From the NCBI GenBank assembly GCA_002269645.1, contig NIVC01001204.1, positions 248,001 to 312,000 on the forward strand: DNA of 64,000 nt, in the 5' to 3' direction. This document shows, piece after piece, positions 1 to 64,000 of the stretch; position 1 is the stretch's first letter, and each line of letters begins with the position of its first letter. The DNA comes from Macrostomum lignano. Lineage: Eukaryota. Below the pieces are notes generated by a model. The model was not told the DNA's origin and made no database searches. It saw only the letters and a program-made list of their open reading frames with translations. Made by a program: the position numbers and the translations under genes.

Positions 1-726
1 CTCCTTACTTTTTACGGCCTTTTTTGCGGCTCAAAACTATACGAGGGCTCAGTCGTTGTTCTAATTGGGAGAGGAAGCTGAGGGAAACCTCCTAGGATTT
101 GAGATGCTTCTTCTTCTGAGACTTTTAACTTGCTAATGAGAGAAAGTCTAGGGCTGATGCCAACGATGTTAAAAGTCTAAGTGCATATAGCTCGTATAAT
201 CAACCATGGGTCGTCACCACCGGGGGGACATGGGAAGACATGAAAGCAATTAAAATCATTTTAGTGCATCTTATCTAACTTTCTCAGATTTGGTGGACAC
301 ACGGCAGGGGTGAGATAAGTTTTTGATGTTGAACTTAGTACGAGCGTACTTGGTTACTTTCGTGCGCGTGTGTACTCTGTAAGCATATCCAACAAATTCT
401 CGGGGCTAAAATTCACTTCTAAAGCAAGAAAAAAAGAGATCGACTCACACAAACTATGAGAGTCAATATCAAAGTGTACATCAGAGTAACCCCAATGTGA
501 TCGAAAGTGAATGCAGCAGCAGCAGCTTTTTGTTTGACGATTAGTCCAGTGCCTACAAACTGTAATAGCATGAAGACAGGCGCAGAAGAACACTTCGCTT
601 CAATCGGAGCCTGCTCGTCTGGGACTTCGTAAAGCAAAAGGCCCAAGCGAAAAGTCGACCGGCTTGTGATCAAGGATGCCTCTTTTGCAGGCTTGTCGTT
701 ACGTAAGACGATACCTGCTGAAACTA

Positions 727-1184
727 CGAGGGGCGTCCGGAAAGTAGTGTTACTTTTGCTTGGTGTGGACGTATGGACAGGCACACTTGCATGTGCTTGG
801 TGTCATTTGAAAGCGGCAAGTCTCTTCTTTAAAATGACACCAATTGCAAGAGATTTAGATCTGTGCTTCAAGAGATATAGACGATTAAGTAGAGAAAGGT
901 CAGTCATAGACTTACAGAACCTCAAAAACGTCAACAGAAAACTTTTACGAGTTTATCGATTTTTTCGTAATCATGGGCTGTCTATGGCCAAATGTGATGC
1001 AGTGAACGAGAGGGGCTGTCTCATAAAACTTCATATCTCTTGAAGCACAAATTCAAATCTCTTGCAATTGGTGTCATTTTAAAGAAGAGACTTGCCGCTT
1101 TCAAATGACACCAAGCACATGCAAGTGTGACTGTCCATACGTCCACACCAAGCAAAAGTAACACTACTTTCCGGACGCCCCTCG
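727..1184. mobile_element. Non-autonomous Tc1/mariner-type MITE (~152-bp TIRs, TA target duplication)
   Basis: 727-878 is the near-perfect reverse complement of 1033-1184 (CGAGGGGCGTCCGGAAAGTAG...CTACTTTCCGGACGCCCCTCG). TA lies at 725-726 and 1185-1186. No transposase. Confidence 0.85.
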
Positions 1185-1617
1185 TAACATATACAGACAT
1201 TGCTTAGCACTTTCTTTTGTGCCGCCGCGTAACAGCGTGAGCCAATCATATTAAGATATTCCCATATTATTAGTATTCAAATATATTAGGGCCTTTTGAC
1301 AACAGAGGACAGCTAAGGACTATTAATTAAAATGGATAGCAACACAATTTTTTTGCTAGGTGGATCAAAAAGAAAACCATGAATCAATAGAAAGTATAAA
1401 CAGGTTAGTTTTTCGAATTTTTTAACGGAGTGGGTCGTTAGATTGAATTTGATTTTTAATCTGACAGGCAAACCAAAAAAACTTTCAGAAAAAAGTTGCG
1501 TAGATAAAGTAGATAATTTAATATGCACTGCCACTGTGCAAATTTTCTTATATCTTGTCAGTGTTTCTTGCAACTTTAGGGCTGACAAAAAACAATAAAA
1601 ACGGTTTTGTTGTTAGT

Positions 1618-2701
1618 TCAATCCGTCACACTCGTGACAAACAGCTCAGCAAACTGAACCCAAAGCTTTATAGGTTCAACCGTCATGGACACGGGAGCAA
1701 GTGCAAAGCAGATTTTTCTTCCCTCAAAGGCGGCAGAATCGCTGGTCCCTTGCGATCCCAGCCAGATCTCAGTGTACTTGGCATCAATATTCAGCTCGTA
1801 GTTGGTCCGATTTGAAACAGAAAAGTCTGTGCCATTGCAGACAACAGTGTGAGCTCCAGAAGCACTGCTGTAGCTCAGGCCCATGTAGAACTTCTCAAAA
1901 GGCACCAGAGGCAATGAAGCATCCGTGAGGAACCCAGTCAGACGGGTAAACAAGTTGGCGAATTTCACTTTGCTACCCGAGAAGTAGGCGAACGCGCAGA
2001 ACGGCGTGTTGCTTCCGTCAGACGTCACCACCCACCACAGGTGAATCATTCCGGAAGGAACTCTTGGCGATCTATCGATGCTAAAGAAAACTGAGTACTC
2101 TTTGTTGGGAGGGGCAAAAGCTTGAAATTATGGAGATGGCAGTGGGATTTTCACGAACGAATCGAACCGGCCTGGCAGCGCCGCGCCCGACAAGTTGCGC
2201 TCAGCGGCGCCGACGAACTGCGCCGGTGCCGACGTCGAGAAGCCGGATCCGACGCTGCCGCCGAGGTTTCGATCGGAGACGCGGAAGTCAAAGAAAGCTG
2301 ACATTCGAGCAGCGAACGGCCAGCCCGAGGCTCCGGAAGCGTTGCGTCTTAGCAGCGCCGCCGCGCAGTCACCTCGAGTCGCCGTCACAGCAGCCTCAGT
2401 CTCGCTGGCGGGTTGCGGCAGCTCCGGAGTCATGTGACCCAGACGGGCAGCGAATCGGAACTGAGCGATCGCGCAGACGGTCGGTCGGAGAGCGCAGGCC
2501 AGGGCGCAGGACTGCAGGTCGGCGGCGCCGTCGATGAGCTGCGCGTTCGGCAGTCGAATCTGGCGTTGCCGATCCGAATCCGGCACAGAGGCTTCGCTAT
2601 GCAGGGGCTGCAGCGACTGCAGGGAGCTGCTGGGACAGCCGGTCGCGTCCGCGGCTCCGCTGGCAGCCGTCAGCAGCAGCTGGAGCAGAAGGAGCAGAAG
2701 A
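1618..2701 (-). pseudogene. Secreted-type PAN/apple-like + LamG/concanavalin-A-like protein; internal stop, start codon missing
   Basis: ORFs 2128-2748 and 1618-2049 are in one frame separated by a single TAA (2130-2128). Hydrophobic LLLLLLQLLLTAASG leader, SCALACALRPTVC PAN-like Cys pattern, and a LamG-like segment (LSYSSASG..VCNG...IWLG...FEG). No ATG before the repeat junction at 2702. Domain calls are by eye. Confidence 0.45.
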
Positions 2702-3780
2702 CTAGCAATCAGCGCCCCCCGTTGGGGAGCCAAAAAAATACAGCACAAGTTTTTTAATAAACTACATGTAAGCGTCTCTTTGCATTATACCTCAGCAACC
2801 CCTTGTAAGCCTTGACATGTCAGCAATTCCCCCCCCCCACAAGCCTTAGCATATCAACTCCCCCTTGACATCTCAGCAATGCCCCCATAAGCCTTGGAAT
2901 CTTAAAAAATCTGTCAACCTTCTAACCCTAACCCTAGCCTAACCCTAGCCCTAACCCTAACCCTAACCCTAACCCTAACCTTAAAGCATTGACATTTCAG
3001 TAATTCTCTCCGAGAGTCATTATAGCACTACAGCATTATAGCGATTCCCTGCAAGCCTCGACATCGTAGGGATTCCCAAATGAATCTCTTAACTTCGACA
3101 TGAAGCTTCTTTTATTTTTTACATTACACTTTATCTATCAGCGATCCTTCCCGTGAAGAGCCAACAAATAATGAAAACATTTTTCAATAAACTACATGTA
3201 GCTTGTGAATTTAGCCTTGACATCTCAGTTATTCCCCCGTGAGCCTTGACATCTCAGCTATTCCCCCCGTAAGCCTTGACATGTTAGCGATGCCCCCCAT
3301 AAACCTTGATATCTGAAAAATCCCCTGTTAATCTTGAAACCCGCTAAAATCTAACCCTCAACCCAAACCTGACCTAAACCTAACTTTAACCCAACGTAAA
3401 GCCTTAAAATCTCAGCAATTCTTCTCCCCTAAGCCTTGACAATTTAGTGATTCTTTTTTCAAGAATCACAGCACTATAGCGATTCCCTCCAAGCCTTGAC
3501 ATTGTAGCAATTCCCAAATGAATCTTTTAACTTCGACATGACTTTTCTTTTATGTATACATAGTGCTTCTTTTCTTTTTTACATGACTCTTCTTCTATCA
3601 GCGCCCCCCACCCGTGGCGAGCCAACAAAGAATGTAATAAAAAAATTGAGTAAAGTACATGTACTTTGAAGTAGCTTCTGACGTTTGCTTCTTTGCTTCT
3701 CTGACATCTCAGAAACCCCCCCCCCCGTAATCTCAGTTATTCTCTGTGAGCCTTGACATCTTAGTAATTCTCCCCAGCAC
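2702..3780. repeat. Degenerate ~440-bp unit present about 2.5 times, built of AGCCTTGACAT(C/G)TCAGCAATTCCCC sub-repeats
   Basis: The motif ATCAGCGCCCCCC...GAGCCAA...AAACTACATGTA recurs at ~2708, ~3137 and ~3597, and AGCCTTGACAT recurs many times. Confidence 0.65.
2922..2980 (+). repeat. Interstitial telomere-like (CCCTAA)n tract
   Basis: About 10 CCCTAA/CCCTAG/CCTAA units. A more degenerate echo lies at ~3350-3395. Confidence 0.85.
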
Positions 3781-4468
3781 AGCACAATAGCTTCATTTAA
3801 TTTGGTGGTGGAACCTCATCGGTGAATCAAATTAGCTAACAAACGGTGAGACTCGCACAGTGTGTGGATATGAAAACTGTTGGAACTGAGTCGCCTTATT
3901 TGGCTTGAACACGGCTTGGCTGATCAGCCAATGAGTAGCGCTTGTGATAACCATCAAACTGTAGCATGAGTTTTTAGGGATCTGGGGCAATAGCCATATT
4001 TGACCTTTCTTCACGTTCTCGTCTATGCTGTATATACTCAGCAAAATCGAAAATTCGCCATCACAGAAGATTCCGTCTGTGGTCGCCACTTTTGAGAGTG
4101 CAGGTAAAGTCTCTCAATCTTGAGGAATGAAGTGAGGCAGGGTCGTTTAAATATCTGAATCAGTCTACTTATAGTAATTAATCATGCGAATTATATCCCA
4201 ACCAATCAGCGAATTTCTCTTTTTTGTTTTAATATCGTAAAATTTTGTTTCAACTCTACTTTTGTTAAAATTCCCCCTTTGATGATTTGTTTAAACGTAG
4301 TATGTTCACCCCCCTCCTCTGTAAATGACTATAAAAGAAAGAAATTTGAGTTGAAAAATACAACTTGTTCACCTGTTCACTTGTTCGACAGCTCTGGCTT
4401 AATAACTCTTAGAACTTGAAGTTCAACTCTGAAAACTTCCGCTAAGACTTGTTTCGCTATATAGTTAC

Positions 4469-4860
4469 TGAATAGGGAAACTAGAGGTCGTGGAGACTCA
4501 GAACTGGGGATCTGAATAGTGAAACTAAAGGTCGTGGAGACCCAGAATTGGGGATCTGAATAGTGAAACTAAAGGTCGTGGAGACCCAGAATTGGGGATC
4601 TGAATAGTGAAACTAAAGGTCGTGGAGACTCAGAACTGGGGATCTGAATAGTGAAACTAAAGGTCGTGGAGACCCAGAATTGGGGATCTGAATAGGGAAA
4701 CTAAAGGTCGTGGAGACCCAGAATTGGGGATCTGAATAGGGAAACTAGAGGTCGTGGAGACCCAGAATTGGGGATCTGAATAGGGAAACTAGAGGTCGTG
4801 GAGACCCAGAATTGGGGATCTGAATAGTGAAACTAGAGGTCATGGAGACCCCGAATTAGG
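4469..4860. repeat. 44-bp tandem repeat, ~9 copies
   Basis: Unit GAATAGTGAAACTAAAGGTCGTGGAGACCCAGAATTGGGGATCT, head-to-tail with no spacers. Confidence 0.95.
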
Positions 4861-6346
4861 CCGGGATTAATTTCGTACAGACCCTAAGAAAGCCGTGCAG
4901 GTTGGATAGGCGCTAAGGAATTAGGCATTATGAGAATAAATTAGCTACCGCTGGACACCCTTGATCCTCGGAAAACGCAAGACTTTCAGACTAAATTAGG
5001 GAATTAGACAGTGTCTTACAAGTGCACTACAGGTATTTGCACTACTCTAGTGCACTACACGCTATCACAAGGTTTCTAAGAAATTGTAAGTTAGAAATTT
5101 ATAGGAAGAGTCATAGTTTAGGGCAGCCGACGCTACTTAAAGTAGGCAGCTTAGTAATATTTGGTAGAATTTACTGAGACAGCATTTAGAAATAAAACAA
5201 AACCAGCTACAACTTGGAGTCAAAGGTGGGATCTTTTAGAGAAGTAATAGGACAGCTGTGACAAATTCGTGGCATTAGTGGTATTTAAATAGACAAAGCC
5301 AATAGACCTAGTACAACTTGGTGACTAAACGGTCATGCCATTGAAAACGCTTTTGGCAGCAGCTTCCCCGGGACTTTGCGCCGCCTCATCTGGGGATGCC
5401 CTTCTGCGTGCGAGGGAAACCCACACGCGTTATTAATCATCGCGATTCTAACTGATTTTGTTTGACTGACGTTTATTATTGATTATGAATCAACTTTCCC
5501 TTTCTCGTGGCGGCTTTGTGGCGTAACTGGAGGGTTGAACTGTCAGTGAAGTGAGAAGTTTTCGCAATAAGTGAAAAAACTTTTATCTTGCTTCGAGGGT
5601 GGACATTTTTACTGTTGCTGAATACTTCTCGCATAGTTGCACATCACTAGCATCTACGGAATTCAGAAAAAACAAAGCATCCCCGTTTTCTTTACAAAAT
5701 AATTGGCATCTCGAATAAAAGGTGATGGGTTTCGATTTTGAAAAGTAAAAAAAGTTTTTTGTTGAAGTGACGATAAATTACTGTTGACGATACAACACTG
5801 CTACATACTATTGACGTAAAAAACTCAAGATCACGAGTAAGACGCTTCGCTGAGCATGCAGCATCGTCAGCTGGAGTAGAAGATTTGCACGAAAAGGGCA
5901 AGAGGCGCGAAACGTATGCATGTATAGATGAGCGCATTATGAACAGTGAGTTAGAAGTCAAACAAAAATAGTTTTAAAAAACGCGACAATCCTATATTGC
6001 TCTGAGATGCACACTACTGCCCTTCCTGCTAATTAAGCATTGAGGAAGGGTTTTGCGTTCTTTATGTACAATGCTTTCAATATGGACAGTTTACTGTGGT
6101 GATCTGCGCAATCGATAATTTGAGTACAAGGCGAGGAGATAAATGACACTTGAGCACTAGGCGGTTGGAGCTCTGATTTTTAGGTTTTGCATGAACTATA
6201 GGACCATGTACCACTGCGCCAAGTACTAAAAACACAATGTTGGAATCAAAAATGCTTTCGGCCACTTCACTGGGCTTTCTATATTAGAGTGAATCGAAGC
6301 AAACAGCTCCCCAAACTTGGCTTCAAAACCCCTCAGACGTGCTCGA

Positions 6347-6889
6347 GGGGGGAGAGACACTGGGGAGGAGAGGGAGACACTGGGGGAGAAGAGGGAGACA
6401 CTGGGGGAGGAGAGGGAGACACTGGGGGAGAAGAGGGAGACACTGGGGAGGAGAGGGAGACACTGGGGAGGAGAGGGAGACACTGGGGAGGAGAGGGAGA
6501 CACTGGGGGAGGAGAGGGAGACACTGGGGGAGAAGAGGGAGACACTGGGGAGGAGAGGGAGACACTGGGGGAGAAGAGGGAGACACTGGGGAGGAGAGGG
6601 AGACACTGGGGAGGAGAGGGAGACACTGGGGAGGAGAGGGAGACACTGGGGAGGAGAGGGAGACACTGGGGAGGAGAGGGAGACACTGGGGGAGAAGAGG
6701 GAGACACTGGGGGAGGAGAGGGAGACACTGGGGGAGAAGAGGGAGACACTGGGGAGGAGAGGGAGACACTGGGGAGGAGAGGGAGACACTGGGGAGGAGA
6801 GGGAGACACTGGGGAGGAGAGGGAGACACTGGGGAGGAGAGGGAGACACTGGGGAGGAGAGGGAGACACTGGGGAGGAGAGGGAGACAC
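6347..6889. repeat. 20/21-bp purine-rich minisatellite, ~27 copies
   Basis: Unit GGGGAGGAGAGGGAGACACT. It explains the six overlapping low-complexity ORFs. Confidence 0.95.
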
Positions 6890-7158
6890 GGGAAGCTGTC
6901 ACGCTGTCAGTCACTGCAGGGTGCATGAGTAAATATTGAAAGTACATGATGAAATCAATTTGCAAACTGATCGAACTGATTCAGAGAGCGGGTGCTTAAA
7001 TAATGAAGGAGTATGTACAATGTATCGAATGTATCAATGTACCGATAAGGAGGAATTTACTTTCACAAAGTATTTTAATAGTAAAAGTAGATTGAAAATG
7101 TTAATCAGTAATATATAAATCAAAATTTTTCTATCAGCTTGAGCAAAGGCTGAGAAGC

Positions 7159-8576
7159 TTACAAAATTACGAGTTCAACTGAAGCTGCAGCATCAAGTCT
7201 TTCCAGCTTCTGCCTGACCCAGCCGATCTTCTCCTCGTCCTGCGTCTCCATGGCGACGCGTCTCTCTTTCTCGATCATCTCCATCTGCTGCAGGCTGAGC
7301 TCCACGTGCTCGCGGCAGTCGCTGTAGTGAGCCAGAGTGAGCAGCTCCTCGAAGTCCGGGTCTCCAAGCAGCTGTTCAATCCAATGATCGAATGCGATTG
7401 CAGGTGCGCGATTGCGGAGCAGCTCAGCTTGGAGACTCCAGCTCAGGCAGCGGAAGTTCACGTACAGGTGGGAGGAGAGAGGCTGCGACAGTCTGGCTGT
7501 GAACAGAGTCTGCGTGAACTCGGGAAGGAATGGGAAGCGAGGCGGAGAGTCGCAGGGGAGGCAGAACCTCCACGCCCAGTCTGAGTCATTCGGCAGTTTA
7601 GTTGGGAGAAACTCATTTTCTCTCTCAATATACTTTGGCTCCAACCCTGACACAACCTGATTTCTCTGCAGCTCCATCGCGAGTCTCTCAGCCTCCTCAG
7701 ATTCTCCGAACTTCAAATGCGCCATGGCGGTCATGCACAGGGCGGCGCACTTGCACCACTGCAGCCGATGCTGATTCAGGTTACTGAGCTGCCTCATCAG
7801 GGTGTCTCTGTCGCTCGATTCCGACTGCAGCTCGCTCACACACTGTTGCACCACACTGTACACGTCTGCGAATTTGTAGTACATTTCTGAATAGTCAATT
7901 CCTTCCCTGATCTCCGTGACAGCAGGCGGCGCTGTCAGAGGCAGCAGAGTGAACGGGTGAAAGTAGAACTTCTCTGACTGCAGAGGTCTCACGAGTCTCC
8001 TTAGCTGCTCGACCACTCCGCCGATGTCGCTTCTCAGCTCACAAAGTCGGTCTCGAACCCTCGCCTTCGTGTTGTCGAAGTCGCCGCCGATTCCAGCGTT
8101 CTTGAAGTAGAGCGGAGCGTCGGGCATGAAGAAGTGCGGCATGCACTCATCGGGAGAGCTGCTCGAGTCGATGAAGCTCAGCATCATGTCGAGAGACTCC
8201 TTGAGCAGAGCGATCAGATTGTGGGGCTGCCAAGCTTCAGTTTTAGGATCTTTGCCATGCTTCTCCAGCATGAAGAATAGCAGAGTCTTTGCATGGTAGG
8301 TCTTGAGTCCAGGTGTGTCCAGAGTGAGCGGCAAGTGTCTCTTGAAGATGAACTTGATGAGGGTGAACAGCTGGCCCTGGACTGTGCTCAGCCGTCTCAT
8401 GATGTCTTTCTCTTTGAAGCTGAAGCTCACTCTGAGCTCGTTGGTCTCGCTCGGTCTGGTCGCTCGCACAAGGTGAACACAATTAGCATTTTTTATGCTG
8501 CAGCACTCGATCGCATGGCACGTGTCCTGTGCAGGCCGCACACCGCACGCGATGGCTGTCACTGCAGGTTGGCTGC
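7159..8576 (-). CDS. ANK-cGLR copy 1, exon 3: Mab-21/cGAS-like C-terminal lobe plus helical tail; gene = join(12924..10724,9792..9428,8576..7159), 1327 aa
   Basis: Acceptor CTGCAG|GC at 8576. Mab-21/cGAS-family motifs: QDTCHAIECC (third catalytic Asp, cf. DLVPAI), HLV..ELRVSFSFKEKDI (cf. WRLSFS.IEK), KTYHAKTLLF (cf. cGAS SYHVKTAFF), MPHFFMP (cf. NYFIP). Open to TAA at 7159. Confidence 0.88.
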
Positions 8577-9427
8577 CTGCAGTGCGCAGTGAGCGAAGAG
8601 TGGCTTTGTGGCGAGTGGAAAAGATGGGTCGGTTTTAAAGTGCAGATTTTCTCTTGGCTGTTTTCGAACAGTTTTCAGTGCATTGTTTGGTAAGACAAGA
8701 CCACAATGGGCAGTTACAGTTCATTAAAGATACACATACGTTTGTTAAAAATCTTTCCAAATATGCACATGCGATTAGTAGGGTTAGTGTGCAACTGCTT
8801 GAATGTGTTAGTTGAGTTCGTTCTATGTGGTGGTGAGTGATACAACTCTAATCAATGAAAGAAGCAAAGTAAAGTGAACCGCTTAGAAGTTTATTGGCAG
8901 GGAAAGAAAAAACTTAAACTTTTTTTGGTTGATTTGCAACTTCAGATTTTCTCTTGCTTGGTTTAGAATTTCGAGTGATATCATTGAGAAAATTATGAAA
9001 ATTATTTAAGTTAGTGTGCTTTGATTGTCAATAAGTCAATATCAGGACTCAGTGCCTCACAGCAAGGCACCAATCAGACAGTCAGATTGGCTTCGGTTTA
9101 TCTTGTTTGAAATTTCCAAGTGAGAGCAGCGGCACTCAGCAGAGCCATGCCGCCTACCGTGGGTCACCCAAGCACCGCTGCACCCACTCTGCTGCAATCG
9201 GAACCTGTGAGTTCAAAACCCAATGGCCCGGCTCAGCCAGTTGGCATCAGAGTTTTCTTTTCAATTTCGCCTGCCGCTTGTTTCAGCACCCAAGACGACA
9301 TTCGCAGTCACAGAAGCTGCTGGAGGCTGGGCGCCACTCGGTTGCGAATTTAAAATTGAGCAAGGTTAATGGGCTTCCAGTTGCATGCGGATCTCAGCAT
9401 TCTGATGATGAACCCAGCCTCACTCAC

Positions 9428-9792
9428 CTGCTCCCACTGCCACCTGTGCGTGGCCCTCCGTGACCTTCAGCCGAGTGGCTTTTTTGCAGGAGTCTGTATT
9501 TCTGTTGCAGAAACCTTTCAGATGGAACTCTTGCCCAGTAACCAGCACAGTCCAGTCAATGTCCGAGTCTGCAGCTGTCCTGCCGTTCACTTGCACCAGA
9601 CTGTTGGCCCAGCCCTCTGCGTAGCTGCCCGTCATCAGCCTGTCATCCTGTGTGAGGACTCGAGCGACTCCTTGCAGCCAGTCAGCCAGTCTCTGCTGAC
9701 ACTTTGCTCTCTGCTTGGTGAATCCCGCATCGCTGAGCAGTTGATGCAGCTCCTCGCTCAGGCGCCTGTCTTGCTGGGAGTCGTTTGAGAGC
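9428..9792 (-). CDS. ANK-cGLR copy 1, exon 2: nucleotidyltransferase catalytic motif
   Basis: 365-nt exon, acceptor ATTGCAG|G (phase 2), donor GCAG|GTGAGT (phase 1). Encodes MTGSYAEG...AADSDIDW, the pol-beta/cGAS GS...DxD motif. Confidence 0.85.
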
Positions 9793-10723
9793 CTGCAATG
9801 ATCCGAGTTGCTCAGAGTTGGATGGACAGAACAAGCACTCAGACTGGCATCTCAAGCAGGAGAGCTGAGAGTGCAGCTGCTGCAGCACTCAGACTGGCGT
9901 CTTAAGCAGGAGAGCTGAGAGTGCAGCTGCTGCAGCACTCAGTCAAACCCAATCTCAACCCTGCAATTTCTGCCCCAAGCTGCCAGCCTGATGGAAGGCG
10001 CAATGCGGCAGTGAAAGCCGAACCGGTCAGACTCACCGATGAAGCCCCGAATCCAAGCGGTGAGCGGCTGCCTGCCGGGCCTCTGGGCTTCTGCAATGCG
10101 GATAGGAAAGCCAGGGTTCTCACAGCAGTTGAGTCTGAGATTCTCAAGCGGCACAAATAACTTTAATAAGTCGGAAACTCATATTGTATTGTTACGTGTA
10201 GCTTTACAATACAATATGAGTTCCGCAGCTTGATAAAAATACTAACGCTTTTTTCAGGTAGCAAAATCAAAAAGCGGAGGGAGAGGCGGGCAGCAGCAGA
10301 TGACCGAGAGAAAGAAAACAGTGAGCAAGAGATGCGCGAACTGGGCTTGGCTGCTCATCCTGTCTGCCAGCAGGGATTTGGAACTTTTCTTTTAAGAAAA
10401 AAAACGGCTATTGCAGAGGCATGAAACAATGAAGCCAATGTAGTGAAAAGACCAGAAATTGTGATTTTCAGTAGGGGGGGGGGGGTTGAAAACAGGGATA
10501 ACAACGCACGCAAGCCAGCAAAGCGAAACAAGGCGAGGCTGGCGCAACGCATGGGGCTACAAAAGCCCCCACTGACACCCAGCAAAAACCCGACCGGCAA
10601 GCACCCAAGCCCCGCTAAAAGCGATTGGCCAGCAAGAAAAACATTCCCAAAGACTAGAGAATAAAACATAAGTAAAACACAATACTATACTGAAAAGAAC
10701 CGTGAAATTCTCGTTGCACTCAC

Positions 10724-12924
10724 CCCGCTCCACTGAGATCCAGCAGCCGCAGCACCTGCCGCTGCTCAAATCGCTGTGCCACCTGAGCACACGTCAGACC
10801 CCGACCGTCTCGATGACTCGCATCCGCTCCTCTGTCCATCAGAGCCTTGGCTGCTCGCACGTGACCGGCTTCGCACGCTCGTGACAGAGCAGTCCGACCC
10901 TGATTGTCTTCAGCACGCACTGACGCACCGAGATCGATGAGTTTCTCAATGAGCTCGTGATGACCTGCATCAGCTGCCAGCATGAGAGCAGTGGCTCCAG
11001 TGCGGTCTGGCAGATCGACATGCTGTGTGCTGACTCGCTCATCATTGATCAAGGTGGCAGCAAGAGCGACGTGTCTTTGAGAGATGGAGAGACGGAGCAG
11101 CTGTGTGATGAGAGCTGGCTGCATTCGAGAGAGGGTGTCGGTGAGAACAGAGTTCCTGCCTTCGATGGCCATTGCTGCAGTGAAGCTGAGGATGGAGCTG
11201 GATTGGAAGAGCCAGTCGGGCTTGAGGCCGAGGAAGGCAACGGCATTTTTGTCAAGACAAGAGCACGCCGCGACCGCGTATTGGAAACGGAGATTCATTT
11301 TCTGATCTGGACTTGAAAGACACGAGATGAGGAACTTTGCAGCCTCTAATTGACCATTTCTTGCAGCAGATTCGGCAGCGTCGATGCAACAGCGATCTCT
11401 GATTGCTTTGTCAGCGACTTGTGTCACGAGAAACTTGACGACTTCTAAGTGACCATATCTTGCAGCAGATTTGGCAGCGTCGATGAAGCAGCAATCTCTG
11501 TTTTCTTGGTCAGCGACTTGTGGCACGAGAAACGCAACGACTTCCCACTGACTGTTTCTTGCAGCAGATTCGGCAGCTTCGATGCAGCAGCGATCTCTGT
11601 TTGCTTGGTCAGCGACTTGCTGCACGAGAAACTTGACGACTTCTAAGTGACCATTTCCTGCAGCAGATTCGGCAGCGTCGATGCAGCAATGATCTCTGTT
11701 TTGTTGGTTAGCGATTTGTGGGACGAGAAACTTGACGACTTCTAAGTGACCGTTTCTTGCAGCCAATTTGGCAGCGTTGATGCAGCAGCGATCTCTGTTT
11801 GCTTGGTCAGCGACTTGTGACACGAGAAACTTGACGACTTCTAAGTGACCATTTCCTGCAGCAGATTCGGCAGCGTCGATGCAGCAATGATCTCTGTTTT
11901 TTTGGTTAGCGATTTGTGGGACGAGAAACTTGACGACTTCTAAGTGACCGTTTCTTGCAGCCAATTTGGCAGCGTTGATGCAGCAGCGATCTCTGTTTGC
12001 TTGGTCAGCGACTTGCTGCACGAGAAACTGGACCACTTGCCACTGACTATTTTCTGCAGCAGATACAGCAGCTTCAATGCAGCACTGATCTCTGTTTTGT
12101 TGGTTAGCGATTTGTGGGACGAGAAACTTGACGACTTCTAAGTGACCATGTCTTGCAGCCAATTTGGCAGCGTTGATGCAGCAGCGATCTCTGTTTGCTT
12201 GGTCAGCGACTTGTGACACGAGAAACTTGACGACTTCTAAGTGACCATTTCCTGCAGCAGATTCGGCAGCGTCGATGCAGCAGCGATCTCTGTTTTTTTG
12301 GTCAGCGACTTGTGGGACGAGAAACTTGACGACTTCTAAGTGACCATGTCTTGCAGCCAATTTGGCAGCGTCGATGCAGCAGCGATCTCTGTTTGCTTGG
12401 TCAGCGACTTGTGGGACGAGAAACTTGACGACTTTTAAGCGACCAAGTTTTCCAGCAAATTTAGAAGCTTCGATACAGCAGCGATCTCTGTCCTCTTGGG
12501 CAGCGAATTGTCGTGCAAGAAATTCGACGACTTCTAAGTGACCATGCGTTGAAGCCAATTGAGCAGCGTCAAAGCAGCAGCGATTTCTGTTTGCTTGGTC
12601 AGCGACTTGTGATATGAGATACTTGACGACTTTTAAGCGACCATTTTTTGCAGCAGATTTGGCAGCTTCGATGCAGCCGCTATGTCTGTTTGCCTTGTCA
12701 GCGACTTGTGTCACGAGAAACTTGACGACTTTTAAGTTATCATATATTGCTGCAAGTTTGGTGGCGTCGATGCAGCACTGATCTCTGTTTGGTTGATCAG
12801 TGACTTGCCGCACGAGAAACTTGACGTCTTCTAGGTGACCTTTCATTGCAGCATCTATTGTAGGTTCTACGACTATTAAGTCACCTTTCTGTTCATACCT
12901 TGGAAGGCTTTGGTTTTGGCCCAT
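10724..12924 (-). CDS. ANK-cGLR copy 1, exon 1: 15 variant 33-aa ankyrin-like repeats, spacer, ~3 canonical ankyrin repeats
   Basis: Repeat HLEVVKFLVPQVADQANRDRCCIDAAKLAARNG; canonical repeats DRTGATALMLAADAGH and DNQGRTALSRACEAGH. The ORF's TGA lies inside the donor GG|GTGAGT at 10723 (phase 2). Confidence 0.9.
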
Positions 12925-13077
12925 TTTGCAAGAGAGCCGTATTAAAGTGCAAGCAACACTATAAAGAAGGCGAAACTGGGGGACAGAGGAAGTAACAGGG
13001 GAAGAAAAAGAAGGAGGCAGAGAAAGAAAAAGAAGATTGAGAGAGGGGAAAAGAAAGAAGAGATGGAGAAAGAGAAA

Positions 13078-13377
13078 CGGCTGCTGTCAGAGTGGCAGAT
13101 GTCAGTCACGGCTGCTGTCAGAGCGGCAGATGTCAGTCACGGCTGCTGTCAGAGTGGCAGATGTCAGTCACGGCTGCTGTCAGAGTGGCAGATGTCAGTC
13201 ACGGCTGCTGTCAGAGTGGCAGATGTCAGTCACGGCTGCTGTCAGAGTGGCAGATGTCAGTCACGGCTACTGTCAGAGTGGCAGATGTCAGTCACGGCTG
13301 CTGTCAGAGTGGCAGATGTCAGTCACGGCTGCTGTCAGAGTGGCAGATGTCAGTCACGGCTGCTGTCAGAGCGGCAG
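13078..13377. repeat. 31-bp minisatellite upstream of copy 1, ~10 copies
   Basis: Unit CGGCTGCTGTCAGAGTGGCAGATGTCAGTCA. Confidence 0.95.
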
Positions 13378-13923
13378 GTGTTTCAAAGGTTTGTGCAGCC
13401 GGCTGCCAGAAAGATTTTACCGCCTCATCTCTCAGCTGCCCTCCCTTTTGCAGCCTTTGGCGAGGCCGACCACCCCCGGCCTGAGCAGCCGAAACTTCTC
13501 TCCCGAGCATGAGCGCTGAGTTTGAGCTTGAGGAGGCGGTCAAATGTGCAAGAAATGCTTTGTTAAACTGGGCCAGTTTTCTCTCTCACTCTGCCCACTG
13601 GCCTTCTTAACTGCAGCAGCTGCAGAGCATCGGTTGCATAGCAACAGGGCTCTGGCTCTCTGCCGATTCTCCTATGCTTTCACCTGTTCCTCTCGTGCGC
13701 AGCTCAGGCAGTTGAGAGTCTGCTGGGCTGAGTTTGGCGAGTGCATTTAGCAGCAATAATTAACATTCTTTTGCTTTTTTACAGAAGCCTCTCATCACTG
13801 CCGCTCCTTCTGTTTCAAGTTTTGAACAGGCGGCAACCGGCCCCTGTGGCGAGACTTGGCTTGCAATTGGGCAAGCAGAAACTTCCAAAAGTTGGGGGAG
13901 CAGAGCTGTTTATTCAGATTGCC

Positions 13924-14366
13924 TCACCATCCCTACAGTCACCATCCTTACAGTCACCATCCCTACAGTCACCATCCCTACAGTCACATCCCTACAGTCA
14001 CCATCCCTACAGTCACCATCCTTACAGTCACCATCCCTACAGTCACCATCCCTACAGTCACCATCCCTACAGTCACCATCCCTACAGTCACCATCCCTAC
14101 AGTCACCATCCCTACAGTCACCATCCCTACAGTCACCATCCCTACAGTCACCATCCCTACAGTCACCATCCCTACAGTCACCAACCCTACAGTCACCATC
14201 CCTACATTCACCATCCCTACAGTCAGCATCCCTACAGTCACCATCCCTACAGTCACCATCCCTACAGTCACCAACCCTACAGTCACCATCCCTACAGTCA
14301 GCATCCCTACAGTCACCATCCCTACAGTCACCATCCCTACAGTCACCATCCCTACAGTCCCTACAG
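13924..14366. repeat. 15-bp minisatellite, ~29 copies
   Basis: Unit CAGTCACCATCCCTA. Confidence 0.95.
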
Positions 14367-14724
14367 CCCGGCAAGAGACAGGGGTGCCCGGCAAGAGACA
14401 GGGGAGCCCGGCAAGAGACAGGGGTGCCCGGCAAGAGACAGGGGTGCCCGGCAAGAGACAGGGGTGCCCGGCAAGAGACAGGGGTGCCCGGCAAGAGACA
14501 GGGGTGCCCGGCAAGAGACAGGGGTGCCCGGCAAGAGACAGGGGAGCCCGGCAAAAGACAGGGGAGCCCGGCAAGAGACAGGGGTGCCCGGCAAGAGACA
14601 GGGGTGCCCGGCAAGAGACAGGGGTGCCCGGCAAGAGACAGGGGTGCCCGGCAAGAGACAGGGGTGCCCGGCAAGAGACAGGGGAGCCCGGCAAAAGACA
14701 GGGGAGCCCGGCAAGAGACAGGGG
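14367..14724. repeat. 20-bp minisatellite, ~18 copies
   Basis: Unit CCCGGCAAGAGACAGGGGTG, abutting the 15-bp array. Confidence 0.95.
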
Positions 14725-15673
14725 CGCTCCCAGTCGGATCAGTTAAATTGCAACTGAATTTGAGCAAAGGGTTTGCAAACAGGGACAGAGCAGAGCCAAA
14801 ATTGAAAGCACTGAAAATGCGCTCGCAGTCTCCAACCTTCATCTGGAACAGACTTACCCAGCTCAGCATTCGCAGTGTGATAGGTGTGATAAAGCTTGCA
14901 AAGTGAAAACTGCCTAAGTTCTTGAGTACAATCACCATATACTCGAACTACCCAACCCCCCTTTGACCCCTGTCTCAGATGTAATAAACAAGTCTAGCTA
15001 GCTCCATTTAGCTCTCTACTCAAAACAGACTGAGCACAGCAGTGCTGGTTGCCCCCGGCAACCCGCAAGGGCTGGACAGAGCTCGCCTTTAAACCGCAGG
15101 GAGTTGGCATGCAGAGCGGTGTGCTGGCCTGAGAATAGCGAGCCAGCAGAGATAATTACTGCTTGAGTTTGAGCTGGCCTCTCTAACCACCCGCTCCCCA
15201 CGGCTCAAGACTGCGTTTTTTGTCATAATAAGCCATTGCTATCAACCATTGTTAGCAGGAGTGCAAAACGCAGTGCATTGCTGCGGCCGAGAGCTGGATA
15301 GAAGAGAGATGGGCTGCCAGAGCTTGGCTGCACTTTAATGGTAAACAACTGATGAAGCAATTGAGAGGCTGAGCAACTCAGCCGAAATGCGTCTGCCTGT
15401 CGCCAGAAAATGCATGCACTGTAGCTCGATTCCATGCGATTAGCCTGAGGCAGTTCTCAATCATGAGGGCCAACTTCTCGGGCCATCTGGTGGAATGGAT
15501 CGGTTCTTAATGGAGCCATACCGATTGGTCAGCGTGCGATTCCTTTGTGGAAGCAACAGATATTGAAGTGCACTTGCTTTCGCCAAGTTCAATCAATGAA
15601 CCATTTGGTCAGAAGCTGCATCATAAATATTAGCGAATAAGAATCAGGGAGACAAATCAGGTACCAGACCCTA

Positions 15674-16117
<444 letters not shown>

Positions 16118-16255
16118 TTGGCATCGCAAGCTAGGCCAACCCCCCACAATTTGGGGTTTTGACTTTTCACTAACAAGTTGAGTGCCAGCCCAGCTTGAAA
16201 GGCCGCCACTGCGAAGTAAACAAGCGCCAAACAGCAAAAGTACACAGTGCTCAGA

Positions 16256-19200
16256 ATGTCCCAGTCAATGACAGCTCCTAGCACATCGGAGGTGCCAAGG
16301 ATCAACATCTCGCCACCAGAGCAATTCCTGCCTCAACCGGGACCGCCAACGAGGCCGTGGAGTGAGTGGAAGAGCCTGTTTGACATCTACTTAATGGCGG
16401 CGGGCTTCGACACTCTACCAGACGTGAGAAAGCGAGCCCTGCTTCTGCACTGCCTGGGTGCGGAAGGACAGCGGATCTTCGCAGCGATGCAGCCACCGCC
16501 ATCTCAGAATTCGGATGGTGAAAAGACACCGCTGAGATTCGACGAGACCGTGAAGCTGCTGAAGAAGCAGTTTGGTGGCAAGACCAACGTGGTGGCGGAG
16601 CGCCACAGGTTTCGGCAGCGAGGGCAGCGACCCGGTGAGAAAATCGCTGACTTTGTGGCAGTGCTGTACACGCTGGCCGGCTCGTGCGAGCTCGGCGGCA
16701 TGACGGACGAGATGATTCGCGACCAGATCGTGGAGAAGGTCAGCGACAGGCGGATCAGAGAGCGCCTGCTCATCGAGGACGGCCTGACGCTCAAGACGGC
16801 GGTGACGCTGAGTCAGCAGTGGGAGACCAGCATCGCGGAAGCCAGTGCGATCGATACTGGCGGCGCAGTTGCCATGGCAAGCCGAGGCGAGGCGGAGGTG
16901 AACAAGGTGCAACATCAGTTCGGAAAGTCCAGAGCTCAAGAACGGGCGGCTGCCGGGCGAGAGTCCTGTCCGAACTGCGGAGGCGGCCACAACAGGCGAG
17001 CGCGATGTCCTGCTGAAGGCAAGTCTTGTTATGCCTGTGGCAAGCAGAACCATTTTGGCAGCATGTGCAGGTCGCAGGGCACCAAGGTGGCCCAGGTCGG
17101 AGACGAGAGCAGCCGCGAGGTGTTCACCGTGCGTGGCACGACCAGTCCCGACATCAGGTGCCGGCTGAAGGTCCAGGGCAGCTGGCTGAGCCTGCTGGTT
17201 GACTCGGGCGCGAAAGTGTCCATTCTATCGGAGAGGACCTACCGGAGGCTCGGGTCCAAGGCGCCGCTGCAGCCATCCAACAGGAAGCTCATCGCGTACA
17301 ACGGCAAGGCTATCGACGTGCTGGGACAGGCGGTGCTGTCGGTCAACTACCGCGGGCAGAGTGTGCCGTTCTTCTGCTTCACAGTAGTGCAGCAGGGATC
17401 CGACATCATGGGCACTGATCCGATTCAGCAGCTCAGCTTCCAAGTGGTGGACCGGGACGGCGACCTTGTGCGCACCGTGGACAAGACCAGGCAGCTGCCG
17501 GCCTGGCTGCCAGACCGCTTCGAGCAGCTGACGCGAGGACTCGGCCGGATTCGAGGGTTCGAACACCGGCCCCGAGTGAACCCCGCAGTGCCTCCAGTGG
17601 CGCAGCCTCTCCGCCGGACGCCGCTCAGCCTCAAGGAGAATGTCCAAGCTGAGATCGATCAGCTTCTAGCGGACGGGATCGTCGAGGAGATTCAGGCATC
17701 CGAGTGGATTTCGAATCTGGTGGTCGTCCCAAAGCCTGACGGCAAGATCCGAATCTGCAATGACCTCAGGTGCCCCAACAAGGCAATTGTGCCGGACAAG
17801 CAGCCTCTGCCGACATTCGAGGAGCTGACGACGGAGTTCAAGGGCTCGACGGTTTTCTCAAAACTAGATCTGAACTCATCGTATCTGCAGCTCGAGCTCG
17901 CCGAGGACAGACGCGATATGACGGCCTTCATCACGGAAAAGGGTCTCTATCGGTACAAGCGGGTTTGTTTCGATCTCAACAGCGCTTCGGCAGCTTTCCA
18001 GAAGGTGCTGAGCAAGATTCTGCACGGCTGCTCAGGAACGGTGCACTACATCGACGACATAGTCGTGCACGCTGCCAGTGAGGCTGAGCATCACAAGCGG
18101 CTCACTGCGGTGCTCGACAAGCTGCTGGCCCACGGCGTCACTCTGAACGCATGCAAGTGCCAGTGGGCTGCTGAGTCTGTGCAGTTCCTGGGCTACATCG
18201 TCTCTGCAAGCGGCCTGCGACCGATGCAGTCAAACGTGGACGCTATCGAGCAGGTGCCGGAGCCGAAGAGCGCTGAGGCGGTGGCGGCATTTCTTGGAAT
18301 GGTGAAATTTTATGCGAACTTTCTTCAAAACCTGTCGGATGTCGCCGAGCCGCTGCTGAGGCTGCTGAGGAAAGACGTGCCCTGGGACTGGTCCGCAGAC
18401 TGCCAGAAGGCCTTCACAACGCTCAAGAAGATGGTGCTGGCGCCGACCTGTCTGAGGTTCTTCAGCCCGGATGAGAAGATCATCGTTGCCTGCGACAGCT
18501 CGGCGCACGCTCTGGGCGCCGTTCTGCTTCAAGAAGACGGCGCCGGCGTCCGGAGACCAGTCGCGTTTGCGTCCAGAACCCTGTCAGCGACTGAGCGCAA
18601 GTACTCCGCGTCTAAAAGAGAGGCATTGGCATGCATCTTCGCCTGTGAGAGGTGGCACTATTTCCTGTTCGGCCGAAGATTCGAGCTGCACACGGATCAT
18701 CAGGCGCTGACTACGTTGCTGACGGCTCAGGGCAGCGGCCACCGGCCATTGAGATTGCACCGGTGGGCCGACCGCCTGCTCGCGTATGACTTCCAGGTCT
18801 GCCACGTTCCGGGGAAAAAGAACACCGTTCCGGACTTTTTGTCGCGACACGGCGCCTGCAACGACAGCTTCGAGGAGGACCCGGCAGAGCTCCAAGTGAA
18901 CGCCGTCCTGCTGTCTGGCGCGCTGCGGATCGTGAGCCCAAGCGAACTGGCTGAGGCATCTCTACAGGACCCAGTGATCAGCCAGGCGATCGAGATGACG
19001 CTGGAGGGCTGGCCGAGTTCCATCAAGCAGTTGAGGCCGGAGCTGCAGCCGTTCTGGCGGATCAAGGAACAGCTCACAGTCTGGAATGAAGGCAAGTGCC
19101 TGGCGAATGGGTTGCGCGCGGTGATCCCCGCGTCGTTGAGAGAGAAGACGCTGCAGCTGGCGCACTTTGGGCACCTCGGAGTGAGCAGAATGAAGCAGCA

Positions 19201-20286
19201 CTGCCTGGACTCCGTCTGGTGGCCGCAGATCGACAGCCAAATTGAGGAGTTCGTGCGGCACTGCGAGGCCTGCCTGCTCAGCGAGAAGAACTTTAAGCCA
19301 TCCAAGACGGTGCTGACTCCGACGAAGTGGCCGACGCGACCTTGAGAGGAGCTTCAGCTCGACATCTTCGGGGAGCTGCATTCGGCGCCGAACTCAAGTC
19401 GCTTCATTCTGGTGCTGTAAGACCTGCATTCGAAGTGGCCAGAAGCAGCCTGCATGTCCACAGTGACCACAGCTGACGTGATCGACGCCCTGACGACGTG
19501 GTTCAGCCGCTGGGAACTCCCAAAGAGCATCAACACGGACGGCGGGCCGCAGTTCATGTCCGGTGACTTCAAAGACTTCCTCCAGCGCTGCGGCATCCAG
19601 CACCGCCAGTCGCCGCACTACCACCCGCAAGGTAACGCTGCGGTCGAGCGCTTCAACCGGTTTCTGAAAGACGGCCTGAAGACGCACCTGCAGGACGGCT
19701 ACGGTTTCAAAGACGCGGTGAGGGCGCTGCTGTGGTCATACCGGGCCACCCCGCACGCACTGACGGGGGTGTCACCGGCGGAGCTGATGAGCCGGAAAAT
19801 CAGCACCCCGCTGACTGCACTGCAGCGAAGGACACCATCGCAGCACAACCTGGCAGGCAGCATCAGGCAGAAGCAGCAGAGAGTCTTTAGCAAGCTCAAC
19901 TCGGCCAGGAGGCCTCCGCCGGGGTTCAAGGTCGGCGACTGGGTGCGCGTGAGGCGGCCGTTCGCGCGTGGCAAGCTGAGCAGCCGGCTGTCCGAGCCAC
20001 TGGAGATCTCGAGAATCGCGAGCGCCACCACAGTGATCCTCAGTGACGGCTCTCGGTGGCACGTCGACAACTCGACAACTGCGTGCGGGTGGAGCGGCCG
20101 GCGGGAGCGCTGCCGCAGTGGCCCGCGCCAGCCGCCACGACCGCTCCGACACCCGCGGCGGCGGCGGGAGCGGCGGCGGAGGCGGCCAAAGAGCTGCCGC
20201 CGCATCAAGGAGCACCGACGGCAATTCGAGCGAGTGTGAGGAGTCGGGCTCCACCGCAGTGGTACGAGGATGTGGTGACTCATTGA
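16256..20286 (+). pseudogene. Gypsy gag-pol (gag, CCHC knuckle, protease, RT, RNase H, integrase), disrupted
   Basis: CYACGKQNH zinc knuckle, LLVDSGA protease, HYIDDIV RT, ACDSS..HTDHQAL RNase H, HCEAC and NTDGGPQF integrase. In-frame stops at 19343-19345 (TGA, likely from TGG) and ~19418 (TAA, likely from CAA). An 8-bp duplication (TCGACAAC) near 20063-20078 shifts the C-terminus. Confidence 0.93.
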
Positions 20287-20508
20287 TTGCAATGACTGAA
20301 AAGGACTTTTGAGTTGCAAGCCTTTGGTTTTCGAGTTTTCTATTTGAGGGTTTTGAAATTGGAACTTAATGTCGAACTCTTTCAAATATTTTAATCCGAT
20401 ATCAAAGAAATATTTCATTCTTAATATTCATGTCTGTTTTATTGCTCTTGAATATGTAATCGATTTTCGAATATTTCATCGACAAGGCAACTCGTTCGCG
20501 AGGGAGAG

Positions 20509-20681
20509 TGAATTTTGTGTAGTTGGTTTGCGGATATGTACGTCTGCTATGTACATCTGTTTTCCGATATTGATCTGTCGCAGCTAAATGAATATATAAG
20601 TATAAATATACCAGTCGGTAGGCCAACTTGGGCTAAGTTCGTGTGTACACCTAAATTCAGTCTGACTTTCTCAACACAACA
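20509..20681 (+). repeat. 3' LTR of Gypsy element (173 bp)
   Basis: Follows the polypurine tract and carries an extra AATT after the initial TG relative to the 5' LTR. Confidence 0.95.
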
Positions 20682-20727
20682 CCTTCCTGGCTTCCTGGCT
20701 TCCTGGGCCTTCCTGGCTGGTCCTTTG

Positions 20728-21787
20728 CTTGCGAACAACACCAAGACAAACCGCATGCTGATAATCAAGAGGAAAAGACGTAACGAAATCTATGCTCGGC
20801 AAATCCAGTAGCGGAGAACGAATCCTGCTTTTTGTTTCCTGGTTCCTCTCCATCCCCGCGCGATAGATCTTTGCGCAGCGGCTTTCTCCAGCCGTCAGTG
20901 CATAAGTCACACGGTTTGCAACACGAGGCCCTACCGCTCGGCAATAGCTGCAGCCATGATAGGAGTTGTGATTCAAGGTTGCCATTAAAAATGCTCGGGC
21001 GGGGGCTTCGCAAACGAAATAAATTGTTGATAGAGTAATGGAGACGTCTTTACTAATTGTGACAGGACCAGAAAGAAATTTTGTAGCCTCTTGGCAAAAT
21101 TCTTGAAGGTAGGGCAAAAGTGGTGGCCCAAACTCCCACCGGAAAAGGCTTTGCGAATGCGCCAGGAATTTTCATTAAAATAGGCCACAGTCCGAATCCA
21201 CTGGAATGGTAGAGTGGTAAACCATCGCAATTGACGATTCCTTCGAACTTAAACACTTTAGGAGTGGAACTTTGATCATCACGGTGCTCATTCTCGGGCA
21301 TCAGTCGCAGCAGACCTTGGCTGAGCAGCAACTGTAGATTATCGAGAATCGACACATACCGGAAGTGTCCATTGCCCATTGGAGTTGTCTTTCCAGTGGG
21401 TTGATCTTCTTTCAGAATTCGCTCGACTGTTTTATAGTTAGGTGCTGGAAAATCAATCGCACGAAGTCCGGCCAGTAGGAAAATAGCCGCTGGTCTGGAA
21501 TAGCCAAAGATGGTGAAGAAACTGACCAGCAAGTCCAGCAGTTTCTTCTCTGTTGAGCGAATATCCTGGGGTTTCTCTTCCTCTTCATCGTCAGTGCTGC
21601 TCAGCGACCGAAGCTCATCAAAGCCAGCTTCTTCTTCCTCAACTTCAGCAGTTTCCGTCGGCTCCTCCATGACATCAACTTCTACAGGGCTAGCTTCAGG
21701 CATTGCTTTACCATAGCCGACATCGTCTCGGAGAAACCTAGTCATTAGGAAATCATCCGCTCTTCTTCGCTTGCTCCTTGATGCCAT
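20728..21787 (-). pseudogene. CACTA/EnSpm-like (CMC) transposase, frameshifted and 3'-truncated
   Basis: Motifs NCDGLPLYHSSGFGLWPIL, FVCEAPARAF...HNSYHGCSYC and SPLLDLPSIDFVTSFPLDYQHAVCLGVVRK are typical of animal EnSpm/Tnp2 transposases. Frameshift near 21120. No TIRs identified. Confidence 0.75.
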
Positions 21788-22121
21788 GACGTATAATTAC
21801 GTTTCCGTTTCGTCCAATAATGTTTTAAATAAATAAGTCAAATTTGAATTATCAAGAATTTCTAATAAAATTGTGCGATTAACAATACACACACTCTGCC
21901 ATCGCCCGCACTGAGCGCTTGGCCAATCCAGCGAAAGGGCGGGCCAACCGCAATCGGATCCCATTGGCTAATTTGCTGAGGGTTGCCACTGCCACTCCGA
22001 TATTTGAAACTATGACTGTCTTATTAACTTCCAACTGCTCTACTACCTTCCCCCGTGCAATTGTCGTGCGATCTGGGTGCTTTGTCAATCCAAAAAATAA
22101 AACCATTTTTAAGTTTTAAAA

Positions 22122-22916
22122 ATGAAATTTTTAGTTGTTTTTGCAATTGACAGACAAGTAATTGAGATGATGGAAGAGGAGGTAATTCTGCCTTCACATC
22201 TAAAAAATCTGACGGAGCAGGAGTGGCTCGATAGGAGCCACTGTACATTAAAATGGAAATGTGAAGTGCTGTACAACGAAAAGTATTACGAAGCTTACAT
22301 TGTTCAGGTAAGAATTTAACAATGTGTTATTGACTTTCTGATTTTCGGTGATTTTTAAAAAATGAACTAATGAAGTTGATGCCCAAAAATTCAAGAAATA
22401 AACTACAAATCATTTTAGGTTATTATGGAAGACTGTCTGGAGGCCAGCAGCTTCAGCTACGCAAGAGAATTAATTAGGAAGAAGAAACGGCTAGCCGATG
22501 TACTAGAGAAAGTGCAGCCACGCGTCTTTACCCGCGAAGATTGGAGAAGGGCCCGCAGCCGTTATCAAATAAGGGTAAGCTGTTATTCCATGTCAACTAA
22601 TGGGTCTGTATTTGGGTGTGTCTGTGGATGAGTGGTTCAGTAAGTAGTTTGCCTTCCACATCCTTCTATTTAGAATGAGGCAACTGGATCAGCCTCAAAC
22701 ACGGATGATTTCTTTCAAAGCGATCCGGAGTCTGATGCTGAATTTGTTGCCACGACGAATTCGACGATTTTGAAAGGCTCTGCATTGCCGCCACTTCCAC
22801 CGGCATTTGCTGCTGCTAAAAACGCAAAGACCCCAGCAGCGGTGGTGGCAGCGAAAGAGATCGAAGCCTCTAAAAGTGCGGCCTCCACAGCCGCAGCTGC
22901 GGAGGACTTGACTTAG
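22122..22916 (+). CDS. Three-exon accessory (TnpA-like) gene divergent from the transposase, cut by the LINE; join(22122..22307,22419..22574,22674..22916)
   Basis: Two GT-AG introns (CAG|GTAAGA...TTTTAG|, AGG|GTAAGC...TTTAG|), both phase 0, give one open frame starting MKFLVVFAID. It runs into the LINE 3' end at ~22905. Function unknown. Confidence 0.6.
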
Positions 22917-22991
22917 CTGCAGGGCGGTCCGAAGACGCAGCGGGGAGGCGAGCGTCGCCCATTCCGCTAATCCCTGAAAGACCCGCATAGG

Positions 22992-25900
22992 TTAGGGCGC
23001 GGGCCGGTCAGGGAGGTCTGCCGGTCCTGTCTGCAGCGTTGTCTTCGGTGGGGAAGACGGAGGCTCGCTTGGTGGCCCGGAGGAGCCGGATGAGCCGTGG
23101 GATGTTCTCGGGCCGGCAAACGTCGTCCAGGGACAGCCTGCCTTAGCGAGGGAGTCGGCGAGCTCGTTACCTTTGAAGCCGGCGTGTCCTGGGATCCACG
23201 TAAGCCGGACGGTGTTCCTCCGAGCCAGCTTGTTGAGCTGCCCGATACAGTCGCGGATTGTTCGGGAGTTCGTAGTGGTGTGACACAGGGCCTGCAAGGC
23301 GGCCTGGCTGTCAGAGTGGAAGAAAACTCTTCTGTCCTTGAAGTCCCTGCAGTGGAGCTCAGCTGCACAGGAGCTGATGGCAAGGACTTCGTTCTGGAAG
23401 ACGCTGGAGAGTCTGCCAGTGTGTTGGGCGTGAGTAGCGATCACGCGGCCATTGATAAGGATACAGACTCCAAAGCCGGATAAGCCGTCTTTGGAGGATC
23501 CGTCAGTAAAGCAGTGAACCTCCTGAGGGGCCCAGCTGTCGTTGGCGTTCTCCCTAGAGGGGATAGTGACCTTGAAGCCTTGGTAGAGATTGAGGGAGCG
23601 CGGCTCAGCGTCCGAAAGGACAGCCGCATTCCCACTCTCCTCCAGAACTTTAAGGCACAGGTCAGAGTGCGGCAGGAGCTTGCGCTTCGCCATCGCTCTT
23701 TGTGGCTTGAAGCTAACGCCAGCCTCGATGAGCCGGCGGGTGGTTTTAGCAGCCTCGCGACGGACAAAGATGTCCAGAGGCGGAAGGCAAAGAAAGGCGT
23801 TGAGGCCTTCAAAGGGAGCAGAGAGCGGGGCATTCAGGATCATGCGGCACGCGCGTCCCTGCACCTTTTTGAGGGCTTTGTGGCAGGTTTTAATCTGCAA
23901 GGCGCTGGTCCAGATCAGGCCGGCGTAAGTAACGGCCGGTCGGACCATTGTGGTATAGATCCACCAGAGCCGCTTCGGGGTGAGGCCCTAGGTGGTGCCG
24001 ACGGCTCTGCGCAGCTGCGCAAGAATCGCGAGGGCTTTTTGGTTTTGGCCTGGACGTGGGTGGATCAGCTCAGCCGGTGGTCCAGCGTAACGCCGAGACA
24101 CTTGGCTTGCTTGCAGGATGGGATTTCCACCCCGTAAAGCTTTAGTGGGCGAATACGCCAGTTAACCTTGCTGGTGAACATGATCGCGACAGTTTTGGTC
24201 TCAGAGAGCCTGAGGCCGCACCTGTCCGCCCATTGTTCAGCAGAGCGAATAAAGTCTTGCAGAAGGTCCCTAAGGGTTTCAGGTGACGGACCGGATGCCA
24301 CGGCTGTGACATCATCGGCGTAACCGACCTTAAGGATGGGGTCAAGATGGCTGTCCTGGAGGAGCTCATCGATGACCATGTTCCAGAGAACTGGAGAGAG
24401 GACACCGCCCTGGGGGCTGCCTTCGCAGACGGTTACCGTCCGTTAGTGGCCCAGCAGGTGTGCGGTGGCAGTACGGTGGCTGATCATATACATGATCCAC
24501 CGGGTGAGGTGCGAGTGGGTTCTTCTAGCACGTAGAGCTCTGTCGAAAGCCTCAAAGAGGACATTATCGAAGGCTCCAACAATGTCGAGGAAGACAGCGA
24601 GAGCGTGGCCATTGCCAAGAACGGCTTTCTCCAGCACGTCGACCAGGACATGAAGCGCGCTCTCCGTGGACCTGCCTGCCCGAAAGGCGTGCTGGTTCTC
24701 ACTGAGCGGCTTGTTCTTCAGTTCCACAGAGAGGAGGCGCCAGAGCACCAGTCTCTCTAACAGCTTCACCAGTGAGGAGGCGAGCCTATTTGGTCTGAAG
24801 GATTTAATGGACCGGATCCAGATCCAGATCCAGATCCAGAGCCGACCGGATCCAGTCCGGTCGGCCGGGCTTGGGGATAAAAACCACCTTGGCCTCGGTC
24901 CAGGGTTTCGGAACAAAGCCGAGAGCAATGCAAGCTTTCAGAAGCCGGCAAAGGTTCCTCAGGAAACCGGTGCATTTCACCGCCTCCCGCAGGAAGGCTG
25001 GCACAATGCCGTCCGGTCCTGGGGATTTGAAGGGTTTGAAGGAGGAGACTGCTTTAGTAACGCGGTCCTTCGTGATGATTGAGTCAGCCAGCACGTGACC
25101 GCCCACTGAGTGGTCAGTGGGATCGGGCCTGGCTGGCTCGTTCGGGAAAAACGCTGTTAGCATCGCTTCCAGTGTTTCTCCTGGGTTCTCAGTGAGCAAG
25201 CCGTCGGCTCTCTTGACTGAGGAGAGTTTGGACATTTTGTCCAGGGTGAGGGCTTTAACGATTCTGGAGGTGGGGCGGGAGCCCTCAAGTTCCTCACAGT
25301 ATTCGCGCCACTTGTTGGTTTTGGCGTTCCTAACCTGCCTCTTGAACTCGTGGATAGAGTTCAGGTAGGCGGTTTGGTCGGCCGGGTTTTTAGTTTTTTG
25401 GGCCCTGCGGTGAAGCCTTTTTGCTCTGCGACGGAGGTCGCCAAGCTGCGGGTTCCACCATGGGGCCGACTGTTTGCCTTTATATGCCTTTAGTGGGCAT
25501 GAGGCTTCGAAGGCAGCAGTGAGCGAGTCCGTAAGTGCGGCCGCAAATTCATCTGCTTCCTCGCAGGTGTTGATGGAGACTGGAGTGCTAGTGCAACGAT
25601 AGGTCTCCTCCAGGACAAGCCTGAAGGCGGTCCAATCGGTATTCCTAGCATTCCGTTTCCAGTAAAGCTGGCCTGCGTTTCGACCGCTGGTCAGAATGAA
25701 AGAGATGAACTTGTGATCGGAGAGGGACGCCTCAGGAAGCACCCGCCACTCCCTAGTGCTCTGGAAGAGCCTGGGCGTGGCGAGGGTGGCATCCAGCACC
25801 TCCGATCGGCGTCCGTTATTGAAGGTAGGGGTACTACCCGAGTTACAGAACTCAAGGGTTGTAGTAGCAATATAAGCCAGGAAGTCTTCACCTCTCTGGT

Positions 25901-26369
25901 TAATATCAGAACTGCCCCAGTGGGTGTGGTGGGCGTTGATATCGCCTGCCACAAGCAGCTCATAATTTCTGGTGGAGCAGAGCTCGACCAGTGTGACAAG
26001 CTCCCCTGGGATCATCTCGCCGTCGCCCGGTAGGTAAATCGAGGCGATGAGGGTAGTCCTCCCAGGGAGTATGTCTTCAGATTGGATGACGCAGATGTCC
26101 CTGGTGGACAGGTCCGATCTGAGCTATGCGTTAATAGAACTGGACACCATGATGCAGGATCTTGGTGTCAGGTTTCCCTCCCGGGTGCCAGCGGTTAAAC
26201 ACTGGTAGCCGGATGGGACATGTTGGGGCCTGCCCCTTAGCGTCCAAGGTTCCTGGATAAGGATAATCCCTGACGCGTATTGGTCAGTGTGCTTCAAGAG
26301 GTTGACCAAAGCAGCAATGCTGTGCTGCAGGTTGACCTGCAAGCAGTGGATGCCCTGGGAGACGGTCAT
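22992..26369 (-). pseudogene. LINE ORF2 (endonuclease, reverse transcriptase, RNase H) with stop and frameshifts
   Basis: Stop at 26124-26126, an (ATCCAG)n insertion at ~24810-24855, and further frameshifts between ORFs 24443-24928, 24065-24379 and 22992-23948. Confidence 0.9.
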
Positions 26370-26371
26370 GT

Positions 26372-26926
26372 CTACTGTCCAGGGGAGGAGAAAAGCAACT
26401 CATTCTCAGCCTCATCGGTGAGAGTTGAGTCGCCAGTTTCCATTGGCTCAGGCCCAGCCGCCTCCCCAGCTGCCGCGGAGGCGGACACGGCGCCCACGGC
26501 AGGTGAGTCACCTAGCCGCGCTACACCGCCCTCCCCCCCCCCAGCGACTGGGGTACGGCTGCTGCCTTCGCCTTGCGCCCCGCCGTCGGGAGTCTGAGCT
26601 CGGCCGGCAGCGTCCTCCTGGTGGTAATCCCACCAGTTGGAAGGCTGAGCCATGCCGTCGTCCAGTTCCCTCGGCTGGCTTTCAGTGTTTTTGCGAGCAG
26701 CACGAGTCTGCTCGAGGTGAAGTCTCAGAGACTGAGCTTCGTCAAGTGCGCGCTGGATTAGCCCGGACCGCCGGTTACTGCGGGCGGGTCTACGTCCGCG
26801 CGAGGCGGACTCAGCAGCGCGAATAGCCTTGTTAGGCTCGGGATCGGGTTGCTGCTGCCGCTTGGCCGGCGGAGCCTGATCCCCAGCTCCGGGAGCGGCG
26901 CGCTTCTCGTCGTTCTTGGTCTCCAC
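26372..26926 (-). CDS. LINE ORF1-position protein (184 aa, low complexity, no zinc knuckle seen)
   Basis: ATG-initiated ORF ending 2 bp before the ORF2 ATG. Confidence 0.55.
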   Translation of the reverse strand: METKNDEKRAAPGAGDQAPPAKRQQQPDPEPNKAIRAAESASRGRRPARSNRRSGLIQRALDEAQSLRLHLEQTRAARKNTESQPRELDDGMAQPSNWWDYHQEDAAGRAQTPDGGAQGEGSSRTPVAGGGEGGVARLGDSPAVGAVSASAAAGEAAGPEPMETGDSTLTDEAENELLFSSPGQ

Positions 26927-27193
26927 CTTGCCCTCCTCACAGCGGAGGATGGTCAGTTGATGGAGACCAAGGTGGAGGTTTGTGCCGTGCAGGGGTGCCG
27001 TAGCCCAGCGGTTCTAGCGCAGGCTCTGGTGTGCCAGCGACCCAGGCTCGATTCCAAGTGCAGTCACATTAATTTGGGGCTGAATTAGAATCACGGCTTG
27101 GCTCTGCTCGTGCAATTAACGGCCTTGAGAGCCAACACGCCAAGGCGCAGTGAAGTGTACATGCCTAACGATAAAATAAAGTTAGGGCCGCTG

Positions 27194-28313
27194 TAGAAGT
27201 CGTCAAGTTTCTCGTGCCACAAGTTGCTGACCAAGTAAACAGAGATCGCTGCTGCATCGACGCTGCCAAATCTGCTGCAAGAATTGGTCACTTGAAAGTC
27301 GTCAAGTTTCTCGTGCCACAAGTCGCTGACCAAGCAAACAGAGATCGCTGCTGCATCGACGCTGCCGAATCTGCTGTAGAATGTCGTCAGTGGGAAGTCA
27401 TCAAGTTTCTCGTTCCACAAATCGCTGACCAAGCAAACAGAGATCGCTGCTGCATCGACGCTGCCAAATCTGCTGTAAGAAATCGTCAGTGGGAAGTCGT
27501 CAAGTTTCTCGTGCCACAAATCGCTGACGAAGCAAACAGAGATCGCTGCTGCATCATAGCTGCTGAATCTGCTGCAATAAATGGTAATTTAAAAGTTGTT
27601 AAGTTTCTCGTGCCACAAGTCGCTGACCAAGCAAACAGAGATCGCTGCTGCATCGAAGCTGCCAAATCTGCTGCAAGAAATGGTCAATTAGAGGCTATAA
27701 AGTTCCTCATATCGTGTCTCTCAAGTCCGGATCAGAAAGCGAATCTGCATTTCCATTGCGCAGTCGCGGCTTGCTCTTGTCTTCGTGAAGATGTCGTTAC
27801 CTCCCTCGGCCTCGAGCCCGACTGGCTCTTCCAATCCAGCTCCATCCTCAGCTTCACTGCAGCAATGGCCATCGAAGGCAGGAACTCTGTTCTCACCGGC
27901 ACTCTCTCTCGAATGCAGCCAGCTCAAATCACACAGCTGCTCCGTCTTTCCATCTCTCAAAGACACGTCGCTCTTGCTGTCACACTGATCAATAAAAAGC
28001 GAGTCAGAAAAAAGCATGTCGATCTGCCAGACAGCACTGGAGCCACTGCTCTCATGCTGGCAGCTGATGCAGGTCATCACGAGCTCATTGAGAAACTCAT
28101 CGATCTCGGTGCGTCAGTGCATGCTGAAGACAGTCAGGGTCGGACTGCTCTGTCACGAGCGTGCGAAGCCGGTCACGTGCGAGCAGCCAAGGCTCTGATG
28201 GACAGAGGAGCGGATGCGAGTCATCGAGACGGTCGGGGTTTGACGTGTGCGCAGGTGGCACAGCGATTTGAGCAGCGGCAGGTGCTGCGGCTGCTGGATC
28301 TCAGTGGAGCGGG
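27194..28313 (+). CDS. ANK-cGLR copy 2, exon 1 (5'-truncated): at least 5 variant repeats plus canonical ankyrins; gene = join(<27194..28313,28784..29148,29433..30901)
   Basis: Homology begins mid-repeat at the LINE junction. Donor GG|GTGAGT at 28314 (phase 2). First in-frame ATG at 27865. Confidence 0.82.
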
Positions 28314-28783
28314 GTGAGTGGGCCGAGAAGTTTGCGAATCTTTTCAGTACTGTATCGTGTTGTAGTAAAGCATTTTGGTGATTTTATAAGGCATGAGAAT
28401 CTCAGACACAACTGTTGTAAGAACCCTGGCTTTTCTTCGCGCCTTGCAGAAGCCAAGAGGCCCGGCAGGCAGCTGCTCACAGCCTAAATTCGGACCTTTA
28501 TCGGTGAGTCTGACCTCTTCGGCTTTCACTGCCGCATTGCGCCTTCCAACAGGCTGGCAGCTTGGCGCAGAAATTGCAGCGAAACTTAGGAGAGTTGAGA
28601 TTGGGTTGGACTCTCAGCTCTCCTGCTTGAGATGCCAGTCTGAATGCTGCAGCAGCTTCAGTCTCAGCTCTCCTGCTTGAGATGCCTGTCTGAGTGCTGC
28701 AGCAGCTGCACTCTCAGCTCTCCTGCTTGATCTGTCCATCCAACTCTGAGCAAATCACCCACACGCATCTCGGATCATTCCAG

Positions 28784-29148
28784 GCTCTCAGACGACTCAC
28801 GGCAAGACAGGCGCCTCAGCGAGAAGCTGCATCGACTGCTCAGCAATGCGGGGTTCACCTGGCAGAGAGCAAAGTGTCAGCAGAGACTGGCTGACTTGCT
28901 GGAAGGAGTCGCTCGAGTCCTCACACAGGATGACAGGCTGATGACGGGCAGCTACGCAGAGGGCTGGGCCAACAGTCTGGTGCAAGTGAACGGCAGGACA
29001 GCTGCAGACTCGGACATTGACTGGACTGTGGTGGTTGCTGGGCAAAAGTTCCATCTGGCAGGTGGCTGCAAAAGAAATACGGACTCCTGCAGAGACGCCA
29101 CTCGTCTGAAGGTCACGGAAGGCCACGCACAGGTGGCAGTGGGAGCAG
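28784..29148 (+). CDS. ANK-cGLR copy 2, exon 2: nucleotidyltransferase motif
   Basis: 365 nt, ATTCCAG|G acceptor, GCAG|GTGAGT donor. GSYAEG...DSDID intact. Confidence 0.85.
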
Positions 29149-29432
29149 GTGAGTGAGGCTGAGTAAATCATACGAAAACGACGAGCATCAATCAAACAGT
29201 AACTTAAATCACACATTTTTCATATTTTTCTAAATAATATCAAATGAATACTTTCTCCTTCTGTTCATCCAAGCGCATCTACAAAAATATAATACTTTTC
29301 TCCATTCAGTAATAACAGTAGTAGCACTAACACGGGAGCAGAACAAAGTCAATTAACAAAATCAAACAGTTTCAAACCAACCCATGTTTTTCACTCCCCT
29401 CAAAGCGACTTTCCTCTTATTGCCCTCTGCAG

Positions 29433-30901
29433 GCAGCCAACCTGCAGCCACAGCCACGGCGTGCGGTGTGCGGCCTGCACAGGACACGTGCCATGCGATC
29501 GACTGCTGCAGCAGTTTCTGTGAGGACAGATATAAAAAACTGCTTTTATTGGCTGTTGATGTTCACCTCGTTCAGGCGACCAGACCGAGCTCGACCAACG
29601 AGCTTAGAGTGAGCTTCAGCTTTCATGAGAAACGCATCATGAGAAACCTGAGCACAGTCCAGGGCCAGCTGTTCACACTCATCAAGTTCATCTTCAAGAG
29701 ACACTTGCCGCTCACTCTGGACACACCTGGACTCAAGACCTACCATGCAAAGACTCTGCTCTTCGCAATGTTGGAGAAGCATGGCACAAATCCTCAAACT
29801 AAGGCTTGGCAGCCCCACAATCTGATCGCTCTGCTCAAGGAGTCTCTCGACATGATGCTGAGCTTCATCGACTCGAGCAGCTCGCCCGATGAGTGCATGC
29901 CGCACTTCTTCATGCCCGACGCTCCGCTCTACTTCAAGAACGCTGGAATCGGCGGCGACTTCGACAACACGAAGGCGAGGGTTCGAGACCGACTTCGTGA
30001 GCTGAGAAGCAACATTGGCGGAGTGGTCGAGCAGCTAAGGAGACTCGTGAGACCTCTGCAGTCAGAGAAGTTCTACTTTCACCCGTTCACTCTGCTGCCT
30101 CTGACAGCGCCGCCTGCTGTCACGGAGATCAGGAAGGGAAGTGATCGCTGTCCAGAAATGTACAACAAGTTCGCAGACGTGTACAGTGTGTTGCACCAGT
30201 GTGTGAGCGAGCTGCAGTCGGAATCGAGCGACAGAGACACCCTGATGAGGCAGCTCAGTCTTCTAAATGAGCTGCAGTGGTGCAAGTGCGCCGCCCTGTG
30301 CATGACCGCCATGGCGCGCTTGAAGTTCGGAGAATCTGAGGTGGCTGAGGGACTCGCGATGGAGCTGCAGAGACATCAGGTTGAGTCAGGATTGAAGCCA
30401 CAGGATATTCGAGAAAACGTAGAAAACGATATAATAGTGCCAGAAAACACAGACTGGGCGTGGAGGTTCTGCCTCCCCTGCGACTCTACACCTCGCTTCC
30501 CATTCCTTCCCGAGTTCACGCAGACTCTGTTCACAGCCAGACTGTCGCAGCCTCTCTCCTCCCACCTGTACGTGAACTTCCGCTGCCTGAGCTGGAGTCT
30601 CCAAGCTGAGCTGCTCCGCAATCGCGCACCTGCAATTAAACTGGAGGATTGGAAGCAAGAGCTGGAAGAAGACCCGGACTTGGAGGAGCTGCTCTCTCTG
30701 GCTCACTACAGCGACTGCCGCGAGCACGTGGAGCTCAGCCTGCAGCAGATGGAGATGATTGAGAAAGAGAGACGCGTCGCCATAGAGACACAAGACGAGG
30801 AGAAGATCGGCTGGGTCAGGTGGAAGCTGGAGCGACTTGATGAAGCCCGCCAGAGTCCTCAAAGTCGAGTCGCAAAGTCGAGGTCGGAAAAGGAAGACTG
30901 A
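29433..30901 (+). CDS. ANK-cGLR copy 2, exon 3: Mab-21/cGAS-like domain
   Basis: CTCTGCAG|GC acceptor, the same Mab-21 motifs as copy 1, open to TGA at 30901. Confidence 0.88.
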
Positions 30902-30999
30902 ATCGGAATATTTCTAATTTAGCAATGAAAATGCTGCTTCGGTTTGCCTGCTATTTAGGAAATGAGCACATCGAACGCCATCCAGTGCCAGCAGCCCTC

Positions 31000-31867
31000 T
31001 ATAAGACTCTAGCCGGCCGCTAACTAGAACCTTACATATGATTAATAGTAACTCAAACGAGGTAGAATATGCTTGGATGTTATTTACCGATCAATCATAT
31101 AATTATATTTACTACTGCCATTTTACTGTTTATATAAATAAGAAAATAAGCAAATAAGCGAGTTACAAGCAGGGAGAATAAGTCTGAGACACAACGGTAT
31201 AACTAAGCTACTCATATACTCCTATTAATCTATTATTATATATATGAATAAATTACGCCTATCTACTTGGTCTGAGACCGATACGCTACTATTCATAAAT
31301 CTATAGTCATGGCAGTGCTCAGTCTTACCCTCCGGTCACAGGTGTCTGCAGAAGCAGTAGTCGCGATTTACAAACTATTTTAAGCAATCCAAAAGTTAAT
31401 ACAAGGCGTGTAAAAAGAGTGAAAAGAGAGTGAGAGAAAGTAAAGTTTTAGACATTTAACCCCTCGCTTATTTATAGTAAATTTCCCCGATGGAGTCCCT
31501 ATGAAACTGTCTGCGTTATCATTTCCCACGTCTTCCAGCCACCGCGCAATTCCGGCCGATTCTCACGGTTCCCCTCTCTCGTGCGATTTCTGAAATGTCT
31601 CTGTTTTAAAATATAATTGAACCCCGCCCCACATAAAGGCATACAACCCCTCTAAAGTGGAAGCAGACTTTTAGGGCGGCCTGCACTCGCCCTTTGCAAT
31701 GCCGTCATCAAGCACTTGTGGCTTTTTGTAAGAGTGCAGCTGTCCACAACTGCTACACTCCACCACGCTCTGATAACAATGCAATTCCCTAATTTCCTAA
31801 ATCCTAAGTCCTATTCCTAATAGTTCCTACGATAGTCCCTACATATCGGTTGATTAACATCCTTATA
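31000..31867 (-). mobile_element. 868-bp insertion, probably a solo LTR, with TATAAG...CTTATA termini and 5-bp TSD CCCTC
   Basis: CCCTC at 30995-30999 and 31868-31872. The paralogous empty site (reverse complement of ~39475-39490, CAGCCCTCCTGC) has one CCCTC. TATAAATA-like box on the minus strand near 31470. Confidence 0.75.
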
Positions 31868-32092
31868 CCCTCCTGCTATTAACTGTAGTTTTTCACATTT
31901 GTGTTGCAATTCAATTCTCACTTCATCCTGAATTGCCTTTTCCCTTCAAACTGCGTGTCTGATTTGATGCGGGCTTTTCTCTGCGATTTTGTTCTGCGGA
32001 CTTCAATACCCAATTGCCAATGCTGTTTCATGAAATATTCAAGCCAAATGCACAGGTAGCTGTTATCTGCATGAACCTAGGAAATTCAAAGG

Positions 32093-32160
32093 TCGTCTGG
32101 GTCAGGCAGAAGCTGGAGAGACTTGATGCAGCAGCTTGAGTTGAACTCGGAATTCTGTGA
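32093..32160 (+). pseudogene. Relic copy-1-type cGLR 3' end (WVRQKLERLDAAA*VELGIL)
   Basis: Matches the last codons of copy 1 (GWVRQKLERLDAAASVELVIL) and is followed by copy-1-like 3' flank. Mirrored at ~39269-39336. Confidence 0.75.
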
Positions 32161-33167
32161 GAGCTTCTCTGGCTTTTGCGCGAGCTTTTTGAGAAATTTT
32201 AATGTGAATATTTTTGATAATGTTTTAGATGCACTTTTATGGCTTAAATATTGTGTGTTAATGCGCCTGGGTTATTTAAGCACCTGCTCTCAGAATTAAC
32301 TCTATTAGTGTGAAAATTGATTTTCTGAAGTATTTTCATTGTGTACTCATGTACCCTGCAGCTCCTTCATGAACATTCAGTGTCTGAAATTCACGAAAAG
32401 TAGCTATGTACCACCCAATGCGATCAAAACTGAAAAGTACTACAAAAGCCCACGTTAACCAAGCAAGAAGCTCCCTCGTCCTTTCTCGCTCTTGCCTCAG
32501 TTAGCTTCTGTTAGCTATCTAAGAATCACTTTTGATTGAAACAGTTAGGGTCTCAACTCAAACACCAAAACTGATAAATTGACCCATTGAAACCATTGAA
32601 ACCAATCTAAAAGACAATCCCTACCCCACAATAGACTGAACCTTCGGTTCATTCAAACAACCAGAACCCATTGTAATTTGAACCGAACGAGCTTCTTATT
32701 TGGAATTCCATCCTAGACATTATATTTTGTAAGATAACATCTTGAGTTTGTGACCATCAAGTACAACGGTCTGTAAGTAACCATCAAGTGTTTGCATTAT
32801 CAGAAAAAGTCAGTTGAATCCGCCGCCTCAGTTATTTGGCTCTCACATTGATACTTGAACTAGATCTAGAGCCACAAGAGTTAGAGACCAGAACAACAAC
32901 ATATTTAAAATATTTCACCAGTGCGAACTTCAGCCGGCCATCCGGGATACCAGGAGGCTGCTGCAGATCCCCCAAGTTATTGCAATTTGCCTTTCTCGAC
33001 TCCCCCCTCAGGCAGCAGAGATTCCGCGCACTGATAAGCTGGAGCCGATCATCAGCCAAGGACCACCACGGGAGTGAGACACGAAGCCCCCCTCTCCCTT
33101 CCTTTTGCACCTTTCGATTTCGTTACAAATCCTCTCCATCATTAGAAAGCTTGTAGGACGGAATTAC

Positions 33168-33756
33168 TCTCCTCTCTTCTCCTCTCCTCTCCTCTCCTCT
33201 CCTCTCCTCTCTTCTCCTCTCCTCCCTCTCCTCTCCTCTCCTCCCCTCTCCTCTCCTCTCCTCTCCTCCCTCTCCTCTCCTCTCCTCTCCTCTCCTCTCC
33301 TCTCTTCTCCTCTCCTCTCCTCTCCTCTCCTCTCCTCTCCTCTTCTCCCTCTCCTCTCTTCTCCTCTCCTCTCCTCTTCTCCTCTCTCCTCTCTTCTCCT
33401 CTCCTCTCCTCTCCTCTCCTCTTCTCCCCTCTCCTCTCTTCTCCTCTCCTCTCCTCTTCTCCCCTCTCCTCTCCTCTTCTCCCCTCTCCTCTCCTCTCCT
33501 CTCCTCTCCTCTCCTCTCCTCTCCTCTCTCCTCTCCTCTCCTCTCCTCTCCTCTCCTCTTCTCCCCTCTCCTCTCTTCTCCTCTCCTCTCCTCTTCTCCT
33601 CTCTCCTCTCCTCTCCTCTCCTCTCCTCTCCTCTCTTCTCCTCTCCTCCCCTCTCCTCTCCTCTCCTCCCCTCTCCTCTCCTCTCCTCTCCTCCCCTCTC
33701 CTCTCCTCTCCTCTCCTCTCCTCTCTTCTCCTCTCCTCTCCTCTCCTCTCCTCTCT
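33168..33756. repeat. (CTCTC)n microsatellite, ~590 bp
   Basis: Direct reading. The mirrored tract at ~38097-38260 is only ~165 bp. Confidence 0.95.
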
Positions 33757-34741
33757 CTATTGCCTTTATTATAAAGTCCTTATCTTCACTATTATGGCTG
33801 AGGCGTGTCTGTCAGTCCGGTTTTTTACAACATCGATCTGTCTAGGACTTTTTTCCGATCTCCCAACTCTCAGGCCCAGTCTACCGCCGCTTCGCTGACT
33901 ACGAGCATAGATGATTTTGCTTCTCTCTATTACGAGTTATGTTTAGTCTCGCCGGTCTCCGGTGAATTTGAGCCGTGATCACGAAACACTTGTTTCGAAA
34001 ACACTCGATTTTTAGACCGAAATTCAGCTTTGGTCACGTAGATGATCGAGAGACCGTTCCTTCTTTTATAACATTTTCTAAATGACTCTCGTGCTCCAAC
34101 CGTGCTCAATAGCCGTAATTTTAGAATGCTGAAGTTTTAAACTGAGTTTTACTGTAGTTTTAATTATGAATTAGCTCTCCTATTAATCTGCAGTTCGGAT
34201 ATTTTAGATTTCAAATCAAATAAAAAGTTGGACGCTTCATAGTTGAAGACCATTGAAAAAAGCCGCGAGATCTGATGCACTTCTTGCCAAGACGTTCATT
34301 ACTCAATCTACAGGACGCAGAAGCAAAACGCTTCCTGAAGAGGTGATAAAATACGAATTGATAAATAGCTTAATAGATTATTGTATGATAAGTCTCTTCT
34401 TGAGTTCTCTATGCACGGAGGGTTTGACGCCTGAATAACCAGCTCTCCATGCTTCGATGCGATGCTGCTGCCGCATCTTCTGCCACACCAGTGCGGGGTT
34501 GTCACTAAGATCCTCATCGGAACCCGCTAGAGAGCCTTATTTTTAGTTTGTTGGGTCTCAAACAAAACAAAAAAGCAAGATTCAAACAACTTAGATTCTG
34601 TCTGCATCAAGTCACCACCCTCTCCCCTCGAAGTATATTCCTCACTTAAGCATATCAGTTAGGCTCTGGAAGCTTTTAGCTGCTCTTTTTCAAATTGGCC
34701 GAATCGAAGGTGCGGAGAATGCGAGCCTTTCATGTTGCCAT

Positions 34742-36675
34742 TGGCAGCGGGAGGCACTTGCTGTGAAGTTTGGCTGCCTCCGATTCGAGCACTACCTCAG
34801 CGGCTGCCCAAGGTTCACCATCGTGACAGACCACCGCCCGCTGGTACCACTCTTCCAGCCGGGGTCTCGGCCGCCGCCCAGAATCGAGCGTATGGCACTG
34901 AGAGTGCAGCACCTCAGCTTCAACATCATCTACCAGCCCGGGCCGCAAAACCCAGCCGACGTGCTCAGCAGGCAGCCGCAAATGCAGACAACCGACAACC
35001 CCGGCGAAGTGCTCGACCGGCAGTTCATCAACGCCATCGCCCTCGGATCAACGCCACAAGGTCTCAGCTTCGAGTCAATCAAGCAGGCGGCCAGGCTCGA
35101 CGGTGTCACTCAGGCAGCCATCTCGGCACTTCAGACCAACCAGTGGACCAGCAACGACCATGAGCTCCGTGCGCTTGCCTGCATCCGGCAAGAACTGTCG
35201 GCCCACGACGGCGTTCTGCTTCGCGGTTCTTCGATCATCGTGCCAGCGAGTCTTCGGCGAGTAGTACTCCAGCTGGCGCACAAAGGCCATCAGTGCTGGC
35301 GGAAAACGCTAGACCGGCTTCAAACGAAGGTGTGGTGGCCAGGCATGAGAGGCGACTGCCAGGTCTTCGTGCAAAGCTGCCTCGCCTGCCAAGCAACGTC
35401 GCCTAAAACGACCAATCCGCCACCTCTTCAGCCCTCGCAGCTCCCCGACGGAGCCTGGCTCGTCCTCGGCATGGACTTCTACGGTCCGGTGCAGGACAAA
35501 ATGCTGCTAGTGACAACAGACCTTTACTCAAAGTTTCCAGAGATCAACATCGTCAGTTCGACCTCCGCAGAGGCTGTGCTGCCACACCTGAAAACTCTCT
35601 TCAGCAGGTACGGCATCCCACAAGAAATCATCAGCGACAACGGCCCACCCTTCAATTCTGCAGAGTTCCACAACTTTCTCGCTGAGCACGGCGTCAAGCA
35701 CCGCCGCATCTGCCCGCTGCACCCGGAGGCCAACGGAGCGACCGAGCGCGTCAACCGATGCGTCAACAAGGTCGTCAGGGCGGCCATCGCCGAAGGCCGC
35801 AGCTGGCGCAGTGCCCTAGACGACTGGCTCCTCGCATACCGCGTCACTCCTCATTCGGCAACCGGGTCGCGCCGGCCGAATTGCTAATGGGCCGGACCTT
35901 CAACGACACCGTCCCGTCGGCGCGCCCCTCGCAGCCCGTGTACCATCATCGCACACAGCTGACCCAGCGACACTCGGCCTACACCAGAGCGATGGCCAGG
36001 GACTTCAACCGTTCCCGGAGGGCCAAGGCCTGCAGCGTGAGGCCGGGTACTGCGGTGCTACGGAGGCGGAATCAGCGAACAAAGACTCAGACACCCTTCG
36101 AGGTCGAGCCCTGGACCGTCGTGGACAGGCGGGGTGACTCCTACGTGCTACAACAGGGCGACCGCACCTGCACTCGACACCTGACGCACATCCGCCCGCT
36201 GGTGGCGGCAGAGGGCGCTGCGGCGAACGCGGAACCGACGCCGCCAGAATGCGGCATTGCCCAGCGGCCGCATCCCCGCGCGGCCAAAGACAAGCCAATC
36301 AGCTACAAGGACTGATTTGGGGTTGGGGCTGATTAAGGACTGGAACAATTGTACGAGTACTTCGATGACTGTCATTCGAGCTTTTATCCCCTCTTTGTTT
36401 CTTTCTGCTTTGGGAGAAGTGTTTTTGCCACCTAGTTGAATTAGCCTAGCAGGGCGGTGCCTGTTCCCAGCGCGCTCTCTCTCTCTCTCGCCCGCTCTGT
36501 CCTAATCAATAGCGTAGCAATGTACATGTTCATGAATGTACGCATCGTTCACTGTCGCCTAACAAATATATATATATTGGGCCCACGGCCATATGGGGCC
36601 TTAAGCCTTTCGTTTCGCGCTCACACTGCCGCCTTCACTATCGCAGTCTTTACACTTCAGTGGAGCTAGGACACT
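34742..36675 (+). mobile_element. 5'-truncated Gypsy retrotransposon fragment (RNase H end, integrase, probable 3' LTR)
   Basis: EALAVKFGC...TDHRPL RNase H, AHKGH...CLAC, GMDFYGP, SDNGPPF and NGATER integrase. Frameshift near 35868, stop at 36315. Purine tract GGGAGAAG at 36412-36419 then a putative LTR from 36420, whose end is uncertain. Confidence 0.85.
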
Positions 36676-37112
36676 ATGTATAAATGACTATGCTTTACAG
36701 AAGTCCATTTGAATTCAATAATCTGCTACAGAGACCATAGCTAGCTGTGGAAGATGCACAATAAGTGCAGTCAGAATATTTGCATTTGTAGGCCAACATG
36801 TTTTCTTCATGTGATATCATAGTTTGTACCCTCTGATTTTACAATTAATATTTAATTATCGCAAGCCAGCTCAGTTGGCATGAGGATTTCGATGTTAAAC
36901 ATAAAAAGACTTTTGGAATTTTCTGCATATCCTACATTGAGACAGCTGGCAAATTGAAATATTTCATTAGAGGCAAAACCGAAGAATGGTCAGAGAAGGG
37001 CTGGTTAGAATACTGATCTACACAATTTTAATTTCTTGATTCACTTTTAATTAACGCAACGATGCGTTCGAGATGCGCTTACTTAAGTGGTGCATTGTGA
37101 GCTCACCAGTTT

Positions 37113-39347
37113 ATGGCAACATGAAAGGCTCGCATTCTCCGCACCTTCGATTCGGCCAATTTGAAAAAGAGCAGCTAAAAGCTGCCAGAGCCTAACTGAT
37201 ATGCTTAAGTGAGGAATATACTTCGAGGGGAGAGGGTGGTGACTTGATGCAGACAGAATCTAAGTTGTTTGAATCTTGCTTTTTTGTTTTGTTTGAGACC
37301 CAACAAACTAAAAATAAGGCTCTCTAGCGGGTTCCGATGAGGATCTTAGTGACAACCCCGCACTGGTGTGGCAGAAGATGCGGCAGCAGCATCGCATCGA
37401 AGCATGGAGAGCTGGTTATTCAGGCGTCAAACCCTCCGTGCATAGAGAACTCAAGAAGAGACTTATCATACAATAATCTATTAAGCTATTTATCAATTCG
37501 TATTTTATCACCTCTTCAGGAAGCGTTTTGCTTCTGCGTCCTGTAGATTGAGTAATGAACGTCTTGGCAAGAAGTGCATCAGATCTCGCGGCTTTTTTCA
37601 ATGGTCTTCAACTATGAAGCGTCCAACTTTTTATTTGATTTGAAATCTAAAATATCCGAACTGCAGATTAATAGGAGAGCTAATTCATAATTAAAACTAC
37701 AGTAAAACTCAGTTTAAAACTTCAGCATTCTAAAATTACGGCTATTGAGCACGGTTGGAGCACGAGAGTCATTTAGAAAATGTTATAAAAGAAGGAACGG
37801 TCTCTCGATCATCTACGTGACCAAAGCTGAATTTCGGTCTAAAAATCGAGTGTTTTCGAAACAAGTGTTTCGTGATCACGGCTCAAATTCACCGGAGACC
37901 GGCGAGACTAAACATAACTCGTAATAGAGAGAAGCAAAATCATCTATGCTCGTAGTCAGCGAAGCGGCGGTAGACTGGGCCTGAGAGTTGGGAGATCGGA
38001 AAAAAGTCCTAGACAGATCGATGTTGTAAAAAACCGGACTGACAGACACGCCTCAGCCATAATAGTGAAGATAAGGACTTTATAATAAAGGCAATAGAGA
38101 GAGGAGAGGAGAGGAGAGGAGAGGAGAAGAGAGGAGAGGAGAGGAGAGGAGAGGAGAGGGGAGGAGAGGAGAGGAGAGGAGAGGGAGGAGAGGAGAGGAG
38201 AGGGGAGGAGAGGAGAAGAGAGGAGAGGAGAGGAGAGGAGAGGAGAGGAGAAGAGAGGAGAGTAATTCCGTCCTACAAGCTTTCTAATGATGGAGAGGAT
38301 TTGTAACGAAATCGAAAGGTGCAAAAGGAAGGGAGAGGGGGGCTTCGTGTCTCACTCCCGTGGTGGTCCTTGGCTGATGATCGGCTCCAGCTTATCAGTG
38401 CGCGGAATCTCTGCTGCCTGAGGGGGGAGTCGAGAAAGGCAAATTGCAATAACTTGGGGGATCTGCAGCAGCCTCCTGGTATCCCGGATGGCCGGCTGAA
38501 GTTCGCACTGGTGAAATATTTTAAATATGTTGTTGTTCTGGTCTCTAACTCTTGTGGCTCTAGATCTAGTTCAAGTATCAATGTGAGAGCCAAATAACTG
38601 AGGCGGCGGATTCAACTGACTTTTTCTGATAATGCAAACACTTGATGGTTACTTACAGACCGTTGTACTTGATGGTCACAAACTCAAGATGTTATCTTAC
38701 AAAATATAATGTCTAGGATGGAATTCCAAATAAGAAGCTCGTTCGGTTCAAATTACAATGGGTTCTGGTTGTTTGAATGAACCGAAGGTTCAGTCTATTG
38801 TGGGGTAGGGATTGTCTTTTAGATTGGTTTCAATGGTTTCAATGGGTCAATTTATCAGTTTTGGTGTTTGAGTTGAGACCCTAACTGTTTCAATCAAAAG
38901 TGATTCTTAGATAGCTAACAGAAGCTAACTGAGGCAAGAGCGAGAAAGGACGAGGGAGCTTCTTGCTTGGTTAACGTGGGCTTTTGTAGTACTTTTCAGT
39001 TTTGATCGCATTGGGTGGTACATAGCTACTTTTCGTGAATTTCAGACACTGAATGTTCATGAAGGAGCTGCAGGGTACATGAGTACACAATGAAAATACT
39101 TCAGAAAATCAATTTTCACACTAATAGAGTTAATTCTGAGAGCAGGTGCTTAAATAACCCAGGCGCATTAACACACAATATTTAAGCCATAAAAGTGCAT
39201 CTAAAACATTATCAAAAATATTTACATTAAAATTTCTCAAAAAGCTCGCGCAAAAGCCAGAGAAGCTCTCACAGAATTCCGAGTTCAACTCAAGCTGCTG
39301 CATCAAGTCTCTCCAGCTTCTGCCTGACCCAGACGACCTTTGAATTT
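37113..39347 (-). repeat. Right arm of near-identical inverted repeat (partner 32082-34741)
   Basis: Identical ORF translations on opposite strands (e.g. 32836-33156 and 38273-38593). Confidence 0.95.
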
Positions 39348-39778
39348 TCCAGGTTCATGCAGATAACTGCTATCTGTGCATTGGATTGAATATTTCATTA
39401 ATTTGCAGTTGGGTATTGAAGTCCGCAGAACGTGAATTGAATTGCAGCACAAAATGTACAAAACTGCAGTTTATAGCAGGAGGGCTGTTTGCACTCGATG
39501 GCTCTCGATGTGCTGCTCATTTCCAAAAATAGCAGAGAAACCAAAGCAGCATTACCGTTGCTAAATTAGACAGAAATTGGCAGTTTCCGACCATGCGTGC
39601 GTCTATGCGTCCATACATCCCTTACTATGCAGTCTAAATTTAGAGGCGATTCCAGGTGTTTTTATGCAGAACACACAGACCCCTCTCATCAAGTCACCAT
39701 GCATCAAAATAAACATTTTTATTGAACAAACCAAAAGTGCATGAAAATTGTGTCAGTATTGAGCACCGCACCAGGCAG

Positions 39779-41277
39779 TCAGTCTGATTCAACCAAGATT
39801 GCTTCTCTGACCTCGAGTTTTTGTAGTCTCTCCACCTTCCGCTTGACCCTGACCCAGCCGATCTTCTCCTCGTCCTGCGTCTCCATGGCGACGCGTCTCT
39901 CTGTCTCGATCATCTCCATCTGCTGCAGGCTGAGCTCCACGTGCTCGCGGCAGTCGCTGTAGTAAGCTAGAGTGAGCAGCTCCTCCAAGTCCGGGTCTTC
40001 TTCCAGCTCTTGCTTCCAATCCTCCAGTTTAATTGCAGGTGCGCGATTGCGGAGCAGCTCAGCTTGGAGACTCCAGCTCAGGCAGCGGAAGTTCACGTAC
40101 AGGTGGGAGGAGAGAGGCTGCGACAGTCTGGCTGTGAACAGAGTCTGCGTGAACTCGGGAAGGAATGGGAAGCGAGGCGGAGAGTCGCAGGGGAGGCAGA
40201 ACCTCCACGCCCAGTCTGAGTCTTCTGGCAACTTTTTAAGGTACCTGCACTTGCTGTCTTCTTGAATATCCTCTGGCTTCAACCCTGACTCGACCTGATG
40301 TCTCTGCAGCTCCATCGCGAGTCTCTCAGCCTCCTCAGATTCTCCGAACTTCAAATGCGCCATGGCGGTCATGCACAGGGCGGCGCACTTGCACCACTGC
40401 AGCTCGTGCAGGAGACTGAGCTGCCTCATCAGAGTGCCTCTGTCGCTCGATTCCGACTGCAGCTCGCTCACACACTGGTGCAACACACTGTACACGTCTG
40501 CGAACTTGTAGTACATTTCTGAATAGTCAATTCCTTCCCTGATCTCCGTGACAGCAGGCGGCGCTGTCAGAGGCAGCAGAGTGAACGGGTGAAAGTAGAA
40601 CTTCTCTGACTGCAGAGGTCTCACGAGTCTCCTTAGCTGCTCGACCACTCCGCCAATGTTGCTTCTCAGCTCACGAAGTCGGTCTCGAACCCTCGACTTC
40701 GTGTTGTCGAAGTCGCCGCCGATTCCAGCGTTCTTGAAGTAGAGCGGAGCGTCGGGCATGAAGAAGTGCGGCATGCACTCATCGGGCGAGCTGCTTGAGT
40801 CGATGAAGCTCAGCATCATGTCGAGAGACTCCTTGAACAGAGCGATCAGATTGTGGGGCTGCCAAGCCTCAGTTTCAGGATCTGTGCCATACTTCTCCAG
40901 CATTGTGAAGAGCAGAGTCTTTGCATGGTAGGTCTTGAGTCCAGGTGTGTCCAGAGTGAGCGGCAAGTGTCTCTTGAAGATGAACTTGATGAGGGTGAAC
41001 AGCTGGCCCTGGACTGTGCTCAGTTCTCTGATGATGTCTTTCTCTTGGAAGCTGAAGCTCACTCTGAGCTCGTTGGTCGAGCTCGGTCTGGTCGCCCGAA
41101 CGAGGTGAACTGTATCCATGTATATCCATGTATATCCATATATCCATGCCATGTATTTAATATTAAGAAGTTTTCTAATTTTGTCCTCACAGAAACTGCT
41201 GCAGCACTCGATCGCATGGCACGTGTCCTGTGCAGGCCGCACACCGCACGCCGTGGCTGTCACTGCAGGTTGGCTGC
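39779..41277 (-). CDS. ANK-cGLR copy 3, exon 3: Mab-21/cGAS-like domain; gene = join(44895..43940,42503..42139,41277..39779), 939 aa
   Basis: CTCTGCAG|GC acceptor at 41277, Mab-21 motifs intact, open to TGA at 39779. Confidence 0.88.
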
Positions 41278-42138
41278 CTGCAGAGCGAAATGAGCGGCGA
41301 ATCGCTTTGTGGCGAGTGAAAACGATGGTTTAGTTTGAAACTGCAGATTTTCGCCTGGCTGGTTGGGAATTTTGGGCATTTGACTACGAGTGTATCTAAT
41401 GAAATATGCTTTCAAGCAGAAGGGTAGAATTTTTAGCTTTAATTTCAACTTGCAAAATTGGTAGCTAACAGTAGTATACATCAATCTAAATTGACTTGAT
41501 ATCAATAAGAATAATGATAAAAGATATTTGGTTTAAGTTATCGTATCGGCAGTGTCCTTTGATTAGCACGCACTGGTACAAAGTTTGAAGCTATGAGCAA
41601 AGTTCGGAGGTCCGTCATTCATTTGATCATCTGTAGTTGAGGAGCAGCAAATTTTGACTGGCTCCATCCCTAAAATACTCAAACTGGATGCATCTAATGT
41701 GTCCCCTCTGGCTTCATCAGGTTGCAGCTCAGCACGGCTGCTCAAGCATCATCAGGACTCAGTGCCCCGCAGCGAGGCACCAATCAGGCAGTCAGGGCGG
41801 CTTCGGTTTATTTTGTTTGAACTTTCCAAGTGAGAGCAGCAGCACCTCAGCAGAGCCATGCCGCCTACCGTGGGTCACCCAAGCACCGCTGCACCCACTC
41901 TGCTGCAATCGGAGCCTGTGAATTCAAAACCCAATGGCCCGGCTCAGCCAGTTGGCATCAGAGTTTTCTTTTCAATTTCGCCTGCCGCTTGTTTCAGCAC
42001 CCAAGCCGACATTCGCAGTCACAGAAGCTGCTGGAGGCTGGGCGCCACTCGGTTGCGAATTTAAAATTGAGCAAAGTTAATGGGCTCCCAGTTGCATGCG
42101 GCTCTCAGCATTCTGATGATGAACCCAGCCTCACTCAC

Positions 42139-42503
42139 CTGCTCCCACTGCCACCTGTGCGTGGCCCTCCGTGACCTGCAGTCGAGTGGCGTTTCTGCAG
42201 GAGTCCTTCCATTTTTTGCAGCCACCTTCCAGATGAAACTGCTGCCCAGCAACCAGCACAGTCCAGTCAATGTCCGAGTCTGCAGCTGTCCTGCCGTTCA
42301 CTTGCACCAGACTGTTGGCCCAGCCCTCTGCGTAGCTGCCCGTCATCTGCCTGCCATCCTGTGTGAGGACTCGAGCGACTCCTTTCAGCCAGTCAGCCAG
42401 TCTCTGCTGACAATTTGCTCTGTGCTCGGTGAATCCCGCATCGTTGAGCAGTCGATGCAGCTCCTCGCTCAGGCGCGTGTCTTGCTGGGAGTCGTCTGAG
42501 AGC
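42139..42503 (-). CDS. ANK-cGLR copy 3, exon 2: nucleotidyltransferase motif
   Basis: 365 nt with the same splice sites as copies 1 and 2. GSYAEG...DSDID intact. Confidence 0.85.
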
Positions 42504-42560
42504 CTGGAATGATCCGAGATGCGTGTGGGCGACTTGCTCTGAGTTGGCTGGACAGAACAG

Positions 42561-43317
42561 GCAGGAGAGCTGAGACTGCAGCTGCTGCAGCACTCAGACT
42601 GGCATCTCAAGCAGGAGAGCTGAGACTGCAGCTGCTGCAGCACTCAGACTGGCATCTCAAGCAGGAGAGCTGAGACTGCAGCTGCTGCAGCACTCAGACT
42701 GGCATCTCAAGCAGGAGAGCTGAGACTGCAGCTGCTGCAGCACTCAGACTGGCATCTCAAGCAGGAGAGCTGAGAGTGCAGCTGCTGCAGCACTCAGACT
42801 GGCATCTCAAGCAGGAGAGCTGAGACTGCAGCTGCTGCAGCACTCAGACTGGCATCTCAAGCAGGAGAGCTGAGAGTGCAGCTGCTGCAGCACTCAGACT
42901 GGCATCTCAAGCAGGAGAGCTGAGAGTGCAGCTGCTGCAGCACTCAGACTGGCATCTCAAGCAGGAAATCCGAGAGTGCAGCTGCTGCAGCACTCAGACT
43001 GGCATCTCAAGCAGGAAATCCGAGAGTGCAGCTGCTGCAGCACTCAGACTGGCGTCTCAAGCAGGAGAGCTGAGAGTGCAGCTGCTGCAGCACTCAGACT
43101 GGCATCTCAAGCAGGAGAGCTGAGAGTGCCAGACTGGCATCTCAAGCAGGAGAGCCGAGAGTGCAGCTGCTGCAGCACTCAGACTGGCATCTCAAGCAAG
43201 AGAGCTGAGAGTGCCAGACTGGCATCTCAAGCAGGAGAGCCGAGAGTGCAGCTGCTGCAGCACTCAGACTGGCATCTCAAGCAGGAGAGCTGAGAGTGCA
43301 GCTGCTGCAGCACTCAG
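42561..43317. repeat. 50-bp intronic VNTR, ~15-16 copies
   Basis: Unit GCAGGAGAGCTGAGACTGCAGCTGCTGCAGCACTCAGACTGGCATCTCAA. Only ~2 copies in the same intron of copies 1 (9835-9942) and 2 (28612-28728). Confidence 0.95.
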
Positions 43318-43939
43318 TCCAACGCAATCTCAACCCTTTTGAGTTTCGCTGCAATTTCTGCCCCAAGCTGCCAGCCTGATGGAAGGCGCAATGCGGCAGT
43401 GAAAGCCGAACCGGTCAGACTCACCGATGAAGCCTTGAATCTAAGCCGTGAGCGGCTGCCTGCCCGGCCTCTGGGCTTCTGCAATGCGGATAGGAAAGCC
43501 AGGGTTCTCACAGCAGTTGAGTCTGAGATTCTTAAGCGGCAAAAATCACTTTAATAAGTCGGAAACTCATATTGTACTGTTACGTGTAGCGCTCACGTTC
43601 CGCAGCTTGATAAAAATACTAACGCTTTTTTCAGGTAGCAAAATCAAAAAGCGGAGGGAGAGGCGGGCAGCAGCAGATGACCGAGAGAAAGAAGACAGTG
43701 AGCAAGAGATGCGCGAACTGGGCTTGGCTGCTCATCCTGTCTGCCAGCAGGGATTTGGAACTTTTCTTTTAAGAAGAAAAGACGGCAATTGCAGAGGCAT
43801 GAAACGCAATGAAGCTAATGTAGTGAAAAGACCAGCAGGATTGGCCAGCAGGAAAAACATTCCAAAAGACTAAAGAATAAAACATAAGTAAAACACAATA
43901 CTATACTGAAAAGACCTGTGAAATTCTCGTTGCACTCAC

Positions 43940-44895
43940 CCCGCTCCACTGAGATCCAGCAGCCGTAGCACCTGCCGCTGCTCAAATCGCTCTGCCACCT
44001 GAGCACACGTCAGACCCTGACCGTCTCGATGACTCGCATCCGCTTCTCTGTCCATCAGAGCCTTGGCTGCTCGCACGTGACCGGCTTCGCACGCTCGTGA
44101 CAGAGCAGTCCGACCCTGACTGTCTTCAGCACGCACTGACGCACCGAGATCGATGAGTTTCTCAATGAGCTCGTGATGACCTGCATCAGCTGCCAGCATG
44201 AGAGCAGTGGCTCCAGTGCTGTCTGGCAGATCGACATGCTCTGTGCTGACTCGCTCATCATTGATCAAGGTGGCAGCAAGAGCGACGTGTCTTTGAGAGA
44301 TGGAGAGACGGAGCAGCTGTGTGATGAGAGCTGGCTGCATTCGAGAGAGGGTGTCAGTGAGAACAGAGTTCCTGCCTTCGATGGCCATTGCTGCAGTGAA
44401 GCTGAGGATGGAGCTGGATTGGAAGAGCCAGTCGGGCTTGAGGCCGAGAAAGGTTACGACATCTTTGCGAAGACAAGAGCAAGCCGCGACTGCGCAATGG
44501 AAATGCAGATTCGCTTTCTGATCCGGACTTGAGAGACAGGAGATGAGGAACTTTACAGCCTCTAATTGACCATTGCTTGCGGCAGATTCGGCAGCGTCGA
44601 TGCAGCAGCGATCTCTGTTTTGTTGGTCAGCGACTTGTGGCACGAGAAACTTGACGACTTCTAAGTGACCATTGCTTGCGGCAGGTTTGGCAGCGTCGAT
44701 GCAGCAGCGATCTCTGTTTGCTTGGTCAGCGACATGTGACACGATTAACTTGACGACTTCTAAGTGACCATTTCCTGCAGCAGTTAGTATAGTACTGGTA
44801 ATTACGAGTGGGAAACCATTTCGTGCAGCCCGTTGAGCGTTTTGTGAGATTTCGCTGCTGGTGACGACCCGATGTCGGCTTTGGTTTTGGTCCAT
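43940..44895 (-). CDS. ANK-cGLR copy 3, exon 1: 2 variant repeats, spacer, canonical ankyrins
   Basis: ATG at 44895. Donor GG|GTGAGT at 43939 (phase 2). Confidence 0.88.
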
Positions 44896-45040
44896 TGTGT
44901 CAGAAAACCGTGTTAAAGTGCAAAGGAGGACTATAAAGAAGGCGAAAGTGGGTAAAAGGTGGAGTTAAGGGGGATTAAAGAAAACAGGCAGAGAAAAAAG
45001 AAGGGAGGGAGAGGGACGGAGAAAGAGGAGATGGAGAAAG

Positions 45041-45530
45041 AGTCACGGCTGCTGTCAGAGTGGCAGATGTCAGTCACGGCTGCTGTCAGAGTGGCAGATG
45101 TCAGTCACGGCTGCTGTCAGAGTGGCAGATGTCAGTCACGGCTGCTGTCAGAGTGGCAGATGTCAGTCACGGCTGCTGTCAGAGTGGCAGATGTCAGTCA
45201 CGGCTGCTGTCAGAGTGGCAGATGTCAGTCACGGCTGCTGTCAGAGTGGCAGATGTCAGTCACGGCTGCTGTCAGAGTGGCAGATGTCAGTCACGGCTGC
45301 TGTCAGAGTGGCAGATGTCAGTCACGGCTGCTGTCAGAGTGGCAGATGTCAGTCACGGCTGCTGTCAGAGTGGCAGATGTCAGTCACGGCTGCTGTCAGA
45401 GTGGTAGATGTCAGTCACGGCTGCTGTCAGAGTGGCAGATGTCAGTCACGGCTGCTGTCAGAGTGGCAGATGTCAGTCACGGCTGTTGTCAGAGTGGCAG
45501 ATGTCAGTCACGGCTGCTGTCAGAGCGGCA
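45041..45530. repeat. 31-bp minisatellite upstream of copy 3, ~16 copies
   Basis: Same unit as 13078-13377. Confidence 0.95.
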
Positions 45531-46072
45531 GGTGTTTCAAAGGTTTGTGCAGCCGGCTGCCAGAAAGATTTTACCGCCTCATCTCTCAGCTGCCCTCCCT
45601 TTTGCAGCCTCTGGCGAGGCCGACCACCCTCGGCCTTAGCAGCCGAAACTTCTCTCCCAAGCATGAGCGCTGAGTCCGCCGCCTTCGCCTCTGTGCACCC
45701 AGCATGGCAACGGAGAGGCTGGGACTGCAGCGGCCACCCCAAGCTGTACTTGATGAGGCTGAGCTGACCCGCATTGTGCCTCAGTGCAGTGTGAGATCTT
45801 TAAATGCATTTAATGGCCCACTGAGCGGTGTAAAATGCTGCTCAGTCCCGCAGTGCATCGGTTTGAGGAGGCGGTCAAATGTACAGAAAATGCATTGTTA
45901 AACTGAGCCAGTTTTCTCTCACCCTGCACTCTGGCCAGTCTCGCCTCTGCTCCTCTCGGGCGCAGTTCAGGCAACTGAGAATCCGCTGGGTTGAATTTAC
46001 AAGTGCAGGTGAATCACTGCCGCTCCTGTTTCATAGTTTAAACCGGTGGCAAACAGCCCTTGTGCCCCCTAA

Positions 46073-46497
46073 AGTCCCCATCCCTACAGTCACCATCCCT
46101 ACAGTCCCCATCCCTTCACTCACCATCCCTACAGTCAGCATCCCTACAGTCACCATCCCTTCACTCACTATCCCTTCACTCACCATCCCTTCACCCACCA
46201 TCCCTTCACTCACCATCCCTACAGTCACCATCCCTACAGTCACCATCCCTACAGTCACCATTCCTACAGTCACCATCCCTACAGTCACCATCCCTACAGT
46301 CACCATCCCTACAGCCACCATCCCTACAGCCACCATCCCTACAGTCACCATCCCTACAGTCACCATCCCTGCAGTCACCATCCCTGCAGTCAGCATCCCT
46401 ACAGTCACCATCCCTACAGTCACCATCCCTACAGTCACCATCCCTACAGTCAGCATCCCTACAGTCACCATCCCTACAGTCACCATCCCTACAGCCA
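46073..46497. repeat. 15-bp minisatellite upstream of copy 3, ~28 copies
   Basis: Same unit as 13924-14366, with a CCTTCACTCACCATC variant block. Confidence 0.95.
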
Positions 46498-47499
46498 CGT
46501 GCCTAATGAATGCATGCGGATTTCCAGGTGCACTGAGCTACGCTCGTACTTCTACAAAAATAAATATGTAGTTTTAAAGTAAATTTTGTATAGCTCGTAG
46601 CTGCTCGAGGCCTTTTTAGATGTGAAAGCGAAGCATATTTTGCTTGGTTTAGTATATTTTTACAATTATCTATATGTCGCCCTAACTACTGAGTTAGTTT
46701 GAAATTGTTTTTGTTTACTATTTTAATTTTCCAACTTCAATTGTTAAACGCATTTTTCGTCCTTTTTAGTTTTTTATACGTTAAATGTGTAAATTATACA
46801 GATTAGGACCTTAGAAAATATAAATGCAATTTTGCAGCACAAAGCTATAGTACAATTTTCTTTAAAACAGTCCAATAGAATTCCTTTTTGAAGACAAGTA
46901 TTGCTAAATACAGGTGAGCAAGCGGCCTTGAAGTTACAAGTAGCCATCGAGTCAACCAGGATGCAGTGAGGCCACTCATTGACCAATTGTCTTCTATAAG
47001 AATCGCCATAGAAAGCAGTCCATATAGACGGTTAATATTTCGGAACAGAGCGCTTTTCAGTTGTAGAGCTGTTTATTTCGGGATTTACGAGTAGTGCACT
47101 TAAAAAGAAGCACAAAGCCTTGAGCTTCAGGTTGTTCAAAAAGAAACAAAGTAAAGTACAGCTTACAAATTTAAAAAAGAAACTTGGTTCTCAACTCTGA
47201 ACTCCAACTCAAAAGCTGTATCTGTCTCGTCAGTAGGATAGAGTGACATACTTAAGAACGGAGCACATGAAAAATACATTCATATATAAAGATATCAGAT
47301 AGTTCTCAGCCTCGTTGAGTTTAAAAAGTCTCTGCTGCAGACCCATTACGAACAGAAATATTGCGTCTTTTGAGAGAGTTTCAATCCAGCAATACGAGCG
47401 TAAAGTCAGCTTAAAATTGTTCCTTCAACATTTCCAGAGTTCTGATTGGCTAGTTATTACAATCGATTCCATTCTCGCAGCTGCTGGCTGCTCCCAGCC

Positions 47500-48632
47500 T
47501 CACGGCTTCATCCAGACGTACTCGAACTCGCTGGCCAACTCCTCGGGCACAGCGTGGAACTTCAGCAGGCGGCACATCCGGCCTGATGGTGAGAAGGCGC
47601 TGCCCAGGCAGCTCGGGCTGCTGTGGCAGGCGGCGCTGCACTCGAATTCAACTCTGGCTGGGAAACTGCTGTGAGTCATGGAGCTCTGAGCGCTGCTCAT
47701 GTTGGGATGTTTTGGCATGTTTTCATCTGGATAGAATCAATGGTGATTGGATATTTTGCTGACAATCCTTGCATAAAATATGGAAGCCTTCTTCTTTCAT
47801 CCATTTTTGATGTCTCCACGGTAAATTTTCATTTCCTATATCCTAAAAATGAGTTGTGTGTATGTATGTATGATTCTGATGTATTATTCTAACTATACGA
47901 TTATATTCTAATCGCTATCTGAGCGTGCAAGAATGTAAGGAGATCTGAGTCCTAAGTTTATTTTGCATGCTGAATTAGCATACAAAGTGGTGACTTAGTG
48001 CTAAAGCGGGCACTAAAGCTGAAAGCCCCTAGTGATGAAGCCCTTGGTATAGGGCATGTGCTAAAGACCCTGATGCTGGCCTACATTAAAATCTTGAGCT
48101 TACGAGCTCATGCTTAATAACACACCCACCCGATTCAAACACATCATGTGCACGACGCATAAGTTACCCATACTGACCATCATTTCATTCGCTTACATTT
48201 CGGGTAGATGATTTCATAGATTGAATTTCTATAGCCACCACCGCACACCTGCGATGCATTCCCGGCGCATTGAGAATTGCACTGGGAGTCAGGAGCGGCT
48301 CCGAGAGAGCCGTAGGCCGACCCGCAGCAGCAGTACTCGCCCGCCTGAGCCCCGAAGTAGCGGAAACGGCCGCACTTGCAGATGTCGGCGCACAGCTGCA
48401 GCGTCATCTCGCCCGGCCTCTGCACAAAGGCGGGCACAGTCGGTTTCGTGGCGTACGGACCGAACTTGACAATGCCTTGAAGTCCTCGCAAGTCTCGGTT
48501 GCTGTTATAGAGACCGTCCACATAGCAGCCGATGTACTGAAAACCCAGCGGACTCGGAGTTGAGGAGGCCATGCAGCTCCAGAGCCAAATGAGCAACAGA
48601 GAATAGACAGCGAAGACAGTTTCTAAAGGCAT
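47500..48632 (-). CDS. Secreted WSC-domain + PAN/apple protein, paralog 1; join(48632..48197,47726..47500), 220 aa
   Basis: Signal-like MPLETVFAVYSLLLIWLWSCMASS. WSC pattern YIGCY...MTLQLCADIC...YFG.Q.GEYCCCG...CNSQC.GN...CGG. Phase-1 intron GTAAGC...TCCAG. PAN-like ECSAACHSSPSCLG..F....CRL. Confidence 0.85.
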
Positions 48633-49503
48633 ATCTTCTCCGCATACTTTCATTAGGCTGCGGAACTGGCAAATTTCAAGTTTTCGCGCTTTTGAGACAG
48701 ACTTTGCGCTAATATCGTTATCTTCTACCCTGTCATTGGATACAGCACACTGGATGCTTGTCATTGGATAGCGACTGCATTTGTTACTCACTTACTAGCT
48801 TTTTATACTGCCAGCTGGGAAAATTGATCGATTTTACAAGCACTGAGAATCGGCTTTGAAGATGCCGCTTGAGATGGGAGTTCTGATCTAAGCAGATAAC
48901 AGAAAATTTTCTTGAGCATCTCCTGCAAGTCAGCCTTTGCAGAGTAAAGACTCAATACAGTTGGTCGTGAGCTCTAAAAACACTTTTCAAGCTGTTTCAT
49001 ATCCTGCAGCTGAGCCTGGAAACTTGTGGGAAATATTACAAACCATCTTCTGCGGCTCGTTCCAACTATCAATAAGTCATCGAATCGCCTGACTGATGTA
49101 CAGATTTTTGATGAGATTAAAGTATGATGCAATAGCAGACACATGCAATTAATTTCAGAGTCCCATGAAGTCTGTTTCGAAAATACACGACATGCAAAAC
49201 TACCCCTATGTTATTGAGGCTATAGATTGTAAAACCTTGTGATTGAATCGAATCTGGTGGCCTCTCTTCACCTAAGCTGTGGCTACGATCAGTTTCATGC
49301 TTTTGTGATTGACTGCCCCTCCCCAGTTGTAACAGCACGCAACGTGTTTGGCTGTAGTTGCTGTTCAAGACCACAAAAGGGTCATTTATATCGCAGCAGC
49401 TACGCAAAGGAAATGCAAGATCAGCAAAGGGGTCAAAAAGTTTGCTATTGGGACTGCATTAACGTAGCTCTTCAAGTGCTGCTGTTCTTGCAACGGTAGC
49501 AAA

Positions 49504-49894
49504 ACCAATGCCTGCAGTGATCAATGCCTGCAGTGACCAATGCCTGCAGTGACCAATGCGTGCAGTGACCAATGCCTGCAGTGACCAATGCCTGCAGTGA
49601 CCAATGCGTGCAGTGACCAATGCGTGCAGTGACCAATGCCTGCAATGACCAATGCCTGCAGTGACCAATGCCTGCAGTGACCAATGCCTTCAGTGACCAA
49701 TGCCTGCAGTGACCAATGCGTGCAGTGACCAATGCCTGCAGTGACCAATGCCTGCAGTGACCAATGCCTGCAGTGACCAATGCCTGCAGTGACCAATGCC
49801 TGCAGTGACCAATGCCTGCAGTGACCAATGCCTGCAGTGACGAATGCGTGCAGTGACCACTGGGTGCAGTGACCAATGCCTGCAGTGACCAATG
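49504..49894. repeat. 16-bp minisatellite, ~24 copies
   Basis: Unit CAGTGACCAATGCCTG. Confidence 0.95.
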
Positions 49895-50425
49895 AATGCA
49901 GGACCAATGCCCACTAATTCTCGAGTAACCAGATAGCCCACGCAGTTGCTTAAAGTTTGTAAAGCTAAAATTATAATAAAAACAATACAGTATGCTCTGA
50001 GGTCTTTTAAAAACAGCGTATTTAAGGTGAGTTTCTGGGCTTCGGCGCGAATTTGGGCCGTGTTCGCCTGCCTGCATCCGGTGCTGAAGTTGGAGGCGCT
50101 AAAGATGCACCGAACAACAGTTTATGAACCAGAATTGGTTTTTCTTGAGTTGCAGCCTGCAGAGAAACGCATTGCATCAGCACTGCTATTGAGCCCCTCG
50201 CAGCTAAGAGAAGGAGCTGCTCACACAATGGCTGATCCTTGAGGCTGTGGAAGTTACGCTTGAGGGACAGGTGCATGATTCCATTGTTTTTTTAGTTTTA
50301 GAAGCTAAGAAGGGGCCAAGTAGTTTATCGATTATTTGAGCTGTTGTTGTCTTGTCCGGGGCTTCTGCTGCTGCTTGAGACGCTTGAGTATTCCTGTCAG
50401 GGAGGAGACAACCGCAGGTTCGCAT

Positions 50426-50463
50426 CAAGGACTACTCAGAGTGGAGTACTTGAGTAGTCCTTG
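50426..50463. mobile_element. 38-bp micro-MITE: 13-bp perfect TIRs with 8-bp TSD
   Basis: CAAGGACTACTCA-12 nt-TGAGTAGTCCTTG, flanked by GTTCGCAT at 50418-50425 and 50464-50471. Confidence 0.75.
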
Positions 50464-51929
50464 GTTCGCATAAGCTACGAGCGTACTTCACAACAACAGC
50501 AACAACAAACAAGACAACAAAAATATGTTGTCAGCCGGTCAAGCGAGTAATGAGAGGCAAAGGTCCCAAAGACTTCACACGGGCAAGCAGCTCTGATCTA
50601 ATAGAGAAAGGAATGAGTAGACAAGCAAGCTGCTGCCATATTGCTGACTCAAAAACTTATTACCGTGGTTTTCTCAGTTCCAGTTGTCAAGCAAATTGGC
50701 TTACAGCAGCCTCATGGACTCTAATACCGAATATGTTACTATAAAATGTGATTCTATCCATGATTCTTTAATCTCAAAGCCGACAACACAGGTATAATTT
50801 GTCTGTTATTCTGGCAATCGGCCCAAACAGTGCTGGGCTTACTGTTTCCCGGGCTAGGAAAGCCAAAAGTCCTTGTTCTCCAATTAAGAGACGAGATCAC
50901 GGACGAAAGGGATGCTCTGAGGCCAAGTGAGGCTTTGAATCCCCAACTCACCAGTGCAGCGGCAGATTCTTCCCACGGACAGCCGGGCCAAGCAAAAGTG
51001 TCCTGTAAAAAGTAAAAAGAGAATATGGGCGCTCCAAAAGAGGAGTTGAAGAAAGCAGAGGTTAATTGTTCTTGTAAGACTTCTTTTAGGCTTCGCCTAT
51101 TCTTGACTAAGTTTGGTTTCTGTTTCCGTTCTGATCAACATGGAGTTTCGCTCGATCTGGAGCCTAAAAGATCTTACAGCAGAGATCGCAAGTTGTTGGC
51201 CAAGACTCGTGCCTGTAGCACAAATAACGAACAGTAGTCTTGGGATTTCCGTGAGTTGCACTGGAACTCTTGCTGTCCCTTGGATTCTTCTCCCGTAGCT
51301 CATTTCGGGGCCGAGGCCGTGTCTATTTTATAGAATTTTAGGTACACGTCATCCCCCGCCGCTGATTAGCAACGGCGGGGTGCCAAAAGCAGACGCAGCA
51401 ACATTAGATTAGCGCGTTGCTACGGGGCGAGACAGATAATTTGATAACTGTTCGTTGGTCGCATCAGGCGATGGTTAAAGGTCAGTTCGGGGTTCGTTAT
51501 TCGAGCCGATTCGCACGTCAGACCACTCGTGCGTCCCTCGGTGAGTCGTGTCATAAAACGCCTCGAACTCACTCTTAGGCGACTCTTTGACAACTTTTGG
51601 CGACTTCTACGCTTGTACCGTGATATGTTGTTGCTTTTGAGTCGTCTAAAGTCACTTCTTTCCTTTTTTACCTGTTTTACCTGCATCCACCCTAAAACGA
51701 CTCTGGTTCGACGCAAGTGATTCTGGGACGCTTCGTGGCTTAAGTGCTGTTTTCATCGGGATAGAATTAATTTTCAGCACATTATACAATGAGACTGCAG
51801 GCAAATTGAAATGAAATAAAATGCGTCTCTCAAAGCCCAACCTCTGCAGTCCATTAGAGGCAAAGCCGACAGGTGGGCCTCTTAGAAGGCTTGGTTAAAA
51901 TACGGATCTATGAAATATTCAGTTTGGGA

Positions 51930-52400
51930 TTGACTTTTAATTAACGCAACGATGCCTTCTAAGAAGCGATGCGCTTACTTAAGTGGTTCATTGTGAGCTC
52001 ACCATTTATGGCAACATGAAAGCATTTTTCGCGCCTTCAATTAACGCCGAATTGAACAAAGGCAGCTAAAAGCTCTCAAGAGTCTAATTGATTTGCTCAA
52101 GTGAGGAGTATGTTTTAAATGGGGAAGGTGATTTGATACAGATAGGAATCACTTAGTTTCCGCTAAAATGTTTGGTTGATTTATTCAGTCTCCAAACCTT
52201 CCTTGATGCATAAGAGAACTGTGTCTGTAATGAAAGCTGTTTGCCAGGTGCTTCAACAATCTTTAACTGTATGCGTCGAACTTTTTATTTGATTTGAAAT
52301 CCAGAATATCGGAGCCGCAGATTTTTAGGGGACCTGATAACCATCGTAAAAAACAGGATGGTAGCACAATTAGAGCGTAATTCAGTTTTAAACTTCCGCA
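51930..52400. repeat. Dispersed repeat homologous to ~37050-37730 (and inverted to ~34125-34741)
   Basis: Shared blocks TTTTAATTAACGCAACGATG, GTGAGCTCACCA.TTTATGGCAACATGAAAG and AACTTTTTATTTGATTTGAAATC. Confidence 0.7.
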
Positions 52401-52452
52401 TATCAACAGACCAGTAACTGCGGTCGGCGTCCCTTCATTTTTACTACTCTCT

Positions 52453-53218
52453 TCACAGCTTCATCCAGACGTGCTCAACTTCACTGGCCACCTCGGCGGG
52501 CACAGCGAAGAACTTCAGCAGGCGGCACACGCGGCTCGAGGCCACGAAGGCGCAGCCAAGGCAGTCCGGCCTGCGCTGGCAGGCGGCAGCGCACTGGATG
52601 GCGTTGCCCGTCACCGTGGAGCTGTGGCTGATGGAGCCGTACGAGGAGTCGGCGGAGATGCTGGGAACGGACGCAATCGGCAGCTTCGTCAGCTTCGATC
52701 CAGCTGTGGGTGGGGTTGAAATCAAATTTTGTAAAACCATTTATTGACTCAAACACTTGAAGCAGATTGAATCTGCCGCTCATCTTACTCGGTGAGTAGG
52801 TGACTTCGTAAATCGAGTTTCTCATTGCGCCGCCGCACACCTGCAGCGAGTTTCCATGGCAACTGGAATCGCATTCCTCCTCCGCCGCTTTGCCGAAGGA
52901 TCCGATGGTTGAGCTGCAGCCGCAGAAGAAAAAGTACTGAGTGCCGAAGTAGCGGAACCGACCGTAGGAGCAAATCTGGTTGCACATTTCCAGAGTCATT
53001 GTGAATCGGCCTTCAACGAAGCCCGGAGAAAATGTTGACATTTCGTAGGGGCCATAGTGAAAAATTCCTAAAAGTCCTTTGAGATCGCGACTGTCGCCGT
53101 CTTTATAGCAGCCAACGTAGCGAAACTCGAGTGGCTGGACGGGCTCGAAAGCCGCGCAGCCTTGAAGACTCGCCCACATCAGGGCGAGGCAAACAGCGAG
53201 ACCGTTTGACAGCCGCAT
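52453..53218 (-). CDS. Secreted WSC-domain + PAN/apple protein, paralog 2; join(53218..52789,52703..52453), 226 aa
   Basis: Signal-like MRLSNGLAVCLALMWASLQGCAA, WSC cysteine pattern, the same phase-1 intron position as paralog 1 (GTAAGA...CACAG), and PAN-like QCAAACQRRPDCLGCAF....CRL. Confidence 0.87.
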
Positions 53219-54046
53219 GTCGTCAAGGTGCTTTGAGTCTTTTGAAACAGAAATTCACTGTCTTGATTAGTCAGGATCGGCTTTCGGAGCGCTTGAAAGT
53301 AAATGCATTTATAATGTGCTTGTCGCATTTATTGTTCTCCGGTTGCCTTGGAAACGAGTCTTTTCTCTCCATTTTGTTTTAATCTCTGCTGTCCTCAATT
53401 TGAGATTCACTGTGCGACCGCTTGAAATTCAGGGCAGAAAATTCAATTTAGAGACAGAAGATGGCGACGGATAAATAGAGAGCCGAAAAGCTGAAAGCTC
53501 ACGGGAAGCTGTTATTTTGTGTTTCCGGTGTCGCCCTGGTTTAAAAACAAGCATTGCTCTCAGGCACGTCTTCGTTGGCAGACCGAGCTCAGTATAGCTG
53601 ATTAGTAAGCTGTTGGACGTATCTTCACTCGATGTCAGCTGGGAACATCAAGCTTGATCAACCATTAACCTGACTGCCGCTGTAATGTTTTACGACCTGC
53701 ACCTGTATCTAACTCTATGGTTGGGCTGCATCCAATTCAACCTCAGCCTGTGCATAACAGTGCCTGCTCGTGGTGCCTTTGATCCCGTAACAGTACTCAG
53801 AGCGAAAGACTAAGCTATTACTAGAATTAAGAGAGATTAAGATTTAGCTCATGTCATAAATTTTTGTAAAAAAAATGAAACAAAATAGGGGAACGTTTTG
53901 TGGCGTCCTAACACAACGAGTAATTCGAAACATTGGAATTCATATATATCGATAGATCGAGATCGAGCTAAAATTCAAGAGGTAAATCACTTGTTCAGAT
54001 CTAACAACTGGTTATTCCAAAGATCGATTTCTGCAGTTGACATCAG

Positions 54047-54232
54047 CTAGCTGTGACAGCGTGGCATCAGGCACAGAACGGTAGACGCGGTGCATGTCTC
54101 GGTACAGTCGGCCAGACCAGCAAAACCATGGTATCTGATTATAACGTTTTTGTTAACCGAATCGGTGGGCTCATTGTTCACCCACAGAGCAGCGTCCACG
54201 GTGCCGTAGCAGCCGACCCAGTACCAGCCACC
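54047..54232 (-). pseudogene. Inverted 3' fragment of the PAN-C-type-lectin gene
   Basis: Translates GGWYWVGCYGTVDAALWVNNEPTDSVNK..., homologous to 57440-57625 including the 3' flank. A 20-bp deletion removes the original terminus. Confidence 0.8.
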
Positions 54233-54480
54233 AGCCTTTGTTTGAATTTACAAATTCGGCGACAAAAGTTAACAACGCAAAAGCCAGTTGGTCAGCTAAA
54301 ACGCTGTACATTGGTCGCTTGCTTCGTACACAGCACCCCAAGTTGCGCAACACACAAAAACTCAACTCAAGCCACTCTATTTCAACAACTCTCCGTCTTG
54401 TCTTACTGTCGCTTCAAAATTGATTGGTCATTACGCCAGTCAGGTTGTAAACTATTTTTTTTAATTTCCATCAGATTTGC

Positions 54481-54854
54481 CAGGGGTCTGCAAACTCCAG
54501 TCCGCAGGCCACATGGGGCCTGCAAAGCTTCTCTATCCGGCCTTTGCGGTCCTTTGAAACTGCACAATAGCAATCCGGCCTGCTCAATTTTTGTCTCTTC
54601 TTAGCGCTCTTCTCTCTTCTCGCCTCTCGTCTCCTCTCCTCTCTCTCCTTCATCCTCTCCCTCTCCTTTTTTTCTACTCTCCTTACCTAATTCATCTCTA
54701 CTCTCCTCTCGTTTCCTCTTTACTCCTTTATTCCCTCGCCTCTCCTTTCTCCTATCTCCCTTCTTTCTTTTTTCACCTCTCTCATCTCTAGGACCGCAGT
54801 CATGCTCTAGGTTCTCTATCTGGCCCTTGAGGTAAAAATGTTTTCCGAACCCTG
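54481..54854. mobile_element. hAT/Charlie-like non-autonomous element with CT-rich interior
   Basis: Left end CAGGGGTCTGCAAAC...GGCCACATGGGGCC, right end TTTTCCGAACCCTG (imperfect TIR). The 8-bp TSD is not preserved. Confidence 0.5.
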
Positions 54855-55211
54855 GCATAAGCGAAATGAGCTATACTGTTCGATACGTGTTATGTCCTCT
54901 TCTTCTGCTTCTATACCGACTATTGCCTCCAGGCTACCATCTGACATCAAAGTCAAGTCGAAGAAGCATTATTTAAAATACGAGCTGTTCACAAGCTTTA
55001 TTTGCCTCTAGCCGGCGCACGTTTTGTTTGCCCTTTGTAATACTGTTAGCCTTCGGCTCTTAAAGAAATAAAAGATTGTACCCTAGACTATAGACAAAAG
55101 AAGGGAAGCATTAGTGCATTTGCTAAACCAAAAGTCCATACACAACAATACGACCTTCTGCACCCTGACAATCGAAATTCCAGGAGAAGGACAAACACAA
55201 AAGTGTAATAT

Positions 55212-55251
55212 CAAGGACCACTAGAAGATTACGTTACTTAAGTAGTCCTTG
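55212..55251. mobile_element. Second micro-MITE-like copy (40 bp), no TSD
   Basis: CAAGGACCACTA...TACTTAAGTAGTCCTTG, with termini closely matching 50426-50463. Confidence 0.55.
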
Positions 55252-55482
55252 TCCGGAGAGCGTCCGCGTTTGTCACCGAAGAAGAAACAGCGGGCGACTG
55301 ACAAGCCTTCGACCCTGACTGATTCCTCCTGTTGGCTGGCTTCTCTGCTGGTCTTTCCAGGTCACAATATGAATAATTATTTAATTATATAGTTATATTA
55401 TATAACTAATTTAATTGATTAAATAACGGTAGAAGTGATATTTTTTGAATGGCTAGTCCTACTCTTTTCGTACCTTGCAATG

Positions 55483-55503
55483 TCTCTCTCTACCTCTCCC
55501 TCT

Positions 55504-55576
<73 letters not shown>
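55483..55576. repeat. (CT)n microsatellite
   Basis: Direct reading. Confidence 0.95.
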
Positions 55577-55577
<1 letters not shown>

Positions 55578-56001
55578 GTCTGGCTGTCTGCTCCTTTTGC
55601 TCCGTGCGTTGGCCTTGTGCTTACTTATTTACTTACTTGTTTACTAACTTATTTACTTTTATTAGTTTGTGTTGACTCACTTCATTTAGTTCTTTATTAT
55701 TTGTTTTCATTTATTTAACCTTTAAGAGGCATTTGGGCCCACTGTATTGCGCAATCTCGCTTCAGCCAACCTGTTTTGACTTTATAGAGTTCTGACTCAT
55801 AGTTGATGTACATACAGTATGCACATGAGCGATCTCTCCCCCACTTTTCGCTTATATTTATTTGTCGGCTTCTCACCTTATTAGTGATATTCATTTTTGC
55901 CCTGATGAAGAAGTTCATATTCGAAATATCGGCGACTAACACTCTTTAGCTTTTTTGTTTGGCTTGTTGCTTTGCTGTGTCAGCGCCTTCGGGATTGGAG
56001 G

Positions 56002-56172
56002 CTCTCCCTCTCTCCCTCTCTCCCTCTCTCCCTCTCTCCCTCTCTCCCTCTCTCCCTCTCTCCCTCTCTCCCTCTCTCCCTCTCTCCCTCTCTCCCTCTC
56101 TCCCTCTCTCCCTCTCTCCCTCTCTCCCTCTCTCCCTCTCTCCCTCTCTCCCTCTCTCCCTCTCTCCCTCTC
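56002..56172. repeat. (CTCTCTCC)n tract, ~21 copies
   Basis: Direct reading. Same downstream flank as the 55483 tract. Confidence 0.95.
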
Positions 56173-56887
56173 TTTGTCTGGCTGTCTGTTCCTTGTGCTT
56201 CGTGCTTCGGCCTTGCTCGCTTTCCCTCCTCTCACTGGTAGGCCACTCAATGTTATCGATTCGCCAATTTTATCTCATTGATAATTACTCGTAGATATAA
56301 AATATCGGAACTGGCTCACTTGAGAGCTTTAAGATGGTTAGGATATCTTAATATCAAGTCTTGCCCTCAGCTCTTACACTTCATAATTTCACATCGACTA
56401 ATTTTTCCTTGAGTAATGAGCTATCAAAGGTGTTAAACATCTCCAGTTTTATTTTCTCCTACAGGTTGGCTCAATTTTTCACCCTCTCAACAAAATTGAA
56501 GTGTTTATTAACTGACAGGATAATGTTTAAATATTTTCTTTTGGTAGCTTCATAAGTCCAAAACCGTTGTCTTAGAGAGAACGGACACCTGCTTCAGAGA
56601 CTCAGGGGAGATTGGAAAAGAATGACAACTGCAGCACGTCAATCATTTCTAATTTGATGTCCTACAAATGAAAAAAACCTGCTGGCATCAGTAAAGTTGT
56701 GTGCAGCGGTTGCCAAAGCAGAGAGCCAATTGAGGCGAGGAGCTACGGATAGAAAAGAAACTCTTGAAAAGGCAACGCTTCTAAGAAGAAACTCTCTCAA
56801 AGAAGCCATAAATTTTTGAGTTGCAACTCGCATGAAAGCAGCTCCGTCTGTCGAGTTTACCGCCGTAGTTTCTTCAGCGTTGACAAT

Positions 56888-57625
56888 ATGAGCATGAATC
56901 TCCTGACAATGTTCTTGGCTCTGGGCCTCACGCTCGGCAGTGACAACCAGCAGCTGTATGTTCTCATCAACGGATATCTCTGCATCAATGGCCAGTTTGT
57001 TGAGACCTACTCAAGCGAAATCAGCAAAGTCGAGTGCGCCGCTCTGTGCTCCCAAAACCAGCGCTGTCAGGCGTTCAGTCTGGCTGACGGTCCGTGCCAG
57101 CTGTTCGTGTTCGACAAGTGCAGCAAGTCGGTGAGGAGCTGCGGCTGCTCCAGGAGAGGCCGGGTGTTTGTCAAGCAGCGGCCGGGACTCGAGGCGGGCG
57201 CGCTGTGTCCGTCTGGCTACGGCATGGACCTGTGCGGAGTGAAGTACAGGCTGTACTCTGGCATCGGGACGTGGTGGCCGAGCAGGCAGAAGTGCGAGTC
57301 AGAGAGCGGTCTGGTCATCATGGCCGACGTGACCAGCGAGCAGGAGATGAGCCACGTGGACTCGATCTACTCGAACTACAGCTCTGGACAATCGATTTGG
57401 CTCGGAGGCCTCCAGCCAGCAGGCAGTGCTGAGCCTCTGGGCGGCTGGTACTGGGTCGGCTGCAATGGCACCGTGGACGCTGCTCTGTGGGCCTACGGTG
57501 AGCCCAACAATGGGCTTGACGAAAACGTTATATTCAGCTACCATGGTTCCGCTGGTCTGTCCGACTGTCCCGAGACATGGACTGTGTCTGCCGTTCTGTG
57601 CGAGTGCGTCTCGCCCTTCGCCTGA
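56888..57625 (+). CDS. Secreted PAN/apple + C-type lectin domain protein (single exon, EPN motif)
   Basis: Leader MSMNLLTMFLALGLTLGS, PAN-like ECAALCSQNQRCQAF....CQL, CTLD features TW..SRQKC, IWLGG, WYW, WAYGEPNNG and terminal LCEC. Confidence 0.85.
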   Translation: MSMNLLTMFLALGLTLGSDNQQLYVLINGYLCINGQFVETYSSEISKVECAALCSQNQRCQAFSLADGPCQLFVFDKCSKSVRSCGCSRRGRVFVKQRPGLEAGALCPSGYGMDLCGVKYRLYSGIGTWWPSRQKCESESGLVIMADVTSEQEMSHVDSIYSNYSSGQSIWLGGLQPAGSAEPLGGWYWVGCNGTVDAALWAYGEPNNGLDENVIFSYHGSAGLSDCPETWTVSAVLCECVSPFA

Positions 57626-60601
57626 TGCCCGGATGCTGCGCTGTGACAACTAGCTGATGCCCATTTCAGAGATCGATCTTTGGAACTCGTAACCCGTTGT
57701 TAAACCTATCGTGTCGAGCATTGGATTTACGAGTACTATGAGTAGCAATGAATTGGTTTATCGCAGCCATGCCTTTATGTAAACCCTTTTTAAAGTGGCT
57801 TTTTCGTGGGTCACAAGAATGAAGGCACTGCCCAAAGGCACTAGTACATGCGTTGAGCCTTAGAGATACGAACTTTTTTTTAAATAAAAGAAGTACTAGT
57901 ACATTTTCAAAACGTTAAATGATTCTACAGATTTCTTTTCATGATCTCCCCGAATCGAGAACAAAGTAATAAAAAATTAAATGTAATCCATATACTAAAA
58001 ATGGTCTGTCCGTGTCTATCTATCTCTGTGATGGATTAGAGAAAAAAACGTTATTTCCTAATTTTAGATTTGAAGCACATTACCAAATACAAGGATGAAA
58101 ACTATGACTTAGACCTTCAACGCCGAATTATAACGTCATCATTCGTTGGCGTAATAGAAAAATGCCCATTTGCTAGTGACGTGAATGGATGTCGGAAACG
58201 TTTTTGCTGTAGCCATGATCAGGTTGCCAGCCTGACCAGGGAGAGGTGCTGGGTGTTGTATCACTCCCTTCACGCTGTTGTATGGTATTTAGCGATTACG
58301 TCTTTGGCACCACCAGCCTGCCTCAACGACGAACCAGAGGTTTTACGGAGTGGGATTGGCTGACTTTGGCGGAATTACCATGGTGCATCGGTGGAAGTCG
58401 GTATGTTGAACAATTATCAGACAATTCTTTCGCTATTCCGTAAATATAGCTGTGTGGCCGCCCCCCCCCCCAAAATAGCTTGACCGAACATATTGCGCCC
58501 CCCAAAAACCTAAATTTGCGACCCCTAAACGTGATTTTTCGCCCCCTATACGCATTTTTTGCGCCCCTAAGCTTGATTTTTCGCCCCCCTACGCACATTT
58601 TTGCGCCCCCTAGCTTAAAAATTGGCGCCCCTTCCACTCGTGTTGGCGCCCCAAACTTGGACCGCCCCCCCCCAAAATGAAACTCTGGATCCGCCACTGA
58701 CTATCCGCATCAATACCAAAAAGCTTATTAACGCAACGTCGTTCCATAGAGAACCCCCTTGTGTAGAGACACGGAAAACCAGGCAAATTCCGTAGCTGTC
58801 GAGAAGTCTCCTGAATTTGAGCTGGCTCCCTAGCTGTGCACCTTCACTGTCACCGCAATCGACATCAAAGGCACCGCACTACACCCTGTTCTCTGATGCA
58901 GGCGCTCAATACAAAGTGGCAAAGTTGGGGAATGGTCGAGTCATTTTTATAACCTGGCCTATTGACGATGTAAACATTGATATTAATATGATAAAGACGA
59001 AAATAAGAAGATTGGATCTCCGGGTGGTAATGAATCCATTAGAACATCGGGACGAAGAGCGACGCCGCGCGGTCGACCGAGCCCTTTGGCTTCTACAGTG
59101 ACAGGCCTCTTCGAGTGGCGGACGTTGAATAAGAATGAAGATACACTTGAAGACAATTTTTCATGTATATTTTGACTTGTTGGGTTTGCAGTAGCCTTGT
59201 CACTCATATCAATTCCATGCAATGGAGGGCTCAGCACGTCTGTGTTGCATGAGACAGACCAGGCTTGCGAGCTAATGTCTGCAAAGATCCTACACAACTG
59301 AACTTCCTCTACTGCGTTGCAGGAATGCTAGGAGAACTCTTTCTAAGCTCACTCACAAACCGACCCATCCAATGGTCTTGGCTTCTGTCTTGGCCATTTT
59401 TGGGTACGGATGGGCCCGGAAGTGAACATGTTCGTATCAGGTACCTCTGGCCACGGCTCTGAGGAACAGGTATCACCCTCTGACCTTAACAGGGTAATTG
59501 TATGCGGCCAGTCCGCAGGTTCCGGAGACATCCTTCTTGTCTCCCTTAGGGGCCCAGTGACAGTGTAGTACCACGCTGATGGACCTACGGTTCAGCTTCT
59601 GGCTCTTAGCCGGTGAGCTTCTCGGTTGCTAGCGGAGAGGGCGGAAAGGGCCTAAGCTACCCCCGATCTCTATTCTTTTGACTGGCTGTTGGGTTACGGC
59701 CCCAGAAGCTTCTCACCTCTAGTCCCCATTCGTCTTTTAGCGACTCATAGAGTATTCAGTTACTCCCGACGCGTCCCTTGAGGCTTCTGGAGCGCCAACC
59801 GAGGTTATTCGTAACACCGGAACTTCCGGTGACTCTCACTCAGACCCTGCCGCCCCTCAGAACATTTGTACCGAAGTGACTGGACAATAGTGACTGGCCT
59901 CAGACCTCTAAGAGCAAGGCCCGTAGCTTCAAAGATATTTTCAAAGAAAATTTAATGTTGGCTATGATATTATTTAGAATAAACCAAAAATTATGCAAGA
60001 AAACTTATGTTGTGTATATAATATATACGCTCGTAAATTGTGACTGACACCATTGGATTAGAAAATCAATGATTTTGAATAAAGTCATGTTTATGATGCA
60101 GTTATAATTTATAAAAAAATCGCAATACATGAGTAAGTCAAATGACAGAGCAAACGTATTAAGATTCTTTGTAGTCCACAAAACGTAGTGCGGTAGATAC
60201 CAGCAAAAAGGTACAATAATGAATATGTTTTTTTCAAAGAATATTTTATGATCGTTATAGCTTGTTTAATTAAAATTACAGTGGAAAGTATTTATCCAAA
60301 CAACAATGAGATACTCGTAGTTCCACTTATTTTCTAGGCTTTTTGTTTTATTTTAATTGTGACAATTTAAAAAAATTACAATTCTCTCAGAGTGACGTCC
60401 GAAGTTGCGTTTGTGTTAGCGGCTATTTATTCCGGATTTCAAAAATAGCGTCGTAGTAATTAAAAGACGACACCGTGTATTCTACTACTCAAACCTTCAG
60501 TGTGAGCGTAGTTCTATAGTGAAGAAATTGTCAGGTAAATTCTCAGCCACTTCTGACTTTTAACCATTAAAAAGTGCAAATCAAGTTCTCGACAGTTATA
60601 C

Positions 60602-60823
60602 TCACTTTACCACAACATACATTACCCAGTAGATAACATTAAAGATCAGAAACATTAAAGGAAAAAGTCTGCGCGAAATTTTATCAATTTTTCTGGCAGT
60701 ATTAGTGCTTATAATTTGAGCTGAAGTCAACTTTGCGCTGTTGGACGACTGCTGACCTGCTGACTCCGGCTGCTGCTGCTGCTTCGGTGGAGGTGACTTC
60801 TCATTACTTAGCAACAGCATAGT
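60602..60823 (-). CDS. Cys-loop anion channel subunit (glycine-receptor-like), terminal M4 exon
   Basis: Acceptor CCCGCAG|ACT (phase 0). KIDKISRRLFPLMFLIFNVIYW is the M4 signature. Confidence 0.88.
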   Translation of the reverse strand, partial: TMLLLSNEKSPPPKQQQQPESAGQQSSNSAKLTSAQIISTNTARKIDKISRRLFPLMFLIFNVIYWVMYVVVK

Positions 60824-61143
60824 CTGCGGGAGTGAGGTGGGACATCACAGCTATGAACCGTCTTTGAAAATTTTATGACCAGACTATGTTTAGTCTATGA
60901 CCAGTAAATGACCAAAAATCGATAGGCAGTCTCCAAACTGTCTATACCAGTCGATGACCTGTCTGAGAGAAACAGTCCATGAAGCAATCTATATGTACCA
61001 ACACATAGTCAGTCTACCCTTTACCAGAATTTCGCAGTGTGATGAAAGAAATAATCATGAAATAGACATGTCAGATACTCAAGCGTTTAAATTTTTAACT
61101 TGATTTCCTAAGTCGCCTACTTAAAGCAGTAGAATTAGCTTAC

Positions 61144-61526
61144 GCTCTCCGCAGCCGCTCCGGCTCCGTCAGAGTAGAAAATCCGATTTCGACCAGAGCC
61201 AGGAGTTTGAGCACCGCCAGAGTTTACTGGCAGAATTTTCGGAATCTGATATTGCTGCTGCTGCTGCTGCTGCTCCTGATCGTGCAGCCTCAGACTCGAT
61301 CTGACGCCAAAATTCTCAGCAGCTTCAGCAACCCCAGCATCCCCGTTGCCAGCTGGTTTAACACTGTTAGTGTCCTTCCTGCTGTACACATTGACCACGG
61401 CGAACTCCAGCAGCGAAGCGAACACAAATATGAGGCAGACACTCATCCAAACGTCGATGGCTTTGATGTAGGACACGCGAGGAAGAGACTGGCCAGCCCC
61501 CGAAGATTGAGTAGTCATTGTGAGCA
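61144..61526 (-). CDS. Cys-loop anion channel subunit (GlyR/invertebrate GluCl-like), M2-M3 and intracellular-loop exon; upstream exons not in window
   Basis: (V)LTMTTQSSG...[33 protein letters not shown]. Acceptor TTCAG| at 61526, donor AGC|GTAAGC at 61143. Poly-Q in the loop. Confidence 0.92.
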
Positions 61527-61922
61527 CTGAAGGTTTGAGCATGGATGATTCTTATTTGAATCTTTAAGACTAAATTATCACTACCACAGACCAAGAAGTA
61601 AGACTAGACTGCGCATGGAGAGTAAAAAAGTGTGCCTCTTTCCCAGTTATAAAAATGGCACCCAGCCAACCCCCCCCCCCACCGCGGTCGATAGTGGGTA
61701 AAGAATTTCCCTTCCTAAACCACTCCCACTCGTCTGCTTTTCGGTTCCTACAGGGCACAACAACAACAAAAAATATTATCATAGCTTTTTAGACTCGTTT
61801 ATAAATATTTTTCAAGATATTCTTTCTAAAGACTTTTAATTTAATTAAAGCTTGCCTGTATAAAACTTGCAGAATCAAAATAATGAGTTCAACTTACCAG
61901 GTATCCACTAGAATAGGCTAAA

Positions 61923-64000
61923 CTACAGATTAAGAAATACCGCTGTTCGTAGAAGCTTTTGTCTCTTTCCTGATTTTCTTCTGGGACATGAAAGGTCTTT
62001 CGCCACCTTCTTCATTCGAACCCGCATGTATAGCAGCGCCATGATGCGAATCAAATGAAGCTTGTGGGATTAAATGCTAATGCTGGCAGCCGCGGAATGC
62101 AAGTCACTTTCGGGAAATGCATCAACTGACATGCGCAACGTCTCCTGGACAGCCACATCGCTAGAAAATCCGCTGTTATAGTTTGAACGTCGAATGATTG
62201 TTTCGGCATGAAGCAAAACTTGCAAGACATTTTTGCTTGGAAAAATCAACCCCCCAGTCCCTTCTTTATTCAGCACATTTTTCATGGTGACAAGAGAGCA
62301 GGGCAACCGTGCAGCCGCTGACATTTCAGTGCTGGAAATTAGTGCTGATCTGCAGGGCGCGCATTCAATTAATTTAAGCATACTACGGACCACTGCGCCT
62401 GCAATGTAATACACAATCGACTGGCATACTTCGCATTTTGATGCATTCACACAATGTTTAATGGAATTAAAGCTTAAACCCAAACTGTTCTGAGCACTTA
62501 TCTGCTTCCATTGAGGTTTTCCTGCCTCTGTTGATTGTGACGAAGGCAGACAAGATAAATGACAACTGAATAGTGGCATCCGGTTGCTTAACATTGGGAC
62601 TAGTCGATTGGAGAATTCCACCTCCAGCGTGCACTAGTAACTGTCTAAAGGCTGAGCGAAACTGTCTCGGAGTCGGATTGTGATTCCAGCCGTTTCGAAG
62701 TCTGATGGCATTAAAAAATAACTCAAGAAAATCCTGCGACAACTTGTAAGTGCAAAGAAAGAAAAAACCACAACTTGAAAACAAATACTTGGCAAGGGCC
62801 ATAACAGCCTCACAATTCACCATGAAGCCGAGAAAGCCTGTTTTCTTTGCAGTTTCAACAATTTTGCGTCCAGACAGATTTTCAAGACTTCCGAGAAGCT
62901 TAATCGAGTCAGTAAAGAAGTCAATAAAGTCCGACTGGTTGTCAGCCCTTAGAGCCATTTTGGCCCCGTAATTTACTAGTCGCTTGGAGTTAAAGGCGTC
63001 GAACAAGTCATTCATGTGCTCAATAAAATCTGCCGTCACAAGTACATCATGGTGCTCGAATCCTTGCTGATGTACCCACCGCAGGGAGTCAGCAACTGAC
63101 TTACTAAAAAGCTGGGATGCCAAATAGACCTTCATCTTTAAATTGGCAAAGTTGATGTGATGCCTGCTTAGTTTATTTCCCAGTTTGAGCCCGTGACTCT
63201 CCTGAACTTGCTGCAATAGTGAAACATATTTCCAATCAATATTCCCCCTATTCGGCCAAACTATCGTGCCCATTGATTGCCACTGATTGCGAATCAGCTT
63301 CAACATATGAGGCGGATCAAGGAAGGCAGAAACCTGAATGCTTGGGTCACAAGGATGAGGAACGTGGCGACAATTGAGTCCGGAGAACTAATTTTAGCCC
63401 CAAGAAGTTCGATAGCTCGAATGTTGTGCTGCGTTCCATCGCATGTGAACGATGTGGCGACAACACCAACCTGATAAAGCCTCTGAATTGATTCTTCTAC
63501 AACACTAGACAAGAATTCACCATCCACACCATTTACTAGAAAATAACCCAATGGCAACTTCCAATAGTTCTTCAGACCCACAGCCATCACTACCAATGCC
63601 GACGTCGCCTCCTGATCACTTGCTTTGCTGCCATCTCCTTTGTCAACATAGCCGAAGAACATGCCTTCATTCGAATTCCATTCAATCATTGATTCCAATG
63701 ACATCTCATCGGCCACTACATTGCAGTAGTCAAAGGCAGCGCCATCGTCGAAGCTGCATCGATGAGAAAGTTCTTGGAAAGCCTGATCACAAAATCCAGG
63801 AAAGCATTTAGCGTTTGAAATCCATCTACGAAGGGACGCAGGGTGCGGTAAGCTGAAAATACTTTCTGACATATTCATAGGCTTTGGGGCTGTAGAAGTG
63901 CAGGGTGGACGCGAATTTTCGCACTTCAGTAGGAAACTTTCTTGTCCGCTTATTGCTTTGAGGCAAAATGCTGCTAATCAAAGAATTCGAGGTCAAAAAA
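61923..64000 (-). mobile_element. P-element/THAP9-like transposase pseudogene, runs off the window end
   Basis: FASTLHFYSPKAYEYVR, LPHP..LRRW, VADEM, TCDG, DPPHMLKLIRN, KMKVYLASQLFS and KLSQDFLELFFNAIR. Frameshifts near 63856, 63350, 62530 and 62070. Confidence 0.9.

Follow-up and report, generated by a model that had tools for sequence, protein, structure and literature searches.

A 64,000-nucleotide window of the Macrostomum lignano genome, meaning the whole stretch of DNA that was analyzed, contains three genuine paralogous genes in which ankyrin repeats are fused to a predicted cGAS-like enzyme. We assign a probability of roughly 0.6 to the reading that these are Macrostomum-specific ankyrin-repeat/cGAS-like receptor (ANK-cGLR) paralogs of four exons each, encoding predicted pattern-recognition enzymes that would make a nucleotide messenger. 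The analysis demonstrates the gene structure, fold, motifs, variable repeat number and family membership. Among animal pattern-recognition receptors, cGLRs form a major family, and most of its members have no known ligand. To our knowledge, ANK-cGLR fusions have been catalogued and never characterized.

Gene structure of the three copies

Searches with tblastn located exactly three colinear copies in the window, with mutual protein identities of 86-88%. They are arranged head-to-head and tail-to-tail (Table 1), and a dS of ~0.1 between copies suggests that the three paralogs were recently duplicated. A first-pass annotation had described a three-copy ankyrin/cGLR cluster hidden by splicing, and every one of its statements about the sequence was reproduced. 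In all three copies, the TGA that closes the ankyrin open reading frame falls within the GTGAGT donor of exon 1, and the proposed splice phases, donors, acceptors, 365-nt exon and in-frame joins were confirmed. Joining the three long exons of copy 1 (junctions GAGCGGG/GTGAGT, TTGCAG/GCTC, GAGCAG/GTGAGT and CTGCAG/GCAG) yields an open frame of 3984 nt whose only stop is the terminal one; the same operation on copy 3 yields 2820 nt encoding 939 amino acids, and the junction sequences of copy 2 are identical to those of copy 1. Identical exon junctions are used in RNA-seq-guided models of M. lignano paralogs, including the paralog locus L001.

The three-exon model originally proposed held with respect to its in-frame joins, but it missed a probable micro-exon and the 5' truncation of copy 2. 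What had been taken as intron 1 holds, in all three copies, a 54-nt in-frame micro-exon bounded by TTGCAG and GTGAGT, and a homologue of the encoded peptide is present in the annotated M. lignano paralogs P0002, P0006, P0007 and P0012. As RNA-seq-guided paralog models include this micro-exon, the genes probably have four exons, in which case the copy 1 product would be 1345 amino acids long. Between copies 1 and 3, the micro-exon showed no conservation beyond that of the flanking intron (~91% versus 92%), so its support comes from the retained splice sites, the open frame and the paralog transcript models, not from added constraint.

Table 1. Coordinates of the exons and catalytic codons of the three ANK-cGLR copies within the window; a slash marks the splice junction.
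Feature	Position	Strand	Description
Copy 1 exon 1	10724..12924	-	ATG start (MGQNQS...); ~15 degenerate 33-aa ankyrin repeats, linker, three canonical repeats
Copy 1 exon 1 donor		-	GG/GTGAGT, phase 2; exon matches Pfam Ank_2 at 1.3e-71
Copy 1 micro-exon	10037..10090	-	54 nt, SPEARQAAAHRLDSGLH; phase 2 in, phase 2 out; probable
Copy 1 365-nt exon	9428..9792	-	Spine helices and predicted NTase N-lobe
Copy 1 candidate catalytic codons	Gly-Ser 9629..9624; Asp-Ile-Asp 9563..9555	-	Within the 365-nt exon
Copy 1 last exon	7159..8576	-	Candidate third catalytic Asp (codon 8526..8524), Mab-21_C helical lobe, acidic ~250-aa C-terminal domain, stop
Copy 2 exon 1	27175..28313	+	5'-truncated; at least five degenerate repeats plus canonical ankyrin repeats
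Copy 2 micro-exon	28450..28503	+	54 nt, frame open; probable
Copy 2 GS/DxD exon	28784..29148	+	365 nt
Copy 2 last exon	29433..30901	+	Candidate third Asp, Mab-21_C, C-terminal domain, stop
Copy 3 exon 1	43940..44895	-	ATG start (MDQNQS...); 2-3 degenerate repeats plus canonical ankyrin repeats
Copy 3 micro-exon	43425..43478	-	54 nt, frame open; probable
Copy 3 GS/DxD exon	42139..42503	-	365 nt
Copy 3 last exon	39779..41277	-	In-frame microsatellite-like insertion at ~41110..41160, loop following third-Asp strand

Predicted nucleotidyltransferase fold and active site

Structure prediction indicates that the C-terminal half of these proteins is a cGAS/Mab-21 nucleotidyltransferase fold. The AlphaFold2 model of the cGLR part reached a pLDDT of 84.1 and a pTM of 0.86, and the comparison with cGAS and MAB21 that had been suggested along with the original claim returned this fold, with cGAS ranked first. 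The best Foldseek matches in the PDB were all cGAS (E 1e-5, probability 1.0, ~370 aligned columns spanning the whole cGAS domain), led by 4k9b_A (E 1.1e-5, target-normalized TM-score 0.51, 373 aligned columns), and MAB21L1, MB21D2 and MiD51 followed behind cGAS among the top 50. At the sequence level, the Pfam family Mab-21_C (PF20266) scored 29.7, 30.6 and 27.8 bits in copies 1-3 against a gathering cutoff of 24.1. A profile search of PDB sequences with a trimmed alignment, used because untrimmed homologs swamped the search with ankyrin hits, recovered cGAS at 5.5e-5 and Drosophila cGLR1 at 1e-3. The Pfam Mab-21 nucleotidyltransferase core (PF03281) gave no match in any copy, even at E<=10, and hhalign of the family profile against an approximate sequence of the human cGAS catalytic domain aligned the C-lobe alone (probability 44.8%), which provides no independent placement of the catalytic residues. 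The assignment of the N-lobe and active site is therefore based on the predicted structure together with the motif pattern.

That motif pattern consists of GSYAEG...DSDID and QDTCHAI, found in all three copies. The Asp-x-Asp pair and the candidate third Asp, which had been described as intact, are present in every copy, with no difference among the three in the Gly-Ser, Asp-x-Asp or third-Asp motif. In the predicted structure, G55-S56 follows strand 51-54, D77-I-D79 opens strand 77-91, and D139 sits inside strand 137-147, so that the motifs appear to fall on the strands expected of cGLR catalytic residues. The candidate acidic triad corresponds to D811, D813 and D873 in the three-exon numbering. 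The spacing from Gly-Ser to Asp-x-Asp is 20 residues, above the classical 9-13, and the pI of the nucleotidyltransferase core ranges from 6.9 to 9.1.

Across the active-site stretch M53-T81, the three copies are 100% identical, and substitutions concentrate in the spine helices at the N-terminus and in the loop that follows strand 2. Pairwise dN/dS ranges from 0.62 to 0.73 overall, and the GS/DxD exon reaches values of at least 1; overall values of 0.6-0.7 could reflect relaxed constraint. The reading frames are intact across more than 800 codons at a dS of ~0.1.

Ankyrin arrays and C-terminal domain

Ankyrin matches in copy 1 lie far past the Pfam threshold (Ank_2 as in Table 1, Ank_4 1.4e-58, Ank 3.2e-46), and the array itself is a 99-nt tandem repeat of 15.2 copies with 81% match (11345..12853, minus strand). 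The variability of the array that had been claimed earlier is real in its length, with 15 degenerate units in copy 1, at least five in copy 2 and 2-3 in copy 3, each followed by three canonical repeats; motif occurrences at exact 33-residue spacing number 15, 6 and 3, respectively. The three C-terminal repeats carry the canonical TPLH / GH-xx-VV-xLL signature, for example GATALMLAADAGHHELIEKLIDLGA. The N-terminal array retains AA-xx-GH-LEVVKFLV and has C-C-I-D-A-A-K/E in place of G-x-TPLH. When the array repeats were compared with the binding-surface positions of DARPins, agreement was only partial, as positions 2, 13 and 14 vary and positions 3, 5 and 33 are invariant.

Each protein ends in an acidic, helical domain of ~250 amino acids. 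Modeled alone (pLDDT 84.1), this domain yielded no significant Foldseek match in the PDB, the best being a weak TPR-like hit at E 0.25, and for this reason the label of a TPR fusion was not adopted.

Relationship to known cGAS-like receptors

At E<=1e-30, 91 clusters (50% identity) matched the window proteins, and all strong matches whose source name was looked up belong to M. lignano; judged from those names, the family appears to be a very large expansion confined to Macrostomum. Ank and Mab-21_C domains occur together in dozens of M. lignano protein models built from transcripts. The window proteins themselves have no 100% match in the protein database (best 86%), and they are thus either further paralogs or derive from a different assembly.

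The first-pass annotation implied that the architecture was new, which is not supported, as ANK-cGLR was already reported as a domain architecture by Li et al. 2023 (PMC9980059), whose Table S2 includes the M. lignano protein PAA68676.1 with Ank_2 domains, 83% identical to copy 1. PAA68676.1 (BOX15_Mlig016402g1) and PAA93208.1 (BOX15_Mlig001946g3) belong to the same family as the window genes, with 77-86% identity over the cGLR half, and share with them the four-exon layout, the junctions, the GSYAEGWANSL...DSDIDW...QDTC motifs, the ankyrin N-terminus and the C-terminal extension; the degenerate array has 15 units in copy 1 versus ~3 in PAA68676.1. For both proteins, the nucleotidyltransferase part was cloned by Li et al. 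2023 (PMC9980059) for a biochemical screen using dsDNA and poly I:C. The 15 active cGLRs analyzed in depth there come from insects, anemones, molluscs, hydras and corals, with no flatworm among them, so that no activity on dsDNA or poly I:C is documented for these close paralogs in that set.

Like cGAS and other cGLRs (human and mouse cGAS, Drosophila cGLR1, human MB21D2), the window proteins have a predicted bilobed Mab-21/cGAS nucleotidyltransferase fold, with equivalent predicted strands bearing the GS, [DE]h[DE] and third-acid motifs, an RVSFS-EK motif and a Mab-21_C lobe. Sequence identity to them is ~14%, and the window proteins differ in having no PF03281 match, no evident Zn-thumb and a longer GS-to-DxD loop, and add the N-terminal ankyrin array and the acidic 250-residue C-terminal domain. 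Coral fusions (Li et al. 2023, Fig. 4C) also combine a cGLR core with a protein-interaction repeat module, a likeness of architecture. Li et al. (PMC9980059) describe MAB21L1 and MiD51, which share the fold, and likewise the Mab21L1/2/3 genes, as having no predicted functional active site, whereas the acidic triad is kept in all window copies, which is why these were not placed with the MAB21L1/2-type non-catalytic Mab-21 proteins.

As family and architecture have been published, the discovery is incremental, and the three genes are new copies of a known ANK-cGLR kind. Their value lies in forming a compact natural series, with near-identical cores behind arrays of 15, at least five and 2-3 repeats, from which the role of the ankyrin module could be approached in an animal with established transgenesis. 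They also belong to one flatworm lineage that retained and hugely expanded cGLRs, in a phylum where most members have none.

Proposed function and alternative explanations

In the proposed organization, a length-variable array of degenerate Cys-Cys ankyrin repeats leads into three canonical repeats and a short linker encoded by the micro-exon, followed by the cGAS/Mab-21-fold nucleotidyltransferase with its putative Gly-Ser / Asp-x-Asp / Asp site and the acidic C-terminal helical domain. We infer a role in innate-immune pattern recognition, in which ligand binding would trigger synthesis of a nucleotide second messenger as the immune signal. A protein-interaction module, formed by the ankyrin array and perhaps also by the C-terminal domain, would either recognize a non-nucleic-acid ligand or partner or restrain the enzyme; it is plausible, as a hypothesis, that the array gates messenger synthesis. 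Counting against the enzymatic reading, no STING or other effector gene was seen within the 64-kb window, in agreement with the earlier claim, and the planarian S. mediterranea is without both cGAS and STING; M. lignano does not appear in the consulted copy of Table S5 of Li et al. A bolder version, which we think unlikely, is that the degenerate array, with a length that changes through its 99-nt tandem repeats, is a fast-evolving surface recognizing pathogen or self proteins and directly licensing catalysis. The signal might then go to some receptor other than STING, because relatives of this flatworm have lost both cGAS and STING. If true, this version would define a repeat-based branch of cGLR immunity sensing non-nucleic-acid ligands.

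The enzymatic reading has to be weighed against the possibility, which we regard as doubtful, that these are non-catalytic Mab-21-type scaffolds or adaptors (compare MAB21L1/2, MiD51 and shrimp Mab21) that signal through ankyrin and C-terminal contacts and keep the triad for nucleotide binding or by inertia. The appearance of MAB21L1 and MiD51 among the structural matches is in line with such a role, as are the absence of a flatworm enzyme from the set of active cGLRs in Li et al. (PMC9980059), the crustacean Mab21 proteins that reportedly work outside the canonical nucleotide-signal paradigm (PMC12928593), and the loss of DxD in some distant Macrostomum paralogs (P0032 KDSIKW, P0025 DCDINW). 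Against it, neither the three copies nor most family members show any change in GS, DID or the third Asp while neighboring residues diverge, and Li et al. included cloned M. lignano proteins in their cGLR screen and did not group them with Mab21L (PMC9980059).

It is quite improbable that the cluster is largely non-functional, a set of segmental duplications of recent date that are decaying in a genome rich in transposons and highly redundant. The dN/dS values, the truncation of copy 2 beside transposon sequence, the insertion and the deletion in one coding loop described below and the highly duplicated Mlig_3_7 assembly would all fit decay, but no copy has a frameshift or premature stop in ~2.4-4 kb of coding sequence, all splice sites are intact, those of the micro-exon among them, the active-site block shows no differences, and even copy 2 can give a protein from the Met that P0002 uses. 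That the ankyrin frame and the Mab-21 exons belong to separate genes joined in frame by coincidence is effectively refuted: the unspliced ankyrin frame does reach a TGA, yet three diverged, colinear copies share phases and splice motifs, the junctions recur at L001 and in the RNA-seq-guided models, and the transcript-based models join Ank and Mab-21_C, which argues that the joins are not chance.

Irregularities of single copies

The ankyrin array of copy 2 ends abruptly at ~27179-27194, where it adjoins unrelated sequence with a tRNA-like segment, and transposon sequence neighbors this truncated 5' end. The first ATG of copy 2 is an internal Met at 27865 (MAIEGR), and translation from this position, which matches the start of annotated paralog P0002, could still yield a 778-residue protein. 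No tRNA gene was called by ARAGORN in this tRNA-like segment, which occurs once in the window and is not present in L001, so that a SINE label for it would be a guess. One coding loop carries a microsatellite insertion in copy 3 and a deletion in copy 1.

Splice junctions and gene models

The observation of spliced ankyrin-repeat/cGAS-like receptor (ANK-cGLR) fusion genes is real, and the structural reading of them in the first-pass annotation is correct except that it overlooked a micro-exon and that one of the three copies, copy 2, is truncated at its 5' end. On the minus strand of copy 1 (7100-13100), the sites described earlier were all recovered: the ankyrin ORF begins with an ATG and has its TGA within GG|GTGAGT, the 365-nt exon carrying the Gly-Ser and Asp-x-Asp motifs (GS/DxD exon) is flanked by TTGCAG|GC and GCAG|GTGAGT, and the last exon, with the third Asp and Mab-21_C, opens at CTGCAG|GC. 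The claimed in-frame joins were borne out, giving 3984 nt with one terminal stop in copy 1 and 2820 nt (939 aa) in copy 3, and a 1-base shift at either copy 1 junction introduces 20-28 stops. A tblastn search with the copy 1 model yielded exactly two further colinear copies in the window; their junction sequences are the same as those of copy 1, and protein identity among the three is 86-88% over ~810 shared residues.

The overlooked micro-exon, 54 nt long, lies within "intron 1"; in each of the three copies it is bounded by TTGCAG| and |GTGAGT, and its frame is open in a compatible phase. Including it brings the coding sequences to 4038, 3027 and 2874 nt (copies 1, 2 and 3). Four annotated M. 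lignano paralogs (P0002, P0006, P0007 and P0012) contain its translation (SPEARQAAAHRLD...), and a fifth, P0008, skips it. At the genomic locus of P0007 (PAA68676.1), the annotated order is ankyrin exon, 84-nt intron, micro-exon, 99-nt intron and GS/DxD exon, the last ending ...VAVGAG before a 17-kb intron and a Mab-21 exon starting SQPAETA, and the junction positions in this model are those of the window copies. The annotated paralog models derive from a transcript assembly that was guided by RNA-seq (Wudarski et al. 2017, PMC5730564). Intron 1 also contains a 50-nt minisatellite, repeated 2.2, 2.4 and 11.4 times in copies 1, 2 and 3, and much of the difference in intron 1 length among the copies is due to its copy number.

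In copy 2, homology to copies 1 and 3 begins abruptly at about 27179-27194, and this breakpoint adjoins unrelated sequence that includes a tRNA-like A/B-box segment, in which ARAGORN called no tRNA, and LINE fragments. No ATG was found upstream of Met 27865 in this copy. Judged from the sequence, a 778-aa protein starting MAIEGR could be produced, and P0002 is annotated with an identical start.

Predicted fold and active site

Pfam searches returned strong ankyrin matches and Mab-21_C over threshold in all three copies, with no match to the NTase-core family PF03281. Against PDB sequences, a trimmed family profile matched cGAS (5.5e-5), Drosophila cGLR1 (1e-3) and MAB21L1 (0.13). The structural comparison with cGAS and MAB21 proposed earlier was carried out on the 593-aa C-terminal half, for which AlphaFold2 gave a model with pLDDT 84.1 and pTM 0.86; the best Foldseek matches were cGAS structures (about 370 aligned columns at probability 1.0 and E about 1e-5), with MAB21L1, MB21D2 and MiD51 ranking next. 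In the predicted structure, strand 51-54 leads into G55-S56, D77-I-D79 stands at the start of the next long strand and D139 lies within strand 137-147, so that the model places the active-site motifs where the cGAS/Mab-21 fold requires them. The block M53-T81 is without any difference among the three copies, and substitutions are concentrated in the spine helices at the N-terminus and in the loop that follows strand 2. Two copies also have length changes in the loop that follows the strand bearing the third Asp: copy 3 has an in-frame (CATGGATATA)n-like insertion (41110-41160), giving NIKYMAWIYGYTWIYMDT, and copy 1 a deletion relative to all paralogs (8478-8496).

The last ~250 residues form an acidic domain (pI 4.9) with a confidently predicted fold and no structural match in the PDB. 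This domain (7159-7900 in copy 1, and equivalents) is conserved across the Macrostomum family and has a WAWRFC-PCD-P-F-FLPEF motif.

Ankyrin array and N-terminus

Tandem 99-nt units make up the N-terminal array (15.2, 4.9 and 2.3 of them in copies 1, 2 and 3), each unit encoding 33 aa (consensus PQVADQANRDRCCIDAAKLAARNGHLEVVKFLV), with ankyrin positions 13, 25, 31, 14, 6 and 16 the most variable. A Cys-Cys pair is invariant in every unit, and its repetition may reflect metal binding, redox chemistry or acylation. Its context is NRDRCCIDAA in each degenerate repeat (11345-12853 and equivalents), with about 30 cysteines in the copy 1 array. The copy 1 N-terminus, MGQNQS (12907-12924), matches the N-myristoylation consensus, as does that of P0007; MDQNQS of copy 3 (44878-44895) falls outside it.

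Family, selection and putative function

With the cGLR half as query, 43 proteins were retrieved at up to 86% identity, essentially all M. lignano entries named "hypothetical protein BOX15_Mlig..." and most already annotated with Ank and Mab-21_C Pfam domains; no 100%-identical entry for the window's proteins was present in the protein database. A family profile searched against 1.84 billion representative proteins gave 833 matches at E<=1e-3, of which 91 reached E<=1e-30, and all strong matches whose source name was looked up are from M. lignano. Pairwise dS among the copies is about 0.1, with an overall dN/dS of 0.62-0.73 and, on small counts, 1.0-1.9 in the GS/DxD exon (121 codons). Reading frames are intact in all three copies, and taken together these observations are in keeping with a young family that evolves rapidly around a protected active site; they are also compatible with partly relaxed constraint.

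The planarian S. mediterranea is without cGAS and STING. In the survey of Li et al. (2023, PMC9980059), cGLRs are absent from most platyhelminths apart from Mab21-like proteins, single-domain proteins make up 87% of cGLRs, and some cGLRs carry TPR or ankyrin modules. Its Table S2 assigns Ank_2 domains to PAA68676.1, which is 83% identical to copy 1, and its Table S3 lists five M. lignano cGLRs, PAA68676.1 and PAA93208.1 among them, whose NTase parts were cloned for a dsDNA/poly I:C screen; the 15 active enzymes described are from insects, anemones, molluscs, hydras and corals. The window genes are therefore additional paralogs of an ANK-cGLR family already catalogued, and no functional characterisation of any ANK-cGLR was found in the literature. 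The best-supported mechanism is that these proteins are putative ligand-gated nucleotide-signal synthases, and we infer that the ankyrin array may take part in gating the putative synthesis.

Genomic surroundings

Arrays of 31-mer and 15-mer satellites (plus a 20-mer) lie immediately upstream of copies 1 and 3. On another contig (L001, 7700-9950), the 31-mer and 15-mer also precede an M. lignano paralog, at 93-98.7% identity, which marks the window as DNA of M. lignano or of a very close relative. The arrays seem to travel with the 5' flank of the gene.

Coordinates of the ANK-cGLR copies and neighbouring features
Feature	Position	Strand	Remark
Copy 1 exons	12924..10724, 9792..9428, 8576..7159	-	three-exon model
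Copy 2	27.2-30.9 kb	+	tblastn
Copy 3	39.8-44.9 kb	-	tblastn
Micro-exon, copy 1	10090..10037	
Micro-exon, copy 2	28450..28503	
Micro-exon, copy 3	43478..43425	
Intron 1 minisatellite, copies 1, 2, 3	9834-9942, 28610-28730, 42561-43129		
Satellites upstream of copy 1	13077-13381, 13924-14359, 14366-14724		
Satellites upstream of copy 3	45041-45535, 46067-46498		
Ty3/gypsy LTR retrotransposon	15951-20681	+	between divergent copies 1 and 2
Ty3/gypsy gag/protease/RT/RNase H/integrase ORF	16247-19345	+	
Ty3/gypsy integrase piece	19454-20239	+	
LINE fragments (endonuclease and RNase H ORFs)	22992-26015	-	next to truncated 5' end of copy 2
tRNA-like A/B-box sequence	26950-27195		single-copy; adjoins 5' end of copy 2
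Second gypsy integrase fragment	34763-35887	+	between convergent copies 2 and 3
WSC carbohydrate-binding domain ORF	52481-53218	-	Pfam 3.8e-12
TNP-like (P-element/THAP9-type) transposase ORF	62467-63306	-	close to the window's end

The LTRs of the Ty3/gypsy element are 167 nt long and 98% identical. The WSC-domain ORF probably belongs, as one exon, to an unrelated gene.
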